Shown here: positions 1 through 64,000 of the stretch, piece after piece
Numbering within the stretch: the first letter of the stretch is position 1
Layout of the letters: each line of letters begins with the position of its first letter
DNA from: an uncultured Bacteroidales bacterium
GTDB taxonomy: Bacteria; Bacteroidota; Bacteroidia; Bacteroidales; Paludibacteraceae
Direction: 5' to 3'
Length of the DNA stretch: 64,000 nucleotides
Assembly (NCBI GenBank): GCA_902798385.1
Contig: CADBWK010000008.1
Coordinates: 13,723-77,722, forward strand
Program-made: the position numbers and the translations under genes
Notes under the pieces: generated by a model
Told to the model about the DNA's origin: nothing
The model's database searches: none
The model's input: only the letters and a program-made list of their open reading frames with translations

Positions 1-3000
1 GCAGAGTCACCATTCTGCACACGCTTGTCGCGGAAGAAGATACAGCGTGCCGTAGTAAGAGGTATCTCATCATCATCCAGATTGATACCAAAGGCTGTTA
101 ATAAGTCGATAGAGTCTTGCGTAGTAACAGGCGATATGCTGGAGGCTTCATAGAATGCTTCAAAAGCAGGGTCACTCGGGCTCTTACCCTTATCCATATT
201 TCGTACGGTACCGGCCCAGCCCTTCTCGTTATCTCCGGAGAGACAGTTGGTGGCAGTTGGAGCATCACCATCTTCTGAACCGATGACATCTATGACGGTA
301 CCACTCTTTTTTAGCATGATAGGGTCATTACCATTAAAGTTGATTCTCTTGAAAGTTCCGCCATCACACTCTACCCAACGCGGATTAGAATCCGCAGAAG
401 AACTCGTGGCGACTTTACCATCTAAGAAAGATTCGGAGCATCCGTCCAAAGCCGTTTCGGTGTCCAAAGGACGACTGAAGAAGATAATTTCCTGACCTGC
501 CTTGATAGAACCCAGACTAGACAAGTCGAGTGTCACATCGTTGGTAGGAGCCCATGCGCTAGAACCTCTCATTTTAACAAAGATAGTGTAGTCATTCAGA
601 CTTATGTCATTCTTGGTTCCATTGAAAACGGACACCAGTTTCATAGATCCTGCACCCTCAAAGTACTTGGCGAAGAAGAGTTCGGTAGCCTCTCCACCGC
701 CGGTGATGGAACCATGCTCCTCCTGGCCGTCGATGACGATTTTGGGGTTGATTTCGCCCTTATCGATAAAGAGTACGACACCATTCTCTTCCCACTCTAC
801 GATATCGATGAGCGGACCGGTGGTAGTGAACGAACCCGTTACCGCACATGCGGCATTCGTGCCGGGCGTCAACTTATACCAATAGGGTTTCGATTCTTCC
901 AGACCGGTGAAGACGTACGGCGAGGAGGATGCCGTAGCGGAGAGATGACCTTCGGTCATGGCATCGTTGGTATAGAGGTCGATATGCATCTCGGTGGTAT
1001 TGCTTACCCACGAGAAGGTCGCCTCTACACGACGCGGACTAACCGCCACTTCTCCCGGCTGGCTGGAACAACCTGTCGAAACGATGAAGAACTCCGTATC
1101 CTGTTTATACATACCGAATTTTGTACCGTAAGCCAGACGGCGGCCTTCGGCATATTCTGCGTTGCATGGACTTTCCACAAAGTAGTGTACACCATCCGTG
1201 GTCTTCAGATCCCACTCATAGTTATCTCCATTCGATTCGCTAAGGGTAGCATAGTTTTGGATATTTACTTTCGTGGCACCGGTTGCTTTATTGCCCCATA
1301 AGCACTTATTGCTATTACCTACGAGGCGAACCAGGTGACCATTGTCCGCGAAGCGGCTATTAGCCACGGAGGCAAGACTATAAATGATGGTAGTAGGCGA
1401 AACAGCGACAGCTGTCGGCGTTGTGGTGTTATTCGGGTTCACTTCTACACCGTCATATTCGTTCGCACCGCCTGTCATGTTAGCCGGCAGGGCGTACCAC
1501 TTGTCCGATTTCTTCGTGATCAGCAAGAACTCATCCGGCACACAGCGGCCGTTCACCGTGATCGTCCGACTCTTGTCACCAGCCGTCAGCACGATCTCCA
1601 CGTTCTCCTCACGTCCCTCGTCAGTAGGCGTGTATTCTACGGTCAACGTGGTCGTTAGACCCGCTGCTCCATCGGGGACAGCGGTAGCACCCAGCGTCAC
1701 AGCGAAGTGGCTATTGGCGCAAGTTGCAGCCAGTGTAGTCGGATCATCAAAGTTCTTCGCGCTAACATTAATCACACGTTTTACTTTCTGACCAGCCGAA
1801 GTGGTGATCCACCCGACATTCTGTGCACTAATTCCCGCGCCACAAGTCGTTGTGAATTCAGAATAGGTGTCCGGAGAACCTCCGGATCTCGTAAAGTTGA
1901 CGGTTACTGATGTGGTATGAAGGGCACCACCTGTTTCATTTGCTACTTTGAAATATCCATCATTAGAACCAAGAGAAGTTCCTGTCGGTTCTTCTGAAGT
2001 TCCGTAATATATAGATAATGCATCGCCAGAAAGCGTCACACTATTAATTTTCCCCAAATCCGTAGAATTGTAGATATAGCCATTGCTTTTTCTCCATTGT
2101 GTACCGCTGGAACTTGACACATTGTTAGAAACCCATGTAACAGTCATTGTGTTGGACGGGTTAGATGTGTCTGTTGCTGTTGATGTGTGTGCTCCATTAT
2201 TTGAATCATAACTTGAGCCACTAAAATCACTCGATGTTATTGCAAACTCATAGGTCGCAGTTGTTCCAGACCCGGGAATTAGTGTGGCATATACTGCATA
2301 GTAGGTTACAGCGTGGGCAGGCATAGTAGCCGAAGTCACATAACTCGGCTCGACATCCGTTTCTTCCACAGGGGAAGCGCTCCAGCCGCGGAAAACTTTT
2401 CCGTCACAACCAGTAGCGGTAATAGGGAAGACTATTGCTTGCCCTTCTTCAAAACTGTCTTGATTGCTCTCATCGCCGTTCATATTCCATGTAACGGTAT
2501 AAGTCGGAATAAGTTCGAAGACTACCGAAATGGAAGATGAACCGGTGACATTTGCTGCATAGGTAACAGTTTTGGTAGAATTATTAATTGTCACATCGCC
2601 AGCGTCTACACCTGTTTGCTCAATATGATCAAACCTGTAGCCGGACGCGGGAGCAATATCTGTCACAGTGACCGTTAAACCACTACACGTCTTTTGAGCT
2701 CCCGTTTTGTTTAGATTAAATGTACCGTTAGTCGTACTACCCGCAGAAATAGTCAATTCATTAGAGCATGCAGAACCGGAATATGTAATAGTATATGATT
2801 CAACATAAAAAGAACTTTCAGATGCTTCAACTGTAATGATTACATCTTCTCCTTCATCTACGGTACTACTTGTAACATCAACACTTCTTGTTCCATATGT
2901 TCCGCCGGGACGGTAAACATCGAGAGAACCAGTTTCTGTCCCATTTACAGTAATAGAGATTGTTGCAGCTCCTTTATTACCAGAACCGGTATTTGAGCGA

Positions 3001-3248
3001 ACGCTAAGAGACAAACCCGTAATAGTGCAATTGTCAAAACCTGACAGGGTTAGAGTCTGGGTGTTTCCATTGGTAATCTGATTGGGACTGGCGTATGTGT
3101 TATAGAATGTAGCAGTTGCGCCCGTCGGTGCGCCGGAAAGTGTACCGGTATTTCGAGTAGACGGGGTAAATGTCGCATCCGCTCCCCACGCTGCCATACT
3201 GACCGCGGCGATTAGAAATAAAGTTAAAAAACGTTTAATGTTTGTCAT
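1..3248 (-). CDS. Giant secreted surface protein G0, N-terminal 1082 codons (gene continues beyond base 1)
   Basis: The minus-strand frame is open from the ATG at 3248-3246 down to base 1. It is absent from the ORF track because its stop lies outside the window. My translation starts MTNIKRFLTLFLIAAVSMAAWGADATF, a signal peptide. Hand-checked stop-free segments: SAGQKVKRVINVSAKNFDDP (from 1799) and EHGSITGGGEATELFFAKYFEGAGSMKLVSVFNGTKNDIS (from 719). The second resembles a lamin-tail-domain signature. The plus-strand ORFs at 247-2540 are shadow frames. Confidence 0.8.
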   Translation of the reverse strand, partial: MTNIKRFLTLFLIAAVSMAAWGADATFTPSTRNTGTLSGAPTGATATFYNTYASPNQITNGNTQTLTLSGFDNCTITGLSLSVRSNTGSGNKGAATISITVNGTETGSLDVYRPGGTYGTRSVDVTSSTVDEGEDVIITVEASESSFYVESYTITYSGSACSNELTISAGSTTNGTFNLNKTGAQKTCSGLTVTVTDIAPASGYRFDHIEQTGVDAGDVTINNSTKTVTYAANVTGSSSISVVFELIPTYTVTWNMNGDESNQDSFEEGQAIVFPITATGCDGKVFRGWSASPVEETDVEPSYVTSATMPAHAVTYYAVYATLIPGSGTTATYEFAITSSDFSGSSYDSNNGAHTSTATDTSNPSNTMTVTWVSNNVSSSSGTQWRKSNGYIYNSTDLGKINSVTLSGDALSIYYGTSEEPTGTSLGSNDGYFKVANETGGALHTTSVTVNFTRSGGSPDTYSEFTTTCGAGISAQNVGWITTSAGQKVKRVINVSAKNFDDPTTLAATCANSHFAVTLGATAVPDGAAGLTTTLTVEYTPTDEGREENVEIVLTAGDKSRTITVNGRCVPDEFLLITKKSDKWYALPANMTGGANEYDGVEVNPNNTTTPTAVAVSPTTIIYSLASVANSRFADNGHLVRLVGNSNKCLWGNKATGATKVNIQNYATLSESNGDNYEWDLKTTDGVHYFVESPCNAEYAEGRRLAYGTKFGMYKQDTEFFIVSTGCSSQPGEVAVSPRRVEATFSWVSNTTEMHIDLYTNDAMTEGHLSATASSSPYVFTGLEESKPYWYKLTPGTNAACAVTGSFTTTGPLIDIVEWEENGVVLFIDKGEINPKIVIDGQEEHGSITGGGEATELFFAKYFEGAGSMKLVSVFNGTKNDISLNDYTIFVKMRGSSAWAPTNDVTLDLSSLGSIKAGQEIIFFSRPLDTETALDGCSESFLDGKVATSSSADSNPRWVECDGGTFKRINFNGNDPIMLKKSGTVIDVIGSEDGDAPTATNCLSGDNEKGWAGTVRNMDKGKSPSDPAFEAFYEASSISPVTTQDSIDLLTAFGINLDDDEIPLTTARCIFFRDKRVQNGDS

Positions 3249-3268
3249 GATATTTTGTTAGTATATTG

Positions 3269-3342
3269 TGGAGTATAGCGGACTCGAACCGCTCACCTCA
3301 ACACTGCCAGTGTTGCGCTCTAGCCAGATGAGCTAATACCCC
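3269..3342 (-). tRNA. tRNA-Ala (anticodon GGC)
   Basis: The reverse complement folds as a cloverleaf. Acceptor GGGGTAT/ATACTCC carries G3:U70, the alanine identity pair. D arm GCTC-ATCTGGCTA-GAGC. Anticodon stem CAACA/TGTTG with loop CTGGCAG. T arm AGCGG-TTCGAGT-CCGCT. Discriminator A. Length 74 nt; CCA is not encoded. Confidence 0.9.
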
Positions 3343-3344
3343 AT

Positions 3345-3368
3345 AGGTACGCGCACATGCGCGTACCT
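3345..3368 (-). other. Perfect GC-rich hairpin between the rnfA stop and the tRNA-Ala 5' end
   Basis: AGGTACGCGC-acat-GCGCGTACCT gives a 10 bp stem. It lies 2 nt upstream of the tRNA 5' end and 5 nt after the rnfA stop. No U-tract follows, so it is not a canonical intrinsic terminator. Confidence 0.5.
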
Positions 3369-3373
3369 TATAA

Positions 3374-3967
3374 TTATACCACGCCGCTGAAGCCCATGAA
3401 CGCCATGGCGAGGAGGCCGGCGGTCAAGAGGGCAATCGGAGTACCCTTCATCGCTTCGGGCACTTTAGCCAAGGCAAGTTGCTCGCGGATACCTGCGAAG
3501 AGGATGAGCGCGAGGCCGAAGCCGAGTGCGGTAGCGAAAGCGAAGAGAGTACCGGTCAGCATGCCGTGCTCAGCGCCCATCGGCAGTTTCTCGGTACCGT
3601 TCGCTACGAGAATAGCTACACCGAGAATACAGCAGTTGGTAGTGATCAGCGGCAGGAAGACGCCGAGTGCCTGATAAAGCGACGGACTGATCTTCTTCAG
3701 GATGATCTCGATCATCTGCACGAGAGCAGCGATGATGAGGATGAAGAGGATGGTCTGGAGGAACTCGAGTCCCCAAGCAACGAGTAACATCTGCAGCAGA
3801 TAGGTAACAACAGTTGCCAGGGTGAGCACGAAGATAACGGCTGCGCTCATACCCATAGCGGTGTCGATTTTCTTGCTGACGCCGAGGAACGGGCAGATAC
3901 CCAAGAACTGGCTCAATACGATATTATTAACAAATATCGCAGAGATGAAAATCAAAAAGTATACCAT
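3374..3967 (-). CDS. rnfA: Rnf electron transport complex subunit A
   Basis: 197 aa polytopic membrane protein. MVYFLIFISAIFVNNIVLSQFLGICPFLGVSKK ... LPLITTNCCILGVA ... AGLLAMAFMGFSG closely matches RsxA/RnfA as I recall it. It is the last gene in rnfBCDGEA order. Confidence 0.93.
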   Translation of the reverse strand: MVYFLIFISAIFVNNIVLSQFLGICPFLGVSKKIDTAMGMSAAVIFVLTLATVVTYLLQMLLVAWGLEFLQTILFILIIAALVQMIEIILKKISPSLYQALGVFLPLITTNCCILGVAILVANGTEKLPMGAEHGMLTGTLFAFATALGFGLALILFAGIREQLALAKVPEAMKGTPIALLTAGLLAMAFMGFSGVV

Positions 3968-3969
3968 AA

Positions 3970-4557
3970 TTATTTCTTCTGTAATTTGTTAATAATAACC
4001 ATCAAGTATGCGAGGGCGATGAATGCACCCGGAGCGAGAACGAAGACCAATGCGCCGTAGTTATCCGGGAAGAGGTGGAAGCCGAAGCAAGCACCTGTTC
4101 CGAGGAGTTCGCGGACAGCACCGAGGAGCGTCAGGGCGAGGGTGAAACCAAGACCCATACCGATTCCGTCGAGTGCGCTGAGGCCTACGCTGTTCTTTGC
4201 TGCGAACGCTTCGGCACGACCGAGAACGATACAGTTCACAACGATCAGCGGGATAAACAAGCCCAGCACGTCATAGATAGCCGGCAGGTAAGCCTGCATC
4301 AGCAGCTGAACCATCGTCACGAAAGTAGCGATCACCACGATGAACGCCGGGATACGTACCTTATCGGGGATGAGGTTCTTGAGGAGCGAGATCACGATGT
4401 TCGAGCAGATGAGCACGAACATAGTTGCCAAGCCCATGGACATACCGTTGATGGCACTGGTGGTAGTGGCCAGCGTCGGACACATACCGAGTACGAGGAC
4501 GAATGTCGGGTTCTCTTTGAGAATACCGTTCGTCAAAACTTTCATTCCATTACTCAT
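3970..4557 (-). CDS. rnfE: Rnf electron transport complex subunit E
   Basis: 195 aa. LVLGMCPTLATTT and IPLIVVNCIVLGRAEAFAAK are RnfE/RsxE (NqrD-like) hallmarks. The stop is 2 nt from the rnfA start. Confidence 0.93.
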   Translation of the reverse strand: MSNGMKVLTNGILKENPTFVLVLGMCPTLATTTSAINGMSMGLATMFVLICSNIVISLLKNLIPDKVRIPAFIVVIATFVTMVQLLMQAYLPAIYDVLGLFIPLIVVNCIVLGRAEAFAAKNSVGLSALDGIGMGLGFTLALTLLGAVRELLGTGACFGFHLFPDNYGALVFVLAPGAFIALAYLMVIINKLQKK

Positions 4558-5188
4558 GACTTACCTCCTTTTCCATATGATGTTGACAATGACCTTGGCA
4601 TTCGCCGTGCTCGTGGCCTTGGCACTTATGCTCGCAAGCGTGCTCGCACGCAGGAGTCTCTTCGGCGGCCTCTTCTTTGTTGAGTTGGCTGGCACCGGTA
4701 TGTGCCTCTGCGCCGAATTGCTCTGCGTAGGCTTGGTTGACAGCCTTGAGGAACGCGCGGCTGGAGATCGTAGCGGCCGTGATAGCATCTACGTCACCTC
4801 CGTCTTTGGAAACCTGCAGCGCACCGGCTTTGCGGCCGATGATGTTTTGACCGGGTTTGTCGGCGTTCTTGAACCAATGCTCCATGTGCGAACCCAGACC
4901 CGGAGTCTCTTGATGCTCGAGGATCTCGTAGCCGAGGATATTGCCTTCTTTATCGAAGCCGACCATCACGCGGAACTGACCACCGAAACCATCCACAGCG
5001 GTCTCAACAGCAAAACCTTCCTGACCGTTCAATACGGCAAGTTTGGCAGCTTCCTGTTTAGCGCGCTTCTGTGCGTTGATGTTCTCCAGCGTCAGCAGAT
5101 AAACGCCGGCGAGGGCAGCTGCAGCAACCATCGCGATGATGGTCAGGCTGAGCGCCATGTTCTTAAATGAACTTTGTAACTTTTCCAT
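4550..5188 (-). CDS. rnfG: Rnf complex subunit G (FMN-binding) with a Cys/His-rich C-terminal tail
   Basis: 212 aa with an N-terminal membrane anchor. The FMN_bind-type motif is VDAITAATISS. It overlaps the rnfE start by 8 nt. The tail reads CEHACEHKCQGHEHGECQGHCQHH. Confidence 0.9.
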   Translation of the reverse strand: MEKLQSSFKNMALSLTIIAMVAAAALAGVYLLTLENINAQKRAKQEAAKLAVLNGQEGFAVETAVDGFGGQFRVMVGFDKEGNILGYEILEHQETPGLGSHMEHWFKNADKPGQNIIGRKAGALQVSKDGGDVDAITAATISSRAFLKAVNQAYAEQFGAEAHTGASQLNKEEAAEETPACEHACEHKCQGHEHGECQGHCQHHMEKEVSHE

Positions 5189-5199
5189 AGCTGTCCTCC

Positions 5200-6189
5200 T
5201 TATTTTTTCTTAGGTTCGCCGAAACGTTGCGGACGAATCTTGTTCAACAAAGGAACGCAAGCGTTCATGATCAGGATCGCGAAGGACATACCTTCCGGAT
5301 AAGCGCCCCAGGTACGGATGACCATCATGATGAAGCCGATACCGATACCGAAGATGATCTTACCCCACGCGCTCATCGGGCTGGTCACGTAGTCGGTTGC
5401 CATGAAGAACGCACCGAGCATCAGACCACCGGAGAGGAGCTCGTAAGCTACGTATTGACCTGCGTCCATGCCTTCCGGCGTACCGATCCATGCGAAGAGC
5501 GCTACGGTAGCGATGATCGAAGCCGGGATATGCCAGGTGATGACGCGGCAGCAGATGAGGAACAAGCCTCCGATGATGAGTGCGAGTGCACACACCTCAC
5601 CGAGCGAACCACCCATCACACCTAAGAAAGCGTCACGCAATGCAGGCAGATTCTCAACGAGCGAGGTGTCGCCGGTCTTCGCGATATGCTTCAGATAATA
5701 CAGCGGCGTAGCGCCTGTCTCTGCGTCCAGATAGGATGTAGCAAATCCTTGCGGAACAGGCCACGTCGTCATCTGCGCAGGGAACGAGATGAGCAGGAAA
5801 ACACGACCAACCAAAGCGGGGTTGAAGGGGTTCTGTCCCAGACCGCCGAAAGTCATCTTACCTACACCGATAGCCACTACTGCACCGATCAGAACGATCC
5901 ACCAGTCGAGGCTCGACGGCAGGTTGAAGGCGAGCAGCAGACCCGTGAGGACTGCAGAGAGATCGCCGATTGTTTGTCTTTGCTCTTTGAGCAAGAAACG
6001 GCTGATGAGCCATTCGGTCAGCACGCAGGCGCAAACCGAGATAGCTGCCGTGATGAGTGCTCCCCAGCCGAACTCGATCACCGATACCACGTAAGCGGGC
6101 ATCAGCGCGAGAATGACGAGCAACATGTTCTTGCGAACACTGTCACCGCTGTGCGCGTGAGGAGCCGGAGCAACAATAAATTGTTTCAT
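5200..6189 (-). CDS. rnfD: Rnf complex subunit D
   Basis: 329 aa polytopic protein. GGLMLGAFFMATDYVTSP matches the RnfD/NqrB conserved segment. Its position between rnfC and rnfG fits. Confidence 0.93.
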   Translation of the reverse strand: MKQFIVAPAPHAHSGDSVRKNMLLVILALMPAYVVSVIEFGWGALITAAISVCACVLTEWLISRFLLKEQRQTIGDLSAVLTGLLLAFNLPSSLDWWIVLIGAVVAIGVGKMTFGGLGQNPFNPALVGRVFLLISFPAQMTTWPVPQGFATSYLDAETGATPLYYLKHIAKTGDTSLVENLPALRDAFLGVMGGSLGEVCALALIIGGLFLICCRVITWHIPASIIATVALFAWIGTPEGMDAGQYVAYELLSGGLMLGAFFMATDYVTSPMSAWGKIIFGIGIGFIMMVIRTWGAYPEGMSFAILIMNACVPLLNKIRPQRFGEPKKK

Positions 6190-6197
6190 ATCTTTCT

Positions 6198-6230
6198 AAA
6201 TTTCAAATTTCAAATCTCAAATTTCAAATT
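6198..6230. repeat. Tandem octamer array (AAATTTCA)x4 filling the rnfC-rnfD spacer
   Basis: The sequence is aaatttcaaatttcaaatctcaaatttcaaatt. Confidence 0.9.
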
Positions 6231-7581
6231 ATTTTGCGGCTTGAGCAGCGGCTGCTCTTTCTCGCAAAATCGCTCCTACTTTGGCTTTCGCCGGGCGGAT
6301 ACCGTCGAGCAGACGACGATGAGCAGGACAAGCGAAGACACAGCAACCGCAGTCGATGCAGTCCATCACGTCATGCTTCTCGCAGTCCTCCCACATCTCG
6401 AGTTGGCTCATTCGCTGGAGCAGATACGGCTCGAGTCCCATCGGACAAGCCTGTACGCACTTACCGCAACGGATACAGTTCTCTTCCTCCGGACGGATCG
6501 ATTCAGCCTCCGGCAGGAAGAGCAGACCGCTCAGACGTTTGTTAGCCGGCATAGCCTCGATATGATCCATCGCGCGACCCATCATCGGACCACCGCCAAT
6601 GATCTTACCCGTATCTGCGGGAACACCGCCTGCGAGAGCAATCACCTCTTCGATCGGCGTACCGAAACGAACAGAGTAGTTACCCGGCTTGGCAACCTTC
6701 TTACCGGTCACGGTCATCACGCGGCTGATCAACGGTTTGTTTTTCTGTACAGCCTCATACACAGCATAGATAGTAGCTACGTTGTCTACTACCGCACCTA
6801 CCTCGATAGGCAGCGCACCGCTCGGAACTTGACGACCGATACAAGCATCGATGAGTTGTTTCTCACCGCCCTGCGGATATTTGAGCTTGAGCGGCATTAC
6901 CTCTACGCCCAGGCTGGCGTTCGCCAGTTTGGTCATATGCTCGATGGCATCTTTCTTGTTGTTCTCGATACCGATGATCGCGCGCTCAACGCCGAGCGCT
7001 TTCTTGAGGATCTGAATACCGATCATGATCTCCTCGCCATGCTCCATCATGAGCTGGTGGTCACAAGTCAGGTACGGCTCGCACTCTACACCGTTGACAA
7101 TCAGCACTTCGGCTTTCTTGCCCGGAGGCGGCAGCAGTTTGACATGCGTCGGGAAGCAAGCGCCACCCAGACCTACGATACCGGCAGCGGCGATCTTGTC
7201 GATGATTGCCTTCGGATCCAAGGTGCACTGACGTGCGAGATCCGGCGTACGGTCGATCTCCGGCAACCACTCATCGCCTTCTACGTCGATGAAGATAGCC
7301 TGTCCGGGAGCACCCCATGCGTCCGTCCAGTCACCGATCTTGGTCACTGTACCGCTTACCGGCGAACAGATGTTCGCACTTACGAATCCACCGGCTTTCG
7401 CCAGCAGTTCGCCTACTTTTACTTTCGCTCCGACTTCTACGACAGCCTGCGCGGGTGCACCGATATGTTGCACGAGCGGAATGATAGCCTGCTTGGGCAG
7501 CGGGCATTCCGTGATAGGCTGGTGTGCGGAGAATTGTTTGTTGTCATGCGGATGAACTCCGCCTATTCTAAATGTTCTCAT
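6229..7581 (-). CDS. rnfC: Rnf complex subunit C
   Basis: 450 aa. It has two 4Fe-4S motifs, CIRCGKCVQACP and CIDCGCCVFACP. The N-terminal sequence MRTFRIGGVHPHDNK is typical of RnfC. Confidence 0.93.
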   Translation of the reverse strand: MRTFRIGGVHPHDNKQFSAHQPITECPLPKQAIIPLVQHIGAPAQAVVEVGAKVKVGELLAKAGGFVSANICSPVSGTVTKIGDWTDAWGAPGQAIFIDVEGDEWLPEIDRTPDLARQCTLDPKAIIDKIAAAGIVGLGGACFPTHVKLLPPPGKKAEVLIVNGVECEPYLTCDHQLMMEHGEEIMIGIQILKKALGVERAIIGIENNKKDAIEHMTKLANASLGVEVMPLKLKYPQGGEKQLIDACIGRQVPSGALPIEVGAVVDNVATIYAVYEAVQKNKPLISRVMTVTGKKVAKPGNYSVRFGTPIEEVIALAGGVPADTGKIIGGGPMMGRAMDHIEAMPANKRLSGLLFLPEAESIRPEEENCIRCGKCVQACPMGLEPYLLQRMSQLEMWEDCEKHDVMDCIDCGCCVFACPAHRRLLDGIRPAKAKVGAILRERAAAAQAAK

Positions 7582-7619
7582 AATTCTCTAACGATTTAAC
7601 AGCTTGACGTTTTAACCGT

Positions 7620-8027
7620 TTAACGAATTCCAAGCGCCAGCGGGAATACCGCTCTCGGCGTAGCCAAGGCTTTAATCTTCTCTGCGATAACCGGATCGAA
7701 GCCTTTCTTCTCTCCGCTTTGCGCAGCAGGAGCTGCAGCCGCTTCATCAGCCGGCACAAGAATGAGTTTGACTTGCTCCATGGTCGGTTCGCCACCTACA
7801 GGACAAGCGAGGCCGTCAATACCGTTGACCTTGACGCATGCTTCCGCGAAGTTACGGCAACCGGCGAAGCCACATCCGCCGCAGTTAGCGCCCGGCAATA
7901 CAGCCGTCACCAGATCAATGCGCGGATCTTCTTCCACTTTGAAGTACAGGCTGACCACATACAGCAGACAAGCTGCCAGGAAGGCGATCACGCCCAGAAC
8001 TCCCATAGAAATCAGGATTAAATTCAT
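7620..8027 (-). CDS. rnfB: Short RnfB-like Fe-S subunit (TM anchor plus one Cys cluster; no polyferredoxin domain)
   Basis: 135 aa with an N-terminal TM helix. Cluster motif CGGCGFAGCRNFAEAC...LACP. It sits directly upstream of rnfC. Confidence 0.8.
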   Translation of the reverse strand: MNLILISMGVLGVIAFLAACLLYVVSLYFKVEEDPRIDLVTAVLPGANCGGCGFAGCRNFAEACVKVNGIDGLACPVGGEPTMEQVKLILVPADEAAAAPAAQSGEKKGFDPVIAEKIKALATPRAVFPLALGIR

Positions 8028-8048
8028 GTTGTTTGTTATTTAAAGTTG

Positions 8049-8462
8049 TTACAATTTTCTCGCAGTAAAAGTGAATTGTTTCTGCAGCCGATCTTTAAAG
8101 AAGCTGAGGCCGATGTAATAGAGCGCAATGCCGCAGAGGGAGAGTGTGCCGATGACCGCTTCGCTCCATTCGGTAGCAAAATCCAAAACGGCAATCAGAC
8201 CCATCATCACAATAAAAGGCAGAATATACGCGAGTAACACGGCTTTCCACGCTAACCGTTCGCGAACTTCTACCTCCACTTTGTCCCCCACTTGCATGGG
8301 CTCGAGCATGATGACATCCATTTCTTTGGCTTGACTCTCGGCGGACATACACATCGATTTGGCTTTGCAGGCCGAACAGGCGCTGGTCTGCACAATCTGC
8401 ACGTGCGCCACGCGGTCGCTCGTACTCATAATTACACCGGTATGTCGAATCAATTCATCCAT
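8049..8462 (-). CDS. RseC/MucC-family (SoxR-reducing system) membrane protein
   Basis: I chose the ATG at 8462 (MDELIRHTGVIMSTSDRVAHVQIVQTSACSACKAKSMC...). It lies 19 nt downstream of a TAccTTTG -7 box on the minus strand. The product has an N-terminal Cys-rich soluble part plus two TM helices, as is typical upstream of rnfB. Confidence 0.8.
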   Translation of the reverse strand: MDELIRHTGVIMSTSDRVAHVQIVQTSACSACKAKSMCMSAESQAKEMDVIMLEPMQVGDKVEVEVRERLAWKAVLLAYILPFIVMMGLIAVLDFATEWSEAVIGTLSLCGIALYYIGLSFFKDRLQKQFTFTARKL

Positions 8463-8480
8463 AAGCGCAAAATGCGACCG

Positions 8481-8512
8481 CAAAGGTACAAAATCTTTTT
8501 TATATACGCAAG
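8481..8512 (-). promoter_or_regulatory. Bacteroidetes-type promoter for RseC-rnf operon
   Basis: The minus strand reads CTTGCGTATATAAAAAAGATTTTGTACCTTTG. The TTG is at -33 and TAccTTTG at -7, in the same 32-nt architecture as eight other promoters in the window. Confidence 0.75.
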
Positions 8513-8563
8513 TGCGCGCGGACATTTTTATTAAAAAAGAATGTTTTTCGCCAAAAAACGCCA

Positions 8564-8594
8564 AATTTTCAATTTTCAATTTTCAATTTTCAAT
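8564..8594. repeat. Tandem heptamer array (AATTTTC)x4.5 between the divergent rseC and ftsK promoters
   Basis: The sequence is aaattttcaattttcaattttcaattttcaatt. Confidence 0.9.
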
Positions 8595-8611
8595 TATTTA
8601 TCGTACCTTTG
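8580..8611 (+). promoter_or_regulatory. Promoter for ftsK (-7 box TAccTTTG at 8604-8611)
   Basis: There is a perfect TAnnTTTG 20 nt upstream of the ATG at 8631. The -33 region lies inside the AATTTTC heptamer array. Confidence 0.65.
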
Positions 8612-8630
8612 CACGCTAATTTGTGTTATT

Positions 8631-11135
8631 ATGCCCAGAACTGTATCAAAATCAAGACAGATTGCGGAAGATCAACCTCGGGAGCGAGCTATTCGGGTAG
8701 AAAAGGGGAATCTTTGGGAGTCGTTGAAACGCTTTTTCATGGCGCGGGAGACGCGCATGGTGATAGGAATACTGCTGTTGCTTTTTTCGGTGATAGCCTT
8801 GTTGTCGTACGTGAGTTATCTCTTCACGGGCACGGCCGATCAGGATATCTTGTCCTTGAGTCACGCAGAGCGAGTGGCGAATCGCACAGCGATACGCAAC
8901 ATGCTCGGTTTGCCGGGTGCCAAGTTGGCGCAGTTCATGATCGACGGCAGTTTCGGTTTTGTATCCATTCTGCTGGTGTTTATGCTGGCGATCTATGCGC
9001 TGCGCATGATGCATGTGCTGAAGGACATCCGCGGAGTGTTGCTTTTCTGTGGCGGTTCTTTCTGGGTGCTCTGGGGTTCGGTTGTACTCGGTTTTGCACA
9101 TAATATGGTACATCAGTTGGGCGTCTTTCATTGGGGCGGTGCCTTTGGCGACGCGGCGTCCGGATGGCTCGTCAGTTATGTGAATACGACCGGTGCAATC
9201 CTGATTTTGGTGGCACTGCTCGTTATCTTCCTGATCGTCACTGACCCGCGCTTCATCGATCGTTGCAAGGCTTTTGGCGCTTGGGTAGCTGGGCTCTTCA
9301 AGAGAAAACCGAAGGAGTCTAAGACTTCTAGTGAACCTACTGATGAACTCACGATCGAAATTCCGGTGGAGCCGGAGATACCGGAAGAGCCGGAGACGCC
9401 CTCCGACGAAGTTACCTTCACTATCGAACCGGTCACGGAGGAAGCTCCGGAAGAACTGCCCGAAGAGCCTCTTGGCGACGAGCCTCTTCCTGTCGATGAA
9501 CCGGAGGCCGAACTGGAGATCGAGGATATTCAGGAGGACGAGCTCTATACCAAAGATCCGGACAAACTGCTGGAGAAACTCGGACCCTACGATCCCCGCA
9601 AAGATCTGGAGTTCTTTAAGTTCCCGAGTCTGAACCTGCTGAAGGTCTATGACAACGAAGCAGCGCCGGTGATCGATGAAGAGGAACAGCGCGCGAATGG
9701 CGCACGCATCGTCACGACCCTGCGTAACTATGGCATAGAAATTGATAGCATCAAAGCAACGGTCGGACCGACCGTCACGCTCTATGAAATAGTGCCGAAA
9801 GCCGGTATTCGCGTAGCGAAGATCCAAGCCCTCGAGAACGATATCATGATGTCCCTCTCCGCCACGGGTATTCGTATCATCGCGCCGATGCCGGGTAAGG
9901 GAACGATCGGTATTGAGGTGCCGAACGAGAAGCCGCAAGTCGTCTCCATGCACTCGGTCATCGCGTCCAAACGCTTCCAGGAAGAGCAGAAGATGAAACT
10001 GCCTATCGCGTATGGTCGTACGATCACCAACGAGGTGTTTATGTTCGATCTCGCCAAGACCCCGCACTTGCTCGTAGCCGGTGCAACCGGAACAGGTAAG
10101 TCCGTAGCGATCAACGCCATCATCACCTCGCTGCTCTACAAGAAACATCCGGCGGAGTTGAAGCTTGTCATGGTCGATCCGAAAATGGTCGAGTTCGCGC
10201 CGTACAAGCCGCTCTTGAAGCATTACTTGGCGGCGATGCCGGACACCGATCCCGAGCAGATTGTCATCACCGAGTGCGACCGCGTCATCAACACGCTCAA
10301 CTCGCTCGTCATCGAGATGGAGAACCGCTACAAACTGCTGATGGACGCCGGTGTGCGCAACCTCGAGGACTACAACGATAAGTTCGTTCGTCGTCGCCTG
10401 AATCCGAATAAACTCGTGGCGGACAGCCTGCATCACCAGTACCTGCCCTATATCGTCATCATCATCGATGAGTACGGCGATTTCATCATGCAGGCCGGCA
10501 AACAGGTGGAGACACCGATCGCCCGTATCACGCAGAAAGCGCGTGCGGTCGGAATGCACATGATCCTGGCGACCCAACGTCCGTCCGTTAACATTGTTAC
10601 CGGTGTCATCAAGGCCAATATCCCGACCCGTATCGCCTTGCGCACGCAGTCTGTCATCGATAGCCGTACTGTCCTCGATGCCAAGGGAGCTGAGCAGCTG
10701 ATCGGTCGTGGCGATTCGCTCTATGCCGGCAACGCCTCGATCACCCGTGTACAGTGTGCGTTTGTCGATACGCCGGAGGTGGATGAGATCGTGAAGCATA
10801 TTGCCAAACAGCAGCGTTATACCGAGCCGTATCAGTTGCCGGAGTATGTCGGTGAAGGTGGTGAAGGCGAGGCTCTCGCACCGGGATCTGTCGATATGAA
10901 ACGACTCGATCCGATGTTCGCCGACGTAGCCCGTTACGTAGTAACGAAACAGGAAGGTTCGACCTCGCGTCTGCAGCGTGCCTTCGAGATCGGTTATAAC
11001 CGCGCCGGTAAACTCTCCGACCAACTCGAGGCCGCCGGTATCGTTGGACCGAACAAAGGACCGAAGGGACGTGACGTCCTCATCACGGATTTGGACCAGC
11101 TCGATAAATTATTGGAGGAACTTGGTGTGAAATGA
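8631..11135 (+). CDS. ftsK: DNA translocase FtsK
   Basis: 834 aa from the ATG at 8631. It has N-terminal TM helices, an acidic/Pro-rich linker, a motor domain with Walker A GATGTGKS, and a gamma-like winged helix (STSRLQRAFEIGYNRAGKLSDQLEAAGIVG). Confidence 0.93.
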   Translation: MPRTVSKSRQIAEDQPRERAIRVEKGNLWESLKRFFMARETRMVIGILLLLFSVIALLSYVSYLFTGTADQDILSLSHAERVANRTAIRNMLGLPGAKLAQFMIDGSFGFVSILLVFMLAIYALRMMHVLKDIRGVLLFCGGSFWVLWGSVVLGFAHNMVHQLGVFHWGGAFGDAASGWLVSYVNTTGAILILVALLVIFLIVTDPRFIDRCKAFGAWVAGLFKRKPKESKTSSEPTDELTIEIPVEPEIPEEPETPSDEVTFTIEPVTEEAPEELPEEPLGDEPLPVDEPEAELEIEDIQEDELYTKDPDKLLEKLGPYDPRKDLEFFKFPSLNLLKVYDNEAAPVIDEEEQRANGARIVTTLRNYGIEIDSIKATVGPTVTLYEIVPKAGIRVAKIQALENDIMMSLSATGIRIIAPMPGKGTIGIEVPNEKPQVVSMHSVIASKRFQEEQKMKLPIAYGRTITNEVFMFDLAKTPHLLVAGATGTGKSVAINAIITSLLYKKHPAELKLVMVDPKMVEFAPYKPLLKHYLAAMPDTDPEQIVITECDRVINTLNSLVIEMENRYKLLMDAGVRNLEDYNDKFVRRRLNPNKLVADSLHHQYLPYIVIIIDEYGDFIMQAGKQVETPIARITQKARAVGMHMILATQRPSVNIVTGVIKANIPTRIALRTQSVIDSRTVLDAKGAEQLIGRGDSLYAGNASITRVQCAFVDTPEVDEIVKHIAKQQRYTEPYQLPEYVGEGGEGEALAPGSVDMKRLDPMFADVARYVVTKQEGSTSRLQRAFEIGYNRAGKLSDQLEAAGIVGPNKGPKGRDVLITDLDQLDKLLEELGVK

Positions 11136-11190
11136 GTCAAAAAAACGACGGTCGAACGACGGTCAAACGACGGTCAAGCGACAGTCAAAC
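11136..11190. repeat. Tandem 11-mer array (GGTCAAACGAC)x5 just after the ftsK stop
   Basis: The sequence is gtcaaaaaaacgac ggtcgaacgac ggtcaaacgac ggtcaagcgac agtcaaac. Confidence 0.9.
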
Positions 11191-11232
11191 CTAAGATGAG
11201 GCTTAGAACAGAACAATAACAAGGCAGCAAAA

Positions 11233-11802
11233 ATGACGTTTTTACTAACCATAGTAGCCATCTTGAGTTCGTTTTTGACGAACCTGGAGACGAAAACCCT
11301 TCAATCGGACTTCACCATCACGGTGGCCGAAGAAGTCAATGCGCCGATGAACTATCCCGGCTCATTAACCATGCATGGTCAGTTGTTCCGGCTCTCGATG
11401 TTTAATATCGAGGCGGCGTACGATGGCAAAACGATGTACATGTACTCGCCCGAGACCGATGAACTGACGCTGACCAACCCTACCGAACAGGAGTTGTTGG
11501 AATCCAATCCGCTGCTGTACGCCAAAGCCATCGTGCCGGTTTGTAACGTGACGGAGAGAACCATAACCGGTAACCCGTCACCCGTAACCCTTATTACCCT
11601 TACGCCAAAGGATCAATCCATCGGTATCAACCGCTTCACGCTCCGTGTGCGAAACAGCGACCTGATGCCCCTGCAGGTCGAACTCAAAGAGGGTAAGAAA
11701 AATACCACGCTGAAGTTCAAAGACCCTAAGTTTGTAAACGAGAAACAGAAATACGAGATCATCCCCGAAAAGGATACATTCATCAACGATATGCGCCTCT
11801 AG
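11233..11802 (+). CDS. lolA: LolA-like outer-membrane lipoprotein carrier family protein
   Basis: 189 aa with a hydrophobic N-terminus. It sits immediately downstream of ftsK, the classical ftsK-lolA synteny. The family call rests mainly on size and synteny. Confidence 0.55.
   Translation: MTFLLTIVAILSSFLTNLETKTLQSDFTITVAEEVNAPMNYPGSLTMHGQLFRLSMFNIEAAYDGKTMYMYSPETDELTLTNPTEQELLESNPLLYAKAIVPVCNVTERTITGNPSPVTLITLTPKDQSIGINRFTLRVRNSDLMPLQVELKEGKKNTTLKFKDPKFVNEKQKYEIIPEKDTFINDMRL
11561..11602 (+). repeat. In-frame heptamer array (CCnGTmA family) inside the lolA-like gene
   Basis: ccataaccggtaacccgtcacccgtaacccttattaccctta encodes ITGNPSPVTLITLT. Confidence 0.85.
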
Positions 11803-11836
11803 TATCCTAGTTTCCTAGTATCCTAGAGCCCTAGTA
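11799..11836. repeat. Octamer array (CCTAGTAT family) spanning the lolA-like stop and the spacer to trxB
   Basis: The sequence is ctagtatcctagtttcctagtatcctagagccctagta. Confidence 0.85.
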
Positions 11837-11848
11837 AAAAATAGAATT

Positions 11849-12829
11849 ATGAGAGTAAAATGTTTGATAATTGGCTCAGGCCCTGCCGGATATACAGCGG
11901 CTATTTACGCGAGTCGTGCTAATCTGGCGCCGGTACTGATCGAAGGTCCGCAACTTGGCGGACAGTTGACCACGACCACCGAAGTGGAGAATTTCCCCGG
12001 TTATCCGGATGGTGTCGAACCCTTCACGATGATGGACGACATGCGCCGTCAGGCCGAGCGTTTCGGTACGCAGTTTGTATCGGGTATTGTGACCAAAGTG
12101 GAGTTTGCCCCTAACCCCTCACCCCTAACCCCTCACCGGGTTTGGGTCGAAGACACAGACCTCTACGAAGCCGATGCAGTTATTATCGCCACCGGTGCCA
12201 GCGCCAAATACCTCGGTCTCGAGTCCGAGCGTACGTACCGCGGCCGCGGCGTGAGTGCGTGTGCGACCTGTGACGGTTTCTTCTACCGCAAGAAGACCGT
12301 AGCGGTTGTCGGCGGCGGTGACACGGCTTGTGAGGAAGCGAATTATTTGGCTGGATTATGCGAGAAGGTATATATGATCGTGCGCAAACCGTATCTTCGC
12401 GCATCTGCGGTGATGCAAGAGCGCGTATTGAACAATCCGAAGATCGAGGTGCTCTTTGAGCACAACACGCTGCAACTGACGGGTGAAGGTAAGGTACAAG
12501 GTGCCGATTTAATCTACCGCAAAGGCGAACCCGACGAGGAGCAACGTCATATTGCTATTGACGGTTTCTTCCTCGCCATCGGTCACCATCCGAATACCGA
12601 ACTCTTCAAGGATTACATCGCTCGTGATGCCGAGGGTTACATCATCACCCACGATAATAGCACGCAGTGCTACCAACCCGTAACCGGTAACCTGTCACCT
12701 GTAACCCCTCTCCCCGGTATTTTTGCCGCCGGTGACTGCGCCGATCCGCATTATCGTCAGGCGGTAGTAGCTGCAGGTTCCGGCGCCAAAGCCGCCATCG
12801 AGGCAGATAAGTATATCAAAAGTTTATAA
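11849..12829 (+). CDS. trxB: Thioredoxin-disulfide reductase
   Basis: 326 aa. FAD motif GSGPAGYTAA, redox-active CATC, NADPH motif GGGDTACEEA, and C-terminal FAAGDC. Confidence 0.95.
   Translation: MRVKCLIIGSGPAGYTAAIYASRANLAPVLIEGPQLGGQLTTTTEVENFPGYPDGVEPFTMMDDMRRQAERFGTQFVSGIVTKVEFAPNPSPLTPHRVWVEDTDLYEADAVIIATGASAKYLGLESERTYRGRGVSACATCDGFFYRKKTVAVVGGGDTACEEANYLAGLCEKVYMIVRKPYLRASAVMQERVLNNPKIEVLFEHNTLQLTGEGKVQGADLIYRKGEPDEEQRHIAIDGFFLAIGHHPNTELFKDYIARDAEGYIITHDNSTQCYQPVTGNLSPVTPLPGIFAAGDCADPHYRQAVVAAGSGAKAAIEADKYIKSL
12108..12137 (+). repeat. In-frame heptamer array (CCCCTAA/CCCCTCA)x4 inside trxB
   Basis: cccctaacccctcacccctaacccctcacc encodes APNPSPLTPH. Confidence 0.9.
12677..12710 (+). 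repeat. In-frame heptamer array (CCnGTmA family) inside trxB
   Basis: cccgtaaccggtaacctgtcacctgtaacccctc encodes PVTGNLSPVTPL, just before the FAAGDC motif. Confidence 0.9.
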
Positions 12830-12860
12830 AAAGATTACTATTTTTAATAAATTATGCAAG

Positions 12861-12886
12861 AAACGGCCCAAAAGGTCGTTTTTTGT
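12861..12886 (+). terminator. Rho-independent terminator after trxB
   Basis: Stem AAACGGCC / GGTCGTTT (one G-U pair), loop CAAAA, followed by a T-run. Confidence 0.65.
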
Positions 12887-12925
12887 TGTATTTTGCAATG
12901 TAGATGTTGCGAAATGCAAAATTTT

Positions 12926-12957
12926 CTTGCGCATGTGAGAAAAAAGCAGTACTTTTG
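12926..12957 (+). promoter_or_regulatory. Promoter for giant gene G1
   Basis: CTTGCGCATGTGAGAAAAAAGCAGTACTTTTG has the TTG/-7 TActTTTG architecture. The leader to the ATG at 13062 is about 100 nt. Confidence 0.7.
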
Positions 12958-13061
12958 CGGCGAATTTTGAAAAAAGTCCACAAACTTGCTGTGGCACGAC
13001 TCTTATAATACCGAATTATGAGAGTACAATTTTTATATTTTTGATGATTTAAGGTACGATT

Positions 13062-16000
13062 ATGAAGACTAATAATTATTATATAAGGAGTCTGTTTATA
13101 GCGCTAATCGCTACGTTCGGTGTATCATTATTTGTACTTGCTGAAGGAGAAAAATCAGCCCCGGGTGGTTGGTATGACGATCCGGTTGTGTCGGTAGCAT
13201 GGAAAGACTATGTTACTTTCTCTACTGTGTATAACGGCAAGCGTTACTACCTTGGCGTGGACACCGTGGCTGCGAAAGCTACGCCAACTCCGGAATATAA
13301 GATCATGGCCTATAACGAGCCTAATTACGCAACGATGTGGATTGCCGGTCGTTTGTGGAGTTCGACGGGCGGCGAGCTGACCAACAAGGACTACACCCGT
13401 ACGATTCAAAGCGTTTGGACGCAAGAACGCTTACCGGGAAAGGATACACTCTATCTGGCTTTAGGTGATCCTGAGATTGCCGGTCAGCCCTATAACACTT
13501 TAATCCTCAGTTCTATCGGTACGATGTGGCATACGGCGAAGGATATCTACGCCACCGGTCGGTATATTCAGGGTTACATGTATTTCTATACCGAAGAGAG
13601 CGGTGTAGATAAATACCGTTACCTGACGTACGACCCGTTATATGAATTTGATCGTTTATTTGAGGCCCGTCCGTCGGAGTCGCAGCGTATATCGGTATGG
13701 GATCGCAAGACTGGCGATGACTTGGTGTTCAAAACCAATCCGACTTCTTATACCTTTGGACTGAAAACGAGCGCTGATACCACAAAGATTCGTTTTTCTT
13801 CTCAGGTGTCTTATTACCCGCATGTGGATCGTTTCCGTAGCCGCTATGCGCGTGTGGATGTCTATACGTTTGAACCGACAGTGATTGATAACCAGGAAAC
13901 GCTATTGGAAAAGCCTTATAGTATGGGCGGTCATTATGAGTGGAAATCCAACCCGCGTGGAGAAGGCGCTTACAACGGCCAGTCTCACATGAAGATGTAC
14001 TTGTGGACGGGGGAAATGTCGGCAGGTAGTCCGGTGATGGAATGGCGTGACTCCACCTTGTTATGGGTGAGCGATACGAAGAATCAACTGATTGATAACG
14101 AATGGGTTGATACCATCTTCGTTATCGGTAAGTCTCCATTTGATCGTCCTTCATGCCGCGTATTACGCAAAACAGGGGATGGTGCTCCGGCGGAAGGCGA
14201 TTATTTAGACCACGTCGATTGGTTATATGTGCATTTGCGCATCAATGGCAAATGGTATAAGGATTCCATCCAGTTGACGCGCGAGACTTTCCATGTGCGT
14301 TATGCTACTACCCTTACTATGGACGAAAGTCCGGGTGGATGGGAGTTCCCGTATTTCTATGATGGAAAGAAAGCGGATGGTACAACGCCTATTGGTACCG
14401 AAGGCACCAAAGATTTTGATATCAAAGCCCTCTACAGTGTAACGGTAGATACATTGCATTATAATGGCGCTTACGAGACAGGTGGTGTTTTGGAGGAGCA
14501 AACGCTGGATCTAACGGCACAAACGCCTCAAGAAATATCGAGCGTCAAATATAATGAGTTAATAGTCAACGCGTACGAGCCGGGTACAACTACCACGTGC
14601 TCGTGGTTGACTGCATCTACACCGGATAAGAAAACGGTACGCCTTGTGGCGAATGAGTACAATCCCTCTGCGACTGTAGATCGTATCGCCGAAGTACATT
14701 ATACCTATCGTTATCTGCACTCTACGCAGGAAGGTGACTGGTCGGAAGTGACGCGTATCATCTGGGTTTCACAGTTATGGAAGAGTTCCGGTGTGGCGGG
14801 CCTGTATGCTTTCAGTCATAAGCCGACAGCAGAAGAACTACAAGAGGTATATGAAAAAGACTATACCATCTATGCCATTCCGGATCAGAGTCTGCCATTA
14901 CCGCTCCATCGTGATCACTGGGGCTACTACCGTTGGTTCATCTATGAAGGTGATTACAAGGATCGAGACTTGGAGCATGACGACACCTGGGATTTTGGAT
15001 TGAATGCACCGACCAATGTGCGAAACCAGAACTTCATGCCTATTAACTACGCTACCTCTGCTGCTTCGCGTGGGCGTTGGGATGTTATTCGGGATATCAA
15101 TGCGGGTAATACAGAGTTCGAACCGGCTGCCGACAAAGAGCACTTTGAGGTGGGAAAACGAACGAAGATCCCATCCGTATATTATCCGAAGAGTATTACA
15201 AAGAATGGTAAGGTAGCATGCGACGTCAGTGCCTATTATGACATTCAAACTACCGGTTCTTCCAGTCCGGCATATGTGAAGCAGAACCTGACATCTCTGA
15301 CCGAGCCGACGCTGAGTTACCGTAATGTGTACAATATCCGTCCGGCAAAAGAACAAGCCGATAAATTGGCTACGTATAAAGGCAATGGTAGTGGTGCTAA
15401 TTGGATGGAGGAGCATACGGTCATTGTGCCGGCAGGACGTGAGTTTTCTTTGCAGCAGCTATATCCTGTGCAAAAAGGTGATGCTTCGATTGACACGGTG
15501 CATCTCCAGTATATCTATTATGCCAATCCGACACAAACGGATGCTAAAATCGGTACACGTGATGGTTTGACGGATAAACAACTGGAGGAGAATGACTATT
15601 ATGCTCGTATCGGTAAAGAAAAAACAATCGAGGAGAAGTATGTGCTAACGCTACGCACAGCTTCAGAGTTGCGCGGCATGACCAACGGTACCTCCAAAAC
15701 CATCATCCTTGTTAACCCACGAAACAATACAGGATATATTTTAGGAAAAGGAGCAAGACAGATTCCTGTCGCACTTCCTATCCCTAATGGGGCAACTACT
15801 AAAGCTGCTTTCAAAGATTCGCTAGAGAAGAAATTAAATGACGGAGGTACCTATGATTCGTATTTTATTACTATCAAACAAAACAAACGTTCGGGAGATT
15901 CTTATCATAATTTCTTATTTGGCGATTTCACACTCTATAATCTATACACAAGTAGTGCCGGAGAAGGAGAGCATAGAACGCAAAATATCCGTTGGTATGA

Positions 16001-19000
16001 CGGATGGGCTACCGGTAGTGAGGAATTCCGAATCGATGCTTACCCCGATGGTGGCAGTAAAGCAGATATGCCGGCTGGTTTTAGTTCGGGTGATTTAATT
16101 ACCATATGGACTACTCGCTGGGGATACACCGGTTATTTAGCTTCCGGTCAGTGGTCTGGTGGTACGTTTGACTATCGTATTTACAGACAAAGTAATAATA
16201 ATACTGCCTATCAAGCTTGGCTTATTTATGAAGTATCTAAAACAACAGCGCGTACCTATAACGAGACCCCGCGATGGGAGAAGTACAATGGCAGTACCAG
16301 TAAATGGGAGGAAGTGGAACGCGCATCAGACGAAGACCCTGATGGTTATACCATGCTGGCCGATGGTTCGCTGGCTTTTGATGATAATGTGCACAGAGCA
16401 GCAAATGAGACCATTCAGTACCGTCTGCGTACGGAGCATTTTCAACTTGCGAAGTTTACCGTCGTAACGCGTAACCCGAACTCTGAAGGTCCGCGTAACG
16501 ATGAGGCTATCATATCCGAAGAAGATATACAGAGTAACTACGAGACCTTGTTTACCCTTGGCCTTGAGAACTTTCCTGCACCTGCTTCGGATGAAGTTAC
16601 GGCTTATTACCACAAGTTGCCGTGGAATACGACGGAGTTGAGTTACCACTACCCTGTCGGAGATGAAGAGAACCAAATACCGGCAAACCGTCGCGTGGAT
16701 GGAACGTCTATGCTGCCGATGAAAGGTGAGTACTGCTTCCTTAATAAGTTCGTTGATCCGACCAACCCGAGTCATATCATCTCGGCGCGCGATAACTACT
16801 TCCTGTGCATCCAAGCGGCAGAGAAACCGACTACAATCTTCAATTTTGTCTATCCGGGTTTGACCTGTTCCAACCAACAGGTATTCCTTGGTTTCGATCT
16901 CTGTAATCCGGTGGACAATAGTTACGAGCCGCAGATTACCGCAGAACTGCAGGGTACGAAAGATGGGGGCTCAACATGGACTGCTATCTATCGCTTCAAG
17001 ACCGGTGAGATTAAGTGTAACCGTGATGGTAATCCTACACATGATTGGTGGCAAACGATATTGCCGATTGACCGTAAGTTGGTATCGGACTATGATTATT
17101 TCCGCTGTACGGCATCCCTTACCGGCACAACAGAAAGTAATGCATATATACTCATTGATCGTATGCGTTTTATCGAGCGCTCACGTTCCTTCTCTGTCTT
17201 CCAGAATAAATCCACCTGTATTAGGGACGACTCTGTGTATGTACAGGCGCGTATTGATTACACTGCGGATACTGCGCTCTATAAGACAGGCAAACTGGTG
17301 GCATACCAATTCCAAAGATGGGATAACACTGCTAACAGCGGAGCCGGAGGCTACGTGCCGGTATTGGCAAGTAAGACGACCGATGGAGGTGTGACCTATA
17401 CGCAGTTAACCAATGAGACTACGCCGAAGGCACAAATCTTCCCGGGGTATATCAAGGATGCCTTCACGGCCACAGAGTCCGTAACAAAGACATTTTTGAA
17501 GTCCACCATGGGCAATGACTACGGCTATGTGCTTATTCCGGAGCGAACCTATAACCCGGATAAGAGTGACGATCCTTCCAAGACCTCTACTGAACGCGGT
17601 AAACTTATAGACCGTGCGCTTGAATTACTGGAGATAACCGGAGATCCAGCAGCTACTCGCAAGGCTGCGTTCCTCAATGAGACCGGCAACGTCAAGACGC
17701 GTGATGAGGTGACCAGCCAGAGTAATATCGATTTCGGTACGTACTCCACACCGCATATCAAGTCGTTCGTGAACGAAGGTACGGATTTGGCTCCGCATTG
17801 GGTTATCTACCTCAATACCCGTTTACCGATTAGCGCAACAGATAACCGCACCTTCCGTATCGCAATGACCATCATGAATAGCGTCGATGATAAACCGACC
17901 TTCGCTGATGAGAGCTGTGCTACTTTCCGTGTGATCAACATCAAGCAAGCAGCCGAATTGCAAGTGGATGGCACAACCTGGACAAACCATACCCGTGCAG
18001 AGATTGAGGCGGATGATGCCTCCGGCGATGCACTCAAACTGCTGGAAGCCAACGAGACCTATCGCGCTTCGATACACTTGAATCTGCCATCTCCGCTGGC
18101 CGGACATGCTGTGTTGAATACGATCTGTAAGTTCGATCTCATGCATGCGCACGACAGCGTGCGGGATAGAACGGATGATGATGCCAACTTGGCATTCGAG
18201 CGCCGCTACGGTTGTACGCGTGCTGAGTTCTCTGATGCAATGGAGACCTTCCGTTCGAACGACCCGGACAACCCCATTCGTGAGCAATACGACTGGCGTA
18301 AGGTGCGCCCGATTGATTTCGCTTGGTCTCAGGCAGATCCGACAGTATTGACACCTCGTGCCCGTCGCAAATACGATGTGATTAACAAACTTATCACGGA
18401 TGGTGTGTTGGAGCTTGGTCTGGACTATCGTGATATCTACATGGGCGATAAGATGGATAGCTATTTCTATCTTATGCCGGTGCCTGCCAGTGGTTGGTTT
18501 ACTTGGGATGATGCTGGCCCATCCGGTCAGGATACGCTTGTACATGCTACAATCTGTAATGATACGATCTGGTTGGAGTTGCACTCTAAGGAACCGCTCG
18601 CTAAGTTGCGTTTCGGTTACGATAGCCGTGTGGGTGATACGTATATTGTACCTGTGATCCGTGCGTCGAAGACCGATGCGAATGAGCACCTAAAAGTGCG
18701 TATATCGGATATTACCCATACGGCATCCTCCGGTGCGGTCATCGGTTGGGACTCTACCTATATCGTGGATAGTAACGACCCCGACTGGTTAGCCGGAGGT
18801 ATATCTTTCCGTTACCACCAGGATCGTATCGTTCAGGAGCGCATCTTTGATGAGTACTATAAAGTACCGACCTCCGGAACAAAAGAAGAGAAAGAGGCCG
18901 ATGCCCATCGTTATGTGATCTTCCGCCCGGTAACAAGCGCCTATATCGATACGCTGAAGATGACCGATTGCCCGTGCTATGACTACCATGCCAATAAGAC

Positions 19001-21248
19001 AGAGTACAAAACGGGTACTACTAACGATGTTATGGAGCAGAAAGCCGCTACCGGTTGCAATAAATGGGGTGTCAAACCGCTCTTAAAGGGCGCTGCTGCG
19101 CACGAAGGAACAGCCGCACACGACATGCCTGGTTACCAGGTGGCGAATACTGCAGACTTTAGACTCAAACCTGGCTATTGGTATAAGTTCAAGACCGCTT
19201 TCTTCGATGTAAGTTCTACTATCAACCATGATGCCGGAGGAGATGGTACTTGTCTCGGACATGGCTATTTCATCGTAGCCGTAGCCCCGGATACCGTGCG
19301 TTGGACGCCGGCGAACCTCAGCGGTACGAACTACTGGAATGATGACTTGAACTGGACACCAGTCATGGCATCCAAACCGAGTGATGGCTTCAAAGCTATT
19401 GTGCCGATGGCTGATACGAAAGTGATCATCCCGCAGGTAGCCGAAGGACAACTGCCTGTCGTCATGGATTTGGTAGTGAATCAGAAAGACACGCTCGAAT
19501 ACGGCTACAAGCGCAATACATGTAAGGAGATACTCTTCAAGCCGAGTTCGCAGATGTTAGGTCAAGAGCGTCTGGAATACGAGAAAGCGTTCGTTGACGT
19601 GCTCTTCAAGACCGATAACTGGCAGACTTTCTCCCCGGCATTGAAGCATGTTAATTCCGGTGACCTGTACGTGCCGTTCAATGCGGCTACGTATAACAAA
19701 GCGAATCCGGCTACGGGTGCTTCTACGGATACCGTTGAGTTTGAGCCGAAGGCTTTCCCCTTAGGCATTACAAGCGGACTGACCTATAACCCGCGCTCGT
19801 ACCCATTCGCCTTCTACCAGGGCTTCTATAACTCTACCGTACGCGTAGCATTTAATAATACGGATGAGGACGGGAATCCGGTTGCTTACACCTATAGCAC
19901 CTCCAAGAACGAGGTGGATTGGGTGAAGACGAACCTGATCGATACGCTCTATCATCCGGGACAGGCCGCCGTCATCAATAGTTATGATGCGTATAATAAG
20001 GAGGGTAGGGAAATCGTTGTGTGCCTGCCGAAACCGGATAATACGTATTACACCTATGGCAAGAGTGGTGGCACCTATGCGGCCGGTCATTCCTATTCGA
20101 TGAAGAATGAGGACGGCGGTGCTCGTACGGCATCGGATCTGACGAAGAACCTGGCGTACGATAAGACGACCCTGACGAATGCTGGAGGCGAAGGCATTAC
20201 CTATACGCTGCATAACGCTACCGAATCGAAGATATTCTTCTTCGGTAACCCCACCATGGCGCTGGTCGATGTCTATCAGTTATGCGTGGATAACGCCGGC
20301 GTGCTGGAGCACGATGGTAGCGAGCATAAGTTCACAGCATACCAGTTGGCAGAAGGCTCGAGTTATACCGTCAAGCCTATCACGGCTCGCGGTCAGTATT
20401 TCATCGCGCCGCAACGTGCCGTAGGTCTGGTAGCCGATGCTGCTCATACTACATCCAAGACCCTTCCGGTTAAACTCACACCCGAAGCACTTGTAGCGCT
20501 GACAGGCGATGGTATGGTCGTTAGTCAAGAGGATATCAAGCCCATGCCGCGTCGTATGACCAATGACCAAGCGGTAAATGAGAAACGTCTCTATATCACG
20601 GCTGCTAACGAGACCGATGCCGGTATCCGAAAGGCTTATCTCACTCTGGGTGAACAAGAAGACGCTAGCCGCGGATTCCGCAAAGGCGAAGATGCGCTGT
20701 CCCTCTCGTCCGGTAAGCATTACTTCAATTATGGTGCGTTCTCGACACCGATTAGCCTATACACGATCGCTGATAACGAGGCCCTCATGATGGATATACG
20801 CGACACGCTGAACCGCGTACCGGTAGTGTTCTCGACGATTGATGCGAAGTTCGACATCAATAACTATACCCTCTTGACCTTCTCCATGACGGGCAATTGG
20901 GATAAACCGCTATACCTCTATGATGCCGTAAGTAACGACAGTGTGCTTATCCGAAATGGTCTGCAGATTGCTATCGAGACCCCGCTTAATGATCAGATTC
21001 GCTACTTCATTAACGGTTCTAAGCGCGTGACAAGTGAAGAGAACCAGCAAGGCACAGCGACGGGCATCGAGGAGGTAAATGACCAATTACCAAATACCAA
21101 TTACCAATCGGGTACCGTTATTTACGATGTACTCGGACGCAAAATTATGACACTGAACGAATATGACCTTATCTCCAATATCCATCTGCCGACAGGTGTA
21201 TATATCATACAACGCGGTAGTAATACGGAAAGGATGGTGATTAGATGA
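13062..21248 (+). CDS. Giant secreted surface protein G1 (2728 aa) with T9SS-like C-terminal tail
   Basis: Single uninterrupted ORF with signal peptide MKTNNYYIRSLFIALIATFGVSLFVLA. The C-terminus TVIYDVLGRKIMTLN...LPTGVYIIQRGSNTERMVIR resembles a Por/T9SS sorting domain. It is paralogous to G2. Confidence 0.9.
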   Translation: MKTNNYYIRSLFIALIATFGVSLFVLAEGEKSAPGGWYDDPVVSVAWKDYVTFSTVYNGKRYYLGVDTVAAKATPTPEYKIMAYNEPNYATMWIAGRLWSSTGGELTNKDYTRTIQSVWTQERLPGKDTLYLALGDPEIAGQPYNTLILSSIGTMWHTAKDIYATGRYIQGYMYFYTEESGVDKYRYLTYDPLYEFDRLFEARPSESQRISVWDRKTGDDLVFKTNPTSYTFGLKTSADTTKIRFSSQVSYYPHVDRFRSRYARVDVYTFEPTVIDNQETLLEKPYSMGGHYEWKSNPRGEGAYNGQSHMKMYLWTGEMSAGSPVMEWRDSTLLWVSDTKNQLIDNEWVDTIFVIGKSPFDRPSCRVLRKTGDGAPAEGDYLDHVDWLYVHLRINGKWYKDSIQLTRETFHVRYATTLTMDESPGGWEFPYFYDGKKADGTTPIGTEGTKDFDIKALYSVTVDTLHYNGAYETGGVLEEQTLDLTAQTPQEISSVKYNELIVNAYEPGTTTTCSWLTASTPDKKTVRLVANEYNPSATVDRIAEVHYTYRYLHSTQEGDWSEVTRIIWVSQLWKSSGVAGLYAFSHKPTAEELQEVYEKDYTIYAIPDQSLPLPLHRDHWGYYRWFIYEGDYKDRDLEHDDTWDFGLNAPTNVRNQNFMPINYATSAASRGRWDVIRDINAGNTEFEPAADKEHFEVGKRTKIPSVYYPKSITKNGKVACDVSAYYDIQTTGSSSPAYVKQNLTSLTEPTLSYRNVYNIRPAKEQADKLATYKGNGSGANWMEEHTVIVPAGREFSLQQLYPVQKGDASIDTVHLQYIYYANPTQTDAKIGTRDGLTDKQLEENDYYARIGKEKTIEEKYVLTLRTASELRGMTNGTSKTIILVNPRNNTGYILGKGARQIPVALPIPNGATTKAAFKDSLEKKLNDGGTYDSYFITIKQNKRSGDSYHNFLFGDFTLYNLYTSSAGEGEHRTQNIRWYDGWATGSEEFRIDAYPDGGSKADMPAGFSSGDLITIWTTRWGYTGYLASGQWSGGTFDYRIYRQSNNNTAYQAWLIYEVSKTTARTYNETPRWEKYNGSTSKWEEVERASDEDPDGYTMLADGSLAFDDNVHRAANETIQYRLRTEHFQLAKFTVVTRNPNSEGPRNDEAIISEEDIQSNYETLFTLGLENFPAPASDEVTAYYHKLPWNTTELSYHYPVGDEENQIPANRRVDGTSMLPMKGEYCFLNKFVDPTNPSHIISARDNYFLCIQAAEKPTTIFNFVYPGLTCSNQQVFLGFDLCNPVDNSYEPQITAELQGTKDGGSTWTAIYRFKTGEIKCNRDGNPTHDWWQTILPIDRKLVSDYDYFRCTASLTGTTESNAYILIDRMRFIERSRSFSVFQNKSTCIRDDSVYVQARIDYTADTALYKTGKLVAYQFQRWDNTANSGAGGYVPVLASKTTDGGVTYTQLTNETTPKAQIFPGYIKDAFTATESVTKTFLKSTMGNDYGYVLIPERTYNPDKSDDPSKTSTERGKLIDRALELLEITGDPAATRKAAFLNETGNVKTRDEVTSQSNIDFGTYSTPHIKSFVNEGTDLAPHWVIYLNTRLPISATDNRTFRIAMTIMNSVDDKPTFADESCATFRVINIKQAAELQVDGTTWTNHTRAEIEADDASGDALKLLEANETYRASIHLNLPSPLAGHAVLNTICKFDLMHAHDSVRDRTDDDANLAFERRYGCTRAEFSDAMETFRSNDPDNPIREQYDWRKVRPIDFAWSQADPTVLTPRARRKYDVINKLITDGVLELGLDYRDIYMGDKMDSYFYLMPVPASGWFTWDDAGPSGQDTLVHATICNDTIWLELHSKEPLAKLRFGYDSRVGDTYIVPVIRASKTDANEHLKVRISDITHTASSGAVIGWDSTYIVDSNDPDWLAGGISFRYHQDRIVQERIFDEYYKVPTSGTKEEKEADAHRYVIFRPVTSAYIDTLKMTDCPCYDYHANKTEYKTGTTNDVMEQKAATGCNKWGVKPLLKGAAAHEGTAAHDMPGYQVANTADFRLKPGYWYKFKTAFFDVSSTINHDAGGDGTCLGHGYFIVAVAPDTVRWTPANLSGTNYWNDDLNWTPVMASKPSDGFKAIVPMADTKVIIPQVAEGQLPVVMDLVVNQKDTLEYGYKRNTCKEILFKPSSQMLGQERLEYEKAFVDVLFKTDNWQTFSPALKHVNSGDLYVPFNAATYNKANPATGASTDTVEFEPKAFPLGITSGLTYNPRSYPFAFYQGFYNSTVRVAFNNTDEDGNPVAYTYSTSKNEVDWVKTNLIDTLYHPGQAAVINSYDAYNKEGREIVVCLPKPDNTYYTYGKSGGTYAAGHSYSMKNEDGGARTASDLTKNLAYDKTTLTNAGGEGITYTLHNATESKIFFFGNPTMALVDVYQLCVDNAGVLEHDGSEHKFTAYQLAEGSSYTVKPITARGQYFIAPQRAVGLVADAAHTTSKTLPVKLTPEALVALTGDGMVVSQEDIKPMPRRMTNDQAVNEKRLYITAANETDAGIRKAYLTLGEQEDASRGFRKGEDALSLSSGKHYFNYGAFSTPISLYTIADNEALMMDIRDTLNRVPVVFSTIDAKFDINNYTLLTFSMTGNWDKPLYLYDAVSNDSVLIRNGLQIAIETPLNDQIRYFINGSKRVTSEENQQGTATGIEEVNDQLPNTNYQSGTVIYDVLGRKIMTLNEYDLISNIHLPTGVYIIQRGSNTERMVIR
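21082..21109 (+). repeat. In-frame heptamer array (ACCAATT/ACCAAAT)x4 in G1
   Basis: accaattaccaaataccaattaccaatc encodes QLPNTNYQS at the start of the C-terminal tail. Confidence 0.9.
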
Positions 21249-21679
21249 GGAGATTGATAGGTATATTAGTTTGTTTATGGGTAGCGACAAGCCTGTTTGC
21301 CGTTACATACCAACCTTGCAAGCCGGCTGCCTTCCGGACGACTTCTGCTTACGTGGCGCCGATGCAGAGCGCATCGCATACGATGAGTATGAATACGCAA
21401 CGTCCTTTGGCCTCCGGTTCGCTCTCCGCTATCAGTGCCTCTAATTTCGAGATGCTGAATAGCGAAGGAGGTTGGTGCGCAGCTACATCGGCTACATCCA
21501 CCAGACCGCAAGTCCGTAAGGGCGGACGTCCGGATGAAGACGAAGGAGGTGACAATGGTAATCCTATCGGTGTATATGATAACCACTCTCCTATCGGCGA
21601 CACGCCGTGGATACTATTCGGACTACTACTGATAGCCTACGGAGCTTTCAAATGGAAAAAGAAAAGTGCAGAAATCTAA
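21245..21679 (+). CDS. Small exported, C-terminally membrane-anchored partner protein S1 (144 aa)
   Basis: The ATG overlaps the G1 stop (ATGA at 21245-21248). It has a signal peptide, a Ser/Thr/Pro-rich middle, an acidic patch DEDEGGD, and then SPIGDTPWILFGLLLIAYGAFKWKKK. It is a paralogue of S2. Confidence 0.75.
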   Translation: MRRLIGILVCLWVATSLFAVTYQPCKPAAFRTTSAYVAPMQSASHTMSMNTQRPLASGSLSAISASNFEMLNSEGGWCAATSATSTRPQVRKGGRPDEDEGGDNGNPIGVYDNHSPIGDTPWILFGLLLIAYGAFKWKKKSAEI

Positions 21680-21698
21680 TGTTTCTGCATTTTTTTTG
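21666..21698 (+). terminator. Rho-independent terminator after S1
   Basis: TGCAGAAA-tctaatg-TTTCTGCA followed by T8. Confidence 0.8.
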
Positions 21699-21706
21699 CG
21701 CCAACT

Positions 21707-21738
21707 CTTGCGTATATCAAATATTTGTAGTACTTTTG
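21707..21738 (+). promoter_or_regulatory. Orphan promoter-like element
   Basis: CTTGCGTATATCAAATATTTGTAGTACTTTTG has the full 32-nt architecture. No conventional ORF follows it. Confidence 0.55.
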
Positions 21739-21753
21739 CAACGGATTTTGGAA

Positions 21754-21829
21754 AAACGGACAAAATCAGCATAAAACATATTGGAAAAACGGACAAATTC
21801 TGATATTTCCTGTTGCGTAAACGGACAAA
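21754..21829 (+). repeat. Three phased copies of AAACGGACAAA
   Basis: Copies are at 21754-21764, 21787-21797 and 21819-21829, spaced 33 and 32 nt apart. Confidence 0.8.
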
Positions 21830-21859
21830 TGAAAATTGCCGCAAACAAGAAGGTCCGAT

Positions 21860-21949
21860 CATCTATCACCCCGAATTGCCGTAATCTTCGCTCTGCAGCT
21901 CCTTGCATACGGAGCTTTCAAATGGAAAAAGAAAAGTGCAGAAATCTAA
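21860..21949 (+). pseudogene. Degenerate fragment of an S-family C-terminal tail
   Basis: The frame reads HLSPRIAVIFALQLLAYGAFKWKKKSAEI*, against S1 HSPIGDTPWILFGLLLIAYGAFKWKKKSAEI*. There is no ATG; the only candidate start is a TTG at 21836. Confidence 0.6.
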
Positions 21950-21968
21950 AGTTTCTGCATTTTTTTTG
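21936..21968 (+). terminator. Duplicate copy of the S1 terminator
   Basis: TGCAGAAA-tctaaag-TTTCTGCA followed by T8. It is part of a 61-nt direct repeat (21638-21698 vs 21908-21968, 1 mismatch). Confidence 0.75.
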
Positions 21969-21974
21969 ATTTTG

Positions 21975-22006
21975 TTTGCGTAATTCAAAAAAAAGATGTA
22001 TCTTTG
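21975..22006 (+). promoter_or_regulatory. Promoter for the AraC-type regulator gene
   Basis: TTTGCGTAATTCAAAAAAAAGATGTATCTTTG. The leader to the ATG at 22153 is about 146 nt. Confidence 0.65.
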
Positions 22007-22152
22007 CACTCAGATTGTGAAACGCAATTTGCGCTGCGCAATTTGCGTGAAATGTAAATTGTTTAATATGAGCGTATTACAGAACCCATTTGCGCTTTAT
22101 GGCTATTTGGCTTCAACGGATTTAATCGAATCATATTGACCCCCATAAAAAC

Positions 22153-23328
22153 ATGTTCAAATTCAAAGAATTATACGATAATTATAAGTCCGAAATGGCA
22201 TTCGGACTGGCGTTACTTTGTCTGGTTGTGCTGAGTTTCGGATTGGCGTCCCGCATACCGCTCGATTTCTATATTGAATCGCTCAACCCGATTCTCAACG
22301 GTAGTATCGCGGCGGTTAGCCTGTTCGGCGCATGGCTCATGTTGCGGCATCATAACGGCATCCACGTCCGCATCCTGTGGGCGGGTATACTGCTCGTCTG
22401 GGGCATCTTGGCGACCTTGCTGTTGACGCACTTGGTGGCGTATAATTTGCCGATTTCATCGGAAGAATCCATCAGTTTGCGCGGACGCGAATTGATTATT
22501 GGTAATGTGTACGCATGGTTACTGCTCCGTTATCCGGTGTCTGTCCTGCGTCCGGGCTGGCAGAATATCCGGCGTGCGCTCGGAGACTTGCTGCCGGTAG
22601 CGGTTATCTCGGCCGTGCATGAACTCTTCCCCGTCGACCTCAGATGGCTCTTGGCTATTTGGCCGATCACGTGGGTAGTGGTTTTGGTTTTTCATATTAG
22701 TAAGTACCGCCGGTGGTGCGAGGAGAACTACTCCTCGATGGACCTGATTGACGCACAATGGATCGTGCGCTATATCATCATGCTTGTCATCACGGGTGTT
22801 GCCTATATCTGCATGAGTTTCTCGTATAATGCATCGCATGCCTTTACCGTCCAATGGCTTACGCTGCTTATGCTCGTCTATAGCACGGAGCAGATCCTCT
22901 ATCGTCAAGACCCGTGGAACCTGCTGCGTCGTGCGAAAGCGGCTAAAGCAGCCATGGAGGAGGACGAGACGGGCGATGTAGACCCGGATTTGATGAGCGG
23001 CGAATATAAGGCTACCCTGGAGCAATGGATGGCAACGGAGAAACCGTACCTCAATCCCGAGTTCCGCCTCGTCGATCTGCGCGAAGTGCTGCCGCTGAAC
23101 CGCACCTACCTCAGCCAACTCATTAATTCAGCCTATGGATGTAATTTCTACCAGTTCGTTACCAATTATCGAATCGAAGAAGCGAAGCGCCTGATGCGCG
23201 AAAAGCCGGATATGAAGATGCATGATATTGCCGAGCAATGCGGCTTCTCATCGCCGGTCGTCTTCTCGCGTATCTTCACCCGCGAAACCGGCATGTCCCC
23301 CAGCGAATGGTCTCAAAACAATACGTAA
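22153..23328 (+). CDS. Membrane-embedded AraC/XylS-family transcriptional regulator
   Basis: 391 aa. The N-terminal ~250 aa carry about 6 hydrophobic helices. The C-terminal HTH_AraC domain reads LPLNRTYLSQLINSAYGCNFYQFVTNYRIEEAKRLM...IAEQCGFSSPVVFSRIFTRETGMSPSEW. Confidence 0.85.
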   Translation: MFKFKELYDNYKSEMAFGLALLCLVVLSFGLASRIPLDFYIESLNPILNGSIAAVSLFGAWLMLRHHNGIHVRILWAGILLVWGILATLLLTHLVAYNLPISSEESISLRGRELIIGNVYAWLLLRYPVSVLRPGWQNIRRALGDLLPVAVISAVHELFPVDLRWLLAIWPITWVVVLVFHISKYRRWCEENYSSMDLIDAQWIVRYIIMLVITGVAYICMSFSYNASHAFTVQWLTLLMLVYSTEQILYRQDPWNLLRRAKAAKAAMEEDETGDVDPDLMSGEYKATLEQWMATEKPYLNPEFRLVDLREVLPLNRTYLSQLINSAYGCNFYQFVTNYRIEEAKRLMREKPDMKMHDIAEQCGFSSPVVFSRIFTRETGMSPSEWSQNNT

Positions 23329-23371
23329 AAAGAAGATACAATTCGTAAAAATTGTAAACAATACGTAAAAA
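23318..23371 (+). promoter_or_regulatory. Three 14-nt direct repeats ACAAT(A/T)CGTAAAAA phased at exactly 20 bp (candidate operator/activator sites)
   Basis: Copies are at 23318-23331, 23338-23351 and 23358-23371. The block runs from the AraC gene stop codon to about 45 nt upstream of the G2 -33 element. Confidence 0.55.
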
Positions 23372-23415
23372 ATCACGCAAAATCCTTAACTTTCGGTCAA
23401 TATTTCCACCCAAAC

Positions 23416-23447
23416 CTTGCGTATATGCGCGAAAAAGCGTACCTTTG
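23416..23447 (+). promoter_or_regulatory. Promoter for giant gene G2
   Basis: CTTGCGTATATGCGCGAAAAAGCGTACCTTTG. The -7 box ends 22 nt before the ATG at 23469. Confidence 0.75.
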
Positions 23448-23468
23448 CAGTTTGTAACGTGTAAAGGT

Positions 23469-26400
23469 ATGAAGTCTGTTATGAAAAGGTACATATTTTC
23501 ATTGTTTTTTATTGTATGTGCGCTCGTTCGAGTGCATGCAGTTGGATGGTTACCGGTAGAAGGTGGTTTAGTTGTGAATCTGAATCAAGGAGATCAGATT
23601 CTTCTTTCCGTGTGGTTAGATGTGAACAACAATGGAGTAGAAGATGAAGGCGAGGAATACTTCATCAATAACTATAACCGCTATACAGGCGGTCGATTCA
23701 ACTATGGGGCCGGTTTGTACCTCAAACTGATTCCGCAAGAAGAGGGAGTATCTGCGGCTTCGACGATGTCTAAATGGACGGTAGGCGCACCCTTGACACG
23801 TAGTGATGATATCAATGGTAGTGGAGGACAAGGGAAACACGCCAATTTCGACCCCCTTGGCGGTACATATTACACGATTTGGAATGACGGAAGAACGCTG
23901 AGAACGCAGAAGCCGAGAAGTTCGGACGCTAGTAATTACCAATTCGTTGGTAACCTGACACCCGATGGTGTGAGTGGTTACGACGATCAATATTCCTGCG
24001 ATGTGGTATTCGTGATTCCTACAGCCCGCTCTACCACCACTTCATTTGACCCCAACAAGACCTTAACAACCAGATACGGTCGTACCGACCAAGATGCGCA
24101 AGGTCGATTCAATGGCAAGACAGGTACGGGATTTTTGGGTATGACGTATCGCGAGGTATACATGATGGTACTCCCTCGTTATAACGCCCCGGTATCGTAT
24201 GCCAATACGGCCTTGGTGACATTTAACACGACGACATCAACTATTCCGAATAATACATGGAGAAATGCAGGAGAAGTAGCTCCCGGTAAGGCAGCGTTTG
24301 CTTTTGCGGACACCGATGGCAGACCCTATTACCATACGACCCGTACCGTATTCCGCCTCTATATCTTGAATGACCCGATTAACAGTTGCAGCAGTTATTT
24401 CTTTGCGACCGACGAGCAGGATTACCGAAAATACCGTACGGGACCGGGTGGAAAACAGAATTTGAAATGGGCGGATAGTACCGATTTGACGAAGAGCTAC
24501 ACGATGGACCACCTGACCTGTATGAGTCGCGTAGGTAGCACGCAATATTACCAGACGGACCTGATGTATGTCCCGATTCCGGACAGTACGTATTTCTACG
24601 TAGGTTATAACGACGACTATAAGGCTGCTATTTCGGGCCAGACGATGGGTTCAGGAGGATCACACTCGCAGTTCACAAAGATACGCGAACTGCCGATATT
24701 CGGTCTGGAGGACACTTTGAAGGCGCCTGCCGGCGCATGTGGACGAATGGTGGCGGATACGACCTCGTCTGTAGATAACCTGGATGTGAAATTCAAGCCT
24801 GCGGGCTTTTTCCTGAAGGTAAGCCCCACGGGCACAAACGTTCAGATGCGCCCAAATGCGGATAGTACCATATGGACGTGCGAGGAGATGTGGCATATCA
24901 CCGATGCGTATGCGGCGATGCAGATCAAAGCGACGACGTTCTCCGGTCCGGAGTTTAGCGCAACCGACGAGGGAAAAGATATCGCGGGATGGAGCGTGAA
25001 TGTGGTTGGAACATCAGTGCCTTTAGCCAGCGACCACAGCCAGCATGTAGACGGTGATATGGATGGTTGGGCGCGTATCTACGCCAACCGATCCGAGCCA
25101 AACGGATACATGGAGTTTATCATGGCGAACCCGGATCATCATATCCACTACGATAACAACAAGTTGTTAGGAAACCAAGTACCCGACCAGTATCCGGAGC
25201 AAGGAAAGACGAAAGTCATAGTTGAGGAACCGCGACTGGTAGGCGGATTTAACTTTACGGGCTGGACGAGAAATCCGGACGGAACGGGCGGAACTTATCA
25301 TCCGGGCGATGAAATTGACCTAAAGGACGAAGGAACAGTATTAACTCTCTATGCACAGGGAACCTATACCGGTACGTATCATGTGGCCTTTTCGTTTGAG
25401 CATTCGAACGGCAAGCGCTATTTCCTGACGCAGCCTGTAGGTTCAGCGGTGCGTTATGCACGTGCTCGCCCTGTAGGCAACTGGACCGACACCTATCAGG
25501 GTATGTCGGACGCCTATAATACCGAACCGAACTACATCTCAACATACAAGTTGCTCACAGGGGCCACTGATTGTCCCCGCTGCTCCCCGGGCGAGTATGT
25601 GCTGGATCCATGTCGCGAGATGCGACATGGTGCGGTTGACTCGTTGCTTTTCTACGAGAACTTTGCACCGGATAATGAAGTGTATTTAGGTTTGTACTTT
25701 GACGATAGGAGTACGCCGTTCAAGGATCCGGTCACTATCGTCGCTAATAACACCTGGGCGGGTTTGTTTACCTCCAAAGAAGGTTGGCCCGACTATAGTG
25801 TAGCGGATGTGCAGAATACCAAGCTAAAGTCTGAGTACTATCTGCACCGTGTGGATGGCAATATCACCCGTGACCCGCGTCCCAGCCGCGACTCTTCGTA
25901 CGTGAAGTACAACGAGGCGCTCGACCAGTTCGACGGTGTGGAGACGGCAGAGGAAGCAACGACCTTCCAGATCTCGCGTGTCCGCGTGGCGGATGAGCAT
26001 TATGTCGTGCTTCCGGATACCTCGCATGCCTGGAACGATACGATTGAGTTCGGCTATCATCATGGCGAGCAGGTACGCGAACAGGTATGGACATCGCTCA
26101 TCGGTAAGCAGCTGCTGGCGGTAACGAAGGTAGGGGATGACACGGTCTATTTCCACCCGAATCCCGACAAGATCATCACGAATGCGAACGACCTATATCT
26201 ATCTTCGGACTTCCGCGTATCGCAATACTTCACGCTCATTCGCGACAGTCGTGTAAGCGCTGCTTTGGAAGAAGGCGATAGTGTGACTACGGAGACCACG
26301 AGCAACTACTGGCACAATAACATCGTAAGCGGTCTCAACAGCCCGATCGATGTAACGGATGGTGAAGGTCATTATATTGATATCATCGATACCTTCCGCA

Positions 26401-29400
26401 TCACGCTCAGTCATGGCGGAATCAGCAAGATCAAGGAGTACTACGGTCTTTGGAAGGAAGGAGCACCGGGACTGCACGTGAGTGCGAGCGGTATGGAGCG
26501 CACGCGCAATGTCATCGTGCGTACGAAGACCTATCACTACGGTCCTACGCACTCGCATCTGGAGCTGATACCGGAGTTCAAAGAGTATTCTTTCAATCCC
26601 ATGGCTGGTGTGAGTCGCACGATTAATTTCATCCTCAGGAAAGTGAACACGCATCGGTTGGTAGATGTAAATGACCATTCGGTAGGCGAAGAAGAGATCG
26701 TTTCTATTGATACGATCACTGCCAGCCTGGACCTCGATCCGGCGAATTGTACGTTCGCTTCAACCAAAGCATCTCCGGGCACGTATTTCTCTGTTAGTGA
26801 GGCCGACGATCATCACGTAACCCTCACGACGCGCGAGATCAATAAGACGGCTAACAATCTGGATACCCTCATTATCTCGACAACCGTCACAATCGAAGAC
26901 GTAGCGTATCCCGCATCGGTCCGCGTGCCGTTGGTTCAAACCTCGTTGGAAGGAGATGAGTTGATATGGTCCGTAGTAAGTGGCACCCAACGCTATTATA
27001 TCATGGCGGGCACAGGCGGCTTGATCTTCCGTAAATATAATGTAAGCAATTCGACGCTCTATAAGGAAGGAACGACTAATGGGGTGCTCAAAAAGGGCTC
27101 GAAAGATGCAGAGAACAGCGACAATCAGTATATCACGCCGTGGCACTTTAGCTATCATCCGGATAACGCAGATCAATTGGCATTGAAAATCGAGTACGGC
27201 GTCAATCGCCATTTCAAGATGCTTGGCGATGCGACGGGCTCAAAGGCCGATATTCATGCGTCTGACTCGTCTTTCCTCTACTATGACTATGTGGATGTCT
27301 ATACCAATGACAACGCCAATGAGGAGGAGTTGGTAAAACTGCAATTCGGTACCAAATGGTTGAAGTTTACGCAGACAGGCGGTAGCGGCGCAGAATTGGT
27401 ATTGGTAGATACGAAAGAAGAGGGATCTGTTTTCTCGTGGAGTTATCTGAAGCGAGAGTACAACCTATACCAGAAGCATGGCTATCCCAACCGCGGCGGT
27501 AACACGAATAACAAAGTCGATTCCGTTACCTTCGATTATAACACCAATATATCCGTGAAAATTCAGTCGCGCTATAAGGCATATAAGGATTTCTCGATGC
27601 TGGTAGGCAATAATGTGGTTTATTGCTGTCGCGAAGATGAGGAAACGATCGCCAACCTGGTTGATCCCGCTAAAGAATGGAGGACGCGTTACGAAATCGA
27701 ACGTATCGCAGATGCGCGCACATTCGATAGCGGATCCACGCCAAGCCCTGCAGTCAGTGGACTGAGCTTCTCGCTGAGTACGACCGATCTGATCTCGACC
27801 ATCTCGACCTCAAGCGTGAAAACCAGTCCGAGAAATGTAAAGATCGGCGGCAAATACGTAAATATCGTCGATACGCTTCATGTGAAGCTCTCGTTGCAGG
27901 ATGGTGCTCCGGAGTATTACTTCCGAAATGACTGGAAAGACTTCAAGAGCATCGACGATGCAGAACTTAAGATTCCGCTGATTCGTAAGACCTACCACTC
28001 CGCTAACTACGACTCGCTCGTATGTACGGTAGAAGGCGATGAGTATAACTATACCTTCCCCAATACGCTTCCGGAAGGAGAGCCTGTATCCCATACCTTC
28101 ACTCTCGGAACGCTGCGGCGCTACGGTGAGTTCGTATTAGACGTAGATAACACGCAAGTAGCGACAATAGATCCGCATGAAGTAGACGTGACGGTATCCG
28201 GCCTCATGAACCTATCCAACTCAGCAATGGCGGAAATCCGACTGATGGACGAATTCGGTCACACGCCGAGTTGGTGCGAAATAACCGGAAAGACCGAGAA
28301 TACGATTACCGTCCAATGTACGGAGGACGGTATCCGCTCGCCTCGTACGGTATATGTATACATCGTCTATATCATCATGCTGGACGAGATGCGTATCGTG
28401 ACCGAGCGTTTGGCTATATCCCAACCGAGTGTGTACCAGTACGCAAATAACCAACACCTGGTACATACATCCGGCGCATCGGGAGATCCGTTGGACGTAC
28501 TGGGTATGCAGCAGGTACACGAGAACAAACGTATTCTCTACTATTATCCGGACCAGGATGTAGAGTTGCCGGTCCGCGACAGCCACTTCTTCGGTTGGTG
28601 GAGATGGTTCCGCGAGGGAGAAGGAGAAATAGGTGATTCCGATATCCCGGCCGAAGCATGGCGTCAACAACCGCGAAATGTAGATAAGAAATTTAACTAT
28701 CCTTTCCGTATCATCGGTGACTCGGTGAATGATCCGGAGAATCCGGGTAAGAAGAAACTGGTAACGATGGGTCGTTATACGGTGTTCCACTACAGGTCAA
28801 AGGACTATACCGATGCAAAGAAAGATCCTCCTTGTAAGACGGTCACGGTAGTTCCTCCTGTTACGGAATTCGGATTGGCAACCAAACCAACCTATACATA
28901 TGCGGTTGAAATCAGTAACTACTACGATAACCTGCCGATGTCCGCATCACAGAAGAACCAAGTAGATGTCAATAAACTGGATACCATGACCGCCATTTAT
29001 GAGCCGACCTTGTCACTGCGCGAGGTATTTGAGTTACGCCCGTGGACGGAGATGGCTGCACGGATGGAGGGATTTAAGACAACGATTGGTTCCGGCGAGA
29101 GAGCGGATACATCAGTGGTATGTCCGTTAGCAGATGAGCTTTACATGGAAGACCATGTGATGATGGCACCGCTGGGCAACGAATTACTGCTCTCCACGGA
29201 GCAACGCTATAAAAAGGAAAACCTGGCAGCAAATAAGCACTCAGAGTCGTTGTTAGGTTACTATATGCGCGACGATAACTGGAATGAGTGGAGTGAGAAC
29301 AAAGTACGTCAAGACACCATGATCTGGTGCGGCGGATGGGATGCAAACTGCCAATGGTATACCTACGATCCGAAGACGCAGAAATACTCGGAATGTACGC

Positions 29401-32400
29401 ACTCGATCACAACGAGTGACGACTTCCTGCAAGTACCGGCTAAGGAGAATATCCCTGCGGGTAAGGAGTTCGATACAGTTTATTACTGCTTGCGTGCACG
29501 GAGTCAAAAGACGACAGGTACGCCGGGATCGACTGAAACAACAGTGGATGGAGATTATATGTTCAATATATGCCGCTACAAGCTCATTTACCATCAGCCG
29601 ACCAAATACGGCCCGTTGGTCGAAAACCAAGGCAAAGCGCTGATCACCAATGAGGAGATTGCGCAAAACTACGAGGTACTGGAGCGACTGAACTTCGATT
29701 ACAACCAGCCGGGACCCGAATATACGGTTTATCCGCATCCGTTGCCCTGGGCAGATGCTTCGTACGGCTATACCTATCCGGAGACACCGGATCTGCCGCA
29801 CAACCGACTGCACGAGCACTCGGATTTCCCGAACCACGGCGAGTACGGACTGATTAACCGCATTCCGGAGGCATCCCATTGGGGCGGTAATGTGACGTCC
29901 TACTGGCGTCCGATAGAGCAACACGGAGGAGCCGAAAACGGCTATATGATTTATTGCGACGGTATGTCCTCATCCGGTCAGGTAGCTGCCCTCTCGTTGA
30001 CAACGCATCTATGTGCCGGTCAGAAGATGTTCTTCTCGGGCTACGTATGCAACCCGAGTAACCAGACCGGTAAGTCCGATCCGAACTTCACCTTTGCCGT
30101 ACAGGGTTCGGTCAACGGAACGGATTGGGAAGATATCACTTCGTATACCACGGGAGGTATCAAGCCGTCGAATCCGAGCAAGTGGAGCCAGATCTATTTC
30201 CCGATTATATTCAACGAGGACATCGATTATAAGCATTTCCGCGTGCGGATCTATAATGTATCGTCAGACTGGGATGGAAACGACTTCATCATTGATGATA
30301 TGTGTATCTTCGCAACCAAGCCGCCGTTGATCGCCTATCAAGCCAACACGGCATGTAAGGAGAAGAGCGAGGAGGAAACCCCATCGCATATGATCTTGCG
30401 TGTGGACTATCAGGGTATCACAGGTGAGGGATACAACGACTCTACTGTATGTTATACCGTCAAATGCGATAGCGCCGTAGGGGGGACAGGTTTCGTACAC
30501 ATGCTGGACGACTATCTGGACGAACAGACGAACCCCGGCAAGCCGGGAACGACAGATCCGGATACGATATACGGACGGTTGTTTATTCCGGGTAAACTGT
30601 ACGAACCAACGGATCCGGATTCGATCTTCGTCAACATGAACGAGTTGATCGATACCTTCAATGTATCGAATGGTGTATTCAAAGAAGGTTATATCTACGA
30701 GATATTGGAAGGTGATATCCGTCCCGTGAAATACGTCGTGCATAGCGCCTATCTAAATGCGAAGGATACGTTCACGGTACATATGTCGGCTGCCTATAAG
30801 GATATGTTGAGTAGTATCTGCGGTATGACGAGTTACCTGAAGGTAAGTAACATGATGGTGCTCGAACTGAACGGCGAGGAGGTGCCTGACATGGCGCAGA
30901 ACGATCTTTGCGCGAACGCAACGTATGATATCGGTTTGCGCGTGAAGGGTTCGCTCTATCTTGATAGTGTCGCGCCGATTAACCTGAATGGAACTTGTGT
31001 CAACGACTGGTTGCTGTATGGCGATACCGCTGAGGCGACGAGTGAGGCTACCTACGGCTATAAATACAGCGATATCGTGAAGGTAGTGAAGGACATCCTG
31101 CGTTGCGAGCCGAAGGGAACGACCAATGCCAACCAGTTTGCAAAGAACATGGCAGCAGTCAGCCGAGACGAGATGCTACGTATCCAAAAAGCAGAGAAGT
31201 GTACCCTCTCAGTAGAGACGCATCCGTACGATATCTTGACTGATCTGGTGGATAACGGTTTCCTGACGCTCTATCAATCGAGCATGACCGCGACCGTTTA
31301 TTCAGGCGATTCGATACAATATGTGATCTTCCCGATACTCGGTACAGGTACGGACACCAAGCAACACTCCAGTGTGGAGGTTTGTCCATTACCGATATTG
31401 ATTAAACTCAAACCGGATCCGGAATCAGCCAAAGCACCCCTCATCGTAGGTGGGCTGAATCGCGACCCGAGTGAGATGAATCAACCGGTCATTGTGCTGG
31501 CCGATGCGACCCGTGCCAACCAAGAGATCACGCTTAAGGTAGACTCTATTATGGGCCGCGTGGGTATCAAAACGGTAGAGCTGCTTTCTACCGAAGACCC
31601 GCTCTTCCGCGAAGGAATCCACTCGTTGGCTTTTGTTCCGGATCGAGACTATCCGTCCGGGGATTACTACATCAAAGGCAATACCATCACCCTGCATCCG
31701 GCGAGCAGCAATAACTATCAGATGCGTCCGGGCTATAGCTATACCTACGGTATTGTGATGCAGACCATTCTCGGTAGGGATACTTTAGATGGAGGTTGTG
31801 AAGTGGGAACGATTCCTTTCACCCTCTCCGTTGTACCGAATTACCTGCGTTGGGATCCGCAAGATACGGAGAGCAATGAATGGAATACCCCGGGCAACTG
31901 GATTGGAATTGACCAGCAGAATAGGCCGATTCATGACAATGCACGCTTTGCGCCGCTCAATACTACCGCCATCATCATCCCGGAGATAACCGACGGTAGA
32001 CCTTATCCGGAACTGCCGGACCTTACCGCTCCAGCTACCTATGACTCCGTTAAACAGGTGGGATTCCAATATAATAAGTGCGATTATATCCGCTTCATGC
32101 CGGGTGCTGCGATGAGTCAGCAGCAACGCATGGAGTATTCCCAGGCCATCATCGATATGCCGATGCCGTATAACGAGTGGGCCTTCCGTTCTGCTCCTGT
32201 CAAGGGTATGATCTCCGGAGACCTCTTCATGGCGAATGCCGACCTGCATGAAGAAACCTCGCCTTGGGAGGTAGGTCCGTTCGATGCGACCGGACGTACG
32301 CATAAGACGGGCAATGCTTCCTATTGGCTCTCGCTCTATAGTACGACCACCGTTCGTAAAACGAAAACGGAGTCTGAAGAACGCACAGATGATGCGGCAT

Positions 32401-33614
32401 GGTCGAAAGTGACCAACGGTATGACACTATCCCTGCCGCCGGCCCAAGGATTCGCTGTCTATGCGCGTACCACCTCACACGATCCAGCAGCCGTACGTCT
32501 TCCTAAGAACGACGATATCTACTACTATTACGATACCAACGGCAATAAAGTAGAAGAGCTGTATGAACAGAACTTGCAGACCCTGCGTAACTCCGCTGAG
32601 TATGGAAACGGTCACGCCGGCGAATTAGCCTTCCATCCGTCAGGGGCTTCGGAGAGTTATGGGCTTACCAAAGGCGTAGCCTCCAAATCTTTTGTCTTCG
32701 GTAATCCTACCATGGGTTATATCGATATATGGGGCTTCATCGCGGATAATACGCGCCTCAAAGAAGAGATTGGTTACATGGCCTCGGGTAGTAATTATAC
32801 GACAATCAGTAAGTCCGCTGCAGAGGAAAATCCTGCCACAGATGTTATCACCAACCAGCAGCGCTATCTGCCGCCGATGCATGCGATGGTAATAACGCTC
32901 AAAGATGCCGAAGCGGATGCGCTAACCCTCAGTGTGACGCTCAATACCAACCGTGTCCTCACCTCGCCGAGCAAGAAAGCGGCACGTCCGGGTATGCCCA
33001 GACGTATGTCCGGAAGTAGGTACCCGCAGGCGATCATGACTGTCACGGCGACCAATGCGGCCTCGCCGCGATGCCTGAGTCGACTGCTCGTCGGTCAGGG
33101 ATATCATGACGCGGTATATGAAGGTGAAGACGCAGTGCTTACGACCCTCAGTATTGATAAATATACCAATAATACGACGCCCGCTACGCCGTTTAACCTC
33201 TATGCGGCGGAAGGAGAGTATGGTCTGTGTATCGACCTGCGTGACTCGATCGTGAACATCCCGCTGTCGTTCTATCTGAGCGACCTGCCCTTCGAGCCGA
33301 CCACGCGTCTGTGGTTCACCGGTGTGAACAAGATGAGCGACTACCTCGTGCTCTATGATACGATTTCGGGCACGGAACGACCTATCGCTGATGGTATCTA
33401 TATCGATATCCAAACGCCGGAGCAGAGCCATGAGGTGCGCTATTATATCCGTCGTCGCGGGTATAAACAGCAGACCGGTTCTGACGTTACGACGGACTTT
33501 GAACCGGCTGAGGCGAAAGACGACGAGCAGGTAGTGAAATTTATTGAGAATAACCATGTATATATCCTGCGCCGCGGACAATTATATACTATATTAGGAC
33601 AACGAGTACAATGA
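23469..33614 (+). CDS. Giant secreted surface protein G2 (about 3381 aa), paralogue of G1
   Basis: I chose the ATG at 23469 (MKSVMKRYIFSLFFIVCALVRVHA signal peptide). The track start at 23445 is a TTG inside the -7 box. The protein contains a Listeria-Bacteroides-repeat-like segment (GGFNFTGWTRNPDGTGGTYHPGDEIDL). The C-terminal tail is KFIENNHVYILRRGQLYTILGQRVQ. Confidence 0.9.
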   Translation: MKSVMKRYIFSLFFIVCALVRVHAVGWLPVEGGLVVNLNQGDQILLSVWLDVNNNGVEDEGEEYFINNYNRYTGGRFNYGAGLYLKLIPQEEGVSAASTMSKWTVGAPLTRSDDINGSGGQGKHANFDPLGGTYYTIWNDGRTLRTQKPRSSDASNYQFVGNLTPDGVSGYDDQYSCDVVFVIPTARSTTTSFDPNKTLTTRYGRTDQDAQGRFNGKTGTGFLGMTYREVYMMVLPRYNAPVSYANTALVTFNTTTSTIPNNTWRNAGEVAPGKAAFAFADTDGRPYYHTTRTVFRLYILNDPINSCSSYFFATDEQDYRKYRTGPGGKQNLKWADSTDLTKSYTMDHLTCMSRVGSTQYYQTDLMYVPIPDSTYFYVGYNDDYKAAISGQTMGSGGSHSQFTKIRELPIFGLEDTLKAPAGACGRMVADTTSSVDNLDVKFKPAGFFLKVSPTGTNVQMRPNADSTIWTCEEMWHITDAYAAMQIKATTFSGPEFSATDEGKDIAGWSVNVVGTSVPLASDHSQHVDGDMDGWARIYANRSEPNGYMEFIMANPDHHIHYDNNKLLGNQVPDQYPEQGKTKVIVEEPRLVGGFNFTGWTRNPDGTGGTYHPGDEIDLKDEGTVLTLYAQGTYTGTYHVAFSFEHSNGKRYFLTQPVGSAVRYARARPVGNWTDTYQGMSDAYNTEPNYISTYKLLTGATDCPRCSPGEYVLDPCREMRHGAVDSLLFYENFAPDNEVYLGLYFDDRSTPFKDPVTIVANNTWAGLFTSKEGWPDYSVADVQNTKLKSEYYLHRVDGNITRDPRPSRDSSYVKYNEALDQFDGVETAEEATTFQISRVRVADEHYVVLPDTSHAWNDTIEFGYHHGEQVREQVWTSLIGKQLLAVTKVGDDTVYFHPNPDKIITNANDLYLSSDFRVSQYFTLIRDSRVSAALEEGDSVTTETTSNYWHNNIVSGLNSPIDVTDGEGHYIDIIDTFRITLSHGGISKIKEYYGLWKEGAPGLHVSASGMERTRNVIVRTKTYHYGPTHSHLELIPEFKEYSFNPMAGVSRTINFILRKVNTHRLVDVNDHSVGEEEIVSIDTITASLDLDPANCTFASTKASPGTYFSVSEADDHHVTLTTREINKTANNLDTLIISTTVTIEDVAYPASVRVPLVQTSLEGDELIWSVVSGTQRYYIMAGTGGLIFRKYNVSNSTLYKEGTTNGVLKKGSKDAENSDNQYITPWHFSYHPDNADQLALKIEYGVNRHFKMLGDATGSKADIHASDSSFLYYDYVDVYTNDNANEEELVKLQFGTKWLKFTQTGGSGAELVLVDTKEEGSVFSWSYLKREYNLYQKHGYPNRGGNTNNKVDSVTFDYNTNISVKIQSRYKAYKDFSMLVGNNVVYCCREDEETIANLVDPAKEWRTRYEIERIADARTFDSGSTPSPAVSGLSFSLSTTDLISTISTSSVKTSPRNVKIGGKYVNIVDTLHVKLSLQDGAPEYYFRNDWKDFKSIDDAELKIPLIRKTYHSANYDSLVCTVEGDEYNYTFPNTLPEGEPVSHTFTLGTLRRYGEFVLDVDNTQVATIDPHEVDVTVSGLMNLSNSAMAEIRLMDEFGHTPSWCEITGKTENTITVQCTEDGIRSPRTVYVYIVYIIMLDEMRIVTERLAISQPSVYQYANNQHLVHTSGASGDPLDVLGMQQVHENKRILYYYPDQDVELPVRDSHFFGWWRWFREGEGEIGDSDIPAEAWRQQPRNVDKKFNYPFRIIGDSVNDPENPGKKKLVTMGRYTVFHYRSKDYTDAKKDPPCKTVTVVPPVTEFGLATKPTYTYAVEISNYYDNLPMSASQKNQVDVNKLDTMTAIYEPTLSLREVFELRPWTEMAARMEGFKTTIGSGERADTSVVCPLADELYMEDHVMMAPLGNELLLSTEQRYKKENLAANKHSESLLGYYMRDDNWNEWSENKVRQDTMIWCGGWDANCQWYTYDPKTQKYSECTHSITTSDDFLQVPAKENIPAGKEFDTVYYCLRARSQKTTGTPGSTETTVDGDYMFNICRYKLIYHQPTKYGPLVENQGKALITNEEIAQNYEVLERLNFDYNQPGPEYTVYPHPLPWADASYGYTYPETPDLPHNRLHEHSDFPNHGEYGLINRIPEASHWGGNVTSYWRPIEQHGGAENGYMIYCDGMSSSGQVAALSLTTHLCAGQKMFFSGYVCNPSNQTGKSDPNFTFAVQGSVNGTDWEDITSYTTGGIKPSNPSKWSQIYFPIIFNEDIDYKHFRVRIYNVSSDWDGNDFIIDDMCIFATKPPLIAYQANTACKEKSEEETPSHMILRVDYQGITGEGYNDSTVCYTVKCDSAVGGTGFVHMLDDYLDEQTNPGKPGTTDPDTIYGRLFIPGKLYEPTDPDSIFVNMNELIDTFNVSNGVFKEGYIYEILEGDIRPVKYVVHSAYLNAKDTFTVHMSAAYKDMLSSICGMTSYLKVSNMMVLELNGEEVPDMAQNDLCANATYDIGLRVKGSLYLDSVAPINLNGTCVNDWLLYGDTAEATSEATYGYKYSDIVKVVKDILRCEPKGTTNANQFAKNMAAVSRDEMLRIQKAEKCTLSVETHPYDILTDLVDNGFLTLYQSSMTATVYSGDSIQYVIFPILGTGTDTKQHSSVEVCPLPILIKLKPDPESAKAPLIVGGLNRDPSEMNQPVIVLADATRANQEITLKVDSIMGRVGIKTVELLSTEDPLFREGIHSLAFVPDRDYPSGDYYIKGNTITLHPASSNNYQMRPGYSYTYGIVMQTILGRDTLDGGCEVGTIPFTLSVVPNYLRWDPQDTESNEWNTPGNWIGIDQQNRPIHDNARFAPLNTTAIIIPEITDGRPYPELPDLTAPATYDSVKQVGFQYNKCDYIRFMPGAAMSQQQRMEYSQAIIDMPMPYNEWAFRSAPVKGMISGDLFMANADLHEETSPWEVGPFDATGRTHKTGNASYWLSLYSTTTVRKTKTESEERTDDAAWSKVTNGMTLSLPPAQGFAVYARTTSHDPAAVRLPKNDDIYYYYDTNGNKVEELYEQNLQTLRNSAEYGNGHAGELAFHPSGASESYGLTKGVASKSFVFGNPTMGYIDIWGFIADNTRLKEEIGYMASGSNYTTISKSAAEENPATDVITNQQRYLPPMHAMVITLKDAEADALTLSVTLNTNRVLTSPSKKAARPGMPRRMSGSRYPQAIMTVTATNAASPRCLSRLLVGQGYHDAVYEGEDAVLTTLSIDKYTNNTTPATPFNLYAAEGEYGLCIDLRDSIVNIPLSFYLSDLPFEPTTRLWFTGVNKMSDYLVLYDTISGTERPIADGIYIDIQTPEQSHEVRYYIRRRGYKQQTGSDVTTDFEPAEAKDDEQVVKFIENNHVYILRRGQLYTILGQRVQ

Positions 33615-34051
33615 TGCAGCATAAATTCCAAATCATCGCATGGCTTTTCGCCATCTGGATGCTATGTAGCATCACGCCGGTGAACGCCACGCCGCAGGCT
33701 TCTTACCCTGCGGCATGGAGCACCACGCCTACGTTGAGCACTGATGCCTGTCCCGCGTACCAGTTCCGCTCCACCTCCTCGTTGCCGCTCGTCGTTGGTA
33801 CGACTTCCTACACCGGTTCTATGTCCTATACCCCGGGCGCAAGACCCGGAAATATACGTCGCAATACCCCCGGGTGGGGAGACCCGGACGACGATGACGA
33901 TGAAAACCTGCCGCAAGGTGTCGTTCCGGTCACCCCTATTGGCGATACGCCGTGGATCCTGATAATGTTATTTTTATTTGCGTATATCGGAAAAAAGCAG
34001 TATCTTTGCAGCCGATTCGTAAAGCATGGATTTTTTAGACCAACTAAATAA
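33611..34051 (+). CDS. Small exported, C-terminally membrane-anchored partner protein S2 (146 aa)
   Basis: The ATG overlaps the G2 stop (ATGA at 33611-33614). It has a signal peptide, the segment FRSTSS, an acidic patch DPDDDDDE, and then TPIGDTPWILIMLFLFAYIGKK. Its 3' end overlaps the uvrD promoter and start. Confidence 0.7.
   Translation: MMQHKFQIIAWLFAIWMLCSITPVNATPQASYPAAWSTTPTLSTDACPAYQFRSTSSLPLVVGTTSYTGSMSYTPGARPGNIRRNTPGWGDPDDDDDENLPQGVVPVTPIGDTPWILIMLFLFAYIGKKQYLCSRFVKHGFFRPTK
33977..34008 (+). promoter_or_regulatory. Promoter for the helicase gene, embedded in the S2 coding region
   Basis: TTTGCGTATATCGGAAAAAAGCAGTATCTTTG. The -7 box ends 17 nt before the ATG at 34026. Confidence 0.7.
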
Positions 34052-36245
34052 CACACAACGGGAGGCGGTGACGTATACCGAAGGGGCATCGCTTATCGTG
34101 GCGGGTGCGGGTTCGGGCAAGACCCGCGTGCTGACCTATCGCATCGCGTACCTGCTCCAGCAAGGCGTGCCGGCGAGCCGTATCATGGCCCTCACCTTCA
34201 CCAACAAAGCTGCGCGCGAGATGAAAGAGCGTATCTGGAAGTTAGTGGGCGACGAAGCCCGCTATCTCATGATGGGTACGTTCCATCATGTATGCACGAA
34301 ACTGCTGCGACCGGAAGCGGATAAGTTGGGCTTCACGCGCGACTTCACTATCTACGATACCACCGACAGCAAATCGGTGCTCAAAGCTATCTGTAAGGAG
34401 CGCGGGTTGGACGAGAAGATATACAAACCCGGCGCCGTACAGGCGCGTATCTCTATGCTCAAGAACAGCGGCGTGAGTCCGGCGCAGTATGGCGCGAACA
34501 CACAGTTGCTGCGCGAGGATCGCGAAGCGCGGATGTACGAGATGATGACCGTTTATGAGCAGTATCAGGTGCGTCTAAGGGCAGCGAACGCGATGGATTT
34601 TGATGATTTGCTCATCAATACGCTTGTGCTCATGCGCACATTCTCCGACGTACGCGAGCGGATACAGACGCAGTTCCAATATATCTTAGTCGATGAGTAC
34701 CAGGACACGAACTATATCCAGTTCCTGCTGGTGAAGATGCTTGCCGAGCCGCAGAATAACATCTGCGTCGTGGGCGATGATGCGCAGAGTATCTACTCCT
34801 TCCGCGGAGCAGATATACGGAATATCCTCAATTTCCGCCAGCAGTATCCCGACGCCAAGCTCTTCAAGCTCGAGCGTAACTACCGCTCTACGCAGACGAT
34901 TGTCAACGCGGCTAACTCGCTCATTCATAAGAACGTTCACCAGATCGAAAAGACCGTTTATTCGGAAAAGGAGCAGGGTCAACCGCTACACTTACAGCCG
35001 TACATGGACGATCGTACGGAGGCGCTGGGCGTAGCGACCGCTATTCAGCGTCAGAAGCATAAAGGCTACGACTCATTCGCGGTGCTGTACCGCACGAATG
35101 CGCAGAGCCGTGTGATCGAAGGCGAGTTGCGCAAACTCAATATCCCGTACCGTATCTACGGCGGTACGTCTTTCTACCAGCGCAAGGAGATCAAGGATGC
35201 GCTCGGTTACTTGCGTCTGGCGGTTAACCCGCGCGATAACGAAGCGCTGCTGCGTATCGTGGGTTTCCCGGGACGCGGTATCGGCGAGACAACGATGAAG
35301 AAAGTATCGCTCAACGCCATCGAGCATCATAAACCCTACCTCGACGTCATGCGTCGGCCGGAAGAGACCGGACTCGATGTCGGCGCCGGTATCGCCAAGA
35401 AACTGCAGGCTTTTGCAGCGTATATGGACGGGCTGAGCGAGCAGAGCGAAACGATGGACGCCTATGCCTTCACGGAGATGGTACTGCGCACCTCGGGCGT
35501 GATGACGGCCTTGGCGTTGGATCGCTCCACCGAAGGCATCGACCGCGCGCAGAACGTGCAGGAGTTGCTGAACGCCATTCGAGAGTTCGTGGAGCAACGG
35601 GCGAATGAGGGTATCGACTATACGCCGATCACCGATTTCCTCTCAGAGGTCAGTCTGCAGACCGATCAGGACGAGAACCTGACGGACACCTCGGAGCGCG
35701 TGACGCTGATGACTGTTCATGCTGCGAAAGGACTCGAGTTCCCGGTGGTGTTCATCGTCGGGATGGAGGAGAACCTCTTCCCTTCGCAGTTTGCCGTCAA
35801 GCCGAACGAGATCGAAGAAGAACGACGTCTGCTGTATGTCGCCATCACGCGTGCCATGGAGCAATGCCATCTGAGTTTTGCGCGCCAGCGCTTCCGCAAC
35901 GGAACATTCAATTTCGCTTCGCCGAGCCGGTTCTTGAACGATATCGACCGGCAGTTCTTTGAACTACAGCGACCGAAGGAACCTGGTACCCCTAGGATCC
36001 CTAGTATTCCTAGTGTTCCCAAATCACCAATCACCAATCTCCAATCTCCAATCACCAATAACCAATCTCCCATCCCTTCCGTCTGGAAGGAAGGCGACCG
36101 CGTGAGTCATCGCGTGTTCGGGGTTGGCACCGTACTGCGCGTGTATCGCGATGAGGTGACGGAGAACGATAAGATAGAGATCCGCTTCGATACCCAAGGC
36201 ACGAAGACGCTGCTGCTCACGCATGCGAAGTTAGAGCGTGCGTAA
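34026..36245 (+). CDS. uvrD: ATP-dependent DNA helicase, UvrD/PcrA/Rep family
   Basis: 739 aa. Walker A AGAGSGKT and motif II VDEYQDTN are present. The C-terminal Tudor-like segment reads WKEGDRVSHRVFGVGTVLRV. Confidence 0.92.
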   Translation: MDFLDQLNNTQREAVTYTEGASLIVAGAGSGKTRVLTYRIAYLLQQGVPASRIMALTFTNKAAREMKERIWKLVGDEARYLMMGTFHHVCTKLLRPEADKLGFTRDFTIYDTTDSKSVLKAICKERGLDEKIYKPGAVQARISMLKNSGVSPAQYGANTQLLREDREARMYEMMTVYEQYQVRLRAANAMDFDDLLINTLVLMRTFSDVRERIQTQFQYILVDEYQDTNYIQFLLVKMLAEPQNNICVVGDDAQSIYSFRGADIRNILNFRQQYPDAKLFKLERNYRSTQTIVNAANSLIHKNVHQIEKTVYSEKEQGQPLHLQPYMDDRTEALGVATAIQRQKHKGYDSFAVLYRTNAQSRVIEGELRKLNIPYRIYGGTSFYQRKEIKDALGYLRLAVNPRDNEALLRIVGFPGRGIGETTMKKVSLNAIEHHKPYLDVMRRPEETGLDVGAGIAKKLQAFAAYMDGLSEQSETMDAYAFTEMVLRTSGVMTALALDRSTEGIDRAQNVQELLNAIREFVEQRANEGIDYTPITDFLSEVSLQTDQDENLTDTSERVTLMTVHAAKGLEFPVVFIVGMEENLFPSQFAVKPNEIEEERRLLYVAITRAMEQCHLSFARQRFRNGTFNFASPSRFLNDIDRQFFELQRPKEPGTPRIPSIPSVPKSPITNLQSPITNNQSPIPSVWKEGDRVSHRVFGVGTVLRVYRDEVTENDKIEIRFDTQGTKTLLLTHAKLERA
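35991..36070 (+). repeat. Composite in-frame repeat block in uvrD: CCTAG-family units followed by seven CCAATCA/CCAATCT heptamers
   Basis: cctaggatccctagtattcctagtgttcc followed by caaatcaccaatcaccaatctccaatctccaatcaccaataaccaatctcc encodes PRIPSIPSVPKSPITNLQSPITNNQSPI. Confidence 0.9.
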
Positions 36246-36266
36246 TGGTAATTGGTTATTGGTAAA
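36242..36266. repeat. Inverted-orientation ACCAAT-family heptamers bridging the convergent uvrD and chrA stops
   Basis: The sequence is taatggtaattggttattggtaaat. The 13-mer attggttattggt (36250-36262) is the exact reverse complement of accaataaccaat (36054-36066). Confidence 0.9.
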
Positions 36267-36819
36267 TGAAGTATCCGGTGAGACCGGCGAGAACGATGAG
36301 TAGAATAGGGTGACTGATGATGTCGGTCACCTTGTTTTTTGCGAAATTCGGCAGGATGGTCAGTGCGGCGACCACGGCGAAGATGATCCAACTGGTAGTA
36401 TCAATGAAATTGGTCGGTTTGATGAGCATCAAAGCCGCCGAAGCAACGAGACCGATGACCGTGAAACGCAGCATACGAAGCGTTTGCTCGTAATACGGAT
36501 TACCTTGGAACTTATTGCTCAGCCAGAAATAAGCCTTGCAGATAGAGAGCATGATAATCAGACTCGGTAGTACGATGGCCGTCGTGGCTAATACACTGCC
36601 CCAGAAACCGGCGGTGGTATAACCGACGTAGGTGGCGCAGTTGATACCGATTGGACCCGGAGTAACCTGACTCACCGCCACGATATCGACGAACTCCTGC
36701 TGGCTCATCCACCCATGACTCTCCACCTCCATCTGGATGAGGGAGAGAATCGCCAAGCCGCCGCCGAAACCGAACAGACCTATTTTGAAGAACGATATGA
36801 AGAGAGCCAGGTAGAGCAT
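36256..36819 (-). CDS. chrA: Chromate transporter (CHR family) half-protein
   Basis: I chose the ATG at 36819 (MLYLALFISFFKIGLFGFGGGLAILSLIQ...). The track start at 36852 is a TTG. It forms a pair with the upstream CHR gene. Confidence 0.8.
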   Translation of the reverse strand: MLYLALFISFFKIGLFGFGGGLAILSLIQMEVESHGWMSQQEFVDIVAVSQVTPGPIGINCATYVGYTTAGFWGSVLATTAIVLPSLIIMLSICKAYFWLSNKFQGNPYYEQTLRMLRFTVIGLVASAALMLIKPTNFIDTTSWIIFAVVAALTILPNFAKNKVTDIISHPILLIVLAGLTGYFIYQ

Positions 36820-37322
36820 AGTGTTAATACGATAGTTGCTAAAATAACCCAAACGGGATTAACATGTCCGAGCCAGATAAGAAGTGCTGCTGCGATGGGG
36901 ATAAGGGCGGTGATCCAGCTGATCTTGGCGGACTTAGCCATTTTGAACAAGGGTGCAGCGATGAGAGCGACCACCGCCGGACGGATTCCTTTGAAGGCCG
37001 CTTCGACTGCCGGCAGTTCTTTCCAGTCTTGGAAGATCATCGCGATCGCGAGGATGATGAGGAAGGACGGCAGTACAGCACCTAATACCGCACCGAACAC
37101 GCCTTTCCATCCGCCTACGCGCCAACCGATGAAGATAGCCGAGTTGACGGCGATCAGTCCCGGTGCAGCTTGCGCCAGGGCAATCATATTGAGGAACTCC
37201 TCCTCGTCAATCCAGCCTTGCCGGTCGACTACCTCGCGTTGGATAAGGGGTAGCATGGCATAACCTCCACCGAGGGTGAAGGTGCCGATCTTGAGATATG
37301 TCCAAAATAATTGTAAGAACAC
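36780..37322 (-). CDS. chrA: Chromate transporter (CHR family) half-protein
   Basis: 180 aa with a GTG start. FLQLFWTYLKIGTFTLGGGYAMLPLIQREVV is the CHR signature. Confidence 0.8.
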   Translation of the reverse strand: MFLQLFWTYLKIGTFTLGGGYAMLPLIQREVVDRQGWIDEEEFLNMIALAQAAPGLIAVNSAIFIGWRVGGWKGVFGAVLGAVLPSFLIILAIAMIFQDWKELPAVEAAFKGIRPAVVALIAAPLFKMAKSAKISWITALIPIAAALLIWLGHVNPVWVILATIVLTLCSTWLSSYRSSK

Positions 37323-37942
37323 TAATCCTTGTTCTCGCGCAGTTGCTGCTTGATGAACTTCGAGAGCATGTTGATCGCTGCGTTGTTATGACCGCCCTGC
37401 GGCACAATCACATCCGCGAAGCGTTTACAAGGCTCGATGAACTGCTCGTGCATCGGTTTGAGCACACGTTTGTAGCGCTCGATAACCTGCTCGGCGGTAC
37501 GACCACGCTCCACGACGTCACGTTTCATCACGCGGATAAGGCGCTCGTCTGCATCGGCATCTACGAAGATCTTCAGATCCATCTGGTCGCGCATCTTCGG
37601 CTCACGCAACGCCATAATACCTTCTACTACGATCACCTCTCTGGGCTCGATATGCACAGTCTCTTTCGAGCGCGTACAAGTGATATAGGAGTAGATCGGT
37701 TGCTCGATGGGTTTACCCTCTTTGAGCAGGGCGATATGCTTGGTCAGCAAGTTCCAATCGAACGCATCGGGGTGGTCGAAGTTGATGTTCTGACGCTCCT
37801 CCACGGGAACGTGACTGCTGTCTTTGTAATACGAGTCTTGGGGGATAACTACCACTTCGCCTTTCGGAAGGCGCTCAATGAGTTTTCTGACTACCGTTGT
37901 TTTACCCGAGCCGGTACCGCCCGCAATGCCGATGATAAACAT
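37322..37942 (-). CDS. udk: Uridine kinase
   Basis: 206 aa. P-loop IGIAGGTGSGKTT, plus NFDHPDAFD and VEGI motifs. Confidence 0.93.
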   Translation of the reverse strand: MFIIGIAGGTGSGKTTVVRKLIERLPKGEVVVIPQDSYYKDSSHVPVEERQNINFDHPDAFDWNLLTKHIALLKEGKPIEQPIYSYITCTRSKETVHIEPREVIVVEGIMALREPKMRDQMDLKIFVDADADERLIRVMKRDVVERGRTAEQVIERYKRVLKPMHEQFIEPCKRFADVIVPQGGHNNAAINMLSKFIKQQLRENKD

Positions 37943-37970
37943 AAGAGAGTGTTTGTTTTCTTTCGGGCTA

Positions 37971-38002
37971 CAAAATTACTACAAAAATTTGGAATATACA
38001 AG
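37971..38002 (-). promoter_or_regulatory. Promoter for udk-chrA
   Basis: The minus strand reads CTTGTATATTCCAAATTTTTGTAGTAATTTTG. The -7 box ends 28 nt from the ATG. Confidence 0.7.
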
Positions 38003-38055
38003 GATTTGACGATAAAAATCAAAAAATGCTTGCATATTTTGTTGTTTAGGCGTTT

Positions 38056-41000
38056 TTAGAACGGATAACCGATACCGAAGTTGATGCGGATGGCATCGAG
38101 TGCGGAGGGGATGTTATAGTAACTCTTGATGGGTCGCGTCAAGTCGGGTTTGCCTTCTTTGTCGTACTTGAATGTCTGATACGGCGCATGAATGCCGACA
38201 CCGATGTCGAGACGTACCACGAGACCGTCTATATCCAATCGCAGACCGGCACCCGTACCGAGGGCAATCTGTTTGGCGAACTCCGGATTGTTGATGATGC
38301 CGTCGTAGAGTGTCTCGGGTATCTCGAGGCGCGTGAGGTAGTCATCGAAACCGGCGGCTTTGAACAGATCCACGGTGGAGTACCAGTTCCATACGTTTCC
38401 GGCATCCAGGAACGCGGCGCCGAACAGTTTCCATACGATGGGGAAGCGGAACTCGAAGTTCGCTTCGAGTTTCACATCGCCGGAGTGGAAGAAGTTCTGG
38501 TTGTACTTCGCCGAATAGAAATTACCCGGTCCGTAGGCGTACGGCGACGAGGCACGAAGACTGTTGGGACCACCGGTATAGAACGCCTCCGAGAGGGGCG
38601 AGAAATGCGAGTTACCGAGCGGGATGTTCGCCCCGGCGTAGAGACGCGTAGCGATACAGATCTTGTCCGTGAAATTGAATTTGTTCCGCAGCTCGGCGGT
38701 CAGTTTGACGAACTGGTTAAAGGTGATCTTGCCGAGCGGTTTGTCTTTGTCATCCCATTTATAGCCGAAGAGGCAATAGAGCGCGTTGATGAGGTTACCC
38801 GACTCCTTGACGCCGAGGTCGAGGAAGGTATTTACCGCGCGTTTGGAGCGGTAGTTATCATAGGTAAAGTTATACCCGATCGACGGAATGAACTCATTGC
38901 CGGCAATGACTTTGATCAGTTGCGGGTACTCCGCGGCTTTGTTGAGCAGACTGTCTGTCTCGGCTTTCATCAGCACCACGGAGAGCGAGAAAGGCGTGAA
39001 GGCGTGCGTGACATAGGAGTTATTGGCGGAGCGGATGAAATAGGTGAACGAACCGCTCAGTTTATGTACGCCGTAGCCGCCGGCGATGTTCTCATACTGA
39101 TAGCCGAGCATGTAGCGCGTGTCGCCGTCGGGGTTGTTGTCGCCGACCCAATGCAGGTAGGGGAAGATAAGCGAGGCGTTGAGACCGAGCTTGTACGTAT
39201 CGGTCTTCTTGGGGTCACCCGGATGGCGGTTGCGCAGCGCCCAGTAATATGCGCCGTTGCCCTTGAGGATAAACGACTCGCCCTTACCCAGCACGTTCTT
39301 GATGGTCGATTTGAGCGTGAGATCCGGACCGATACTGTTGTTCGAGCGGTAGGCTATACCCGCATCGGCCGACAGACCGTAGGTGCGGTTGATGCTATCC
39401 CCCCGGAACAGTTGCTTGCGTTTCCAATCCTTCGTGGCTCGCACGGCGAGACCGGTTTTGTATAGTTCGCCCTCGAAGACATTGTTATAGTCGCGCTGCG
39501 AGTAGAGACGAAGCAGTACATCGCCGTCTTTGGTTAGTTTGTAATCGGCGGTGAAATTGGAGAACATACCGGTCGTTTTATTGACCTCGGGGTTATCCGT
39601 GAGGGTCGAACCAAGGGTGAGGCGCAGCTTGTCTTTGAAGAACGACTTACTGATCGATAGGTTCATGTCATTGGTGGTACCGGCCGTGTGGTCGCTCTGA
39701 CCGCTACTGAGGTCTATATCCACGAACTTACCCACTTTCGAGTTCGCCAGCGCGGCGTTGATACGGCTGTTGATGATGGACGAGAGGGCGTATCCGTCGC
39801 GTTGTGCCGCTACGTTACTCTCTCCGACATACATACCTGTCGCGAGCAGGGTAGCAGCGAGTCCTTCGCGGGTGTCCTCATCCAGACCGGCTAACTCGCG
39901 GGTGATGGTCTCATCTTCCGGGGCTTCCAGGAAGAAACCGATACTTCGTATCTCGATCGAGTCCACCACGCCGTTCACCCGTACACCCGTTCGGAAATCT
40001 ACACGGCGCGTGTCCTCGTCTTCGGACTCCACATCGGCTTTCACTTGCTGCGAAGCAGAGATAGCCAGTTTGGTCTGACCGATAGGGCCGTTGAAGGCGA
40101 TATGACTGCCGGAATCTACATGGAACGGCATGATCGGGTAGGCTTTGGGGGAGTAACGCACCAATCCGTCATCGACGTTGATCTGACCGCCTAACTGCAG
40201 GTCTCCGTCTGCCGTGCTATAGCGCGCATTGACCGTACCGTGGGGCTTGACCTGCGCGAGGTTTTTCTTATCGATGGGGTACGTGATATCCGTTACCGGC
40301 AGCAACGTCAGATCGACATCGGCTACGATGGCATTGAGCGGACCGGTCACGCGACCGCGGATATCGGTGGCGAGTTCGCCATATACAGGGAACGGACCGC
40401 CTTTGGTCAGTTTGACCGGCGCAAAACTATCTGCAGCCAGCGTGACGTCCAGACGCATCCTATCGAGATCCAGACCGCCGTTGAGGGCGATGAACGTGCT
40501 GTCCACCGCATAGATAGGCAGACCGTTCAGATCGACGTGGTTGTGGCGCATGATGATCGGCGTCTCGCCCAAACCGATGGCTATCTCGTAGGGTTTGTAC
40601 TCGGCGGTTACCCCGAGCGGCTGTACGTCGGCGGAGATATCCTGTTTGTAGGGCAAGCCGTCGATGGACGCTGAGGCTCGTACCGCACCGGTGATACCGA
40701 TGTCCTCCGGTAGGGTCACGAAACTATGCATCAGTTCGAGCGGTATATCATCCAGTTGTACATCTGCCCGCAGGGCATTTGCGTAGGTCTTCGAGGGAGC
40801 GATCTGTAGATCAACGGAGTGGTTGCCTAAGTCTTTATTCGCATATCGGATGCTATCCAGTTGCAGTTTCCCACCGCCGTATAAGTTACGTCCTTCACGC
40901 ATCAAGTCCAACCGAAACGCCGCGTCGGTACAGAGGTCATAGAAACTTGCTGCACCATCCGTGAGGTGCGTGTCGGCAGCAAGCATCGCATTCGTGTACC

Positions 41001-42630
41001 CTTCCATCATGCGAATCTCCGTGGAGGCCTTTACCGCCGGTAGGCGAAGCGAATCAGGCAGGTGAAGGGTGAGCGGAGAGAGTTTGAACGTGGTCTGCTG
41101 CGAATCGGAGCGCAGCGCCACATCGACCTTGTCAAACGCGATACCGGTCTTGTCAATGATCGATTGGATGGGACTGCCTTTGCGCAGGGTGATATCGGCA
41201 TTGAGAGCCGGTATCTTACGACGGATCGTATCCAGTACGGTGAGGTCAGAGAGCGTCGTGAGGGATGCTATGACGGCCGAGTCGCTCACGGTCTGAACGA
41301 GCGGTGAGATACGGTCGATGAGGGTCATGAGCGGCATCGGGGACGAGATATCCGCCTTGAGTCCCGGCATCGCGAGGTTGAGCGAAGTGACGCTGTCCGT
41401 CGAACCATCAAAACGCGTGTGAGACAGATTGAATTGGTCATAGATAGCTTGATCCAAACGCAGTTTGACATGACTCCGCATAGGGCGTTTGGGGTTGATA
41501 CCCTTACCCTTCGCTTCTATATCGCCGGCAAGCACGATGCGCGTCGAGTCCTTGAGGAACGGACTGAGGTTCACGCGGTCGATATGCACCGAGGCATCGT
41601 ATGCCTCATCGTCGATGTCGTAGGTAGCCCGCAGACTCGCTTTGCTGCCTTGGTACTCCGCATCGCCGTTGGCCTCCACCCGCATGGTCTTGAGGTTCAT
41701 TTTCGTCGCATAGAGATCGGCTTTGGCACCCATCTCATCGGAGCGTACATGCAGACCGTTACTCGTGATGAGACCGTTGTTTAAGTTCACCCGTGCGCCG
41801 CCGTAGATCGTATCCGCGGGGATACGGAGGGCGTTTAGACCGAAGGTGAACCCGCCTACGTTCAGTCGCTGTGCATCGTAGATATTAGCACCAACGTCAA
41901 CCAGCGCCTCGGTGGACAGCGAACGCGTGCGGATATCCAGATTGAGCGGCGTCATCGCGTAGTGGATATTGCGTAACTCACCATCAGGCAGGTCGAAGGT
42001 CAGCAGCAGCGGCGTGGTGTCCTTTGCCGTGGTATCCGGCGGAGTCTCGCGCAGGTCGATGAGCACATCGGCATCCTCAAGACGCAGACCATGCAGCGGA
42101 TACTTGCCTTCGGCAATGATCAACTCCGGACTCGATACATCCAATAAACCTACGATGGCATCGATGCCTACGGAGGCAATCAGACTGTCGGAGTGGAAAG
42201 TGGTTTGGTCGAGATGCAGATTCTCGACCAAAATTGGAATATTGATGATTGATGATTGGTGGTTGGTGAATTGGCTGGTCTTCGCCACCGCTTTCAGGTG
42301 TAGCGCGCGCGTGTATATTAAGGTGTCTTGTCCGCGATGACCGACGAAGAGGCTGTCGATTTGAATCTCGAGCGGCAGATCGCCTTCTCCTTTGTACGCG
42401 CGGTAGAGCACCATCGGCGAATGGTGGAAGGGCGAGAGATAGAGGTGACCCAAGTCGATGTCGTAGTCCGTCTTCTCATTGGCGATCGTGACACCTTTCT
42501 CGAGTATCGCCATACGCGCAGCGGGTGTCATCACAACACCTGCCACCGCGATCACCAGCAGCAATACCAATCCCAGCACCACGCCTATCACCGCGGTCGG
42601 AATCTTCCATATTAAGCTGCGTTTGCTCAC
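38056..42630 (-). CDS. tamB: TamB-like translocation/assembly protein fused to an Omp85/BamA-type beta-barrel C-terminus
   Basis: 1524 aa single ORF with a GTG start. It has an N-terminal TM anchor (IPTAVIGVVLGLVLLLVIAVAGVV), a long beta-rich body, and a DUF490-like segment (DETITRELAGLDEDTREGLAATLLATG). The last ~448 aa carry Omp85 hallmarks: AFYTGGPNSLRASSPY, FLDAGNVWNW, GTGAGLRLD, and a terminal GIGYPF. Confidence 0.8.
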   Translation of the reverse strand: MSKRSLIWKIPTAVIGVVLGLVLLLVIAVAGVVMTPAARMAILEKGVTIANEKTDYDIDLGHLYLSPFHHSPMVLYRAYKGEGDLPLEIQIDSLFVGHRGQDTLIYTRALHLKAVAKTSQFTNHQSSIINIPILVENLHLDQTTFHSDSLIASVGIDAIVGLLDVSSPELIIAEGKYPLHGLRLEDADVLIDLRETPPDTTAKDTTPLLLTFDLPDGELRNIHYAMTPLNLDIRTRSLSTEALVDVGANIYDAQRLNVGGFTFGLNALRIPADTIYGGARVNLNNGLITSNGLHVRSDEMGAKADLYATKMNLKTMRVEANGDAEYQGSKASLRATYDIDDEAYDASVHIDRVNLSPFLKDSTRIVLAGDIEAKGKGINPKRPMRSHVKLRLDQAIYDQFNLSHTRFDGSTDSVTSLNLAMPGLKADISSPMPLMTLIDRISPLVQTVSDSAVIASLTTLSDLTVLDTIRRKIPALNADITLRKGSPIQSIIDKTGIAFDKVDVALRSDSQQTTFKLSPLTLHLPDSLRLPAVKASTEIRMMEGYTNAMLAADTHLTDGAASFYDLCTDAAFRLDLMREGRNLYGGGKLQLDSIRYANKDLGNHSVDLQIAPSKTYANALRADVQLDDIPLELMHSFVTLPEDIGITGAVRASASIDGLPYKQDISADVQPLGVTAEYKPYEIAIGLGETPIIMRHNHVDLNGLPIYAVDSTFIALNGGLDLDRMRLDVTLAADSFAPVKLTKGGPFPVYGELATDIRGRVTGPLNAIVADVDLTLLPVTDITYPIDKKNLAQVKPHGTVNARYSTADGDLQLGGQINVDDGLVRYSPKAYPIMPFHVDSGSHIAFNGPIGQTKLAISASQQVKADVESEDEDTRRVDFRTGVRVNGVVDSIEIRSIGFFLEAPEDETITRELAGLDEDTREGLAATLLATGMYVGESNVAAQRDGYALSSIINSRINAALANSKVGKFVDIDLSSGQSDHTAGTTNDMNLSISKSFFKDKLRLTLGSTLTDNPEVNKTTGMFSNFTADYKLTKDGDVLLRLYSQRDYNNVFEGELYKTGLAVRATKDWKRKQLFRGDSINRTYGLSADAGIAYRSNNSIGPDLTLKSTIKNVLGKGESFILKGNGAYYWALRNRHPGDPKKTDTYKLGLNASLIFPYLHWVGDNNPDGDTRYMLGYQYENIAGGYGVHKLSGSFTYFIRSANNSYVTHAFTPFSLSVVLMKAETDSLLNKAAEYPQLIKVIAGNEFIPSIGYNFTYDNYRSKRAVNTFLDLGVKESGNLINALYCLFGYKWDDKDKPLGKITFNQFVKLTAELRNKFNFTDKICIATRLYAGANIPLGNSHFSPLSEAFYTGGPNSLRASSPYAYGPGNFYSAKYNQNFFHSGDVKLEANFEFRFPIVWKLFGAAFLDAGNVWNWYSTVDLFKAAGFDDYLTRLEIPETLYDGIINNPEFAKQIALGTGAGLRLDIDGLVVRLDIGVGIHAPYQTFKYDKEGKPDLTRPIKSYYNIPSALDAIRINFGIGYPF
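42231..42278 (-). repeat. In-frame heptamer array (ACCAATC/ATCAATC family) inside tamB
   Basis: The minus strand ccaattcaccaaccaccaatcatcaatcatcaatattccaat encodes QFTNHQSSIINIP. Confidence 0.85.
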
Positions 42631-43455
42631 TTAGAAACTCTTCTGAACACCGAATTTGAGTCCGTACAAGCCCGGCGTGAACTGGTTCGCCAGCAGGTTA
42701 CGCAGTTTACCCGAGAAGATGATGATATCATTCGTGTACTCATTGCCTTTATCGGCGTAGATACGGGCCGTTCCGCTATATCCGAAACTCATGATGGAGA
42801 AGAAGATCTGGAACGAGCGCTTACGGCTGAACTGATAGGTGATGACCGGCGATACCTGCACACCGTACGTGACGTTATATTTGAGTCCGTCATAGTCGGT
42901 ACCCGTTATATTCCCGCTAACCACACGCGGAAACTCCATACCGGTATATAAGTGTGCCTCGAGCCAGATACCTAACTTATCGTTAAAAAACGATTTCAGA
43001 CGATAACGTACGTAGGGCGTCACTTCCCATGTACCGCGCATCACACGCATATCTTGCGAGATCGTAAGCGTGTCCACCGTGTAGGAATAAGTATTTAATG
43101 TGTTTTGGTACGAACCGCCTACACGCATACCTAAATAGAGACGCTCTTTGAGTTTCCATCCGATCTCCGGCTCGATGGCGATCGACCATCCGTTCTCTTT
43201 CGTGTTCGCCTTCGAGTCATGATGCCAATAGATATCGAAGTTATAGCCGTAGTAGAGTTTTTTCTTCCACTCCGGTCTATCATCTACTACGGATAACGTA
43301 GTCACACTGTCTAATGCCGTGTGCGTCTCACCGATGACCGTAGCTACGGCTCCTGCACCTGCTGCCAGGGGATCACTGTCATTCTGCGCATTCTGCGCTT
43401 TTGCGGTAACTGCTCCCAGCAGTATCACCGCCAAGAAATATGCATATTTTTTCAT
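42631..43455 (-). CDS. Small outer-membrane beta-barrel protein
   Basis: I chose the ATG at 43455 (MKKYAYFLAVILLGAVTAKAQ signal peptide). The sequence has alternating amphipathic strands and a terminal aromatic residue (KFGVQKSF). Its stop abuts the tamB GTG. Confidence 0.75.
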   Translation of the reverse strand: MKKYAYFLAVILLGAVTAKAQNAQNDSDPLAAGAGAVATVIGETHTALDSVTTLSVVDDRPEWKKKLYYGYNFDIYWHHDSKANTKENGWSIAIEPEIGWKLKERLYLGMRVGGSYQNTLNTYSYTVDTLTISQDMRVMRGTWEVTPYVRYRLKSFFNDKLGIWLEAHLYTGMEFPRVVSGNITGTDYDGLKYNVTYGVQVSPVITYQFSRKRSFQIFFSIMSFGYSGTARIYADKGNEYTNDIIIFSGKLRNLLANQFTPGLYGLKFGVQKSF

Positions 43456-43470
43456 AACTCTCAACTATTA

Positions 43471-43491
43471 ACTCTTCACTTTTCACTCTTC
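43471..43491. repeat. GTGAAAAG/GTGAAGAG word repeat at the antiporter stop
   Basis: The plus strand is actcttcacttttcactcttc. The same word family occurs at 55575-55606. Confidence 0.75.
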
Positions 43492-44834
43492 TGATCGTTT
43501 TCACTCATGTTCTTGAAGAACAGATTCACCACATGCTTGGTGACCAAGGTGTGCTTGAGCACTTTGTTAACCTTGTCCGCATGGTTATTGAGTTTCTGCT
43601 CTGATGAGGTGGCGGGCTTTTGCTCTGCCAGCTCCACCTCCTGCTCACGCTTGTCGATCTTGGCCTTCAGGCCCGCCGAAGCATGGTTGTACAGGAAGTT
43701 ATAACACGGTATACTCGTCTTCATGATGTACGGCGTGAGGAAGGTCGTCAGCACGGAGGCTGCGACGATGATCGGATAGATAGCCGGATCAATGACGCCG
43801 AGTTGGTTACCTAAGGTAGCAATGATGAAGGAGAACTCACCGATCTGCACGAACGAGAAACCCGTACACATGGCATCTTTGAGCGTCTCGCCGCCCCACC
43901 AACAACCGAGTGTACCGAAGGTGATCATACCTACGATCACCACTACTGCTACCAGCAGTATCGACGGCCAGTACTCTACCAGCGAGGAGGGGTTGATCAT
44001 CATACCTACGGACACGAAGAAGATCGCTGCGAACACGTTCTTGAGCGACGACATGAGATGCTCGATACGGTGTGACTCCAGTGTCTCTGCCAATACCATA
44101 CCCATTACGAACGCACCGAGGGCACTACTGAAGCCTGCTTCTTCGGCCGTCAGCACCATACCCATACACAAGCCGAGCGCAAGGATGATGAGCGTCTCGT
44201 CGTTGAGGTAAGGACGCGCTTTGCGGATGATGGTCGGGATGACTAAGATACCTACTATAAACCATACCGCCAAAGTAGCTACCAGCACACCGATCGTCTT
44301 CAGCATCACGACCGCATCAAAACTACTGCTCGTAGCGATATTGGACAGCAACACCATCAGCACTACGGCGATGATATCTTCCAGAATCAAGATACTGGTT
44401 GCCCCTTGTACGAACCGCTCTTTGCTCCAGCCCGCTTCGTCGATGGCTTTCATCACGATGGTTGTACTGGACATACAGAGCATCGCTGCCAGGAACATCG
44501 AGTTCATGTTATCCAGTTGCGCGAAACGACCTACGCCGTAGCCCAACAGCAGCATGCCCACCACGATGGTCAGCACACCGATAAATGCGGTCTTACCACT
44601 CTCGAATAGTTTCTTTAAGCGGAACTCCAGACCGATACAGAACAGCACGAACAGCACACCGATCTCACCCCATGCCTTGACGTTCTCGGGGTTAACCAGA
44701 TTCTCGCCCGCTAAATTCGGACCTACTAATACGCCGGCTACAATATAGCCAAGCACTACCGGCTGTTTCAGCCATTTAAACAGCAGGCTTACTACACCTG
44801 CTGTAATCATTAAAATGTATAAATCATGTACCAT
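43476..44834 (-). CDS. Cation:proton antiporter (CPA2/Kef-type membrane domain)
   Basis: 452 aa polytopic protein. The N-terminus reads LLFKWLKQPVVLGYIVAGVLVGP...GLEF, typical of the Na_H_exchanger family. There is no KTN domain. Confidence 0.85.
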   Translation of the reverse strand: MVHDLYILMITAGVVSLLFKWLKQPVVLGYIVAGVLVGPNLAGENLVNPENVKAWGEIGVLFVLFCIGLEFRLKKLFESGKTAFIGVLTIVVGMLLLGYGVGRFAQLDNMNSMFLAAMLCMSSTTIVMKAIDEAGWSKERFVQGATSILILEDIIAVVLMVLLSNIATSSSFDAVVMLKTIGVLVATLAVWFIVGILVIPTIIRKARPYLNDETLIILALGLCMGMVLTAEEAGFSSALGAFVMGMVLAETLESHRIEHLMSSLKNVFAAIFFVSVGMMINPSSLVEYWPSILLVAVVVIVGMITFGTLGCWWGGETLKDAMCTGFSFVQIGEFSFIIATLGNQLGVIDPAIYPIIVAASVLTTFLTPYIMKTSIPCYNFLYNHASAGLKAKIDKREQEVELAEQKPATSSEQKLNNHADKVNKVLKHTLVTKHVVNLFFKNMSENDQKSEK

Positions 44835-44850
44835 ATTGAGATATTATTTG

Positions 44851-47800
44851 TTACAGTCGAATTATTTTCTGCCCGTTGACGATGTATATACCCGGGGCAT
44901 CCGGCAGGGTGTTGTACCTACGTCCTAAGATGTCGTAGATACCACTCTCGCCGACAAGGCTGGTATTGCCCTTCTGCTCATCGGGCAGCTCTTCGTCACC
45001 GAAGAGAACCGGTATGTACTGCGGATCGCTCTTATACTCCGGTGCTCCGGCTCCTCCGGTAGCACGATAGTACACTTTGTTATGCAAGACGTAGCGGTTG
45101 TTGCGTTGCCAGAGGGACTCGAGTGCATCAAACTCCTTATTATAGGTGGCATTGATGTAGAAGCCTATACCGGTCGTAGCCTGTTCAGCCAAAGGCGCTG
45201 TTACCACGCCGGTTGCGCGGTCTATCGTTACGTTAGTAGCAAACGGCAAACCGAGTGTATAGACATCATGCGAAGCATCCGCAGCCAGCATCTGTTCCAG
45301 ATATGAACCCTTGAAGACGCAAGATACGGGCGTGGAAGGCGAGGTGCTTGGCAGGGTCAGCGTCAACGTACCACTCTCATCCTTGACACGGATGATGACC
45401 GGTGTTCCGGCAGGAACGAACTTACCTTTGAGATAATCATTGGTAGCAGGCACTTCCACCGGATGAACACCATCGTCATACCACTGAGAACAGGTGTATG
45501 CATTATAGGTTGCACCACCGCCATCGGCAGGCAGGAGCACATCGAACGGCGCATAGAAAGTAGCGTAATAATAGCCGTCACCACCGTTATGGGTAGCGAT
45601 TTGCAGCGGCATCTCACCATTACCAGCAGTACCGGTCTTCTGCACAGGTTTCAAGCACCACTTGGCATCATCTGTCGGCGACTCGTGATAGTATCGCAGA
45701 TCGTAGATACTGTCTGCCACAGACTGATCGTAGTTGAGGTAACGTCTCGTAGCCGGAGCAGCTCCATCGTGGATCAGCAGTACTGCGCCACCGATATCCA
45801 TAAGGGAGAAGGTGATGGCATTGGCTGAGTTGTCGGACATGACTGCCCGCTGTTTCTTCGAGGTGGTAGTACCATTGTTGGCATCGCCATTCGGATTAGC
45901 AGCCACGTAGAGTCCTTGCGTTTGGATCGTCGAGCGGGGATTGCCGTCCAGCGTTGTATTGCCGTTGAAATAGAAGATAGTGGACGGATCGGTCTCGGTA
46001 GGATCGATCGGCACATCACCACGGGTGGCGGGGGTAATGGTAAAGCCGGTATTTAGGTCATCCTCGTCTCCGTCAAAGACAGCCGAGACACCTTCCTTGC
46101 TAAAGAAGTGCATCGGGATTCCGCCGCTCACGTGCGTTTTCTCGATATCATGCAGATAACCGCTGGCGTAGCGAACAGGACTGATGCCGGACACACCGGG
46201 TTGGCTATGCATGCGGTAGTAACCCGGAGTATAGTGGACGATGTTGGCATCGTTGTACACCACATTCTGGATATCGATGATCTTTCCACCTGCGACCGCT
46301 GTCTCATACGCCGTCTTACCACCATCCGTCAGACCACCGACATAGCCTGCACGCTCGTAGTACGGCTCCAGCAGGTCCATCTCCAAACCGAACCGCCAGT
46401 CACAAGGCGTGGTGCTGAGTTTGGTGTAGTTATCAGAAGGATCGCGGTACACATAATATTTCGTTGCACCGATGTTGACTACAGGATGTACACGGAAATA
46501 ACCGGGTACGTCTCCGGAGACGAGTTCGAAGATCTCATAGCCCGCCGGATAAGAGGTCGGTTTTTCCGTAGTAGAGGGTTCTGCCAACAAGAGGTTCTGA
46601 CCTTCGATGGTGTCACTCATGGTCATTACGTTATGTATACCACCGCTATTCTTGAGCATATAGCGGTTATACATCTTGAAGCCATATACATCGCCGAGCG
46701 GTGTCCAGATGTAGTCATTCGTATAATGCGTCTCACGTCCAGCCATCGATTGCAGTCCCCACGCGTTGGTGTAGTGCGCCAGATACGGCGTGGCACCACT
46801 CTGCGTTTCGAAGGTGTACCACAGGTTTTGGTCTGTACTGGTCACGAAGCCCAGACCGGTGTTAGTCGCCAAGTTTTGGTCGAACGAATAAACGATATTG
46901 ACTACCACATTCTGGTCAATCAATTGCTCATCGGACATCAATTTATCCAGCTTCAGACCCTTATACTTATTATTCATTTCTGTATAAGGCTGACCTTCTT
47001 GCGCGCCATGATGGTAGACGCCCTCTATATAGAACTCGAAGGTACAGTTCGGACGCAAGAACTCATTGGGTACGACCAGTTCGTCGCCGATACTTACCGG
47101 ACCCACGTCCTTGCAATAGGTGTACGACTGGCCATTCCATGTCTCCGTCGTACCTAACTGGTATTTCTCACCGGCAACGTGTGTGCCTTCGCCTGTATTG
47201 ACGGACGTCAAATCACGCTGGGTGGTACCGTTAATGGTCTTCGTTGTGAGGGTACCGGATTCAGTAGCACGATAAGCGATATCAACCGTCTCACCGGTAT
47301 TGGCGATGATCAAGTGATAAATCAAGTCATGGATAGAGAGACCAAATAAGATGTACTTCGTCGGATCAGTAGTGACCGTAGTCTGACCATATCCGCTGAG
47401 GCGATCGGTAAGTCCTGTCTTCTGCAATATACCGTAGTCGTAACCGGTTTTCTTTAATAGCATGAAGGTCGGAGCGCTCCCCTCAGCTACCAGTGTTCCG
47501 GTACCATTCGCATAACTACCGCCTTTATGCTTGATCTTCAGGGCATATGGGTCATTTCCGGTGAAGTACCATATGAACTCCGGATCGCCGGAAAGGGTAT
47601 GACTACCACCGTCATCTATAGCATCGTATATACCATCTGTTGGAGCGCTATCCTTCGCCTTCATCATGTTATCACTATACCAAACGATATTGTACGGCAG
47701 TCCGCCGTTGATATTCATCGCCACATCGATAGACGACGGGTTGCGTGCTACTTGACCTGTACCGGTTTCATTACGCATGTTCGGCACCTTAAACGAGGTC

Positions 47801-50800
47801 TTGTCCATGTCGTAGGCGTTGTAACGCACAAAGACGATGTCGTCGTACAGACCATAGAGGGTGTACAAGATGGTCTGCTCAATAACCGCTGTTTTTCCTT
47901 CGCCGGCAGATCGCGCGAAACCATAGTACAGATAGTCGCTATCATTCAATAGAGGCGTTTGTGCGCTTTCCGGCAGATGGGGGAAGAACTCGTGCGCATC
48001 CGCCTCTTCATTATTCTGCGAAGCGCTGACAGAAAGTATATTTGCATTATTGATGACCCTATATGTGAACTGGTGCTGCACGTCATCATTCAAGATGAGT
48101 TGTGATCCTACTCCGGTAAAGATTCCCGCTTTTTGTTTGAAGTCTGTTTCCGTTACTATATTAGCAGCTGTGGTCGAAGGAATAGTCATGGAGGCACCAT
48201 TGAGGAACTTATACGTGTAATTTTGCAAACCTGTCACTGCCAAAGCATAACCTCCTTCGGAGTGAGAGAGCAGAGCAAAATGATTTGCGCCGTTGTCGGC
48301 GTTAGGCACTTTGATACCAATTGCCATCGGGCTGGGATCCGCCGATGGGTTAGTCGTGTAATTGGCGTGACGATTGAATATCAATATGTCATACGGATCC
48401 GGCGCTTCGTAATAGTCCGAAATAGGATCCGCCGGTGCGGCTAGGAACTTCCACTGCCATTTCTTATCGTCCTCATCAATGGTAGCGGGTTTGTCATCAC
48501 CGGCATAGAGATTAACGCCGGTACCTTGTGAATCGCCTGTAGGTACAACAACCGTTCCGTCAGCCTGCAGATCTTTATTTGCCAACTTGGCGGTAAACCA
48601 TTTGCCTTCCAGTACTCTATCGCCATCGTGGTCAGCATTCGCATCATACTTGTAGCGAACTTGTATTTCGCAGTCATAATCCGTATTAAGCCCTGCAGCT
48701 GCCAACGAACCGGTGATCTGCTTGTCCAACAGACCCGTGGTAACCGTCACTACCTTGTAGGTAAAACTACCGCGCGTACCTATTCTATAATAATACGTGC
48801 CTGCGCGCGGGAGCAGTTTGATGGCATCGGTTAATAGCGATGCGCTCGTCAATGTTCGCTTGAAATCACCAGTGGCGCCTTCCCAAGCAGATGCATCGCT
48901 ATTATCCGAGGTTCCTTCTGCCAGTCCGGTGTAGTAGGTGAAATCCGTGGCTATAGGGCTTTTGAAGTGGTCCGTAATAGCAGGATAGTAATCGCCGGTT
49001 CTCTTGTAACGCAAGGCCTCTTGGCCTTTGTTATTAATGATATGATATTCAAGTCTCTGTGCACGAACGAAGAAGATAGTCTGCGTACCCATCGAACTGT
49101 TTTTGTCCGCTGAGGCTACTGCGTGATTCTCGGGGGCTTGTAAGGTAGTATAACTCTTGTCGCTATTATTAACCAGATTGACGCGTTTGGTATGGTCGAA
49201 ACGCGGCATGAGTTGCATGTTGCCGTTCGCGTCCGAGACAGCCATGAAGGTCTGATTGGAAATCGTCAGATTCGTATGGTCGTAACCCTCGCTGCCTGTC
49301 GCAACAGCAGGATCCCATCCTGCGTAGTTATGTTCGGCCTCCAACGACATGTTTGTCGTGCCACCTGAGCCGGTGTAGTCGCCTATTAAGATACCGTCAT
49401 GTAGATTAGTGGAAGTCTGGTGAGAGGTCACGAACCTACTATCATTTACATTCTGCAACTGGATATTATAAGGGTCGAAGCCTGTTATATCTTTGTATTT
49501 CTTCTTCGTGCCGTATTCCGATAAAGGCTCTGCATCGTTAATATTATCGGAAGTACCCCACTTAATACCCATTTCCTTGTCAATATTCAGGTTCGGCTGG
49601 ATATACCAAAGGTTGAGATCATCTATGATTCCGTCTTTGTTCTCATCTACATTCGTAGAAACATTTGATACTGTCTGCTGACAGGGGTCTAAGATGGCAT
49701 CATATATATTACCGCCCACAGGATCGCTCGCCTCATAGATAGGTTTACTAAAATAGCTGGCATTAGCGGCACCTGTATTTTCCCTGAAGAATCGGCTACG
49801 CAGCAGCACGAGGAACTTGGAGGGAGTTCCGGATTCAGTATAACTGCCGTCACCGTTATCGGTAAAGTGGTACGTATAACTTTTCGCATACTCCTCCTTT
49901 ACGGTATAGGTAACGAACTGGTCATTGAAGGCGCCGCCACTTATGACGCCGGAAGCGGATCTCGGAGGCAGATCACCCAACGAAGTTGAGGTATAGTGTT
50001 TGCCATTGACCTTAATCTGATCGCGCTCGGCGCCGTTCTGCATACGGAGCGTATATTTATGGCAGCCGGTAGCCTTCGTGGCTTGGCTGTAGAACTTATA
50101 CTCTTTTACCAATGGACTGTCGTATGCGCGCAAAGCCGCCAGTTCGTCATCTCCTTCCGGATAGTTTTTAGTCGGCAAAGGCAGACGCATGATCTCCCAT
50201 CCATGAAGGTCAAGCAGCACGAGCACGGGCGGAATCTCGGCACTCTCGATATCGAAAGTACCATTCCCCATAGTGAAGGTCTGGAACCAGTGCTCGATGT
50301 TCTCCACGACTTTCTTTTCCGAACCGTCCGACTTATCGTTATATCCATTCCAACGGGTCGCATTGGCGTAAGCGTTGTAACTATGCCAGTTACCGGAACC
50401 GACGCCTAATGTTTCCAATTGGGTGTTGAGTTCTGTTCTCTTGTCCTCCGGAACGACCCATGTAGTAGGATCATCGCTATATGCATTGGTGTTTTTATTA
50501 ATACCCAAAACGCAGAGTTTGAGCATGTTATAGGTTTTCCAGTACTGCTCGAATGAGGTTACTTTGCGGCGCTCATTGGTGGTACCGTCATCCACGGTTT
50601 CGGTGGTCATCAGTTTGTAGTTACCAGCGCTACCAAGCACCATATATTCAGTAGGAATCGCCGAAGCGACACCCGGCAGCGTACCGCCGGTTACTATATG
50701 TTTGGTAGAAGCCAGCGCATCCTGATTGAAATGCACAGCATAGGTAGTCAGATAGGTGTTATGGCTCACACTATTATAACTAATTGTGCTACGCGAGCGA

Positions 50801-53800
50801 ATACGTACGTGATATGGGTCGTTGTTCTCGCTATCGAAATACCATACCCAACGGGGACGTGTACTCGCTCCACCGTGGAACTGCTCTTTTTGCATATCCT
50901 CGCCGTAGATATTGAGGTTTCCATCACCGTTACAGTACGGATAGACCGCCTGAATCTTCGTCGAGGTTAACCTATCGTTACCATCCTCCAGATGATAGCC
51001 TTCGGCAAGCGGCTCAAGGAACTTCAGCATGTACTGTCCGGTATTGAACTTCACTACGTCGTTCACGTCGTAGGTGACATAGATATCGCTGTAGTTTGCT
51101 TTGGTAATGTTGACATCATAATAGCTATCACTTATCTTATAATAGTGATGACCGGTTGTCGTCAGCGCTTTCGCTTTGTCTTTCATGTCATCCACTGAGG
51201 TGGCCTCATGTTTATTATCAGATGCAGCAGCATTGTAGGCTTCCGCAGTACTGGAGGTCGGCTCATCGTACGTAGCATTCAAATCGTATATGGACGTCAA
51301 CTCTGTAGCCGGAGTTTTCACCGTGTATGTACCGCTGCTGATAGTCATGTTGTCCTGATCATAGAAATGATAGGTGGCTACTAACGGGCTCTGATAATCT
51401 CCCGGCAAGGCAAGGTCCGGGCTCTGGCTGGTGAGTTCCAACAGTTGTTTATGCTGTTTGTCGATGAGATGATAGGTATATGGAATGGTCTGCTCCAGAC
51501 GGAACTTCAGTACATCGTTGCCGTGGAGGTAATGTGCGTTGTCGTATATCTTGACAGTATTCTCCGCCGTACAACCGATATTATAATACGTAGTCAAGGC
51601 ATCCACGCTTGCACCAGTCGCTACCATCACCTCATATACACCGGTTTGCACGCTGGCTTTGGCCACGAAGGGTTGGGCATTGGCTCTGTTGACATCGAAG
51701 GTTAGACCGACATCATTTCCTAAAGAGGAAGCCAATTTGACCCATGCGCCTTTTTGGCGCGTTGCCGAAGTGCCTGTTCCTGCATCATCATATACAGTGA
51801 CCGTCTCGTCCTGTCCGGCGACGCCCAAATCTTGTCTTGCATCCAAGTTATCAACGAGCATCGCGTACGGATCGCGGTTTCGCAATTTCCAGAGGTATGC
51901 ATTCGATTTTAGTTTCGCTCCAGGTGCATCATCAGTCTTAACAGAGTTGTCGCTGGCATCATACCATAAATAGTGGCCGTTAAGCAGCACATTGAATTCC
52001 TGATTCTCGCTCAACTTGATAGGCTTATTATCCAGTCTGGCGGTAGTATAGGTAACGAAGATGTCGTCTGCCACATTGGATGTCTCAGTCACTTCATGGG
52101 TTAACGTGTTTCTTCCTGCACCATCGACATAGTTATCATCGTAGAACGTTACCGTCTCATCGAGGATAAACGGACTGACGATGATGCTCGGCATTGTAGC
52201 GAGCGAGATTGGCGAGAAGATGGTCTGGTTGGCTGTAGCTTTGACAGCAATGCGACCGGACTTATCCACGACATTGTACGATATATCCACTTTCGGCAGA
52301 TTCAGTACTTTCACGCGGGTAGAAGATGTCATGCTGTAGGAAACGGTATTGCCGGTGAAGGACGAAGCCCCTGTGCCCTGAGTGATGGTGATGTCAGAAG
52401 ACGAACCGAATGGTGTATTACCTTCAGCATCATTGTATTCCTGAATGGAAACCGTCATCACTTTGTTTGCACCGCTCGTATTCTCTTTTAATTGTACAAC
52501 AATGGTCATCGTTGTACCCGGTACCTTGCTAACATTGTCTATACTTGGGGTAACCGATTCTATTTGACTTGCACCTGCTCCTCCGGTAGAAATCTTGTAA
52601 TACTTGCTTCCGTTCAGTCCACTGAGATTAATCTTGACGGTCTGCGCATTTTTATCCACACTGGGCGTGCCATCATCCGTTCCGTATGCCACATTCACGC
52701 TCGTCTCTCCTGCATCCCAAGCCCATTTACCTTCATTAGCGTCCTTGTATTTGCGCAGCAGGAAACTGCCTTCGGTAGCATCATGAGGCATATCCCATGT
52801 ATCGTGGGTGCTCAGCGTCACATATCTGTTTGCACCTGCTGTTTCTGTACCTTTTCGATAAAGCACTTTCAACTCATACGGGTCACCCACGAAGGCAAAC
52901 TCGCTCGCCTTCGTATATTCTCCGTTGGCACCATTGTTCTTATAGACCTCATTGGTATCGTCATACTTAATCTTTCTACCATGCTCTTGGGAACTTTCGC
53001 CATCTGTTAGTTCGTACCATGTAGCGGTTGTATAGCTGGCAGACGGCGATATGAACTTCGGAGCCGCAGGAGATACATCATATCCTACATAGACCTGATA
53101 ACCCTCCGTCGCATGTTTGATGGCTTGCGAGAAATGGGTAATCGGTTGAGTGTGTGCCGCATCCTTGTAGAAATTACCGCTGAAAGATATATATTTACGT
53201 TTCAACGCCGCAGGCAAGTATTTGGTCTCGATCTGGTCATGGTCTACAGTGTATTTACTTACTTGGTCTTCAACGGAAACAATATGAGCATCCGAAGGGG
53301 ACTCCGGGTCATAGAACGGGGTCGCGATCTTGAAGGTCACTTTCTCGATGGGATAGATACCCTCTATAGTGAGGTTATCTGTAGAGTTTCCGGTAGCAAA
53401 GTTAAGATTGTTATAATTGTCCTTCTCTTTCAGGTAATAGAGATTGTTCTGGATAGCACCATTGCCGTCCACCGTCCGGGTACCCATAAATACGTAGCCG
53501 TCGTTGCTGGAGTTATTAAGTAGCGTGAAAGAGTTCCATACAACACCATTTTGACCATGATAGTAACCGGGTTTGACGATAGAGTCTGGGGCTGGCGGAT
53601 TGGCAGCTCCAGGAACCCATGGGGTGGTATATTGTTTGTGTTCGTCACTGGCGATATAACAGTTGTTATTGGAACTAACTGCGAATAGGCTACCTTCCTT
53701 GTACCATTTATATACGAAGTTGTTAGTACCTTCGTTTTTCTCTATATACGTAGTATCCTTGGCGTAAGTCGTGCGAATGATGATGTTGTACGGATCTTCA

Positions 53801-54555
53801 CCTTCGAACTTAAACCCGAAGAAGAACTGGCCTCCCACAAGTTTTTCGTCGTTCTTGTTATTATTATCCTTCCAATAGGTACTGATCTTAGTACCCTCTG
53901 CGGACGCTTTTATGAAATCATCGGAGGATAAAATCTCCGGATTGACATTGGCGGTAGGCAGGATAGCGGGACGGTTGTTACGTCCTCGGTTCAGCGCGAA
54001 GAAACCCTTATCTTTGAATGTGCCATTATCTTTGTACTTGGTGTGGATGTTATATTTGACAGACCCGTCTAGTTGGGCTATCGTGTTGGATGCATTGTAA
54101 GTATAAACCACATAGTATTCATTTCCACTAAGTGCCGTTCCTTCCGCAACCGGTGTGGCTGCAGGCGTATCGTCGTTATCTACACCTTTAATCTGGTAGA
54201 GGACACCTTTTATGGGACCATTCGCGAAGAGGTTCTGAGCAGCGCCACTGTTATATTTGACGATATTGGCATCTGTTGCTGCATAATAGGTGAAGCCTGT
54301 AGCCAACGGACTCTTATACTCCGCCGGCAACTCGACAATAGTCTGACCCTTCGCTACGACCTTCACGGCCTCCAAGCGCCAGCCTGTGACGATACCCTTC
54401 ATATGGTAGTCATAAACAGACGGGTCAATCGGCAAAGTCAGAATATGGTAGGTCACATCCGCAGCCCACGCTCCATTCCACGCACTATTCGCCATTCCTC
54501 CTGCCATCAGCAGGAGAACCATCAGTCTCAATATAAATCGCTTCCCTTTCATCAT
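44851..54555 (-). CDS. Giant secreted surface protein G3 (3234 aa), distal gene of the type V pilus operon, with T9SS-like tail
   Basis: Single ORF with signal peptide MMKGKRFILRLMVLLLMAGGMANSAWN. The C-terminus is GIYDILGRRYNTLPDAPGIYIVNGQKIIRL. A motif P-x-(Y/F)-(K/Q)-SP-(L/I)...F-x-(F/Y)-Y recurs through the protein. Confidence 0.9.
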   Translation of the reverse strand: MMKGKRFILRLMVLLLMAGGMANSAWNGAWAADVTYHILTLPIDPSVYDYHMKGIVTGWRLEAVKVVAKGQTIVELPAEYKSPLATGFTYYAATDANIVKYNSGAAQNLFANGPIKGVLYQIKGVDNDDTPAATPVAEGTALSGNEYYVVYTYNASNTIAQLDGSVKYNIHTKYKDNGTFKDKGFFALNRGRNNRPAILPTANVNPEILSSDDFIKASAEGTKISTYWKDNNNKNDEKLVGGQFFFGFKFEGEDPYNIIIRTTYAKDTTYIEKNEGTNNFVYKWYKEGSLFAVSSNNNCYIASDEHKQYTTPWVPGAANPPAPDSIVKPGYYHGQNGVVWNSFTLLNNSSNDGYVFMGTRTVDGNGAIQNNLYYLKEKDNYNNLNFATGNSTDNLTIEGIYPIEKVTFKIATPFYDPESPSDAHIVSVEDQVSKYTVDHDQIETKYLPAALKRKYISFSGNFYKDAAHTQPITHFSQAIKHATEGYQVYVGYDVSPAAPKFISPSASYTTATWYELTDGESSQEHGRKIKYDDTNEVYKNNGANGEYTKASEFAFVGDPYELKVLYRKGTETAGANRYVTLSTHDTWDMPHDATEGSFLLRKYKDANEGKWAWDAGETSVNVAYGTDDGTPSVDKNAQTVKINLSGLNGSKYYKISTGGAGASQIESVTPSIDNVSKVPGTTMTIVVQLKENTSGANKVMTVSIQEYNDAEGNTPFGSSSDITITQGTGASSFTGNTVSYSMTSSTRVKVLNLPKVDISYNVVDKSGRIAVKATANQTIFSPISLATMPSIIVSPFILDETVTFYDDNYVDGAGRNTLTHEVTETSNVADDIFVTYTTARLDNKPIKLSENQEFNVLLNGHYLWYDASDNSVKTDDAPGAKLKSNAYLWKLRNRDPYAMLVDNLDARQDLGVAGQDETVTVYDDAGTGTSATRQKGAWVKLASSLGNDVGLTFDVNRANAQPFVAKASVQTGVYEVMVATGASVDALTTYYNIGCTAENTVKIYDNAHYLHGNDVLKFRLEQTIPYTYHLIDKQHKQLLELTSQSPDLALPGDYQSPLVATYHFYDQDNMTISSGTYTVKTPATELTSIYDLNATYDEPTSSTAEAYNAAASDNKHEATSVDDMKDKAKALTTTGHHYYKISDSYYDVNITKANYSDIYVTYDVNDVVKFNTGQYMLKFLEPLAEGYHLEDGNDRLTSTKIQAVYPYCNGDGNLNIYGEDMQKEQFHGGASTRPRWVWYFDSENNDPYHVRIRSRSTISYNSVSHNTYLTTYAVHFNQDALASTKHIVTGGTLPGVASAIPTEYMVLGSAGNYKLMTTETVDDGTTNERRKVTSFEQYWKTYNMLKLCVLGINKNTNAYSDDPTTWVVPEDKRTELNTQLETLGVGSGNWHSYNAYANATRWNGYNDKSDGSEKKVVENIEHWFQTFTMGNGTFDIESAEIPPVLVLLDLHGWEIMRLPLPTKNYPEGDDELAALRAYDSPLVKEYKFYSQATKATGCHKYTLRMQNGAERDQIKVNGKHYTSTSLGDLPPRSASGVISGGAFNDQFVTYTVKEEYAKSYTYHFTDNGDGSYTESGTPSKFLVLLRSRFFRENTGAANASYFSKPIYEASDPVGGNIYDAILDPCQQTVSNVSTNVDENKDGIIDDLNLWYIQPNLNIDKEMGIKWGTSDNINDAEPLSEYGTKKKYKDITGFDPYNIQLQNVNDSRFVTSHQTSTNLHDGILIGDYTGSGGTTNMSLEAEHNYAGWDPAVATGSEGYDHTNLTISNQTFMAVSDANGNMQLMPRFDHTKRVNLVNNSDKSYTTLQAPENHAVASADKNSSMGTQTIFFVRAQRLEYHIINNKGQEALRYKRTGDYYPAITDHFKSPIATDFTYYTGLAEGTSDNSDASAWEGATGDFKRTLTSASLLTDAIKLLPRAGTYYYRIGTRGSFTYKVVTVTTGLLDKQITGSLAAAGLNTDYDCEIQVRYKYDANADHDGDRVLEGKWFTAKLANKDLQADGTVVVPTGDSQGTGVNLYAGDDKPATIDEDDKKWQWKFLAAPADPISDYYEAPDPYDILIFNRHANYTTNPSADPSPMAIGIKVPNADNGANHFALLSHSEGGYALAVTGLQNYTYKFLNGASMTIPSTTAANIVTETDFKQKAGIFTGVGSQLILNDDVQHQFTYRVINNANILSVSASQNNEEADAHEFFPHLPESAQTPLLNDSDYLYYGFARSAGEGKTAVIEQTILYTLYGLYDDIVFVRYNAYDMDKTSFKVPNMRNETGTGQVARNPSSIDVAMNINGGLPYNIVWYSDNMMKAKDSAPTDGIYDAIDDGGSHTLSGDPEFIWYFTGNDPYALKIKHKGGSYANGTGTLVAEGSAPTFMLLKKTGYDYGILQKTGLTDRLSGYGQTTVTTDPTKYILFGLSIHDLIYHLIIANTGETVDIAYRATESGTLTTKTINGTTQRDLTSVNTGEGTHVAGEKYQLGTTETWNGQSYTYCKDVGPVSIGDELVVPNEFLRPNCTFEFYIEGVYHHGAQEGQPYTEMNNKYKGLKLDKLMSDEQLIDQNVVVNIVYSFDQNLATNTGLGFVTSTDQNLWYTFETQSGATPYLAHYTNAWGLQSMAGRETHYTNDYIWTPLGDVYGFKMYNRYMLKNSGGIHNVMTMSDTIEGQNLLLAEPSTTEKPTSYPAGYEIFELVSGDVPGYFRVHPVVNIGATKYYVYRDPSDNYTKLSTTPCDWRFGLEMDLLEPYYERAGYVGGLTDGGKTAYETAVAGGKIIDIQNVVYNDANIVHYTPGYYRMHSQPGVSGISPVRYASGYLHDIEKTHVSGGIPMHFFSKEGVSAVFDGDEDDLNTGFTITPATRGDVPIDPTETDPSTIFYFNGNTTLDGNPRSTIQTQGLYVAANPNGDANNGTTTSKKQRAVMSDNSANAITFSLMDIGGAVLLIHDGAAPATRRYLNYDQSVADSIYDLRYYHESPTDDAKWCLKPVQKTGTAGNGEMPLQIATHNGGDGYYYATFYAPFDVLLPADGGGATYNAYTCSQWYDDGVHPVEVPATNDYLKGKFVPAGTPVIIRVKDESGTLTLTLPSTSPSTPVSCVFKGSYLEQMLAADASHDVYTLGLPFATNVTIDRATGVVTAPLAEQATTGIGFYINATYNKEFDALESLWQRNNRYVLHNKVYYRATGGAGAPEYKSDPQYIPVLFGDEELPDEQKGNTSLVGESGIYDILGRRYNTLPDAPGIYIVNGQKIIRL

Positions 54556-54608
54556 TACATCATTACATCATTACATCATTACATCATTCCATCATTCCCT
54601 TACCATTG
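54550..54608. repeat. Octamer array (minus strand TAATGATG)x5 plus variants, filling the fimbrillin-G3 spacer
   Basis: The sequence is catcattacatcattacatcattacatcattacatcattccatcattcccttaccattg. It spans from the G3 ATG-ATG to the upstream TAA. Confidence 0.92.
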
Positions 54609-55589
54609 TTCCGTAAATTTCGAGATATCTACCTTCAGCGCATATGGCGTCACCGTCAGATTATAGGTATAACTATACCCGGCTTCCCAGTTAAAATTCA
54701 CATCCGCTGTGATCGTTTGGTCCTCTACCACGCTCCAGTCATCCCACGATGCCCGTACACCCAAGGTCTTTGCACCGTAGTTATTAGGAATCACCATCAT
54801 TGCCACCGTCTGTGTGTGGAGCGTACCGACTTGCAGTGCGTCGTCGGGAACGATCTTCAGCGCATCACTTCCGCTGAGGCTACTCCACGTCATGGTGCTA
54901 CCATCATACGTACATGTTCCCGCGGTATGCAGCCCTGCAATAGCGATGCTATCCACGCTCACATGCGTACCGCTCTCGGCGGCGATCACGAACTTAACCA
55001 GCGCAAACGGGTGCTTGAACTGCATCGGCAGCGCACCGCCCGCATCTATTTGTGTCTGCAAGGTCTGACTATCGAGTACGGCAATCAGATACTCCTGCAT
55101 AGAGGCCTGCGCCGTGTTGGTCATGTAGCCGCTCATGTCGCAAGAGAAGGACGTACCTGTTGTGTGGTTATACGTTCCCGGCGTGATATATGCAGGTGTA
55201 GAAAACGGACATGCACCTACGAAGTCCAGCGTCGAAGCGATCACTTCGCCTATCTTCGAACCCTCTGCCGGCCAGTAGTAATGTTCCTGTGCAGAACCGT
55301 CCCAGAAAACCCATGCAGGGGACGGATCGTGATCCAGATCGTAATGCAGTTTTTTGCCATCGAGGAATTTGGTCTCGGTGTCGTGATAGTAGGCATCGAT
55401 CTTGAGGTCGTAACCCCGCAGTGCGGCGGTACTATCGATGGTAGTCGCACGTCGCAGCATACCACTTACGCCGGTCTTCATCGCAATCTCATGCCGTTGA
55501 ACCGGTTCGTCTTTATGGCAGCAGCATCCCGCCAGCAGCCCGGCTGCCAGCAGAATAATCATCCCTAATATAATCTTTTCACTCTTCAC
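54600..55589 (-). CDS. Fimbrillin-family (type V pilus) lipoprotein
   Basis: 329 aa from the GTG at 55589. It has a lipoprotein signal ...LLAGC and Arg residues (GMLRRATT) consistent with Arg-protease maturation. An alternative ATG start is at 55562. Confidence 0.75.
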   Translation of the reverse strand: MKSEKIILGMIILLAAGLLAGCCCHKDEPVQRHEIAMKTGVSGMLRRATTIDSTAALRGYDLKIDAYYHDTETKFLDGKKLHYDLDHDPSPAWVFWDGSAQEHYYWPAEGSKIGEVIASTLDFVGACPFSTPAYITPGTYNHTTGTSFSCDMSGYMTNTAQASMQEYLIAVLDSQTLQTQIDAGGALPMQFKHPFALVKFVIAAESGTHVSVDSIAIAGLHTAGTCTYDGSTMTWSSLSGSDALKIVPDDALQVGTLHTQTVAMMVIPNNYGAKTLGVRASWDDWSVVEDQTITADVNFNWEAGYSYTYNLTVTPYALKVDISKFTEQW

Positions 55590-55606
55590 TTTTTACTTTT
55601 CACTTT
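55575..55606. repeat. GTGAAAAG-family word repeat covering the start of the distal fimbrillin gene
   Basis: The sequence is cttttcactcttcactttttacttttcacttt. Confidence 0.8.
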
Positions 55607-55608
55607 AT

Positions 55609-55643
55609 TGGTAACCAAGCGGGGAGTCGAACCCCACTTGGCT
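55609..55643 (-). other. tRNA-like minihelix (T-arm plus acceptor 3' strand plus CCA) in an intercistronic spacer
   Basis: The minus strand reads AGCCAAGTGGGGTTCGACTCCCCGCTTGGTTACCA. It has a GGGG-TTCGACT-CCCC T-arm look-alike stacked on a CCAAG/CTTGG stem. Total stem is 12 bp including 2 G-U pairs, and it ends in ACCA. Confidence 0.5.
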
Positions 55644-55653
55644 TAGAAGAGAA

Positions 55654-56673
55654 TTATTGAATTGTTACAGCATTTGAACCTTCCTCTACGTAGTCGGTTA
55701 CGCTCGGTTCGATGATAATCTCGTTCAGAGTCATTGTGATAGCAAAGGTATACTTCTTGGCCTGATGAACATCCAAGTCAGCAGGAGTGTGAGTATAGGT
55801 GTAAGGTTTACCGTCAATGGTGTAATTGATGGTAAAGCTAGCGTAGTCATTCTCGGAATCATTGTCATCAGGAACAACCAAGATGCCGGCACCAACAGGA
55901 TGAGCAGTTTCGGTTACAATAGCATTACCATCAGCATCCCAACCATCAGCTGTTGCTGGCGTTCTAGTAACATCAGCCACGGTGCTAACAGAAGACCATG
56001 AACCCGATACTGCTTGTGCAGCAGCAGCATCATCCCAGCCAGTATGAGTTACTGCATATATTCCGGAATAATGAGCATCATCAAGAACAATACTTTGTAA
56101 TTTCAGCGATGTACCATAGTCAGCAGCAGATTTTACAGTAAATTTAATTAATGCTAAAGCGTGTTTGAAGTTCATGGCAACGTTGCTAGCTGCAGCACCA
56201 CGCGCTCTTGTTCCTCTACCACATGCATACATCAAATCATATTGGTTTGAAGTATTGTCTGCTAATGTGATTGTAAGATCTTGAGCAGGGTGAGTAGCAT
56301 TAAAATACGAACCACTTGGAACACCTGTGTATGCAAGGAAGTTCAATGTGGTAGCATCCATCGGCCAATACTTCTTAGGAGTTGCTTTCCATAAACCAGT
56401 ACTTCCATCCTCGTCAAAGGTGGTTTGTCCAAAATAATCAGCCCCCTTAGTTGCATCATAAGCTGCAACATACATGTCTTGACCAGAGGGGAAAGCGGTA
56501 CCCTCTACCGGTAAACGGCGAATAGCACGCTTCGGTGTGTTGCTCAGCGGAGCGAAAGCGATTTCCTGCCCCTGAGTTTCAGCGAGAGCCTCATTCTCAG
56601 CGACAGTTACGTCGTTACTGCAAGAAGCAAGCACTAAGGCTGCTGTTGCAAACAAAAATAAACTTTTTTTCAT
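55654..56673 (-). CDS. Fimbrillin-family (Mfa1/FimA-like stalk candidate) lipoprotein
   Basis: 339 aa with lipoprotein signal ALVLASC and an Arg-rich maturation region PKRAIRRLP. Its GC content is markedly lower than that of the flanking genes. Confidence 0.8.
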   Translation of the reverse strand: MKKSLFLFATAALVLASCSNDVTVAENEALAETQGQEIAFAPLSNTPKRAIRRLPVEGTAFPSGQDMYVAAYDATKGADYFGQTTFDEDGSTGLWKATPKKYWPMDATTLNFLAYTGVPSGSYFNATHPAQDLTITLADNTSNQYDLMYACGRGTRARGAAASNVAMNFKHALALIKFTVKSAADYGTSLKLQSIVLDDAHYSGIYAVTHTGWDDAAAAQAVSGSWSSVSTVADVTRTPATADGWDADGNAIVTETAHPVGAGILVVPDDNDSENDYASFTINYTIDGKPYTYTHTPADLDVHQAKKYTFAITMTLNEIIIEPSVTDYVEEGSNAVTIQ

Positions 56674-56743
56674 AACTTTAAAATTTTGAAGTTAGTTAAT
56701 AATGTTAATTAGTAAACAAAACGTTTGTTTGTTTTTGTTGTTT

Positions 56744-57733
56744 TTATCCAATAGGTACATCGTGGTTGATTTCTTCCCATTCTTCCACGGTCGGCGCAAT
56801 ACCGCCGCTGGCGGGAGGAGGAATGACAACGGTATCAGGAATCACGATGATATGCGTAGTGTCGGAGAACTGCTCCGTGATATCGGAGATTACAATGACG
56901 GGCTTGCCATCCGAGTTCACCGCGATGATATTGAGGTAGCTGCGGCTCTCGCCGGGCAACTTACCAAACGTATTAAACGTAGTCTGGAAGCAACTGTCTT
57001 TTCGATTCACATCCACGGGGAAGTAAACCGTTGCCGGGCTGGCGTTCACCTCATCCCGTCCGAAATAATTAGACAGCGCCTGATTGGTCACGAACGCATC
57101 GACACTCTGGGTGTACTCGATACCTACGATATGCGGTACTTCAAATGCGTAGGTCTCTACGATGGTCTGCGCTCCGGCCTCGATGGTGATCACGCGCTGT
57201 ACCTCGCTGTACGGCGGGATCTCCACGCGCTTGCGTGCTACGAGCAGGTGGTCCGGCGTCCAGATGATCGGTCCCGGCGCAGACGTGGTGTCATCCTTCG
57301 CGACGAGGGAGAAGAGCGGTTGCTTGGACGCGGTGATATCGCTGGTGAAAGCCTCCAATGTCTTGATGTTGCTCTCTCCACGCTCCTGTGTATATTCGGT
57401 ATCGAAGCTATAGACGACCATGTCGTACGTACCCGGCGTCACATGCAGCGGACCACCGTACGGACCTACGTACTCTGTCTTCTTGAGTGCACCGCTCTCG
57501 ATATCGTAGAAGTTCACTACCATATACGTCGGCACGTGTATCTTCGTATGCGCCGCGTCGCTCACCGGCAGATCAACATCCAGTTCGAGCTTCAGATCGA
57601 GCACCAGGAGCAGATTATCATCCGGCGTTTGACCATGGTCGTGGTCATAACAGAGGTCCTTGTAATGGCACGAGCTGAACCAACCCGTCATCGCCATCAG
57701 TATCATTGCCATCAGAAGGAAGGATCGTCTCAT
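56744..57733 (-). CDS. FimB/Mfa2-family fimbrial anchor-like lipoprotein
   Basis: 329 aa with lipobox FSSC followed by HYKDLCYDHDH. It sits between the DUF3575 gene and the fimbrillin genes. Its ATG overlaps the upstream stop (ATGA). Confidence 0.7.
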   Translation of the reverse strand: MRRSFLLMAMILMAMTGWFSSCHYKDLCYDHDHGQTPDDNLLLVLDLKLELDVDLPVSDAAHTKIHVPTYMVVNFYDIESGALKKTEYVGPYGGPLHVTPGTYDMVVYSFDTEYTQERGESNIKTLEAFTSDITASKQPLFSLVAKDDTTSAPGPIIWTPDHLLVARKRVEIPPYSEVQRVITIEAGAQTIVETYAFEVPHIVGIEYTQSVDAFVTNQALSNYFGRDEVNASPATVYFPVDVNRKDSCFQTTFNTFGKLPGESRSYLNIIAVNSDGKPVIVISDITEQFSDTTHIIVIPDTVVIPPPASGGIAPTVEEWEEINHDVPIG

Positions 57734-58755
57734 GATTGGCCTCCTTTCTTCTTTTTCTCAACGGGACTGATCATCCACTTGAGCGAGATTTCTGCCTTCG
57801 TCGGACCGAACCAGCGGCGCTTACGGGTCGCTTGCCATACATAGTGCCCCGTACCGTCATTCGCCGGTTGATAGACTTCGTACTGTCCGCCTTGGTAACC
57901 CACGCCGATATTGAAGTCGATACACAGATCATGACCTACCGGCAACGAGTAACCGTACTCGACACCTCCGCCGAAGCCGGGCTTCCATGCCTGATAACCC
58001 TGACCGCCGAACTCGATATCGTAGGTCAGCAGGTCGCCGTATATACCGACGTGATGCCCGATGAAGGGATACTCGTTGGCAGCCTTGCCGAAATAGTACC
58101 GCAGCGTCAGATAACCGCCGTATCCCTGCCAGTACACGTGCTTATTGTCGGACTTGATCCACGTAGCGATCCAATCGAAGGCGATCGTGAAATGCATCGG
58201 CAGCGCAACCTCCAGACCGATATTTGGAACCACCAACGCATCGTAGAGCAGGTTGGTGCGCAACGCTACCACCGGCAGTTTCTTCGCCGGACGCTCAATA
58301 TACTCCACGCCGGCCTCGCATGAGTCCGGATTAAAGGACGTACCTGCACCGGCCTTCAGCGGCTCTATCGTATCCCGTTGGGGGATAATCGTGTCTTCCT
58401 CAATCTCTGCGATAGTGTCCGGTACAAAAACCACAGGCGCAACTGCAACAACCGTGTCCGGCGCAACTACTACAACCGGTTCTTCTACGACAACAGGCTC
58501 TTCGACCACTGCAACTTGCTTAGGCTGCGCCGGTTTAGGCTTGGACGTGGGAATAGTATCTGTCTTTTTGGGGGATGCTTCGGGTGTGGCGGTTTCATTC
58601 GGTTCCGCATCGTTAATATATCGCTCAAAAAACGCGTTGATTTGCTTGGACCGAGAGTCCCCGCCTTGAGAACCATTTTTTGTATGGCAAGCGGTGAACA
58701 TCGTGAGTATGCTCAGCAGTCCGACTATATAATATATCGATATTGTCTTTTTCAC
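57730..58755 (-). CDS. DUF3575-family outer-membrane beta-barrel protein (pilus-operon associated)
   Basis: 341 aa with a GTG start and a lipoprotein-like signal ...MFTAC. It has a low-complexity EEPVVV linker. The C-terminal barrel carries VALRTNLLYDALVVPNIGLEVAL, the DUF3575 hallmark. Confidence 0.8.
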   Translation of the reverse strand: MKKTISIYYIVGLLSILTMFTACHTKNGSQGGDSRSKQINAFFERYINDAEPNETATPEASPKKTDTIPTSKPKPAQPKQVAVVEEPVVVEEPVVVVAPDTVVAVAPVVFVPDTIAEIEEDTIIPQRDTIEPLKAGAGTSFNPDSCEAGVEYIERPAKKLPVVALRTNLLYDALVVPNIGLEVALPMHFTIAFDWIATWIKSDNKHVYWQGYGGYLTLRYYFGKAANEYPFIGHHVGIYGDLLTYDIEFGGQGYQAWKPGFGGGVEYGYSLPVGHDLCIDFNIGVGYQGGQYEVYQPANDGTGHYVWQATRKRRWFGPTKAEISLKWMISPVEKKKKGGQS

Positions 58756-58791
58756 GCGCGTTTATATGGTATGAATACCACAACAAGCGTG

Positions 58792-58823
58792 CAAAAGTAC
58801 AAAAAATATTTGGAATAGGCAAG
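58792..58823 (-). promoter_or_regulatory. Promoter for the type V pilus operon
   Basis: The minus strand reads CTTGCCTATTCCAAATATTTTTTGTACTTTTG. The -7 box ends 36 nt before the GTG start. Confidence 0.7.
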
Positions 58824-58861
58824 TTTTTTTTTCTTTTTTTACGATTTTGCTTACTTTTTGT

Positions 58862-58890
58862 AAGAAAAAGAGCCACAAATGTGACTCTCT
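58862..58890 (-). terminator. Rho-independent terminator after G4
   Basis: The minus strand reads AGAGTCAC-attt-GTGGCTCT (8 bp, one G-U pair) followed by TTTTTCTT. Confidence 0.65.
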
Positions 58891-58978
58891 TGCTTGTTTA
58901 TAGGACAGGAACTCTTAAAATACTTTCCTCGTCACGGAGAATACTCCGTTCGCCGCTGTCGTAGCCTGCATCTGCAGT

Positions 58979-61900
58979 TTATAGTTTTTTACCTGTAACA
59001 TCATATTTCTCGTTGTTACGAATTATTATTACGTGTTGATTCTCGATGATCTTGTACGGGCGGTTATCGTCCTTCTTGAGCACGATCGGAGCCAGTAACG
59101 AACCGTGGTGAGCGTCGGAGACGTAGTGTATAGCTACGCGTTTATTGCCTTCGGCGTTTATAGGTGTATACTCCTGACCATCGATCTCGAATCGGAGTTC
59201 TCCTATCCGATCGCTCTGGATTGTCAAGAAGTACAGCGAGTCAATCGGCTCTGCTACAGCGGCGAGCTCGTCGCCCACATAAACCTTCAATACATCATTT
59301 ACATCATTGAGCGACGCAGTCGCGCTCATTCCATCATTAATCATTGCGATCATCGTCATATTCGTTGCCGCTTGCGGATTAGTGAACGCAGATGGACTTT
59401 CGACTATGGACTTTCGACTATCGACTTTCATTTCCGGCTTAAAGAACTTCATCTCCACACTGCTCGGCGCCATGCGGCGGAAGAGGTATCCTTCGCCGGG
59501 TTGGAAAGCTGTGAGGTCACCTACCCATCGTTTGTCCTTGGAGAATGTAGCGAAGCGATTATGTGCTTTGATCATATCCCCTGCCGAAGCGTGTTGGTAA
59601 TAGTCAGAGAGCGCCTCCGTGATGGAGATGCGTTGATCGAACATACACGGCATCGGATTCCATTGACCGTCACCGCGAACGGAGATCTTCATCGAATCCT
59701 CAGAGAGGATCTCACCGGATACGCGCATTGTATTGGCATTCGCTGCATAGACCATGTAGATCTGCGAATGATGGAGGTTGGTGAGCGTTCCGGTAAAGAC
59801 ATCGTTGGTCTCGTTGTAGGTGCTGAACTGACGCGTGTTCGGGTTCTTGATCAGGTCCCCTTCGGTCCAAGGCTTGGCCGCGGACATACAGGTATTTACA
59901 TCTCCCCGCGTAGCCGTGAGATCGAGATGCGTAGAAACCCAGTTCCATCCTGCCTGCAGTTCAATCTGCTGTCGTTCGCTTCCGTTCATCGAAAGAATCA
60001 GCGGTTCATTATTGCCGCATCCATAGACGTAACCATGTGCAAACATCACATTCTCATTGGGCGTCAGACCATAGGTCTTACCGGTCGATGCCTGCCAGAG
60101 CAGGAAGCGTATCGGCTTGCTGTTCATGGCATCGTTGCCGAAGACAGTCAGGAAGACGTCAGTTGTGTTACTGATGGCATTGAACGAGATATTCGCTTGT
60201 CCCACGCACTCGTTATGATAGATTGCATAGACGATATCGCGTTCGTCCGTGTCAAAGGATACAACGCCATCATGAGTGATCTCCACTTTCGCGCAGACAG
60301 ACATATTATACGGGTACTTCCCTTCATCGAGATTGTCATACGGCGGTATTGCCTCGATGACATACTCGACCGTAAGGGGTTCGCTCAGTCCGTTCTCGTC
60401 CGTGAGATAGAGCACATCGCTGTACTCGCCTACGGCTATCTGGCTGTTGAACGTCAGACGAACGGTCTTTTCCTCCATCGGGTCGAGGGAGCCGTAGGGG
60501 GTGCTCACGCTCAGCCACGACGGCAGGGACTCGATCGTGTACGTATGACGCTTACCGCCCGTATTGATGATATCTACATTGGTCGTCAAGTCTGCATCCG
60601 CTTGGTCTTCTGTCTTGATAACTATTTTCTTGGTGGACCACTTGAGACTGTTGCGATCGACGAATGCCGTCCAGGTCACCGGCGAACTCATCGGGTTACC
60701 GTTCAGGTCCTCTACGTCACGCACCGTCACGTAGATCGACTGTTTGTTCACCTCGTAGTCGCGGTTGAGGATGTTGATCATCAACTCATCGTTGTTGAAC
60801 GCCCAGTTGAAATGGAGCTTGTTGAGCACGCCATGCGACTTGATCGGCGCATTGTCCATTGTCCATTGTCCATTGTCCAATAACAAAGGTACCACTTTGT
60901 TCACCACATTGCCGTTGGCATCCTTGAATGTACGTCGGTCATTGATGGAGAAGCGCTGCTCGATGATGCCGTTCGGGTTGGTGTACTGCTCCTCAAAGGG
61001 CAGGTACGCGAACAGACCCATCTCATCGCCCGTGAGGGCATTGTTCTCATACAACTCAACCAGCGATTCGGGCAAAGCCTGCTCGAAGATAACGAACTCA
61101 TCGATATTACCCTTGAAGCCGTTTCCGCCGAGGTACATCGTTCCGACGAGCCCGCCTACTTGGGTCGCATCGTAGGTCTGAACCATCTTGCCGTCGAGGA
61201 AGAGTGCGGCGTTGTTATAGGTACGGCTGACGGTGAGTACCATATGATGCCAGTTGCCGTCAGCATAGCCGTCCGGCACGTTCAGTTGGAGGTCGTTCGA
61301 GTGGAAGAGTGTACCGCCTTTCTCAGCCTTGAACCACAGCATCATCGTCAGGTCATATATTTTCGAGCGGCCGAGTAGGTTACCGTTCAGTTGGACGGGT
61401 TCGCCATCCAGTTTGAGCGAATAACCTTTCTGTTTGTTCCAACTGCAGCCGTCCAGATAGAGCGTTGCGCCGTGCGCCTGGTCGGTGACGGTCTCGCCCT
61501 TACCTTCGTTCATCTGGTAGTATGCAAGCAGCTCACGCTCGTAGCCTGTGAGCGTACGGTTGGCGGTGGCACTGATCTCTTCGAGCGTCAGGGCTTTCGT
61601 CCAAACACGCGCCTCGAGCATATCGCCGTCGTAGGTAGTACCAAATTGGAAGTAGGCACTGCGTTCCGTAGCCTCATCTGTATTCGTGGAGCTGCCGAGA
61701 TTAGCGGATGTCACTTCTTCCGTACCTACAAAGAACCGAGTCCTACCTGTTTTCTCTGAAACACATACTACGCGCGTGAAAGCACGGAGGTCGTCGAGTT
61801 TCTTGGACGAACTAGCCAGGAAGTTCTTGCCGTTTGTTTTAACCAGACGCAGTATATTATCTTTGGTCAGGATGAGCTGTTTGTTCACTTGTGCATCGCC

Positions 61901-64000
61901 GGTCTCGAAAAGGATCATGTCGTTCGCGCGGTTGTTAGCCACGGTCGGTTTGATCATCATATCGATGGTGAAGTCGGTCTCTGTCAGGTCGCGTTTTGCC
62001 TTGGTCGTCGCGGATGCTTTTCCGTCGAAATGGAGGGCCGTCGACGCCGCCAAACCGGTGGTATTGGTGATACCGGTGATCTGGAAGTTATTGTCTTCGT
62101 CCAGGTAGTTACCGGCTATCGGTTCGCTGAACCGCAGTTTGAGGTGATCGCCTACGCCGAGGATAGAGTTGGCCGGTTCGGGTTCGCCGAAGACAACCGG
62201 TACACGCGTATCTTTGATACCGGTCAATACCTTCGAAGCCTTCGTCAGATACGAGGTTCCGTACCGGCAGAACGATACGGCGCGCAGGTCATATTCCTGC
62301 TCCATCGGGTCGCGTTCGCCATAGAAAGCGATGTTCTCGATACGTCCCGCTTTCATCATCGCTTTGCTTCCGGATGCCTCTTTGTAATACGTGCTGTCCG
62401 CGTAGAACGAACAGAGGTTCACCCATCCGTCGTCGCTCTGTTTGGAGAGCTTGTACTGGAACTCGATATGGTCGAAGTTCGGGTGTTGAATATCGTATCC
62501 GTCAATCACTACCGGCAGGTACCAGCCTGTCGAGTCTTTGGGTGAGAGGGTGTTCATCACCCATTTGTCATGCGGCGTCGAGATATTGACATCGCAACTC
62601 GTCGGCAGGAAATGTACGCTGAACGATGCTTTCGCGAAGTTCAAGATATCGCATTGCGATCCTAACATGAGGGTGATGTTCTCGTAGTCATAGCCCTGTC
62701 CGGCATAGACCTCGAGCGTCTTATCGATCGTCTGTCCCGGGTTGAGTTTGATTGCTCTTACATCACCCGTCAGCGGGAAGCCGTCCATCATCACTTTCGC
62801 GCCATTCGGGTTAGATGCATCGACGAGCACGAGTTTGAATACTACGTAGCTCTCGAAGGTCTGCTGCGTCTCGTTGCTCAACCGTATCTTGATGATCGCC
62901 GGTTGGTCATGCGGCACATCGCTTACCTCGTGATTCAAGATATCAATCGTCGGATTCTCCAACTGCAGCGTTCCGGCCGATAGCGGTATCGGGTTACCTC
63001 CGCTGGTGTAGAAGTACGAATTTTCCGGTCCTTCCCACGGACACTTCGTCGCACCGCCGTTGAGCCGATAGACATACGAGCCGTACAAATGGGTATTTTT
63101 CTTGTAGTCGGTACCGACCGCATCTGCCATACCGCGGCCATCCGCCGTCGAGTCGTTGAAATGATTATCCTTCTCTATACGACGGAATACATCTACGTTC
63201 ATATAACTGTATTCATCCGGTTCGAGCACGAAGCCGGCCGTACGCGTATTGGATTTCGACTGATCCGGATTGCGGGCCATATCGATATCGAGTACAGGCG
63301 TGAATTTAAATTTAGTCGTCGCTCCCGGCATAGCGGTAGAGATTTCGGTAGGATCACCATTCTCCCCCCAGAACTGCGTAAGTTGAGCTATCTGTTGGGA
63401 CAATGCTGCTTCACCAAGTTCTTTCATCGTGGAGAAGAGGTGATTCGTCGCCGTGACATTACCGCTTAGATCCAAACCTTTGAAATAGAATACGCTGGAC
63501 GTAGTGGCATTATAACTCTCCGAATGACTCATCTTCACGCCGTTGCTCACGGAGTAGTTACCTACATGGTCCACGTTAGAACCAATCAGCACATTCAGTT
63601 TCTCTTTCTCGTTCTGTTTGATCAGGTCAATCCATTTAACGATCGTATTGTTATATTCCGCCACGCGGTCTATATTCACCCACTGCTTCTCATTTTGACC
63701 GGTAGGGATCACTTTCGTGTAGTTCGCGAGTGCGTAAGTAGTATCAGTCGGTATGACATGCGACCAATAAACCGGTTCCTTCCTTGCATCGGCAATCGCC
63801 TGAACCGTCGCGCGGTCACCGGTCACGAGCAACCCGTTACGCTCTTTCAACAACTGCGGTAATACGACTGTTAATATATAATCCTGTGAATAGATGAACG
63901 AACCGTTAACAGAGGACGACGCGGCTATCTCTTCACCGATAGCGAGGTAGTATTTAGTGCTATCCAGACTACGTCCTTCGGCTACCGTTGTGCGCTTACC
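58979..64000 (-). CDS. Giant secreted protein G4, C-terminal 1673 codons (gene continues beyond base 64000), with two LamG/concanavalin-like domains
   Basis: The frame stays open upstream of the track start (a TTG at 63853) through base 64000. LamG-like segments read LHFDGKASATT...MLEARVWTKALTLEEI and YSLKLDGEPVQL...GNIDEFVIFEQALPESLV. The C-terminal tail is IIENQHVIIIRNNEKYDVTGKKL, like that of G2. Confidence 0.88.
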   Translation of the reverse strand, partial: GKRTTVAEGRSLDSTKYYLAIGEEIAASSSVNGSFIYSQDYILTVVLPQLLKERNGLLVTGDRATVQAIADARKEPVYWSHVIPTDTTYALANYTKVIPTGQNEKQWVNIDRVAEYNNTIVKWIDLIKQNEKEKLNVLIGSNVDHVGNYSVSNGVKMSHSESYNATTSSVFYFKGLDLSGNVTATNHLFSTMKELGEAALSQQIAQLTQFWGENGDPTEISTAMPGATTKFKFTPVLDIDMARNPDQSKSNTRTAGFVLEPDEYSYMNVDVFRRIEKDNHFNDSTADGRGMADAVGTDYKKNTHLYGSYVYRLNGGATKCPWEGPENSYFYTSGGNPIPLSAGTLQLENPTIDILNHEVSDVPHDQPAIIKIRLSNETQQTFESYVVFKLVLVDASNPNGAKVMMDGFPLTGDVRAIKLNPGQTIDKTLEVYAGQGYDYENITLMLGSQCDILNFAKASFSVHFLPTSCDVNISTPHDKWVMNTLSPKDSTGWYLPVVIDGYDIQHPNFDHIEFQYKLSKQSDDGWVNLCSFYADSTYYKEASGSKAMMKAGRIENIAFYGERDPMEQEYDLRAVSFCRYGTSYLTKASKVLTGIKDTRVPVVFGEPEPANSILGVGDHLKLRFSEPIAGNYLDEDNNFQITGITNTTGLAASTALHFDGKASATTKAKRDLTETDFTIDMMIKPTVANNRANDMILFETGDAQVNKQLILTKDNILRLVKTNGKNFLASSSKKLDDLRAFTRVVCVSEKTGRTRFFVGTEEVTSANLGSSTNTDEATERSAYFQFGTTYDGDMLEARVWTKALTLEEISATANRTLTGYERELLAYYQMNEGKGETVTDQAHGATLYLDGCSWNKQKGYSLKLDGEPVQLNGNLLGRSKIYDLTMMLWFKAEKGGTLFHSNDLQLNVPDGYADGNWHHMVLTVSRTYNNAALFLDGKMVQTYDATQVGGLVGTMYLGGNGFKGNIDEFVIFEQALPESLVELYENNALTGDEMGLFAYLPFEEQYTNPNGIIEQRFSINDRRTFKDANGNVVNKVVPLLLDNGQWTMDNAPIKSHGVLNKLHFNWAFNNDELMINILNRDYEVNKQSIYVTVRDVEDLNGNPMSSPVTWTAFVDRNSLKWSTKKIVIKTEDQADADLTTNVDIINTGGKRHTYTIESLPSWLSVSTPYGSLDPMEEKTVRLTFNSQIAVGEYSDVLYLTDENGLSEPLTVEYVIEAIPPYDNLDEGKYPYNMSVCAKVEITHDGVVSFDTDERDIVYAIYHNECVGQANISFNAISNTTDVFLTVFGNDAMNSKPIRFLLWQASTGKTYGLTPNENVMFAHGYVYGCGNNEPLILSMNGSERQQIELQAGWNWVSTHLDLTATRGDVNTCMSAAKPWTEGDLIKNPNTRQFSTYNETNDVFTGTLTNLHHSQIYMVYAANANTMRVSGEILSEDSMKISVRGDGQWNPMPCMFDQRISITEALSDYYQHASAGDMIKAHNRFATFSKDKRWVGDLTAFQPGEGYLFRRMAPSSVEMKFFKPEMKVDSRKSIVESPSAFTNPQAATNMTMIAMINDGMSATASLNDVNDVLKVYVGDELAAVAEPIDSLYFLTIQSDRIGELRFEIDGQEYTPINAEGNKRVAIHYVSDAHHGSLLAPIVLKKDDNRPYKIIENQHVIIIRNNEKYDVTGKKL
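59392..59430 (-). repeat. In-frame tandem repeat (GGACTTTCGACTAT)x2.5 in G4
   Basis: atggactttcgactatggactttcgactatcgactttca encodes MKVDSRKSIVESP on the minus strand. Confidence 0.85.
60851..60878 (-). repeat. In-frame heptamer array (ATTGTCC)x4 in G4
   Basis: attgtccattgtccattgtccattgtcc encodes DNGQWTMDN on the minus strand. Confidence 0.9.

What the first reader, a model, noticed from the sequence alone, without database searches (positions are those of the whole stretch)
11561..12710. Heptamer word-repeat arrays inserted in frame into conserved housekeeping genes (trxB twice, lolA-like)
Three arrays of the same 7-nt family CCnnTnA (units CCGGTAA, CCCGTCA, CCTGTCA, CCCCTAA, CCCCTCA) sit inside two adjacent genes. 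They are 11561-11602 (ITGNPSPVTLITLT), 12108-12137 (APNPSPLTPH) and 12677-12710 (PVTGNLSPVTPL). Compared with E. coli TrxB as I remember it, both trxB sites fall in surface loops. One is before the IIATGA strand and the other before the FAAGD motif, and each adds roughly 6-8 residues. A second heptamer family (ACCAAT-type) occurs in frame in G1 (21082-21109), uvrD (36020-36070) and tamB (42231-42278). Further families occur in G4. A 7-nt period inside ORFs means that any single-unit slippage frameshifts an essential gene. Persistence of the arrays therefore implies either an active insertion or expansion process or unusual stability. The pattern resembles cyanobacterial STRR heptamers and the in-frame Rickettsia palindromic elements. 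I am not aware of a description for Bacteroidales.
Basis: partly seen in the sequence, partly recalled or inferred. Interest (0 to 1): 0.65.

Follow-up and report, generated by a model that had tools for sequence, protein, structure and literature searches.

The report
In-frame heptamer repeat arrays, rumen Bacteroidales
Short runs of a repeated 7-base word really are inserted in frame into surface loops of thioredoxin reductase and neighbouring genes of this uncultured rumen bacterium. They belong to the known but mechanistically unexplained heptamer simple-sequence repeats of bacteria, here unusually dense, copied between sites and highly variable between strains.

Summary
Three CCnnTnA heptamer arrays lie in frame in a LolA-like gene and twice in trxB. 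The window holds 12 period-7 arrays against 0.1 expected; no other period comes close. Relatives at 65-88% identity have short, non-repetitive loops at these sites, so the arrays are derived insertions. A confident AlphaFold model places both TrxB sites in loops.

Among 120 close TrxB homologues each site carries at least a dozen alleles: other heptamer families, a GC-rich palindromic element, or nothing. Some alleles differ by exactly 7 residues (three units), the only frame-preserving slippage step. A 26-nt module with the same order of unit variants sits at all three sites, so arrays are also copied between sites.

Across 1.9 Mb of Bacteroidales loci the arrays are about 15 times denser between genes than within them. 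The median array has about 4.6 units. One strand is G-poor, and each unit usually ends T(C/A)A.

Best reading: heptanucleotide simple-sequence repeats (STRR/LSSR class) arise by duplication, slippage and local copying, and selection leaves them only in spacers and permissive loops. This is a new variant of a known kind. A dedicated insertion mechanism is not excluded.

The parts
11233..11802 (+). LolA-like gene (189 aa) carrying array 1
   Evidence: ORF. Pfam LolA 22.5 bits, below the cut-off. Orthologues aligned.
11564..11590 (+). Heptamer array 1 (ATAA CCGGTAA CCCGTCA CCCGTAA CC), encoding ITGNPSPVT in a beta-hairpin-like loop. It contains the 26-nt module at 11564-11589.
   Evidence: The ancestral loop ..QDGKQT.. 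is non-repetitive and 2 aa shorter. L084 has CCAATCA units at the same site with the same length.
11849..12829 (+). trxB, thioredoxin-disulfide reductase (326 aa)
   Evidence: Pfam Pyr_redox_2 4e-42. PDB thioredoxin reductases score to 1.8e-84. AF2 model has mean pLDDT 89.9.
12108..12137 (+). Heptamer array 2 (TrxB site 1): CCCCTAA CCCCTCA CCCCTAA CCCCTCA CC, encoding APNPSPLTPH
   Evidence: It lies between strands 81-85 and 96-100 of the model. The ancestral state is DFSVSP, 18 nt. In L161, 97% identical, it is replaced by a GC-rich palindromic element.
12675..12706 (+). Heptamer array 3 (TrxB site 2): CCCGTAA CCGGTAA CCTGTCA CCTGTAA CC, encoding PVTGNLSPVT. The 26-nt module is at 12681-12706.
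   Evidence: It lies between strands 273-275 and 287-293. Residues 281-283 are the only segment with pLDDT <50. The ancestral state is IVDGDSPRTNVP.
21078..21108 (+). CCAATnA-family array in frame near the C-terminus of the 2728-aa protein (NDQLPNTNYQS)
36022..36066 (+). CCAATCA-family array (6.6 copies) in frame in UvrD, in the linker between the helicase core (ends about residue 620) and the Tudor domain (690-734)
42241..42268 (-). CCAATCA/TCAATCA array in frame near the N-terminus (residues 121-130) of the 1524-aa protein
   Evidence: No Pfam family at E<=1e-5.
59395..59426 (-). 7/14-nt array in frame in the 1624-aa LamG-domain protein
60850..60879 (-). Perfect (CATTGTC)x4.3 array in frame in the same LamG protein. 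A strain in run X5 carries a different heptamer family at this spot.
6198..6230 (.). Intergenic heptamer array (AATTTCA type) filling the spacer between two rnf genes
   Evidence: Gene calls of the syntenic L161. Same length in L161.
8564..8595 (.). Perfect intergenic (AATTTTC)x4.6 array between the divergent rseC-rnf and ftsK genes
43456..43491 (.). Intergenic or junction heptamer array (ACTCTTC type)
55578..55606 (.). Intergenic heptamer array (CTTTTCA type)

Best explanation
The three arrays are members of a genome-wide population of heptanucleotide simple-sequence repeats (the LSSR/STRR class). The DNA of this rumen Bacteroidales lineage generates them at a high rate. Shown: the arrays are derived, in-frame additions to short ancestral loops of TrxB and the LolA-like protein. 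Shown: the same loops in close relatives carry other heptamer families, a GC-rich palindromic element, or nothing. Shown: arrays are about 15 times denser in spacers than in genes. Inferred mechanism, in four steps. (1) Arrays are born in situ by tandem duplication of a local 7-nt word, through replication slippage or flap re-ligation. (2) They then grow, shrink and homogenise by slippage. Inside genes only changes that keep the frame survive, namely three units (21 nt, 7 aa) or a unit change plus a compensating indel. In-frame TAA must also be changed, here to TCA. (3) Whole modules of about 26-30 nt are copied to other permissive sites nearby and elsewhere in the genome, by template switching or microhomology-driven conversion. 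(4) Ordinary homologous recombination between strains shuffles the resulting loop alleles. Selection removes arrays everywhere except spacers, linkers and surface loops, where the encoded P/T/N/S/Q-rich peptides do little harm. The arrays in TrxB therefore need no protein-level function.
For: Over-representation and specificity of period 7: 12 arrays against 0.1 expected in the window, and about 150 period-7 arrays scoring >=12 in 1.94 Mb against 1-36 for other periods. Derived state: ancestral DFSVSP, IVDGDSPRTNVP and ..DGKQT.. in 20 or more relatives. Loops: AF2 pLDDT 89.9, with both sites between strands and the only pLDDT<50 segment inside array 3; gaps against solved TrxRs at both sites; the UvrD array lies in an inter-domain linker. 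In situ birth: L001 site 1 is three copies of the native xGTCAGC, and L081 site 1 repeats GAATTCA built from the conserved E-F codons. Three-unit slippage: pairs of homologues differ by exactly 7 aa, for example AVTGNPSPVT against AVTGNPSPVTGNPSPVT, and CNPSPVT x1 against x2. Concerted change: at the LolA site the window and L084 have the same length, but CG>AA has changed in three successive units. Copying: the module TAACCGGTAACCnnTCACCnGTAACC, with the same variant order, is found at the LolA loop, TrxB site 1 (L164, L163) and TrxB site 2. Units within a locus are more alike than between loci (33% against 9% within one mismatch, permutation p<0.0005). Families at site 1 and site 2 are associated within a protein (odds ratios 12-20, p 1e-5 to 6e-7). 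Selection filter: density ratio 14.8 between spacers and ORFs, and TCA units are sense 29:2 in ORFs. Recombination: site 1 and site 2 alleles occur in many combinations, and divergence between the window and L161 spikes only around replaced arrays. Independent assemblies and contigs from several metagenomes carry the same arrays. Literature: heptamers are the commonest long SSR class in prokaryotes, with a polymerase-slippage proposal (Mrazek 2007 as summarised in PMC4679880 and PMC4692102).
Against: Several features are not what simple slippage predicts. Copy number is identical across about 3% divergence at four arrays, while other arrays are replaced wholesale. Array length is centred on about 4.6 units, with an excess of perfect 30-32-nt arrays rather than a decaying distribution. 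Units share a strand-asymmetric signature ([A/C][C/T]NN-T-[C/A]-A; G only 5.9% on that strand) beyond what composition explains. Net length gains (+6, +15, +36 nt) are not multiples of 7 or 21. Array density appears about 10 times higher in herbivore-gut Bacteroidales of several families than in named human-gut taxa (small, title-based sample), which hints at a transmissible or ecological factor. No enzyme or step of the copying process was observed. The site 1/site 2 association is not corrected for shared ancestry. Gene calls used for the pooled statistics are crude (longest-ORF heuristic). The whole genome could not be scanned.
Confidence: 0.6

Rival explanations
1. Classical simple-sequence-repeat behaviour only. 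Every array arose independently in situ by polymerase slippage on a chance local repeat, and nothing is copied between sites. Shared unit families reflect which heptamers slip best and which are tolerated when translated.
For: L001 and L081 site 1 arrays are built from native flanking sequence. Homologues show 7-aa (three-unit) length steps. The polymerase-slippage proposal for heptamers is in the literature (PMC4692102, PMC4679880).
Against: The same 26-nt module, with the same order of unit variants including a non-obligatory CCGG unit, is at three unrelated sites. L163 site 1 is a composite in which the genome's dominant CCAATnA family follows three PVT-type units. Units cluster by genome. 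Same-family inverted pairs occur in spacers.
Confidence: 0.15
2. Ultra-small mobile elements with a trans-acting machinery. Modules of about 30 nt, together with the co-occurring GC-rich palindromic element, are written or transposed into DNA by an enzyme that is patchily distributed and horizontally spread among rumen Bacteroidales. Candidates include an HUH/RAYT-type transposase, a reverse transcriptase, or a factor linked to PF05635 (23S rRNA IVS protein / Avd-like) genes.
For: Preferred module size of about 4.6 units in both ORFs and spacers. Shared T(C/A)A strand-asymmetric signature across genera. Genome-specific families. The same module at three sites. The AGGGAGGG-N6-GGTAGGCTTCC element is conserved across genera at unrelated genes and is interchangeable with a heptamer array at TrxB site 1. 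About 10-fold higher density in herbivore-gut lineages of several families. Two PF05635 genes are flanked by inverted heptamer arrays.
Against: No candidate enzyme was identified. There are no defined termini or target-site duplications. Many different unit families coexist in one genome, which argues against a single template. Some arrays are clearly made from native local sequence. The 'inverted arms' around PF05635 genes fit the general rule that arrays after stops and before starts have opposite orientation. Only two PF05635 genes were found in 1.9 Mb and none in the window.
Confidence: 0.13
3. Selected function. The arrays are cis-acting RNA or DNA signals, for example unstructured G-poor ribosome or S1/CSP loading sites in Shine-Dalgarno-poor Bacteroidales. 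The in-ORF copies act as translational pause sites, internal entry sites or adaptive variable loops.
For: Arrays within 60 nt upstream of starts have the G-poor strand as sense 29:13. Arrays just after stops are antisense 30:13. Many abut start codons. A similar proposal exists for TAACTGA repeats (PMC4679880).
Against: This concerns intergenic arrays. For the in-frame TrxB, LolA-like and UvrD arrays no such role is indicated. Presence or absence and family vary freely among near-identical enzymes. Purity and copy number are the same in ORFs and spacers. TrxB is cytoplasmic, so diversifying selection on its loops is hard to motivate.
Confidence: 0.08
4. Assembly or sequencing artefact.
For: Repeat k-mers do cause contig collisions: Logan contigs join array to array (12109>12677, 12109>11564), and depth spikes at arrays.
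Against: Identical arrays occur in independent assemblies (L161, L162, L164). They also occur in contigs of several runs spanning them with 0 differences. The arrays are shorter than a read and keep long ORFs open.
Confidence: 0.01

Closest known systems
Heptanucleotide long simple-sequence repeats (LSSRs) of prokaryotes (Mrazek, Guo & Shah 2007, as summarised in PMC4679880 and PMC4692102)
   Same: Tandem 7-nt units. Period 7 is specifically over-represented among 5-11-nt periods. Phyletic distribution is patchy. The arrays are mostly intergenic. The origin of the 7-nt preference is unexplained (polymerase-slippage proposal).
   Different: Here the host is an uncultured rumen Bacteroidales. 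A large share of arrays in this window (8 of 12) is translated in frame, inside core enzymes. Modules are copied between sites, and each loop has a dozen or more alleles among close strains.
GGGAATC repeats of Xanthomonas and GGGGA(C/T)T repeats of Nostoc (Rehm et al. 2015, PMC4692102)
   Same: Dispersed heptamer arrays. 89-93% are intergenic and lie close to ORF ends. There is a clear preference for about four units. Inverted pairs occur. Sequence and length vary between close relatives while the location is conserved.
   Different: Those units are G-rich and form quadruplexes, which the authors use to explain the four-unit preference. The arrays here are not G4-forming yet show the same size preference. 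Those genomes have one dominant unit; here many families coexist.
TAACTGA direct repeats of marine Beggiatoaceae, some cyanobacteria and five Bacteroidetes including Paludibacter propionicigenes (MacGregor 2015, PMC4679880)
   Same: Heptamer direct repeats, mostly just upstream of start codons. Some lie in ORFs, but only in the stop-free orientation and at tolerant positions. Horizontal spread is suspected. Written as CTGATAA, the unit fits the [A/C][C/T]NN-T-[C/A]-A logo found here.
   Different: No TAACTGA array is present in the window. The in-ORF cases there are at protein termini or in hypothetical proteins, not in internal loops of TrxB-type enzymes.
Cyanobacterial STRR sequences (short tandemly repeated repetitive heptamers; Calothrix/Nostoc)
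   Same: Dispersed tandem heptamers with several families per genome. They are used as strain fingerprints because they vary (PMC5088731 for the fingerprinting use).
   Different: Different phylum and different unit sequences. The unit sequences are recalled from memory and were not checked in a paper here. In-frame occupation of housekeeping loops is not a described feature.
Rickettsia palindromic elements (RPE)
   Same: Selfish DNA tolerated in frame inside conserved genes, at surface positions.
   Different: RPEs are 100-150-bp palindromic elements. The arrays here are about 30-nt direct repeats with no fold. Only the separate GC-rich element seen in relatives is palindrome-like.
Phase-variable contingency SSRs (Haemophilus, Neisseria)
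   Same: The unit length is not a multiple of three and lies inside ORFs, so a one-unit slip would frameshift.
   Different: The host genes are essential cytoplasmic enzymes. Copy number is fixed among strains of the species. The arrays are short and interrupted. Only the perfect array in the LamG surface protein (60850-60879) is a conceivable switch.

Membership tests
Heptanucleotide LSSR / STRR-type simple-sequence repeats | Head-to-tail tandem copies (3 or more) of a 7-nt unit | tested here: met
   TRF gives 3.9, 4.3 and 4.6 copies at 84-86% matches; own periodicity scan.
Heptanucleotide LSSR / STRR-type simple-sequence repeats | Period 7 in excess over chance and over neighbouring periods across the genome | tested here: inconclusive
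   Met for the 64-kb window (12 against 0.1) and for 1.94 Mb of related loci.
Heptanucleotide LSSR / STRR-type simple-sequence repeats | Predominantly intergenic location, often next to ORF ends | tested here: met
   Pooled loci: 77 of 126 arrays lie in about 10% of the DNA, a density ratio of 14.8. In this window only 4 of 12 are intergenic.
Heptanucleotide LSSR / STRR-type simple-sequence repeats | Copy-number variation between related strains (slippage) | tested here: met
   7-aa (three-unit) steps among TrxB homologues. However, no variation was seen between the window and the 97%-identical L161 or metagenome contigs.
TAACTGA repeats (MacGregor 2015) | Unit sequence TAACTGA | tested here: not met
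   No match to two units with up to 2 mismatches in the window.
Rickettsia palindromic elements / REP-type elements | Palindromic sequence able to form a stable hairpin | tested here: not met
   Folding energies of the four arrays equal those of shuffles (z -0.66 to 0.06; the UvrD array has 0 kcal/mol).
Rickettsia palindromic elements / REP-type elements | Dispersed copies of one conserved element of about 100-150 bp | tested here: not met
   The arrays are 27-45 nt long. Only a 26-nt module is shared by three sites.
Phase-variable contingency locus | Repeat-number polymorphism within populations that switches the reading frame on and off | tested here: not met
   No indels at the three arrays in contigs of four metagenomes or in L161/L164. 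Raw reads were not available, so rare variants cannot be excluded.
MITE / transposon footprint | Terminal inverted repeats and target-site duplication with defined ends | tested here: not met
   Filled-against-empty comparisons show arrays overwriting loop codons without defined termini or duplications.

The most novel reading that the evidence does not exclude
Rumen and herbivore-gut Bacteroidales of several families may share an undescribed, horizontally spread process. It would write or copy about 30-nt heptamer modules, and a small GC-rich palindromic element, into DNA wherever they are tolerated. The same process could underlie the long-unexplained heptamer repeats of cyanobacteria, Xanthomonas and Beggiatoaceae, which share the four-to-five-unit size, placement next to ORF ends and inverted pairs. 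The TrxB loops would then be recurrent landing sites recording that activity.
Probability: 0.13. Interest if true: 0.85.

Novelty: new variant of a known kind. Interest (0 to 1): 0.52.

Why it matters
Bacterial heptamer repeats were reported for Calothrix before 2007 and shown to be the commonest long SSR class in 2007, and no mechanism has been established. This lineage offers four things for working on that question.

- It shows repeated, datable births and replacements at the same 18-nt loop of a conserved enzyme.
- It gives evidence that whole modules are copied between sites.
- It shows the size preference of about 4.6 units without G-quadruplex potential, so the G4 explanation is not needed to account for that preference here.
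- It shows a possible ecological pattern (herbivore gut against human gut) that could point to a causal factor.

Practically, these arrays account for most protein-length differences between close strains here. They create new loop sequence in essential proteins. They would make fine-scale strain markers. They also cause k-mer collisions that mis-join metagenome contigs.

Tried and rejected
- **Whole-genome scan:** There is therefore no genome-wide count and no test of gene content against array density.
- **Read-level copy-number polymorphism:** only Logan contigs were served. They show presence and strain alleles but not rare slippage variants.
- **First AlphaFold job:** run on 39 near-identical homologues, it gave pLDDT 57.5 and was discarded. 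The second job, on 110 diverse sequences, gave 89.9.
- **RPE or hairpin nature of the arrays:** rejected by folding. As DNA, the L161 'hairpin' element is also no more stable than shuffles (z -0.35), so I call it only a GC-rich palindrome-like element.
- **TAACTGA membership:** rejected.
- **PF05635 (IVS protein / Avd-like) genes as the source of the arrays:** only two were found in 1.9 Mb and none in the window. Their inverted flanks fit the general orientation rule. Kept only as a lead.
- **The T(C/A)A signature as an effect of coding constraint:** rejected, because 74 of 77 intergenic arrays have it. Base composition explains part of it.
- **Selection for interrupted arrays in ORFs:** rejected, because purity and copy number are the same in ORFs and spacers.
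- **A universal cross-phylum signature:** not claimed, because Xanthomonas GGGAATC and Nostoc GGGGAYT lack T(C/A)A.
Full report
**Observation**

The window sequence, the ORF list and Tandem Repeats Finder confirm three period-7 arrays.
- 11564-11590 lies in ORF 11233-11802. This ORF has only a weak LolA match, below Pfam's threshold.
- 12108-12137 and 12675-12706 lie in ORF 11849-12829. This is a clear thioredoxin reductase: Pyr_redox_2 at 4e-42 and solved TrxRs down to 1.8e-84.

All three are in frame and encode ITGNPSPVT, APNPSPLTPH and PVTGNLSPVT.

A simple periodicity scan finds 12 period-7 arrays in the 64 kb against 0.1 in codon-shuffled controls. Periods 4-13 give 0-3. Eight arrays are inside long ORFs:
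- the LolA-like gene;
- TrxB, twice;
- the 2728-aa protein;
- the UvrD linker between the helicase core and the Tudor domain;
- the 1524-aa protein;
- the 1624-aa LamG protein, twice.

Four are in spacers. Arrays of 8, 9 and 11 nt also occur.

**Organism and relatives**

The closest genomes are uncultured rumen and herbivore-gut Bacteroidales MAGs (RUG10750, UBA2800, RUG225), followed by Paludibacteraceae. Runs holding the sequence are bovine and goat gut metagenomes. L161 and L162 are syntenic and about 97% identical in DNA. L164 and L163 are more distant members of the same group.

**The arrays are derived insertions in loops**

In more than 20 relatives at 65-88% protein identity, TrxB site 1 reads DFSVSP (18 nt) and site 2 reads IVDGDSPRTNVP (36 nt), both in non-repetitive DNA. 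The window has +15 and +36 nt. The LolA-like loop is ..DGKQT.. in relatives and is 2 residues longer in the window.

A confident AlphaFold model (110-sequence alignment, mean pLDDT 89.9) places site 1 between strands 81-85 and 96-100, and site 2 between strands 273-275 and 287-293. The only segment below pLDDT 50 is residues 281-283, inside array 3. Alignments to solved TrxRs show gaps at both places.

**Hypervariable loop alleles**

Among 120 TrxB homologues at 83-95% identity (314-355 aa), nearly all length variation falls at these two sites. Each site has at least a dozen alleles.
- Site 2 alleles include PVTGNPSPVT, PITDNRSPLT, SPITNNQSPI.., MVNGKCSNGKL, KCENAQMGKCENEKM, RLTTNDERLIL, LPFREGQGVG/PSLEGRAGERL, ANSQQLIAN, or no insert.
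- At the DNA level these are different heptamer families at the same spot: CAGCAAT in L081, CAACTGT in L082/83, CCAATnA in L163.
- Site 1 and site 2 alleles occur in many combinations on a poorly resolved backbone tree, which indicates recombination among strains.

**How the arrays change**

(a) Birth in situ. L001 site 1 is a triplication of the native xGTCAGC. L081 site 1 repeats GAATTCA, built from the conserved Glu-Phe codons.

(b) Slippage in frame-preserving steps. Several homologue pairs differ by exactly 7 residues, which is three units.

(c) Concerted change. At the LolA site the window and L084 have equal length, but the same CG>AA change appears in three successive units.

(d) Copying between sites. 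The 26-nt module TAACCGGTAACCnnTCACCnGTAACC is found at the LolA loop, at TrxB site 1 (L164; partly L163) and at TrxB site 2. In each case the order of unit variants is the same, including a CCGG unit that coding does not require. Three further results fit this.
- L163 site 1 is a composite in which that genome's dominant CCAATnA units follow three PVT-type units.
- Units within a locus are more alike than between loci: 33% against 9% of pairs are within one mismatch (permutation p<0.0005).
- The families at site 1 and site 2 of one protein are associated (odds ratios 12-20). This test is not corrected for shared ancestry.

(e) Stability over short times. Between the window and L161 there are 340 substitutions but only 5 indel events in 9.3 kb. 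Arrays at 6198, 8564, 11564 and 12675 have identical length. TrxB site 1 and the ftsK-lolA spacer array are replaced wholesale, with divergence spiking only around them. Contigs from four metagenomes span the three arrays without indels. In run X5 the perfect array at 60850 is replaced by another heptamer family in an otherwise roughly 99% identical strain.

**General properties across 1.94 Mb of Bacteroidales trxB neighbourhoods (164 loci)**

- 126 arrays score >=12. Of these, 77 lie in the roughly 10% of DNA that is intergenic, a density ratio of 14.8 (gene calls by a crude longest-ORF rule).
- Median size is 4.57 units in both ORFs and spacers, with equal purity. Perfect 30-32-nt arrays are in excess.
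- 118 of 126 units contain TCA or TAA, against 38% of random heptamers and 51% of intergenic heptamers. The excess persists against letter-permuted units: ORF arrays 44 observed against 27.6 expected, spacer arrays 74 against 61.1.
- An alignment of units gives [A/C][C/T]NN-T-[C/A]-A, with only 5.9% G on that strand.
- In ORFs, TCA units are sense 29:2, as stop avoidance demands. In the window arrays, the unit whose TAA would be in frame is TCA instead.
- Upstream of starts the G-poor strand is sense 29:13. Just after stops it is antisense 30:13.
- Same-family inverted pairs occur in spacers.
- Density is patchy. It is high in the window lineage and several rumen Prevotella (L030 has 11 arrays in 21 kb). 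It is zero in the B. thetaiotaomicron, P. vulgatus and Odoribacter loci.
- By record title, density is about 9.5 per 100 kb in herbivore-gut loci and about 1.0 in named human or other-gut taxa (small sample).

**Comparison with the literature**

- Heptamers are the most abundant long-SSR class in prokaryotes, and a polymerase-slippage explanation has been proposed (Mrazek 2007, as summarised in PMC4679880 and PMC4692102).
- Xanthomonas GGGAATC and Nostoc GGGGAYT arrays are 89-93% intergenic, sit close to ORF ends, prefer four units and vary between close relatives (PMC4692102).
- TAACTGA repeats occur in Beggiatoaceae, cyanobacteria and five Bacteroidetes including Paludibacter. In-ORF copies are found only in the stop-free orientation at tolerant positions (PMC4679880).
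- The present case is the same kind of thing. I found no paper describing it for rumen Bacteroidales or Prevotella, or for internal loops of core enzymes.
- The arrays are not RPE-like, since they do not fold, and they are not TAACTGA.
- The four-to-five-unit preference appears here without any G-quadruplex potential. That bears on the explanation given for Xanthomonas.

**Interpretation**

The most economical account is a high rate of 7-nt tandem duplication and slippage, plus short-range copying of array modules. Selection filters the products so that they persist only in spacers, linkers and surface loops. Inside genes they persist only in the stop-free orientation and in frame.

One-unit slips in trxB are simply purged, and the surviving changes are three-unit steps and whole-allele replacements spread by recombination.

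Some things remain unexplained: the 7-nt period itself, the size preference, the T(C/A)A and G-poor signature, the genome-specific families and the apparent habitat pattern. These leave room (about 13%) for a dedicated, possibly transmissible mechanism.

**Limits**

- No raw reads were available.
- The pooled statistics rest on trxB neighbourhoods and heuristic gene calls.
- STRR unit sequences are from memory.
- Earlier notes of this scan report the same phenomenon in other rumen Bacteroidales windows. I treated them as leads only.

Noticed in passing
L161:8205-8265 (TrxB site 1); also L163:6847-6871 (-), L015:13526-13550: A GC-rich palindrome-like element (..CCTTCCCTTCAGGGAGGG-N6-GGTAGGCTTCC) replaces the window's heptamer array at TrxB site 1 in the 97%-identical L161, where it encodes LPSLQGGTEGRLP. 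It recurs in FtsK of L163 and in an ORF of a Prevotellaceae MAG. Peptides of this family (PSLxGG.., LPFREG.., PSLEGRxGERL) occupy site 1 and/or site 2 in many TrxB homologues. It is absent from the window.
   Followed up: partly
L163:9597-10040 and L027:2640-3255: A small AT-rich PF05635 gene (23S rRNA IVS protein / Avd-like four-helix bundle) is inserted between lolA and trxB in L163. It is flanked by inverted CCAATnA-family heptamer arrays. A second such gene in a Prevotella MAG has a G-rich-orientation array upstream and a G-poor array downstream. This may simply follow the general orientation rule for arrays after stops and before starts.
   Followed up: partly
window 11143-11190: An 11-nt array (AAACGACGGTC x4.4) sits directly after the ftsK stop. 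In L161 the whole ftsK-end / spacer / lolA-start segment (about 11000-11300) is replaced by different repeat sequence, while the flanks stay about 97% identical.
   Followed up: partly
window 11799-11836 and 35991-36019: CTAGTATC-type 8/16-nt array in the lolA-trxB spacer, overlapping the lolA stop. A related 9-nt CCTAGTATT array lies in frame in UvrD (IPSIPSVP), directly before the CCAATCA array.
   Followed up: no
window 54550-54596: Nearly perfect 8-nt array (CATCATTA x5.9) at the start of the 3234-aa giant gene.
   Followed up: no
window 60850-60879: Perfect (CATTGTC)x4.3 array in frame in a LamG-domain giant protein, the one array here that could act as a frameshift switch. In run X5 an otherwise roughly 99% identical strain has a different heptamer family (CATTTAC/CATTTGG) at this spot. 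Contig depth spikes at the array because the same words occur in other genomic contexts in the metagenome.
   Followed up: partly
window 12109/12677/11564 (Logan contigs of runs X1, X5): Contigs join one heptamer array to another (12109>12677, 12707>12143, 12109>11564). These are most likely k-mer collisions in assembly, and they are a practical hazard of these repeats for metagenome assembly. A real recombinant deleting 567 nt in frame cannot be excluded from contigs alone.
   Followed up: no
The giant proteins are each followed by an ORF of about 144 aa, and the arrangement is conserved in L161 and L163.
   Followed up: no
L001-L080: Heptamer arrays are about 10 times denser in trxB neighbourhoods of herbivore-gut Bacteroidales MAGs (several families) than in named human or other-gut taxa. 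The classification is by record title and the sample is small.
   Followed up: partly

Follow-up and report, generated by a model that had tools for sequence, protein, structure and literature searches.

In the LipA/Lif system a lipase is accompanied by a private foldase, Lif, which is encoded downstream, is anchored in the inner membrane by its N-terminus and faces the periplasm. Lif is a helical scaffold that acts on the lipase before its secretion across the outer membrane. ToxR/ToxS and TcpP/TcpH each combine a membrane-bound DNA-binding regulator with a small single-pass partner near the surface or virulence genes under control. Type B cargo of the T9SS needs a cognate accessory protein from the gene directly downstream, and these cargo/accessory pairs diversify together; type A CTD cargo relies on general machinery alone, with PorV as the shuttle, and no requirement for a private partner is known (PMC12618676).

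Little is understood of how Gram-negative bacteria handle proteins of 300–370 kDa on their way from the Sec translocon to the outer membrane. A conserved partner reserved for giant cargo and translationally coupled to it would suggest an extra cargo-specific step. We analyzed a stretch of 64,000 nucleotides, here called the window, in which two giant genes, G1 and G2, are each followed by a small gene, S1 or S2 (Table 1). The G-S pair probably marks a new dedicated helper for the export or display of very large surface proteins. Where sources are named or labelled, they are Paludibacteraceae, RUG assemblies and a Bacteroides uniformis bin, which suggests uncultured Bacteroidales of the gut or rumen.

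Table 1. Features of the two giant-gene cassettes and their surroundings (positions in the window)
Feature	Position	Strand	Description or basis
Candidate Bacteroidetes -7 element 5' of G1, TACTTTTG	12950..12957	+	read from sequence
G1	13062..21248	+	giant secreted protein, 2728 aa, N-terminal signal peptide
G1 all-beta region, residues 560-1460	14739..17441	+	AlphaFold2 model, BLASTP blocks
G1 C-terminal module, residues ~2028-2650	19143..21011	+	BLASTP vs G2, E 2e-41
G1 T9SS type A sorting domain, residues ~2679-2728	21096..21245	+	TIGR04183
ATGA overlap, G1 stop/S1 start	21245..21248	+	sequence
S1	21245..21679	+	144-aa partner of G1
Terminator-like hairpin and T-run closing the G1-S1 operon	21667..21698	+
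Relic S-gene 3' end and terminator	21882..21968	+	86% identical to 21612-21698
Membrane-embedded AraC-family regulator	22153..23328	+	391 aa; ~5-6 hydrophobic segments, residues 15-216
Three direct repeats AAACAATACGTAAAAA, 20-nt spacing, 5' of the G2 promoter	23316..23371	+
Candidate Bacteroidetes-type -7 element of G2, TACCTTTG	23440..23447	+	inspection
G2	23469..33614	+	giant secreted protein, 3381 aa, distant G1 paralogue
G2 C-terminal module, residues 2745-3352	31701..33524	+	hmmsearch domain E 1.2e-149, BLASTP
ATGA overlap, G2 stop/S2 start	33611..33614	+	sequence
S2	33611..34051	+	146-aa partner of G2

Two giant genes and their coupled partners

G1 and G2 had been described as paralogues in an earlier note on this DNA, which put G2 at about 3381 aa. 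BLASTP aligned the two proteins in three collinear blocks (638 aa at 26% identity, E 2e-41; 331 aa at 25%, E 1e-18; 236 aa at 26%, E 2e-12), and every peptide pair quoted in that note lies inside them. The size estimate agrees with the length counted from ATG 23469. The longest reading frame of G2 opens at TTG 23445; since this codon sits within the -7 box (the Bacteroidetes promoter consensus is TAnnTTTG at -7), translation probably starts at ATG 23469, the first ATG of the frame. The G1 family comprises about 100 clusters and is conserved over its full length, with a mean column identity of 48% in an alignment of 26 sequences, and G2 orthologues were found in three loci (L009, L012, L041). 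Searches of Pfam and NCBIfam returned no match for G1 or G2 except a borderline T9SS tail, and the G1 family profile gave no usable match to PDB sequences.

Residues 560–1460 of G1, which contain two of the blocks common to both giants, are modelled by AlphaFold2 (mean pLDDT 78) as jelly-roll (CBM-like) and beta-trefoil (MIR-like) folds. Foldseek matched this model to CBM16, CBM28, CBM22, MAM, the gingipain K3 adhesin and Pmt MIR domains (E 1e-4 to 1e-3, probability up to 1.0). An input alignment of 29 rows was used for structure prediction. A C-terminal module is, by HMM, common to most S-associated giants: it was matched in G2 and in L009, L012, L013, L036 (two genes), L038, L044 and L048, and was undetected in the S-associated giants of L010, L011 and L046. 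The AlphaFold2 model of the module in G1 (701 residues, pLDDT 71) is all-beta, and a Foldseek search against the PDB gave nothing below E 0.07.

By inspection, G1 carries an N-terminal Sec signal peptide, MKTNNYYIRSLFIALIATFGVSLFVLAEG. Its isolated 75-aa tail scores 23.2 bits against TIGR04183 (cut-off 23, E 5e-5), the whole protein only 16.6 bits. Among the tails of the G1 family 13 of 14 match at E <= 0.01 (best 1.4e-6), so that the type A CTD assignment is borderline for G1 alone and convincing for the family taken together. G2 ends in a different conserved tail, KFIENNHVYILRRGQLYTILGQRVQ, which in isolation did not match TIGR04183 even at E <= 1; hhalign of G2-type against type A tails aligned 14 columns at a probability of 40%. 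Type B CTD models matched neither G1 nor G2 nor their tails, and no T9SS component genes (PorK/L/M/N, Sov/SprA, PorV/U) were found within the 64-kb window. In the Bacteroides uniformis-labelled bin, an S-like gene follows the gene for a T9SS-tailed protein of 757 aa.

As the earlier note had observed, an ORF of about 145 aa follows each giant gene, and its ATG shares the tetranucleotide ATGA with the stop codon of the giant. The pair is conserved in related metagenome loci (L numbers): S lies directly 3' of G in each of the 21 loci that include a G1-type 3' end, a count that covers the G1 family only. The identical 4-nt overlap occurs in 16 of these 21; it is also present in L001, L003, L005, L006 and L007. 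G2 orthologues are paired with S2-type partners, again with an ATGA overlap in L041. When S-like genes were retrieved independently, all 12 with enough flanking sequence adjoined a large secreted protein, and more distant S-like genes flank giants of 1393–2377 aa. G1-type pairs were found in unrelated housekeeping neighbourhoods. Judged from these gene orders, the pairing is well beyond chance. A frameshift fusion of G and S was considered and rejected, as the two are elsewhere separate genes with gaps of 6–80 nt or in inverted order.

The earlier note had argued from the identical geometry in both copies for selection on co-translation. The selection part stands: the conservation of the overlap in diverged copies argues that the giant and its small partner form a selected, co-translated unit. 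The part about geometry does not, since another giant family has the inverted order, with the small gene (S') first and the giant second, and one such pair is ATGA-coupled; what is selected is thus coupling, not one fixed geometry. Overlaps of 4 nt are the commonest type in bacterial operons, so the geometry by itself indicates an operon and not a particular mechanism.

The window's other three giant genes have no S partner, which agrees with the first description. In a six-frame search of the window the S motif occurs only twice, in S1 and S2, and the HMM of the G C-terminal module matched none of the three. The genes 3' of them encode a uridine kinase, a Na+/H+ exchanger and a DUF3575 protein.

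The family of small partner proteins

S1 consists of a signal peptide (residues ~1–19), a Ser/Thr/Gly-rich body with the motifs FRTTSAY and SAISASNFEMLNSEGG, the sequence SPIGDTPW, a transmembrane helix and KWKKK. S2 has a signal peptide, a YQFRSTS motif, an acidic stretch, TPIGDTPW, a transmembrane helix and a basic tail. BLASTP aligns the two only over PIGDTPWIL and the start of the helix (13 of 18 positions identical), and profile searches (226 and 172 clusters) group them into one family, with 723 representatives at 50% identity. With dN/dS values of 0.18–0.44 against relatives, S is under purifying selection, and S1 and S2 are real, related genes.

The PxG motif and a basic tail (mean +4) are present in each of the 239 members examined, and in 237 a hydrophobic helix follows the motif; ahead of the helix lies an acidic flank (mean -4.2). 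Of 120 G1-type members, 118 have a hydrophobic, signal-like segment at the N-terminus. The body is rich in Ser (18%), Gly (10.5%) and Thr (9%). Because of the Sec signal peptide and a helix that is acidic on the outside and basic on the inside, S is predicted to be an inner-membrane protein with a periplasmic body. A lipoprotein was rejected: Cys at residue 10 follows Leu-Val, with no lipobox. The universally conserved part of S is membrane-proximal only, namely the juxtamembrane motif P-[VI]-G-[DE]-x-P, and across all S types only G109, P116 and G118 are invariant. The bodies carry motifs of their own, SAISASNFE.LNSEGG in the G1 type, YQFRSTS...WD in the G2 type and APISVRTSDKTFRSFS..GVGSFV.MH in S', which lacks a signal peptide. 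This variation of the body motifs by giant family suggests an adaptor-like pattern of conservation.

The earlier note could not assign the pairing to any named system, and our searches lead to the same result: S matches no known family, no PDB entry and no sorting domain above its cut-off. S1 and S2 had no match in Pfam or NCBIfam, a Pfam scan of 42 family members returned only NPDC1 (in 2 members, E 0.005 or weaker), the family profile had no usable match among PDB sequences, and literature searches gave no described T9SS partner of this kind.

The C-terminus of S could itself be a new cleavable sorting signal of the sortase, exosortase or rhombosortase type, a reading we consider rather unlikely but worth weighing. 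A dedicated enzyme would cut S and move the mature protein, Ser/Thr-rich and possibly glycosylated, to lipid, polysaccharide or the cell surface, where it could act as a co-adhesin or as an anchor for the giant. The tripartite order of motif, helix and basic residues at the extreme C-terminus of the 239 members is consistent with this, as are the concentration of conservation at the outer edge of the helix and the Ser/Gly/Thr-rich body, which many PEP-CTERM proteins also have. Sub-threshold matches of S recur only for C-terminal sorting-domain models, yet none reaches its cut-off: PEP_CTERM scores 12.5–13.6 bits (cut-off 16), Heimdall-CTERM 17.3 (24), JDVT-CTERM 11–14 (27), MYXO-CTERM 12.2 (15.85) and LPXTG 11–12.8 (15.9). 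Against this reading, the motif is restricted within the 64-kb window to the S genes, and a narrow pattern matched only 31 stretches across 185,579 species genomes, with 6 confirmed loci. The best 150 of the 723 representatives are all small stand-alone S-like proteins (83–234 aa) and not diverse tagged cargo, the S' subfamily has no signal peptide, and the neighbourhoods read contain no candidate sorting enzyme. This reading lies close to the anchoring and display idea of the earlier note.

It is very improbable that giant and S form a pair of secreted toxin and membrane immunity protein, or that S is a spurious or functionless ORF. The arrangement as such would fit the former, as in polymorphic toxin/immunity pairs a small gene typically overlaps the 3' end of a very large gene for a secreted protein. 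The G1 family, however, is conserved to its last residue and ends in a sorting domain instead of a variable toxin tip, and the S motifs are common across giant families where they would be expected to vary with the toxin. The purifying selection on S, its spread over 723 clusters and its conserved motifs rule out a spurious ORF.

The membrane AraC regulator and the layout of the cassettes

The regulator between the two pairs has a C-terminal AraC-type double helix-turn-helix, with HTH_18 at residues 313–388 (PF12833, E 1.1e-19, 70.9 bits, cut-off 33.6) and also matches PF00165 (E 1.4e-9). Its position between the modules is as first described. It is not a mere separator: in L048 an AraC protein 48% identical to it is encoded directly 5' of a G-like gene with an ATGA-coupled S-like gene, which makes it the 5' element of the G2-S2 module. 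The view of two tandem modules as the architecture did not hold either, for the close relatives L014 and L032/33 run straight from S1 to pcrA without AraC, G2 and S2. AraC-G2-S2 is a 12-kb indel. The last codons of S2 overlap the pcrA promoter and start (34026). A megablast search of plasmids with pcrA as the query gave no match, so nothing points to a plasmid origin. Taken together, these gene orders suggest that the unit is a two-gene cassette, not a tandem array, with the membrane AraC regulator as an optional third element.

The terminator-like hairpin that ends the G1-S1 operon was scored on the minus strand and its duplicate on the plus strand; the relic S copy reads ...AVIFALQLLAYGAFKWKKKSAEI*. 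The repeat AAACAATACGTAAAAA has four matches in the window against 0.39 expected, a number reached in none of 100 shuffles, and we infer that its copies 5' of G2 are candidate binding sites of the regulator. By eye, the upstream region in L048 contains a different repeat pair. In L036, AATTGTTTACGTTGTTG occurs twice and resembles the reverse complement of the window repeat, which is suggestive only.

A membrane AraC gene adjoins giant-plus-S cassettes in five independent contexts (the window, L048, L013, L036/37, L038-40), and the pairs that start with the small gene are flanked by members of a second membrane-AraC family. The regulator probably controls its giant-plus-S operon. S might then be a signalling partner of the regulator, as ToxS is of ToxR and TcpH of TcpP: its helix and juxtamembrane motif would contact the membrane domain of the regulator, and S would report production or export of the giant and so provide feedback on a very costly gene. 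The recurrent neighbourhood, in L048 in the order AraC-G-S, would agree with such a role, as would the three direct repeats between the AraC gene and the G2 promoter and the restriction of universal conservation in S to its membrane-proximal part. Nevertheless we regard it as quite unlikely, because most G1-type cassettes keep S while no AraC gene lies within 6–10 kb, and because translational coupling to the giant would be expected of a stoichiometric partner rather than of a regulator.

A putative escort and its relation to known systems

The gene pairing, the coupling, the protein features and the G1 CTD are observed; the topology of S, its binding to the giant and an escort role are what we infer from them. 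Our preferred interpretation, held tentatively and with somewhat less than an even chance of being right, is that the cassette encodes a Sec-exported, all-beta, lectin-like giant together with a coupled single-pass membrane protein S, which would serve as a cargo-dedicated escort or tether in the inner membrane. A ribosome ending the giant ORF would reinitiate on S at the overlapping AUG, and S would thereby enter the membrane where the giant does. Cleavage of its signal peptide would leave a disordered periplasmic body held by the C-terminal helix. Through its giant-family-specific motifs this body could bind the cognate giant, the P-[VI]-G-[DE]-x-P motif and helix could dock S in the membrane or on a shared machine, and S would retain the giant or pass it on until the outer membrane is crossed.

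Surface anchoring or display, as first proposed for the partner, is not the most natural reading, since the features of S predict the inner membrane and an outer anchor would need further processing. As G2-type giants have no recognisable T9SS CTD, S cannot be attributed to a T9SS CTD signal. S' without a signal peptide sits awkwardly with the periplasmic body predicted for the escort, and cleavable sorting signals have the same pattern, in which a conserved motif borders the outer side of a generic helix and a basic cluster comes after the helix. More broadly, it is possible, though on the doubtful side, that S represents an unrecognised class of cargo-specific export or display factor, either an inner-membrane adaptor or a substrate of a new C-terminal sorting system. 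If so, its adaptor form would include giants such as G2, which have no known secretion signal, and hint at an undescribed route, and S together with the membrane AraC regulator would be a self-contained module to sense, make and export giant adhesins.

The S family (more than 700 clusters, unannotated) also accompanies giants without a recognisable T9SS signal. Given the lectin- and CBM-like folds and the gut and rumen sources, the giants likely play a part in adhesion to plant fibre, mucus or other cells. The S motif offers a simple marker to find giant-adhesin cassettes, and both the G and S families merit Pfam/NCBIfam models.

Among described systems, SprB-SprF of Flavobacterium johnsoniae (type B) likewise joins a very large Bacteroidota adhesin to a private downstream partner. 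In contrast to type B cargo, G1 has a type A CTD and G2 neither type A nor type B. PorP/SprF are outer-membrane beta-barrels, whereas S is a low-complexity protein of 115–210 aa with one C-terminal helical anchor, predicted in the inner membrane; its size and single helix are incompatible with a barrel, and no PorP/SprF model of Pfam matched among the 42 family members. Substrates of PEP-CTERM/exosortase, LPXTG/sortase and GlyGly-CTERM/rhombosortase resemble S in their signal peptide, an often Ser/Thr-rich body and a C-terminal short motif, hydrophobic helix and basic cluster. The S motif is distinct from theirs, scores below their cut-offs and, in the window and among the best 150 representatives, tags one family of small proteins beside giants, not many cargos. 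With ToxR/ToxS and TcpP/TcpH the cassette has in common that a membrane-embedded regulator adjoins a small single-pass protein and surface genes. Here, however, the regulator has an AraC/XylS-type HTH on a polytopic membrane domain, S is coupled to the giant cargo gene and not to the regulator, and most cassettes have no adjacent regulator. S, whose role is putative, differs from Lif in being C-terminally anchored and disordered-looking and in having no sequence similarity to it. Like LipA/Lif, the G-S pair joins a secreted protein to a partner encoded immediately downstream and anchored, for S by prediction, in the inner membrane.

Two giant genes with small partners

The ORF map agreed with that of the earlier note: two giant genes, G1 and G2, are each followed directly by a small partner gene (S1 and S2), and at both junctions the giant stop and the S start share the tetranucleotide ATGA, where it had been placed. 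The longest G2 frame opens with a TTG that sits within a Bacteroidetes-type -7 box, so that the downstream ATG is the likely start; it yields the protein of about 3381 aa estimated before. BLASTP aligned G1 and G2 in three collinear blocks of 26% identity over 638 aa (E 2e-41), 25% over 331 aa (E 1e-18) and 26% over 236 aa (E 2e-12). All peptide pairs that had been quoted for their paralogy fall inside these blocks. Direct alignment of S1 and S2 recovered only PIGDTPWIL and the start of the helix that follows it.

Positions of the features in the window and, where a locus is named, in related contigs
Feature	Position	Strand	Remark
Housekeeping genes upstream of G1	3374-12829		Rnf electron-transport operon (- strand), FtsK, LolA-like protein, thioredoxin reductase
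G1	13062-21248	+	2728 aa (ORF map)
S1	21245-21679	+	144 aa (ORF map)
ATGA overlap G1/S1	21245-21248	+	
87-nt direct repeat, first copy	21612-21698		
Promoter-like sequence, first block edge	21710-21745		
AraC-G2-S2 block	~21750 to 34000		~12.3 kb
87-nt direct repeat, second copy	21882-21968		
AraC regulator gene	22153-23328	+	391 aa (ORF map)
Three direct repeats AAACAATACGTAAAAA	23316-23371		
-7 box TACCTTTG	23440-23447		
TTG, first codon of longest G2 frame	23445		
G2	23469-33614	+	3381 aa from likely start ATG 23469 to frame end
ATGA overlap G2/S2	33611-33614	+	
S2	33611-34051	+	146 aa (ORF map)
Promoter-like sequence, second block edge	33980-34015		
Last codons of S2	34000-34051		
Start codon of PcrA/UvrD helicase gene	34026		
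TamL-like protein gene	38056-42630	-	1524 aa
Type V pilus-like operon	44851-63853	-	
Laminin_G_3 gene	58979-63853	-	1624 aa
Genes for S' partners	L013 5309-5920; L036 2144-2626, 10001-10417; L038 10001-10495		upstream of giants; N-terminal signal peptide absent
S-like protein with in-frame extension	L010 9206-11935		
Pair of TTTACGTTGTT	L036 1430-1467		
Tandem 11-nt units	L036 1805-1910		

G1-S1 lies between trxB and pcrA, behind housekeeping genes, and so belongs to the chromosome and does not look like an obvious mobile element. DNA comparison with L014, a close relative of 82-88% nucleotide identity, gave the order LolA-TrxB-G1-S1-pcrA. The AraC-G2-S2 block is absent there and from L032/33, where pcrA comes directly after S1, and is present in other relatives: for cluster members of G1, S1, AraC and S2 alike, the longest contig on record is one and the same, of 65,183 nt. 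Relative to L014 and L032/33 the block is an indel, and the tandem layout is polymorphic and incidental.

The two edges of the block resemble each other in carrying promoter-like sequences (GCGTATAT...GTAyyTTTGCA). Traces of rearrangement were observed. The 87-nt repeat (86% identity, copies 270 nt apart) contains the 3' end of S1, encoding helix and tail, together with a terminator hairpin; its downstream copy reads as a relic of an S-gene end ('...AVIFALQLLAYGAFKWKKKSAEI*'), and two to three copies of GGAAAAACGGACAAA lie between. In its last codons S2 runs across the -7 box (GTATCTTTG) and the start codon of the helicase gene; its tail is unusually long and resembles read-through into the pcrA promoter.

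Several hydrophobic segments lie within residues 15-216 of the AraC regulator, and its C-terminal domain is an HTH_18. The regulator had been described as separating the two modules; it is indeed membrane-embedded and lies between them, but belongs to the second module, since its relative in L048 (48% identity over the full length) is directly upstream of a 1393-aa G-like protein with C-terminal module and type A sorting domain, followed by an ATGA-coupled S-like gene. Signaling from S to this membrane regulator is rather improbable as the role of S: a second membrane-AraC family does flank cassettes of the S' type, in which the partner is encoded upstream of its giant (L013, L036/37, L038-40), but most G1-type cassettes have no AraC nearby. 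The three AAACAATACGTAAAAA repeats, spaced by exactly 20 nt, extend across the AraC stop codon and precede the G2 -7 box by 70-120 nt. None of 100 shuffles reached the observed count; the repeats are possible operators, candidate binding sites of the regulator. L036 carries a pair of similar repeats (TTTACGTTGTT) and, between divergent small genes and its first S'/giant pair, about nine tandem 11-nt units (ATACATTCCCG-like).

Occurrence of the pair in related genomes

We found about 100 full-length relatives of G1 (2500-2770 aa), conserved from end to end. Three distant ones lie in unrelated housekeeping neighborhoods and are followed by a gene of 132-148 aa with a 4-nt overlap. Scanning metagenome contigs with a G1-type pattern gave 22 loci. 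The giant gene is complete at its 3' end in 21 of them, and every one of these has an S-like ORF after it, overlapping by ATGA in 16 and separated by 12-31 nt in five. All 12 S-like genes that we looked up (six genome loci found by S pattern and six contig look-ups) adjoin a large gene on the same strand, encoding 757 aa, 1393 aa or 2000-3350 aa. The pairing is real and more general than the earlier note, which had proposed this synteny check, could show.

In L036 the order is inverted, the TGA of a 160-aa S' gene overlapping the ATG of a 2328-aa giant, and a further such pair, 12 nt apart, follows the first. L046 holds two giant and S-like pairs (one with a 4-nt overlap) and a GH88 gene between them. 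Tandem cassettes therefore arise repeatedly; coupling is kept when the order is inverted, and what is selected is that the small gene and its giant are tightly co-expressed. We conclude that the pair is a cassette widespread in uncultured Bacteroidales (by source names, Paludibacteraceae and RUG assemblies) that lacks annotation. Our literature searches returned no description of it.

Profile searches for S gave 226 and 172 clusters at 90% identity, and an exhaustive search 723 representatives at 50% identity, the best 150 of which are all 83-234 aa long. Among related S genes dN/dS is 0.18-0.44, against 0.14 for the neighboring G1 end. It follows from these clusters, representatives and ratios that S is translated and under purifying selection. 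That S is a spurious ORF, or that the two genes form a toxin/immunity pair, is very improbable. Searches of S against Pfam, NCBIfam and PDB gave no match.

Features of the S proteins and the giants

Feature statistics were taken from 239 S members and from alignments. A signal-peptide-like N-terminal segment is present in 118 of 120 G1-type members. The body, rich in Ser, Gly, Thr, Ala and Pro, leads to an acidic stretch, then to IGE and the invariant motif P-[VI]-G-[DE], a hydrophobic helix (237/239, often containing Tyr) and a basic tail (239/239). Mean net charge is -4.2 ahead of the helix and +4 past it, a dipole from which the tail is predicted to lie in the cytoplasm and the body beyond it. 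Only G109, P116 and G118 (S1 numbering) are invariant in every type, and the body motifs follow the giant family: F[RS]STSAY and SAISASNFE.LNSEGGACY in G1-type S; AW.TTPTLS and YQFRSTS, then W[DE] and an acidic run, in G2-type S; and APISVRTSDKTFRSFS..GVGSFV.MH in S'. Members related to S' that share its 'GD.LLP' motif (P0455, P0441, P0467) do have a signal peptide. In L010 an S-like protein (SPIGDTPW, helix, KRNKQKR) continues in frame without a stop into about 600 further residues, which open with a signal-peptide-like segment of their own; the two parts are either fused or encoded by separate genes in one frame.

G1 starts with a signal peptide, and the T9SS type A sorting domain is matched by its last ~50 residues (isolated tail 23.2 bits, cut-off 23) and by 13 of 14 family tails at E <= 0.01. 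An AlphaFold2 model of residues 560-1460 (pLDDT 78) is all-beta, with Foldseek matches to jelly-roll CBM16, 28 and 22, MAM, the gingipain K3 adhesin domain and the beta-trefoil MIR (E 1e-4 to 1e-3, probability up to 1.0). These modeled folds suggest that G1 is a glycan-binding adhesin. The C-terminal 700 residues were modeled as beta-sandwiches (pLDDT 71) and had no PDB fold match. With an HMM of the C-terminal module, G2 was detected, and so were most of the giants that accompany S in other loci. The G2 tail is conserved, differs from that of G1 and is not recognized by T9SS models; the S-less Laminin_G_3 gene carries a tail of the same kind.

The window's other three giants had been said to have no such partner, and the C-terminal-module HMM detects none of them. 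The pilus-like operon encodes the 1624-aa Laminin_G_3 protein, a DUF3575 protein, a DUF5119 protein, two Mfa_like_1 fimbrillins and a 3234-aa giant, which had no family match and whose end (IYDILGRRY...GIYIV) resembles a T9SS tail by eye, with no supporting model. The 1524-aa giant was rejected as an adhesin. Over its C-terminal 440 residues it resembles TamL of the Bacteroidota translocation and assembly module (E 7e-90, below the model cut-off). It has an N-terminal membrane helix, and the preceding 277-aa ORF has an OMP-like C-terminal end by eye.

Possible role of S and known systems

It is established that giant and S form a conserved bicistronic unit, that both carry a Sec signal and that G1 bears the type A signal. 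S has a single C-terminal helix with an acidic-outside, basic-inside dipole, body motifs that differ by family and one membrane-proximal motif common to all. Inserted at the membrane site of the giant, S would be an inner-membrane-anchored partner facing the periplasm, whose variable body motifs might bind the giant while the constant motif and helix could dock it in the membrane or on a shared machine. We tentatively regard S as a cargo-specific escort or tether ahead of outer-membrane export, a reading that may well be wrong. According to PMC12618676, type A cargo is not known to require anything besides PorV, which fits an escort poorly. Also awkward for it are G2-type giants, which have no known signal, and S', which has no signal peptide to carry its body to the periplasm.

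In logic the closest analogue is a T9SS type B substrate whose cognate PorP/SprF shuttle is the product of the next gene downstream; membership was rejected, as both defining features, type B CTD and PorP/SprF barrel, fail. In form the closest analogues are C-terminal sorting signals. At relaxed thresholds C-terminal sorting domains (PEP-CTERM, Heimdall-, JDVT-, MYXO-CTERM, LPXTG) were the only recurring kind of model for S, all below their cut-offs. That the constant S region is itself a cleavable sorting signal seems unlikely: unlike such signals, S has no model match reaching cut-off, and its tag occurs in the window on S1 and S2 only, the best 150 of the 723 representatives all being small proteins. 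With lipase/Lif and ToxR/ToxS the analogy is purely functional.

Follow-up and report, generated by a model that had tools for sequence, protein, structure and literature searches.

Two genes of the window, a stretch of 64,000 nucleotides from an uncultured Bacteroidales bacterium, encode S1 and S2, which are members of a large and so far undescribed family of rumen Bacteroidales envelope proteins of small size (about 120–170 aa). The C-terminal end of these proteins looks like a sorting tag, yet lacks the comparative-genomics hallmarks of one, and its reading as a sorting signal is partly supported. The most likely reading of the sequences, in which we have moderate confidence, is that S is retained in the inner membrane as an anchored accessory protein specific for one cargo, the C-terminal module being a family-specific anchor rather than a general sorting tag.

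S1, S2, and their relatives

The ORFs of S1 and S2 are as described in the earlier note, with a hydrophobic N-terminus, an FRTTS or FRSTS segment, a Ser/Thr/Pro-rich low-complexity middle, and an acidic run (DEDEGGD or DPDDDDDE) (Table 1). The note was also right about the C-terminal layout, since both proteins combine [ST]PIGDTPW, a hydrophobic stretch of 13–14 residues, and Lys residues. According to the ORF translations, S1 ends in NHSPIGDTPWILFGLLLIAYGAFKWKKKSAEI and S2 carries VTPIGDTPWILIMLFLFAYIGKKQ. The acidic run ahead of the motif is present in both proteins but is variable across the family and often Gly-rich in S1-type members. Neither protein matched a Pfam or NCBIfam family.

Table 1. 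Positions in the window of S1, S2, their parts, and their giant partners
Feature	Position	Strand	Remarks
G1, giant secreted protein, upstream partner of S1	13062..21248	+	2728 aa ORF; T9SS type-A-like C-terminus
S1 gene	21245..21679	+	144 aa; ATG start and G1 stop codon overlap as ATGA
S1 predicted Sec signal peptide MRRLIGILVCLWVATSLFA	21245..21301	+	aa 1-19; putative cleavage
S1 FRTTSAY block	21332..21352	+	aa 30-36; counterpart in both S subfamilies
S1-subfamily-specific block SLSAISASNFEMLNSEGGWC	21419..21478	+	aa 59-78; nearly invariant columns
S1 juxtamembrane element PIGVYDNHSPIGDTP	21563..21607	+	aa 107-121; upstream IG and core SP[VI]G-x-x-P motif
S1 hydrophobic segment WILFGLLLIAYGAF	21608..21649	+	aa 122-135; predicted transmembrane helix
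S1 basic tail KWKKKSAEI and stop codon	21650..21679	+	same DNA supplies the loop and the A-rich arm of a hairpin resembling a terminator
Decayed copy of the S1 3′ end	21882..21968	+	86% identity over 87 nt; terminator included
G2, giant, upstream partner of S2	23445..33614	+	about 3380 aa; true start uncertain, ATG at 23469
S2 gene	33611..34051	+	146 aa; overlaps the G2 stop codon as ATGA
S2 signal peptide		+	aa 1-26; predicted
S2 segment PAAWSTTPTLSTD	33707-33745	+	
S2 FRSTS	33764-33778	+	
S2 acidic run	33881-33904	+	
S2 TPIGDTP motif	33932-33952	+	
S2 hydrophobic stretch WILIMLFLFAYIG	33953-33991	+	KK tail next

S1 has 58 close clusters of relatives, and an exhaustive profile search returned 483 matching clusters, the 150 best listed all being small proteins (73–190 aa). 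The motif is thus not limited to the two paralogues of the window but belongs to a family of at least 483 clusters. A P[VIL]G..P motif followed by a hydrophobic stretch and a K/R tail was found in 212 of the 218 members examined. PIGDTPW, which had been proposed as the motif and is indeed present in S1 and S2, is one variant of the family-wide P-[VIL]-G-x-(x)-P, in which Asp or Glu is common but not invariant; the S2 subfamily mostly harbors PVGEP. The uncharged stretch has a median length of 14 residues in the family (13–14 residues in 162 of 227 members, with a range of 13–17 for the module), and the net charge of the tails is mostly +3 to +5 over the first 8 residues. Each genome contains one or two S copies.

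The view that S1 and S2 are poorly conserved outside the motif needs correction at the profile level, at which they display full-length homology (hhalign probability of 99.2%, E = 1.5e-19). The motif does stand out in BLASTP, which aligns just 18 residues around it (E = 5e-7), but this is a pairwise effect, since profiles align the whole length. Nor is the motif the sole conserved element of the S1 subfamily, in which FRSTSAY and SAISASNFxxLNSEGGxCY are conserved about equally to the C-terminal motif. In the alignment of this subfamily, the FRTTSAY block has an invariant F30 and conservation of at least 90% at T33, S34, and Y36; FRSTS is a conserved segment of the S2 subfamily as well. Within the PIGVYDNHSPIGDTP element, P116, G118, and P121 do not vary, and I108 and G109 reach at least 90% conservation, as does Y132 in the hydrophobic segment. 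Pro, Gly, and Pro remain invariant across the family while other parts of S diverge below 30% identity. The SLSAISASNFEMLNSEGGWC-type block, which was not found in S2 in the S1-subfamily alignment or the S1/S2 profile alignment, co-varies with the type of giant tail.

The AlphaFold model of S1 (mean pLDDT of 58) contains helices only at positions 2–17 and 122–143, plus a 4-residue turn at 69–72. Most of residues 30–103 are below a pLDDT of 50, and block means reach 81–84 over residues 121–140. The region of about 95 residues located between the signal sequence and the module is predicted to be disordered, with short conserved linear motifs. Every carrier of the module has an N-terminal hydrophobic signal sequence, as read from the sequences and from the AlphaFold helix at 2–17; in S1, a basic n-region is followed by a hydrophobic core, and the block is conserved as MRKIIGILVCL. 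This segment might be an uncleaved signal-anchor, S being then a two-helix hairpin with a periplasmic loop and the module as the second helix. A large aliphatic residue frequently occupies position −3 relative to the putative cleavage site, as in L-F-A↓V, in agreement with such an arrangement. However, the short basic n-region, the hydrophobic core of about 15 residues, and the conserved Ala at −1 are typical of cleaved Sec signals, which makes the hairpin very improbable. The topology of the remainder of S and the other conclusions are unchanged either way.

The cytoplasmic-side tail comprises 5–31 residues across the family, and its sequence is not conserved. The S1 tail is encoded by an arm of the terminator-like hairpin; past KKQ, the codons of the S2 tail run across a promoter-like box (TAtcTTTG) and into the start of pcrA at position 34026. 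The S C-terminus beyond the first basic residues is free of protein-level constraint. The decayed copy of the S1 3′ end translates into a sequence terminating in HLSPRIAVIFALQLLAYGAFKWKKKSAEI, and the same frame contains stop codons upstream.

Giant ORFs upstream of the S genes

G1 and G2 are paralogues. G1 had no Pfam match, and G2 matched neither Pfam nor NCBIfam. The last 130 residues of G1 scored 21.5 bits against Por_Secre_tail (TIGR04183), the T9SS type-A sorting domain, for a cutoff of 23. The eight G1-type tails all scored between 19.3 and 26.2 bits against this model, a single one being above the cutoff. Since the tail of G2 and the other G2-type tails matched no T9SS tail model, a putative link to type IX secretion is supported for the G1 type only. 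The tails of G1 orthologues (S1-type loci among L001–L012, plus L087 and L107) end in LPTGVYIIxRGxxTERxVIR followed by the stop codon. Another type of tail, VKxIxNxxVxIxRxGxxYTxxGQ[KR][VI]x at the C-terminal end, is common to the giants that precede S genes of the S2 type and of other non-S1 types.

A giant ORF (up to 3400 aa) is located immediately upstream of the S gene in nearly all of the approximately 25 loci with readable upstream sequence, and the new metagenome loci L087, L107, and L117, likewise L026, display a long upstream frame. The giants that precede S belong to a single family, that of G1 and G2, and the genes flanking the giant-S pairs differ between loci. The junction is resolved for 14 S1-type pairs, and the stop and start codons overlap as ATGA in all of them, as they do for S2 of the window. 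The S subtype matched the subtype of the giant tail in 13 of 13 and 6 of 6 cases. Neighbouring genes are, however, expected to co-diverge anyway. The window also encodes an unrelated giant, G3, after which there is no S gene. A gene encoding a membrane-anchored AraC-type regulator lies between the two giant-S modules of the window; a similar gene is present in locus L012 and absent from most loci.

S could be a membrane-anchored regulator, sensor, or inhibitor of the giant rather than a secretion accessory, for example by reporting periplasmic build-up of the giant to the cytoplasm or by silencing its activity until export. Strict subtype-specific pairing and coupled translation are consistent with such a role, as are the linear motifs of the predicted disordered region, which may be suited to binding, and the AraC-type regulator between the modules. 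However, the cytoplasmic tail is short, unconserved, and partly dictated by terminator or promoter DNA, and therefore cannot carry a signalling domain. The scarcity of the AraC gene among the loci and the lack of a detectable toxin or enzyme domain in the giants also argue against this role, which we consider quite improbable.

Tests of the C-terminal module as a sorting signal

Real sorting signals are recognised by two comparative-genomics signatures, portability and a neighbouring enzyme (PMC3237569; 10.1101/2023.06.07.544157). Portability implies that carriers are homologous only C-terminally or that the domain is an optional suffix (PMC3237569). Dedicated systems with few targets keep the enzyme adjacent, as observed in 16 of 17 JDVT cases and for single-target rhombosortases (10.1101/2023.06.07.544157; PMC3237569). 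The 150 best profile matches were all S proteins, most of them matching over nearly the full length. Among 2835 open frames of related DNA, the module was found only in S genes. In an unbiased motif scan of metagenomes, seven of eight module-like matches were S ORFs, and the eighth was a chance match to the last helix of an ABC-2 permease. The S module is not portable, being confined to one small-protein family in all samples examined.

Since genomes contain one or two S copies, a dedicated protease is expected next door. Members of the sortase, exosortase, rhomboid, and CPBP families were absent from the Pfam lists and the multi-pass flank ORFs of approximately 20 loci with at least 4 kb of flank, and from the window ORFs scanned; for sortases and exosortases, this agrees with the earlier note on the window. 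The S family has the three parts of a tripartite signal (motif, transmembrane helix, and C-terminal basic cluster), and no curated sorting-domain model reached its threshold on S members. Sub-threshold matches among 48 members involved JDVT-CTERM (NF033191) in five cases (best E = 0.019) and QVPTGV, PGAP-CTERM, and Heimdall-CTERM in one weak case each. Thus, the proposed likeness to sorting signals extends to the tripartite architecture and to weak sub-threshold matches, but not to portability or to an adjacent enzyme.

Several known systems were rejected as assignments for S. PEP-CTERM (TIGR02595) gave no match at E ≤ 1 for S1 and S2 or at E ≤ 10 among the 48 members, the motif being PVGEP or PIGDTP rather than PEP. 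GlyGly-CTERM (TIGR03501), processed by rhombosortase, gave no match at E ≤ 10, and no rhomboid gene was present in any flank. The hallmarks of JDVT-CTERM/MrtJ are an invariant Cys, DP inside the helix, Pseudomonadota hosts, and an adjacent CPBP protease (10.1101/2023.06.07.544157). The S module lacks the conserved Cys and an adjacent CPBP gene, has Bacteroidales hosts, and matched only weakly in 5 of 48 members. A PorP/SprF-type partner was also rejected, although S is likewise adjacent to and co-expressed with its giant, since S has only about 140 aa, a predicted disordered structure with one α-helical anchor, and no Pfam or NCBIfam match.

The module may be a true dedicated sorting signal ("PxGDxP-CTERM"), cut at or near P-x-G-[DE] by an enzyme whose gene lies elsewhere in the genome, either an intramembrane protease or a transpeptidase (candidates being an XrtF-type exosortase, a rhomboid, and a CPBP/Rce1-type enzyme), with the disordered S being released or transferred onto the giant, a lipid, or a glycan. 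The invariance of Pro, Gly, and Pro in an otherwise divergent family, the short and fixed hydrophobic length, and the charge of the tail argue for this possibility. The only models that weakly match more than one S member are sorting-domain models. The canonical motif of PEP-CTERM is VPEP, and the S2-type TPVGEPFILLL...KKKR is one residue off. The tripartite architecture of S combined with an N-terminal signal peptide fits the definition of the class (PMC3237569; 10.1101/2023.06.07.544157), and XrtF of Bacteroidota is without a known substrate signal, Flavobacterium XrtF mutants phenocopying T9SS mutants (PMC10936215). However, in all samples examined the module was confined to S proteins, and it is never optional within the S family; the low copy number per genome makes the lack of an enzyme gene in the flanks examined more telling, and no curated model reached threshold. 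We therefore regard a dedicated sorting signal as rather unlikely. A specific version, in which P-[VIL]-G-[DE]-x-P followed by a helix and a basic tail would be a new Bacteroidales-specific signal for one client family, cleaved by an unlinked enzyme (XrtF, CPBP, or rhomboid), with S coupled to or co-exported with a giant T9SS cargo, is unlikely.

The invariant Pro/Gly/Pro at the helix boundary and the short fixed hydrophobic length exceed the needs of a plain stop-transfer anchor, a point against the retained-anchor reading. These features would suit a site that a second protein recognises, a processing enzyme being one candidate.

Proposed role of S and comparison with known systems

The points that we counted for a retained accessory are the family size and uniform small length of S, the full-length conservation and the homology between subfamilies, the AlphaFold model, the giant upstream with variable flanks, the ATGA overlap, the subtype match, the lack of an S gene after G3, the T9SS-like tails of the G1 type, the restriction of the module to S, the absence of a protease or sortase in the flanks, the unconstrained extreme C-terminus, and the SprB-SprF precedent. 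According to this reading, S would be retained as a type-I single-pass protein of the inner membrane once exported by Sec and freed of its signal peptide, with the disordered part facing the periplasm and the basic tail extending into the cytoplasm. Coupled translation would time the synthesis of S to the completion of the C-terminal secretion domain of the giant. S could then serve as an accessory of that one cargo, by tethering it, by acting as a holdase, or by piloting it to the type IX secretion machinery. Recognition of the cognate giant would fall to the subtype-specific middle block, and FRSTS, common to both subfamilies, together with the juxtamembrane PxG..P-helix module may contact common components or set the position of the anchor.

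The passage of Bacteroidota proteins of 2500–3400 residues through the periplasm, between the Sec translocon and the type IX translocon, is to our knowledge unexplained. With its 483 or more clusters of small anchored proteins that are predicted to be disordered, are translationally coupled to one family of giants, and co-diverge with them, the S family offers a concrete, genetically tractable candidate for a cargo-specific inner-membrane accessory. The module is also a test case for sorting-signal rules, as it is tripartite and strongly conserved, yet fails on portability and neighbourhood. Cleavage of the module, if it occurs, would mark a new sorting system in Bacteroidota, where exosortase F is still without a known substrate. 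If an unlinked enzyme cleaved it and S were coupled to or co-exported with its giant T9SS cargo, this would be the first link of a sortase-like system to type IX secretion of giant proteins.

S resembles the tripartite sorting domains (LPXTG/sortase, PEP-CTERM/exosortase, GlyGly-CTERM/rhombosortase, and MYXO-, JDVT-, and Synerg-CTERM/CPBP myxosortases) by the Pro/Gly motif, the helix, the basic cluster, and the N-terminal signal peptide. In contrast to these domains, which are common to unrelated proteins, the S module occurs in one family homologous over its full length, without an adjacent cognate enzyme or a model at threshold. S also lacks the invariant Cys required by JDVT and MYXO, and the PEP or GG motif. 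As for the XrtF (exosortase F) system of Bacteroidota, the window and the loci examined contained neither XrtF nor an XrtF-associated gene, and a link between S and XrtF is only a lead. In the SprB-SprF pair, a giant T9SS cargo is co-expressed with a cognate partner encoded beside it, at a stoichiometry of about 1:1 (PMC9143113). PorP and SprF are 14-stranded FadL-type outer-membrane β-barrels, whereas S has about 140 residues, is predicted to be disordered, and has an α-helical anchor pointing to the inner membrane; the G1-type giants have a type-A-like tail, whereas SprB-SprF-like cargo is of type B. The giant-S pairs nevertheless resemble SprB-SprF and the pairs of type-B-CTD cargo and PorP-like protein in having an adjacent small partner and in occurring as paralogous pairs in one genome (PMC9143113).

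Pairing of S genes with giant genes

Features of the window considered in this part
Feature	Position	Strand	Description
G1	13062-21248	+	ORF, 2728 aa, upstream of S1
S1	21245-21679	+	intact ORF, 144 aa
Conserved block in S1	21419-21478		S1 residues 59-78
Shared 3' end of S1	21590-21679		region compared with homologues
S1 end, duplicated part	21612-21698		last 87 nt: helix, KKK tail, stop codon, terminator hairpin
Direct repeat	21745-21767 and 21778-21800		ATTTTGGAAAAACGGACAAAATC
Copy of the S1 end	21882-21968		270 nt downstream
AraC-family regulator gene	22153-23328		391 aa
G2	23445-33614	+	ORF, about 3380 aa, upstream of S2
S2	33611-34051	+	intact ORF, 146 aa
S2 tail	33992-34051		
pcrA start	34026		
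1524-aa ORF	38056-42630	-	N-terminal membrane helix
277-aa ORF	42631-43464	-	follows the 1524-aa ORF
G3	44851-54555	-	ORF, 3234 aa, T9SS-like end (...IYDILGRRYNTLPDAPGIYIVNGQKIIRL)
Pilus-like genes	54600-58755	-	Mfa-like fimbrillin, DUF5119, DUF3575

Genomic context is the strongest signal for the S family, the small signal-peptide proteins represented in the window by S1 and S2. The loci examined were L001-L019, from metagenome look-ups and nine rumen Bacteroidales/Paludibacteraceae MAGs, and new loci from the motif scan. In nearly every locus with readable upstream sequence, the ORF immediately upstream of the S gene encoded a giant, ranging from 1900 to more than 3350 aa. The exceptions were L013 and L014, in which the upstream gene was called in two pieces, L050, L126, and L139, which were unresolved, and several upstream ORFs truncated by the contig. 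Coupling within the pair was strict. The S start codon overlapped the stop codon of the giant gene in an ATGA junction for S1 and G1, for S2 and G2, and for 14 of 14 S1-type (LNSEGG-bearing) pairs with a resolved junction. Scanning of the genome collection with the LNSEGG pattern alone, which covers the S1-type range only, revealed 9 S1-type loci. The genes flanking the pair varied by locus (UvrA/PheS, Mur ligase, CysS/TsaD, integrase, and YqeY).

The S subtype tracks the giant subtype, indicating co-divergence of the two partners. The giant tail ...LPTGVYIIxRGxxTERxVI[RK], ending at the stop codon, preceded all LNSEGG-type S genes (13/13), and the tail ...VKxIxNxxVxIxRxGxxYTxxGQ[KR][VI]x, likewise terminal, preceded all other S genes for which the upstream frame was resolved (6/6). 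Tails of the LPTGVYII type gave borderline matches to the T9SS type-A sorting domain in eight of eight cases, with scores of 19-26 bits for a cutoff of 23, and no match to this domain was obtained with the VKxIxNxx type. G3, the third giant of the window, has no relationship to G1 or G2, and no S gene comes after it. Since G3 nonetheless has a T9SS-like end, S accompanies one giant family and not large T9SS cargo generally.

G1 and G2 are paralogues (26% identity across the last ~640 residues, plus two more blocks). Pfam and NCBIfam contained no family for S1, S2, or the giants, the sole match being a sub-threshold T9SS type-A tail on G1, and searches of Pfam, NCBIfam, and PDB sequences with S1, S2, the S profile, G1, G2, and G3 returned nothing beyond this weak tail. 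None of the three giants (2700-3400 aa) had a Pfam match at E ≤ 0.01, and G1 also had no PDB sequence match. Surface giants normally carry recognizable repeat domains, so this lack of matches is unusual. AlphaFold modeling of the conserved C-terminal 701 aa of G1 from a two-sequence alignment gave an unusable model (mean pLDDT of 26.9). Assignment of the giants as polymorphic toxins and of S as their immunity protein was rejected, as the giants have a secretion tail at their end but no toxin domain, and S is an exported, disordered protein.

The window also encodes Rnf, FtsK, LolA, TrxB, an AraC-type regulator, PcrA, chromate transporters, a uridine kinase, a cation antiporter, and type-V-pilus genes. 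The AraC-family regulator has an N-terminal multi-helix membrane domain; its gene separates the two giant-S modules and immediately precedes G2. A similar 390-aa protein combining a membrane domain with HTH_18 is encoded in locus L012 (18128-19300), about 8 kb from the giant-S pair. Such a protein could regulate the giants; its gene was missing from most loci. G3 lies immediately downstream of the fimbrillin, DUF5119, and DUF3575 genes, which form a type-V-pilus-like operon. The 1524-aa ORF has an end (...GIGYPF) typical of an outer-membrane barrel, and the adjacent 277-aa ORF ends in ...GVQKSF. Neither had a Pfam match; the two may encode a TamB/TamA-like or fused translocation-assembly protein.

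Extent and conservation of the S family

Both intact S ORFs contain the features that the earlier note had listed: a signal peptide, an FR(T/S)TS segment, a Ser/Thr/Pro-rich middle, an acidic run, and a C-terminal PIGDTPW motif, hydrophobic helix, and Lys cluster. Searching with S1 yielded 58 clusters (38-96% identity) and searching with S2 yielded 22 more, all of 97-180 aa. With a combined S profile, an exhaustive HMMER scan covering 1.84 billion representatives gave 483 matches at E ≤ 0.001, which disposes of the possibility that the motif is restricted to two paralogues. The best 150 of these 483 matches were all 73-190 aa long, and most aligned over nearly their full length.

The conserved blocks of the S1 subfamily are the signal peptide, FRSTSAY, SAISASNFxxLNSEGGxCY, a basic RRGRP, IG, and SP[VI]GDTPW followed by the helix. 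The S2 subfamily has PAAWRTTPTLSxD in place of the middle block and TP[VI]GEP ahead of the helix. BLASTP comparison of S1 with S2 aligned just 18 residues around PIGDTPWIL (E = 5e-7). The earlier view that only the C-terminal motif is conserved arose from comparison of this single divergent pair and did not survive alignment of the two subfamilies by hhalign, which revealed whole-length homology (probability of 99.2%, E = 1.5e-19).

The middle block of the S1 subfamily (SAISASNFExLNSEGG, then xC) is nearly invariant, Cys78 being at least 90% conserved, and bears a loose likeness to a double-glycine leader (S..E.L...GG). A leader reading of SNFExLNSEGG was set aside because the block is internal to a Sec-exported protein. 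Lipidation at the conserved Cys10 was also rejected, this residue being located just 9 residues from the start and lacking a lipobox. The only helices in the AlphaFold model of S1, based on a 48-sequence alignment, spanned residues 2-17 and 122-143, with a turn of four residues at 69-72. The pLDDT was below 50 for most of residues 30-103, suggesting that this periplasmic segment is disordered.

Several homologues, including P0035, P0020, P0015, and P0011, have 47-60% overall identity with S1, yet their last 29 residues are identical (PIGDTPWILFGLLLIAYGAFKWKKKSAEI). This pattern suggests mosaic evolution or recombination, in which an anchor-plus-terminator cassette may have been exchanged or retained while the periplasmic part diverged. 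The S1 end is itself duplicated downstream with 86% identity. The copy reads ...HLSPRIAVIFALQLLAYGAFKWKKKSAEI up to a stop codon, has lost the IGDTPW motif, and is preceded by in-frame stop codons; it resembles the degraded remains of an S-type 3' end. The exact duplicated cassette was found again only in the near-identical contig L087. The region between S1 and araC additionally contains a direct repeat (91% identity between its two units) and, nearby, a third element, AAACGGACAAAT; no Rfam family was detected there.

The C-terminal module and sorting signals

In 227 members, the core motif consisted of P-[VIL]-G, one or two residues, and Pro. The spacer had two residues in 127 members (mostly D-T, D-I, or D-V) and one residue, mostly E, in 87. 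The last Pro was usually followed by Trp, Phe, or Leu and then by an uncharged stretch, which spanned 13 or 14 residues in 162 of the 227 members and at most 17. No position other than Pro, Gly, and Pro is invariant. The median tail length is 10 residues, and in most members the first eight residues of the tail have a net charge of +3 to +5. Past the first basic residues, the tail is free of protein-level constraint. In S1, the stretch from KKK to the stop codon doubles as part of a terminator-like hairpin (its A-rich arm and its loop). In S2, the frame beyond the Lys residues crosses a Bacteroidetes-type -7 promoter-like box (TAtcTTTG) and overlaps the start of pcrA. The S2 tail KKQYLCSR recurs in the unrelated S homologues P0078 and P0039, suggesting that numerous tails of the family simply run on into conserved promoter DNA.

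Sorting domains are tripartite C-terminal domains of proteins with an N-terminal signal peptide; homology between carriers is usually confined to this region, or the domain is an optional suffix, and it co-distributes with a processing enzyme whose gene adjoins the target if there are one or few targets per genome (PMC3237569; 10.1101/2023.06.07.544157). The likeness to such signals proposed in the earlier note held for the tripartite C-terminus and the signal peptide of S, but not for portability or enzyme neighborhood. An NCBIfam scan of 48 members at E ≤ 10 gave weak matches to JDVT-CTERM in 5 (best E = 0.019), to QVPTGV, PGAP-CTERM, and Heimdall-CTERM in one member each, several one-off matches to unrelated models, and no matches to PEP-CTERM, GlyGly-CTERM, or IPTL-CTERM. 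S is not JDVT-CTERM since an invariant Cys is mandatory in the latter, which is found in Pseudomonadota (10.1101/2023.06.07.544157). The earlier note did not recognize PIGDTPW as a described signal. No curated family, solved structure, or paper was found for S or the motif, and literature searches returned nothing for the motif strings or the giant-S gene pair.

Portability of the module failed in every sample examined. It was found on no non-S protein among the best 150 of the 483 profile matches. In a local HMM scan of 2835 open frames from the window and 17 loci (~354 kb), S genes scored 31-73 bits and the next match 9. A metagenome scan with the back-translated DNA pattern P[VI]GDTPW had at least 120 matches. 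Among the first 120, a sample rather than a census, 8 had a hydrophobic stretch and a basic cluster after the motif, with a stop codon close by. S-type ORFs accounted for seven of the 8; the eighth was a chance match in the final helix of an ABC-2-type permease with five helices. A word-indexed search with the C-terminus only (172 candidates) returned 3 fragments of 38-57 aa and is a weak negative, as known members were also missed.

Among the ORFs scanned in the window there was no sortase-like gene, as already remarked from its sequence, and no exosortase, rhomboid, or CPBP gene. Across the locus flanks, no candidate processing enzyme was present in precomputed annotations or among multi-pass membrane ORFs, which encoded CstA, DMT, Wzx, Wzy, and membrane-bound AraC proteins. 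We therefore consider it unlikely, given the failed portability and the flanks devoid of a candidate enzyme, that the module is a dedicated, cleaved sorting signal, although the invariance of Pro/Gly/Pro, together with a hydrophobic stretch that is short and fixed in length, resembles a recognition site. Exosortase F of Bacteroidota, moreover, is an enzyme for which no substrate is known so far, and its loss in Flavobacterium mimics the phenotype of T9SS mutants (PMC10936215).

A proposed partner of the giants

The architecture, the predicted disorder, the strict coupling, the co-divergence, and the restriction of the module to one family are observed; the role that follows is proposed. The most likely reading, to which we assign roughly an even chance, is that S is an inner-membrane accessory pairing with its cognate giant. 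S would be a type-I inner-membrane protein whose disordered periplasmic part binds the giant via the subtype-specific block, and the FRSTS block and juxtamembrane PxG..P-helix, shared by the subfamilies, would serve as contact sites for common components. Through coupling of translation, S would reach the membrane just when the C-terminal secretion domain of the giant is complete. What is new here is a family of small anchored partners that pairs obligately with a single family of giant secreted proteins, although its parts are of known kinds. The documented analogue, alike in concept, is the SprB-SprF pair: SprF, the cognate partner encoded next to SprB and matched to it at roughly 1:1, is required for SprB to be secreted and anchored (PMC9143113). 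SprF is an outer-membrane barrel, whereas S is not.
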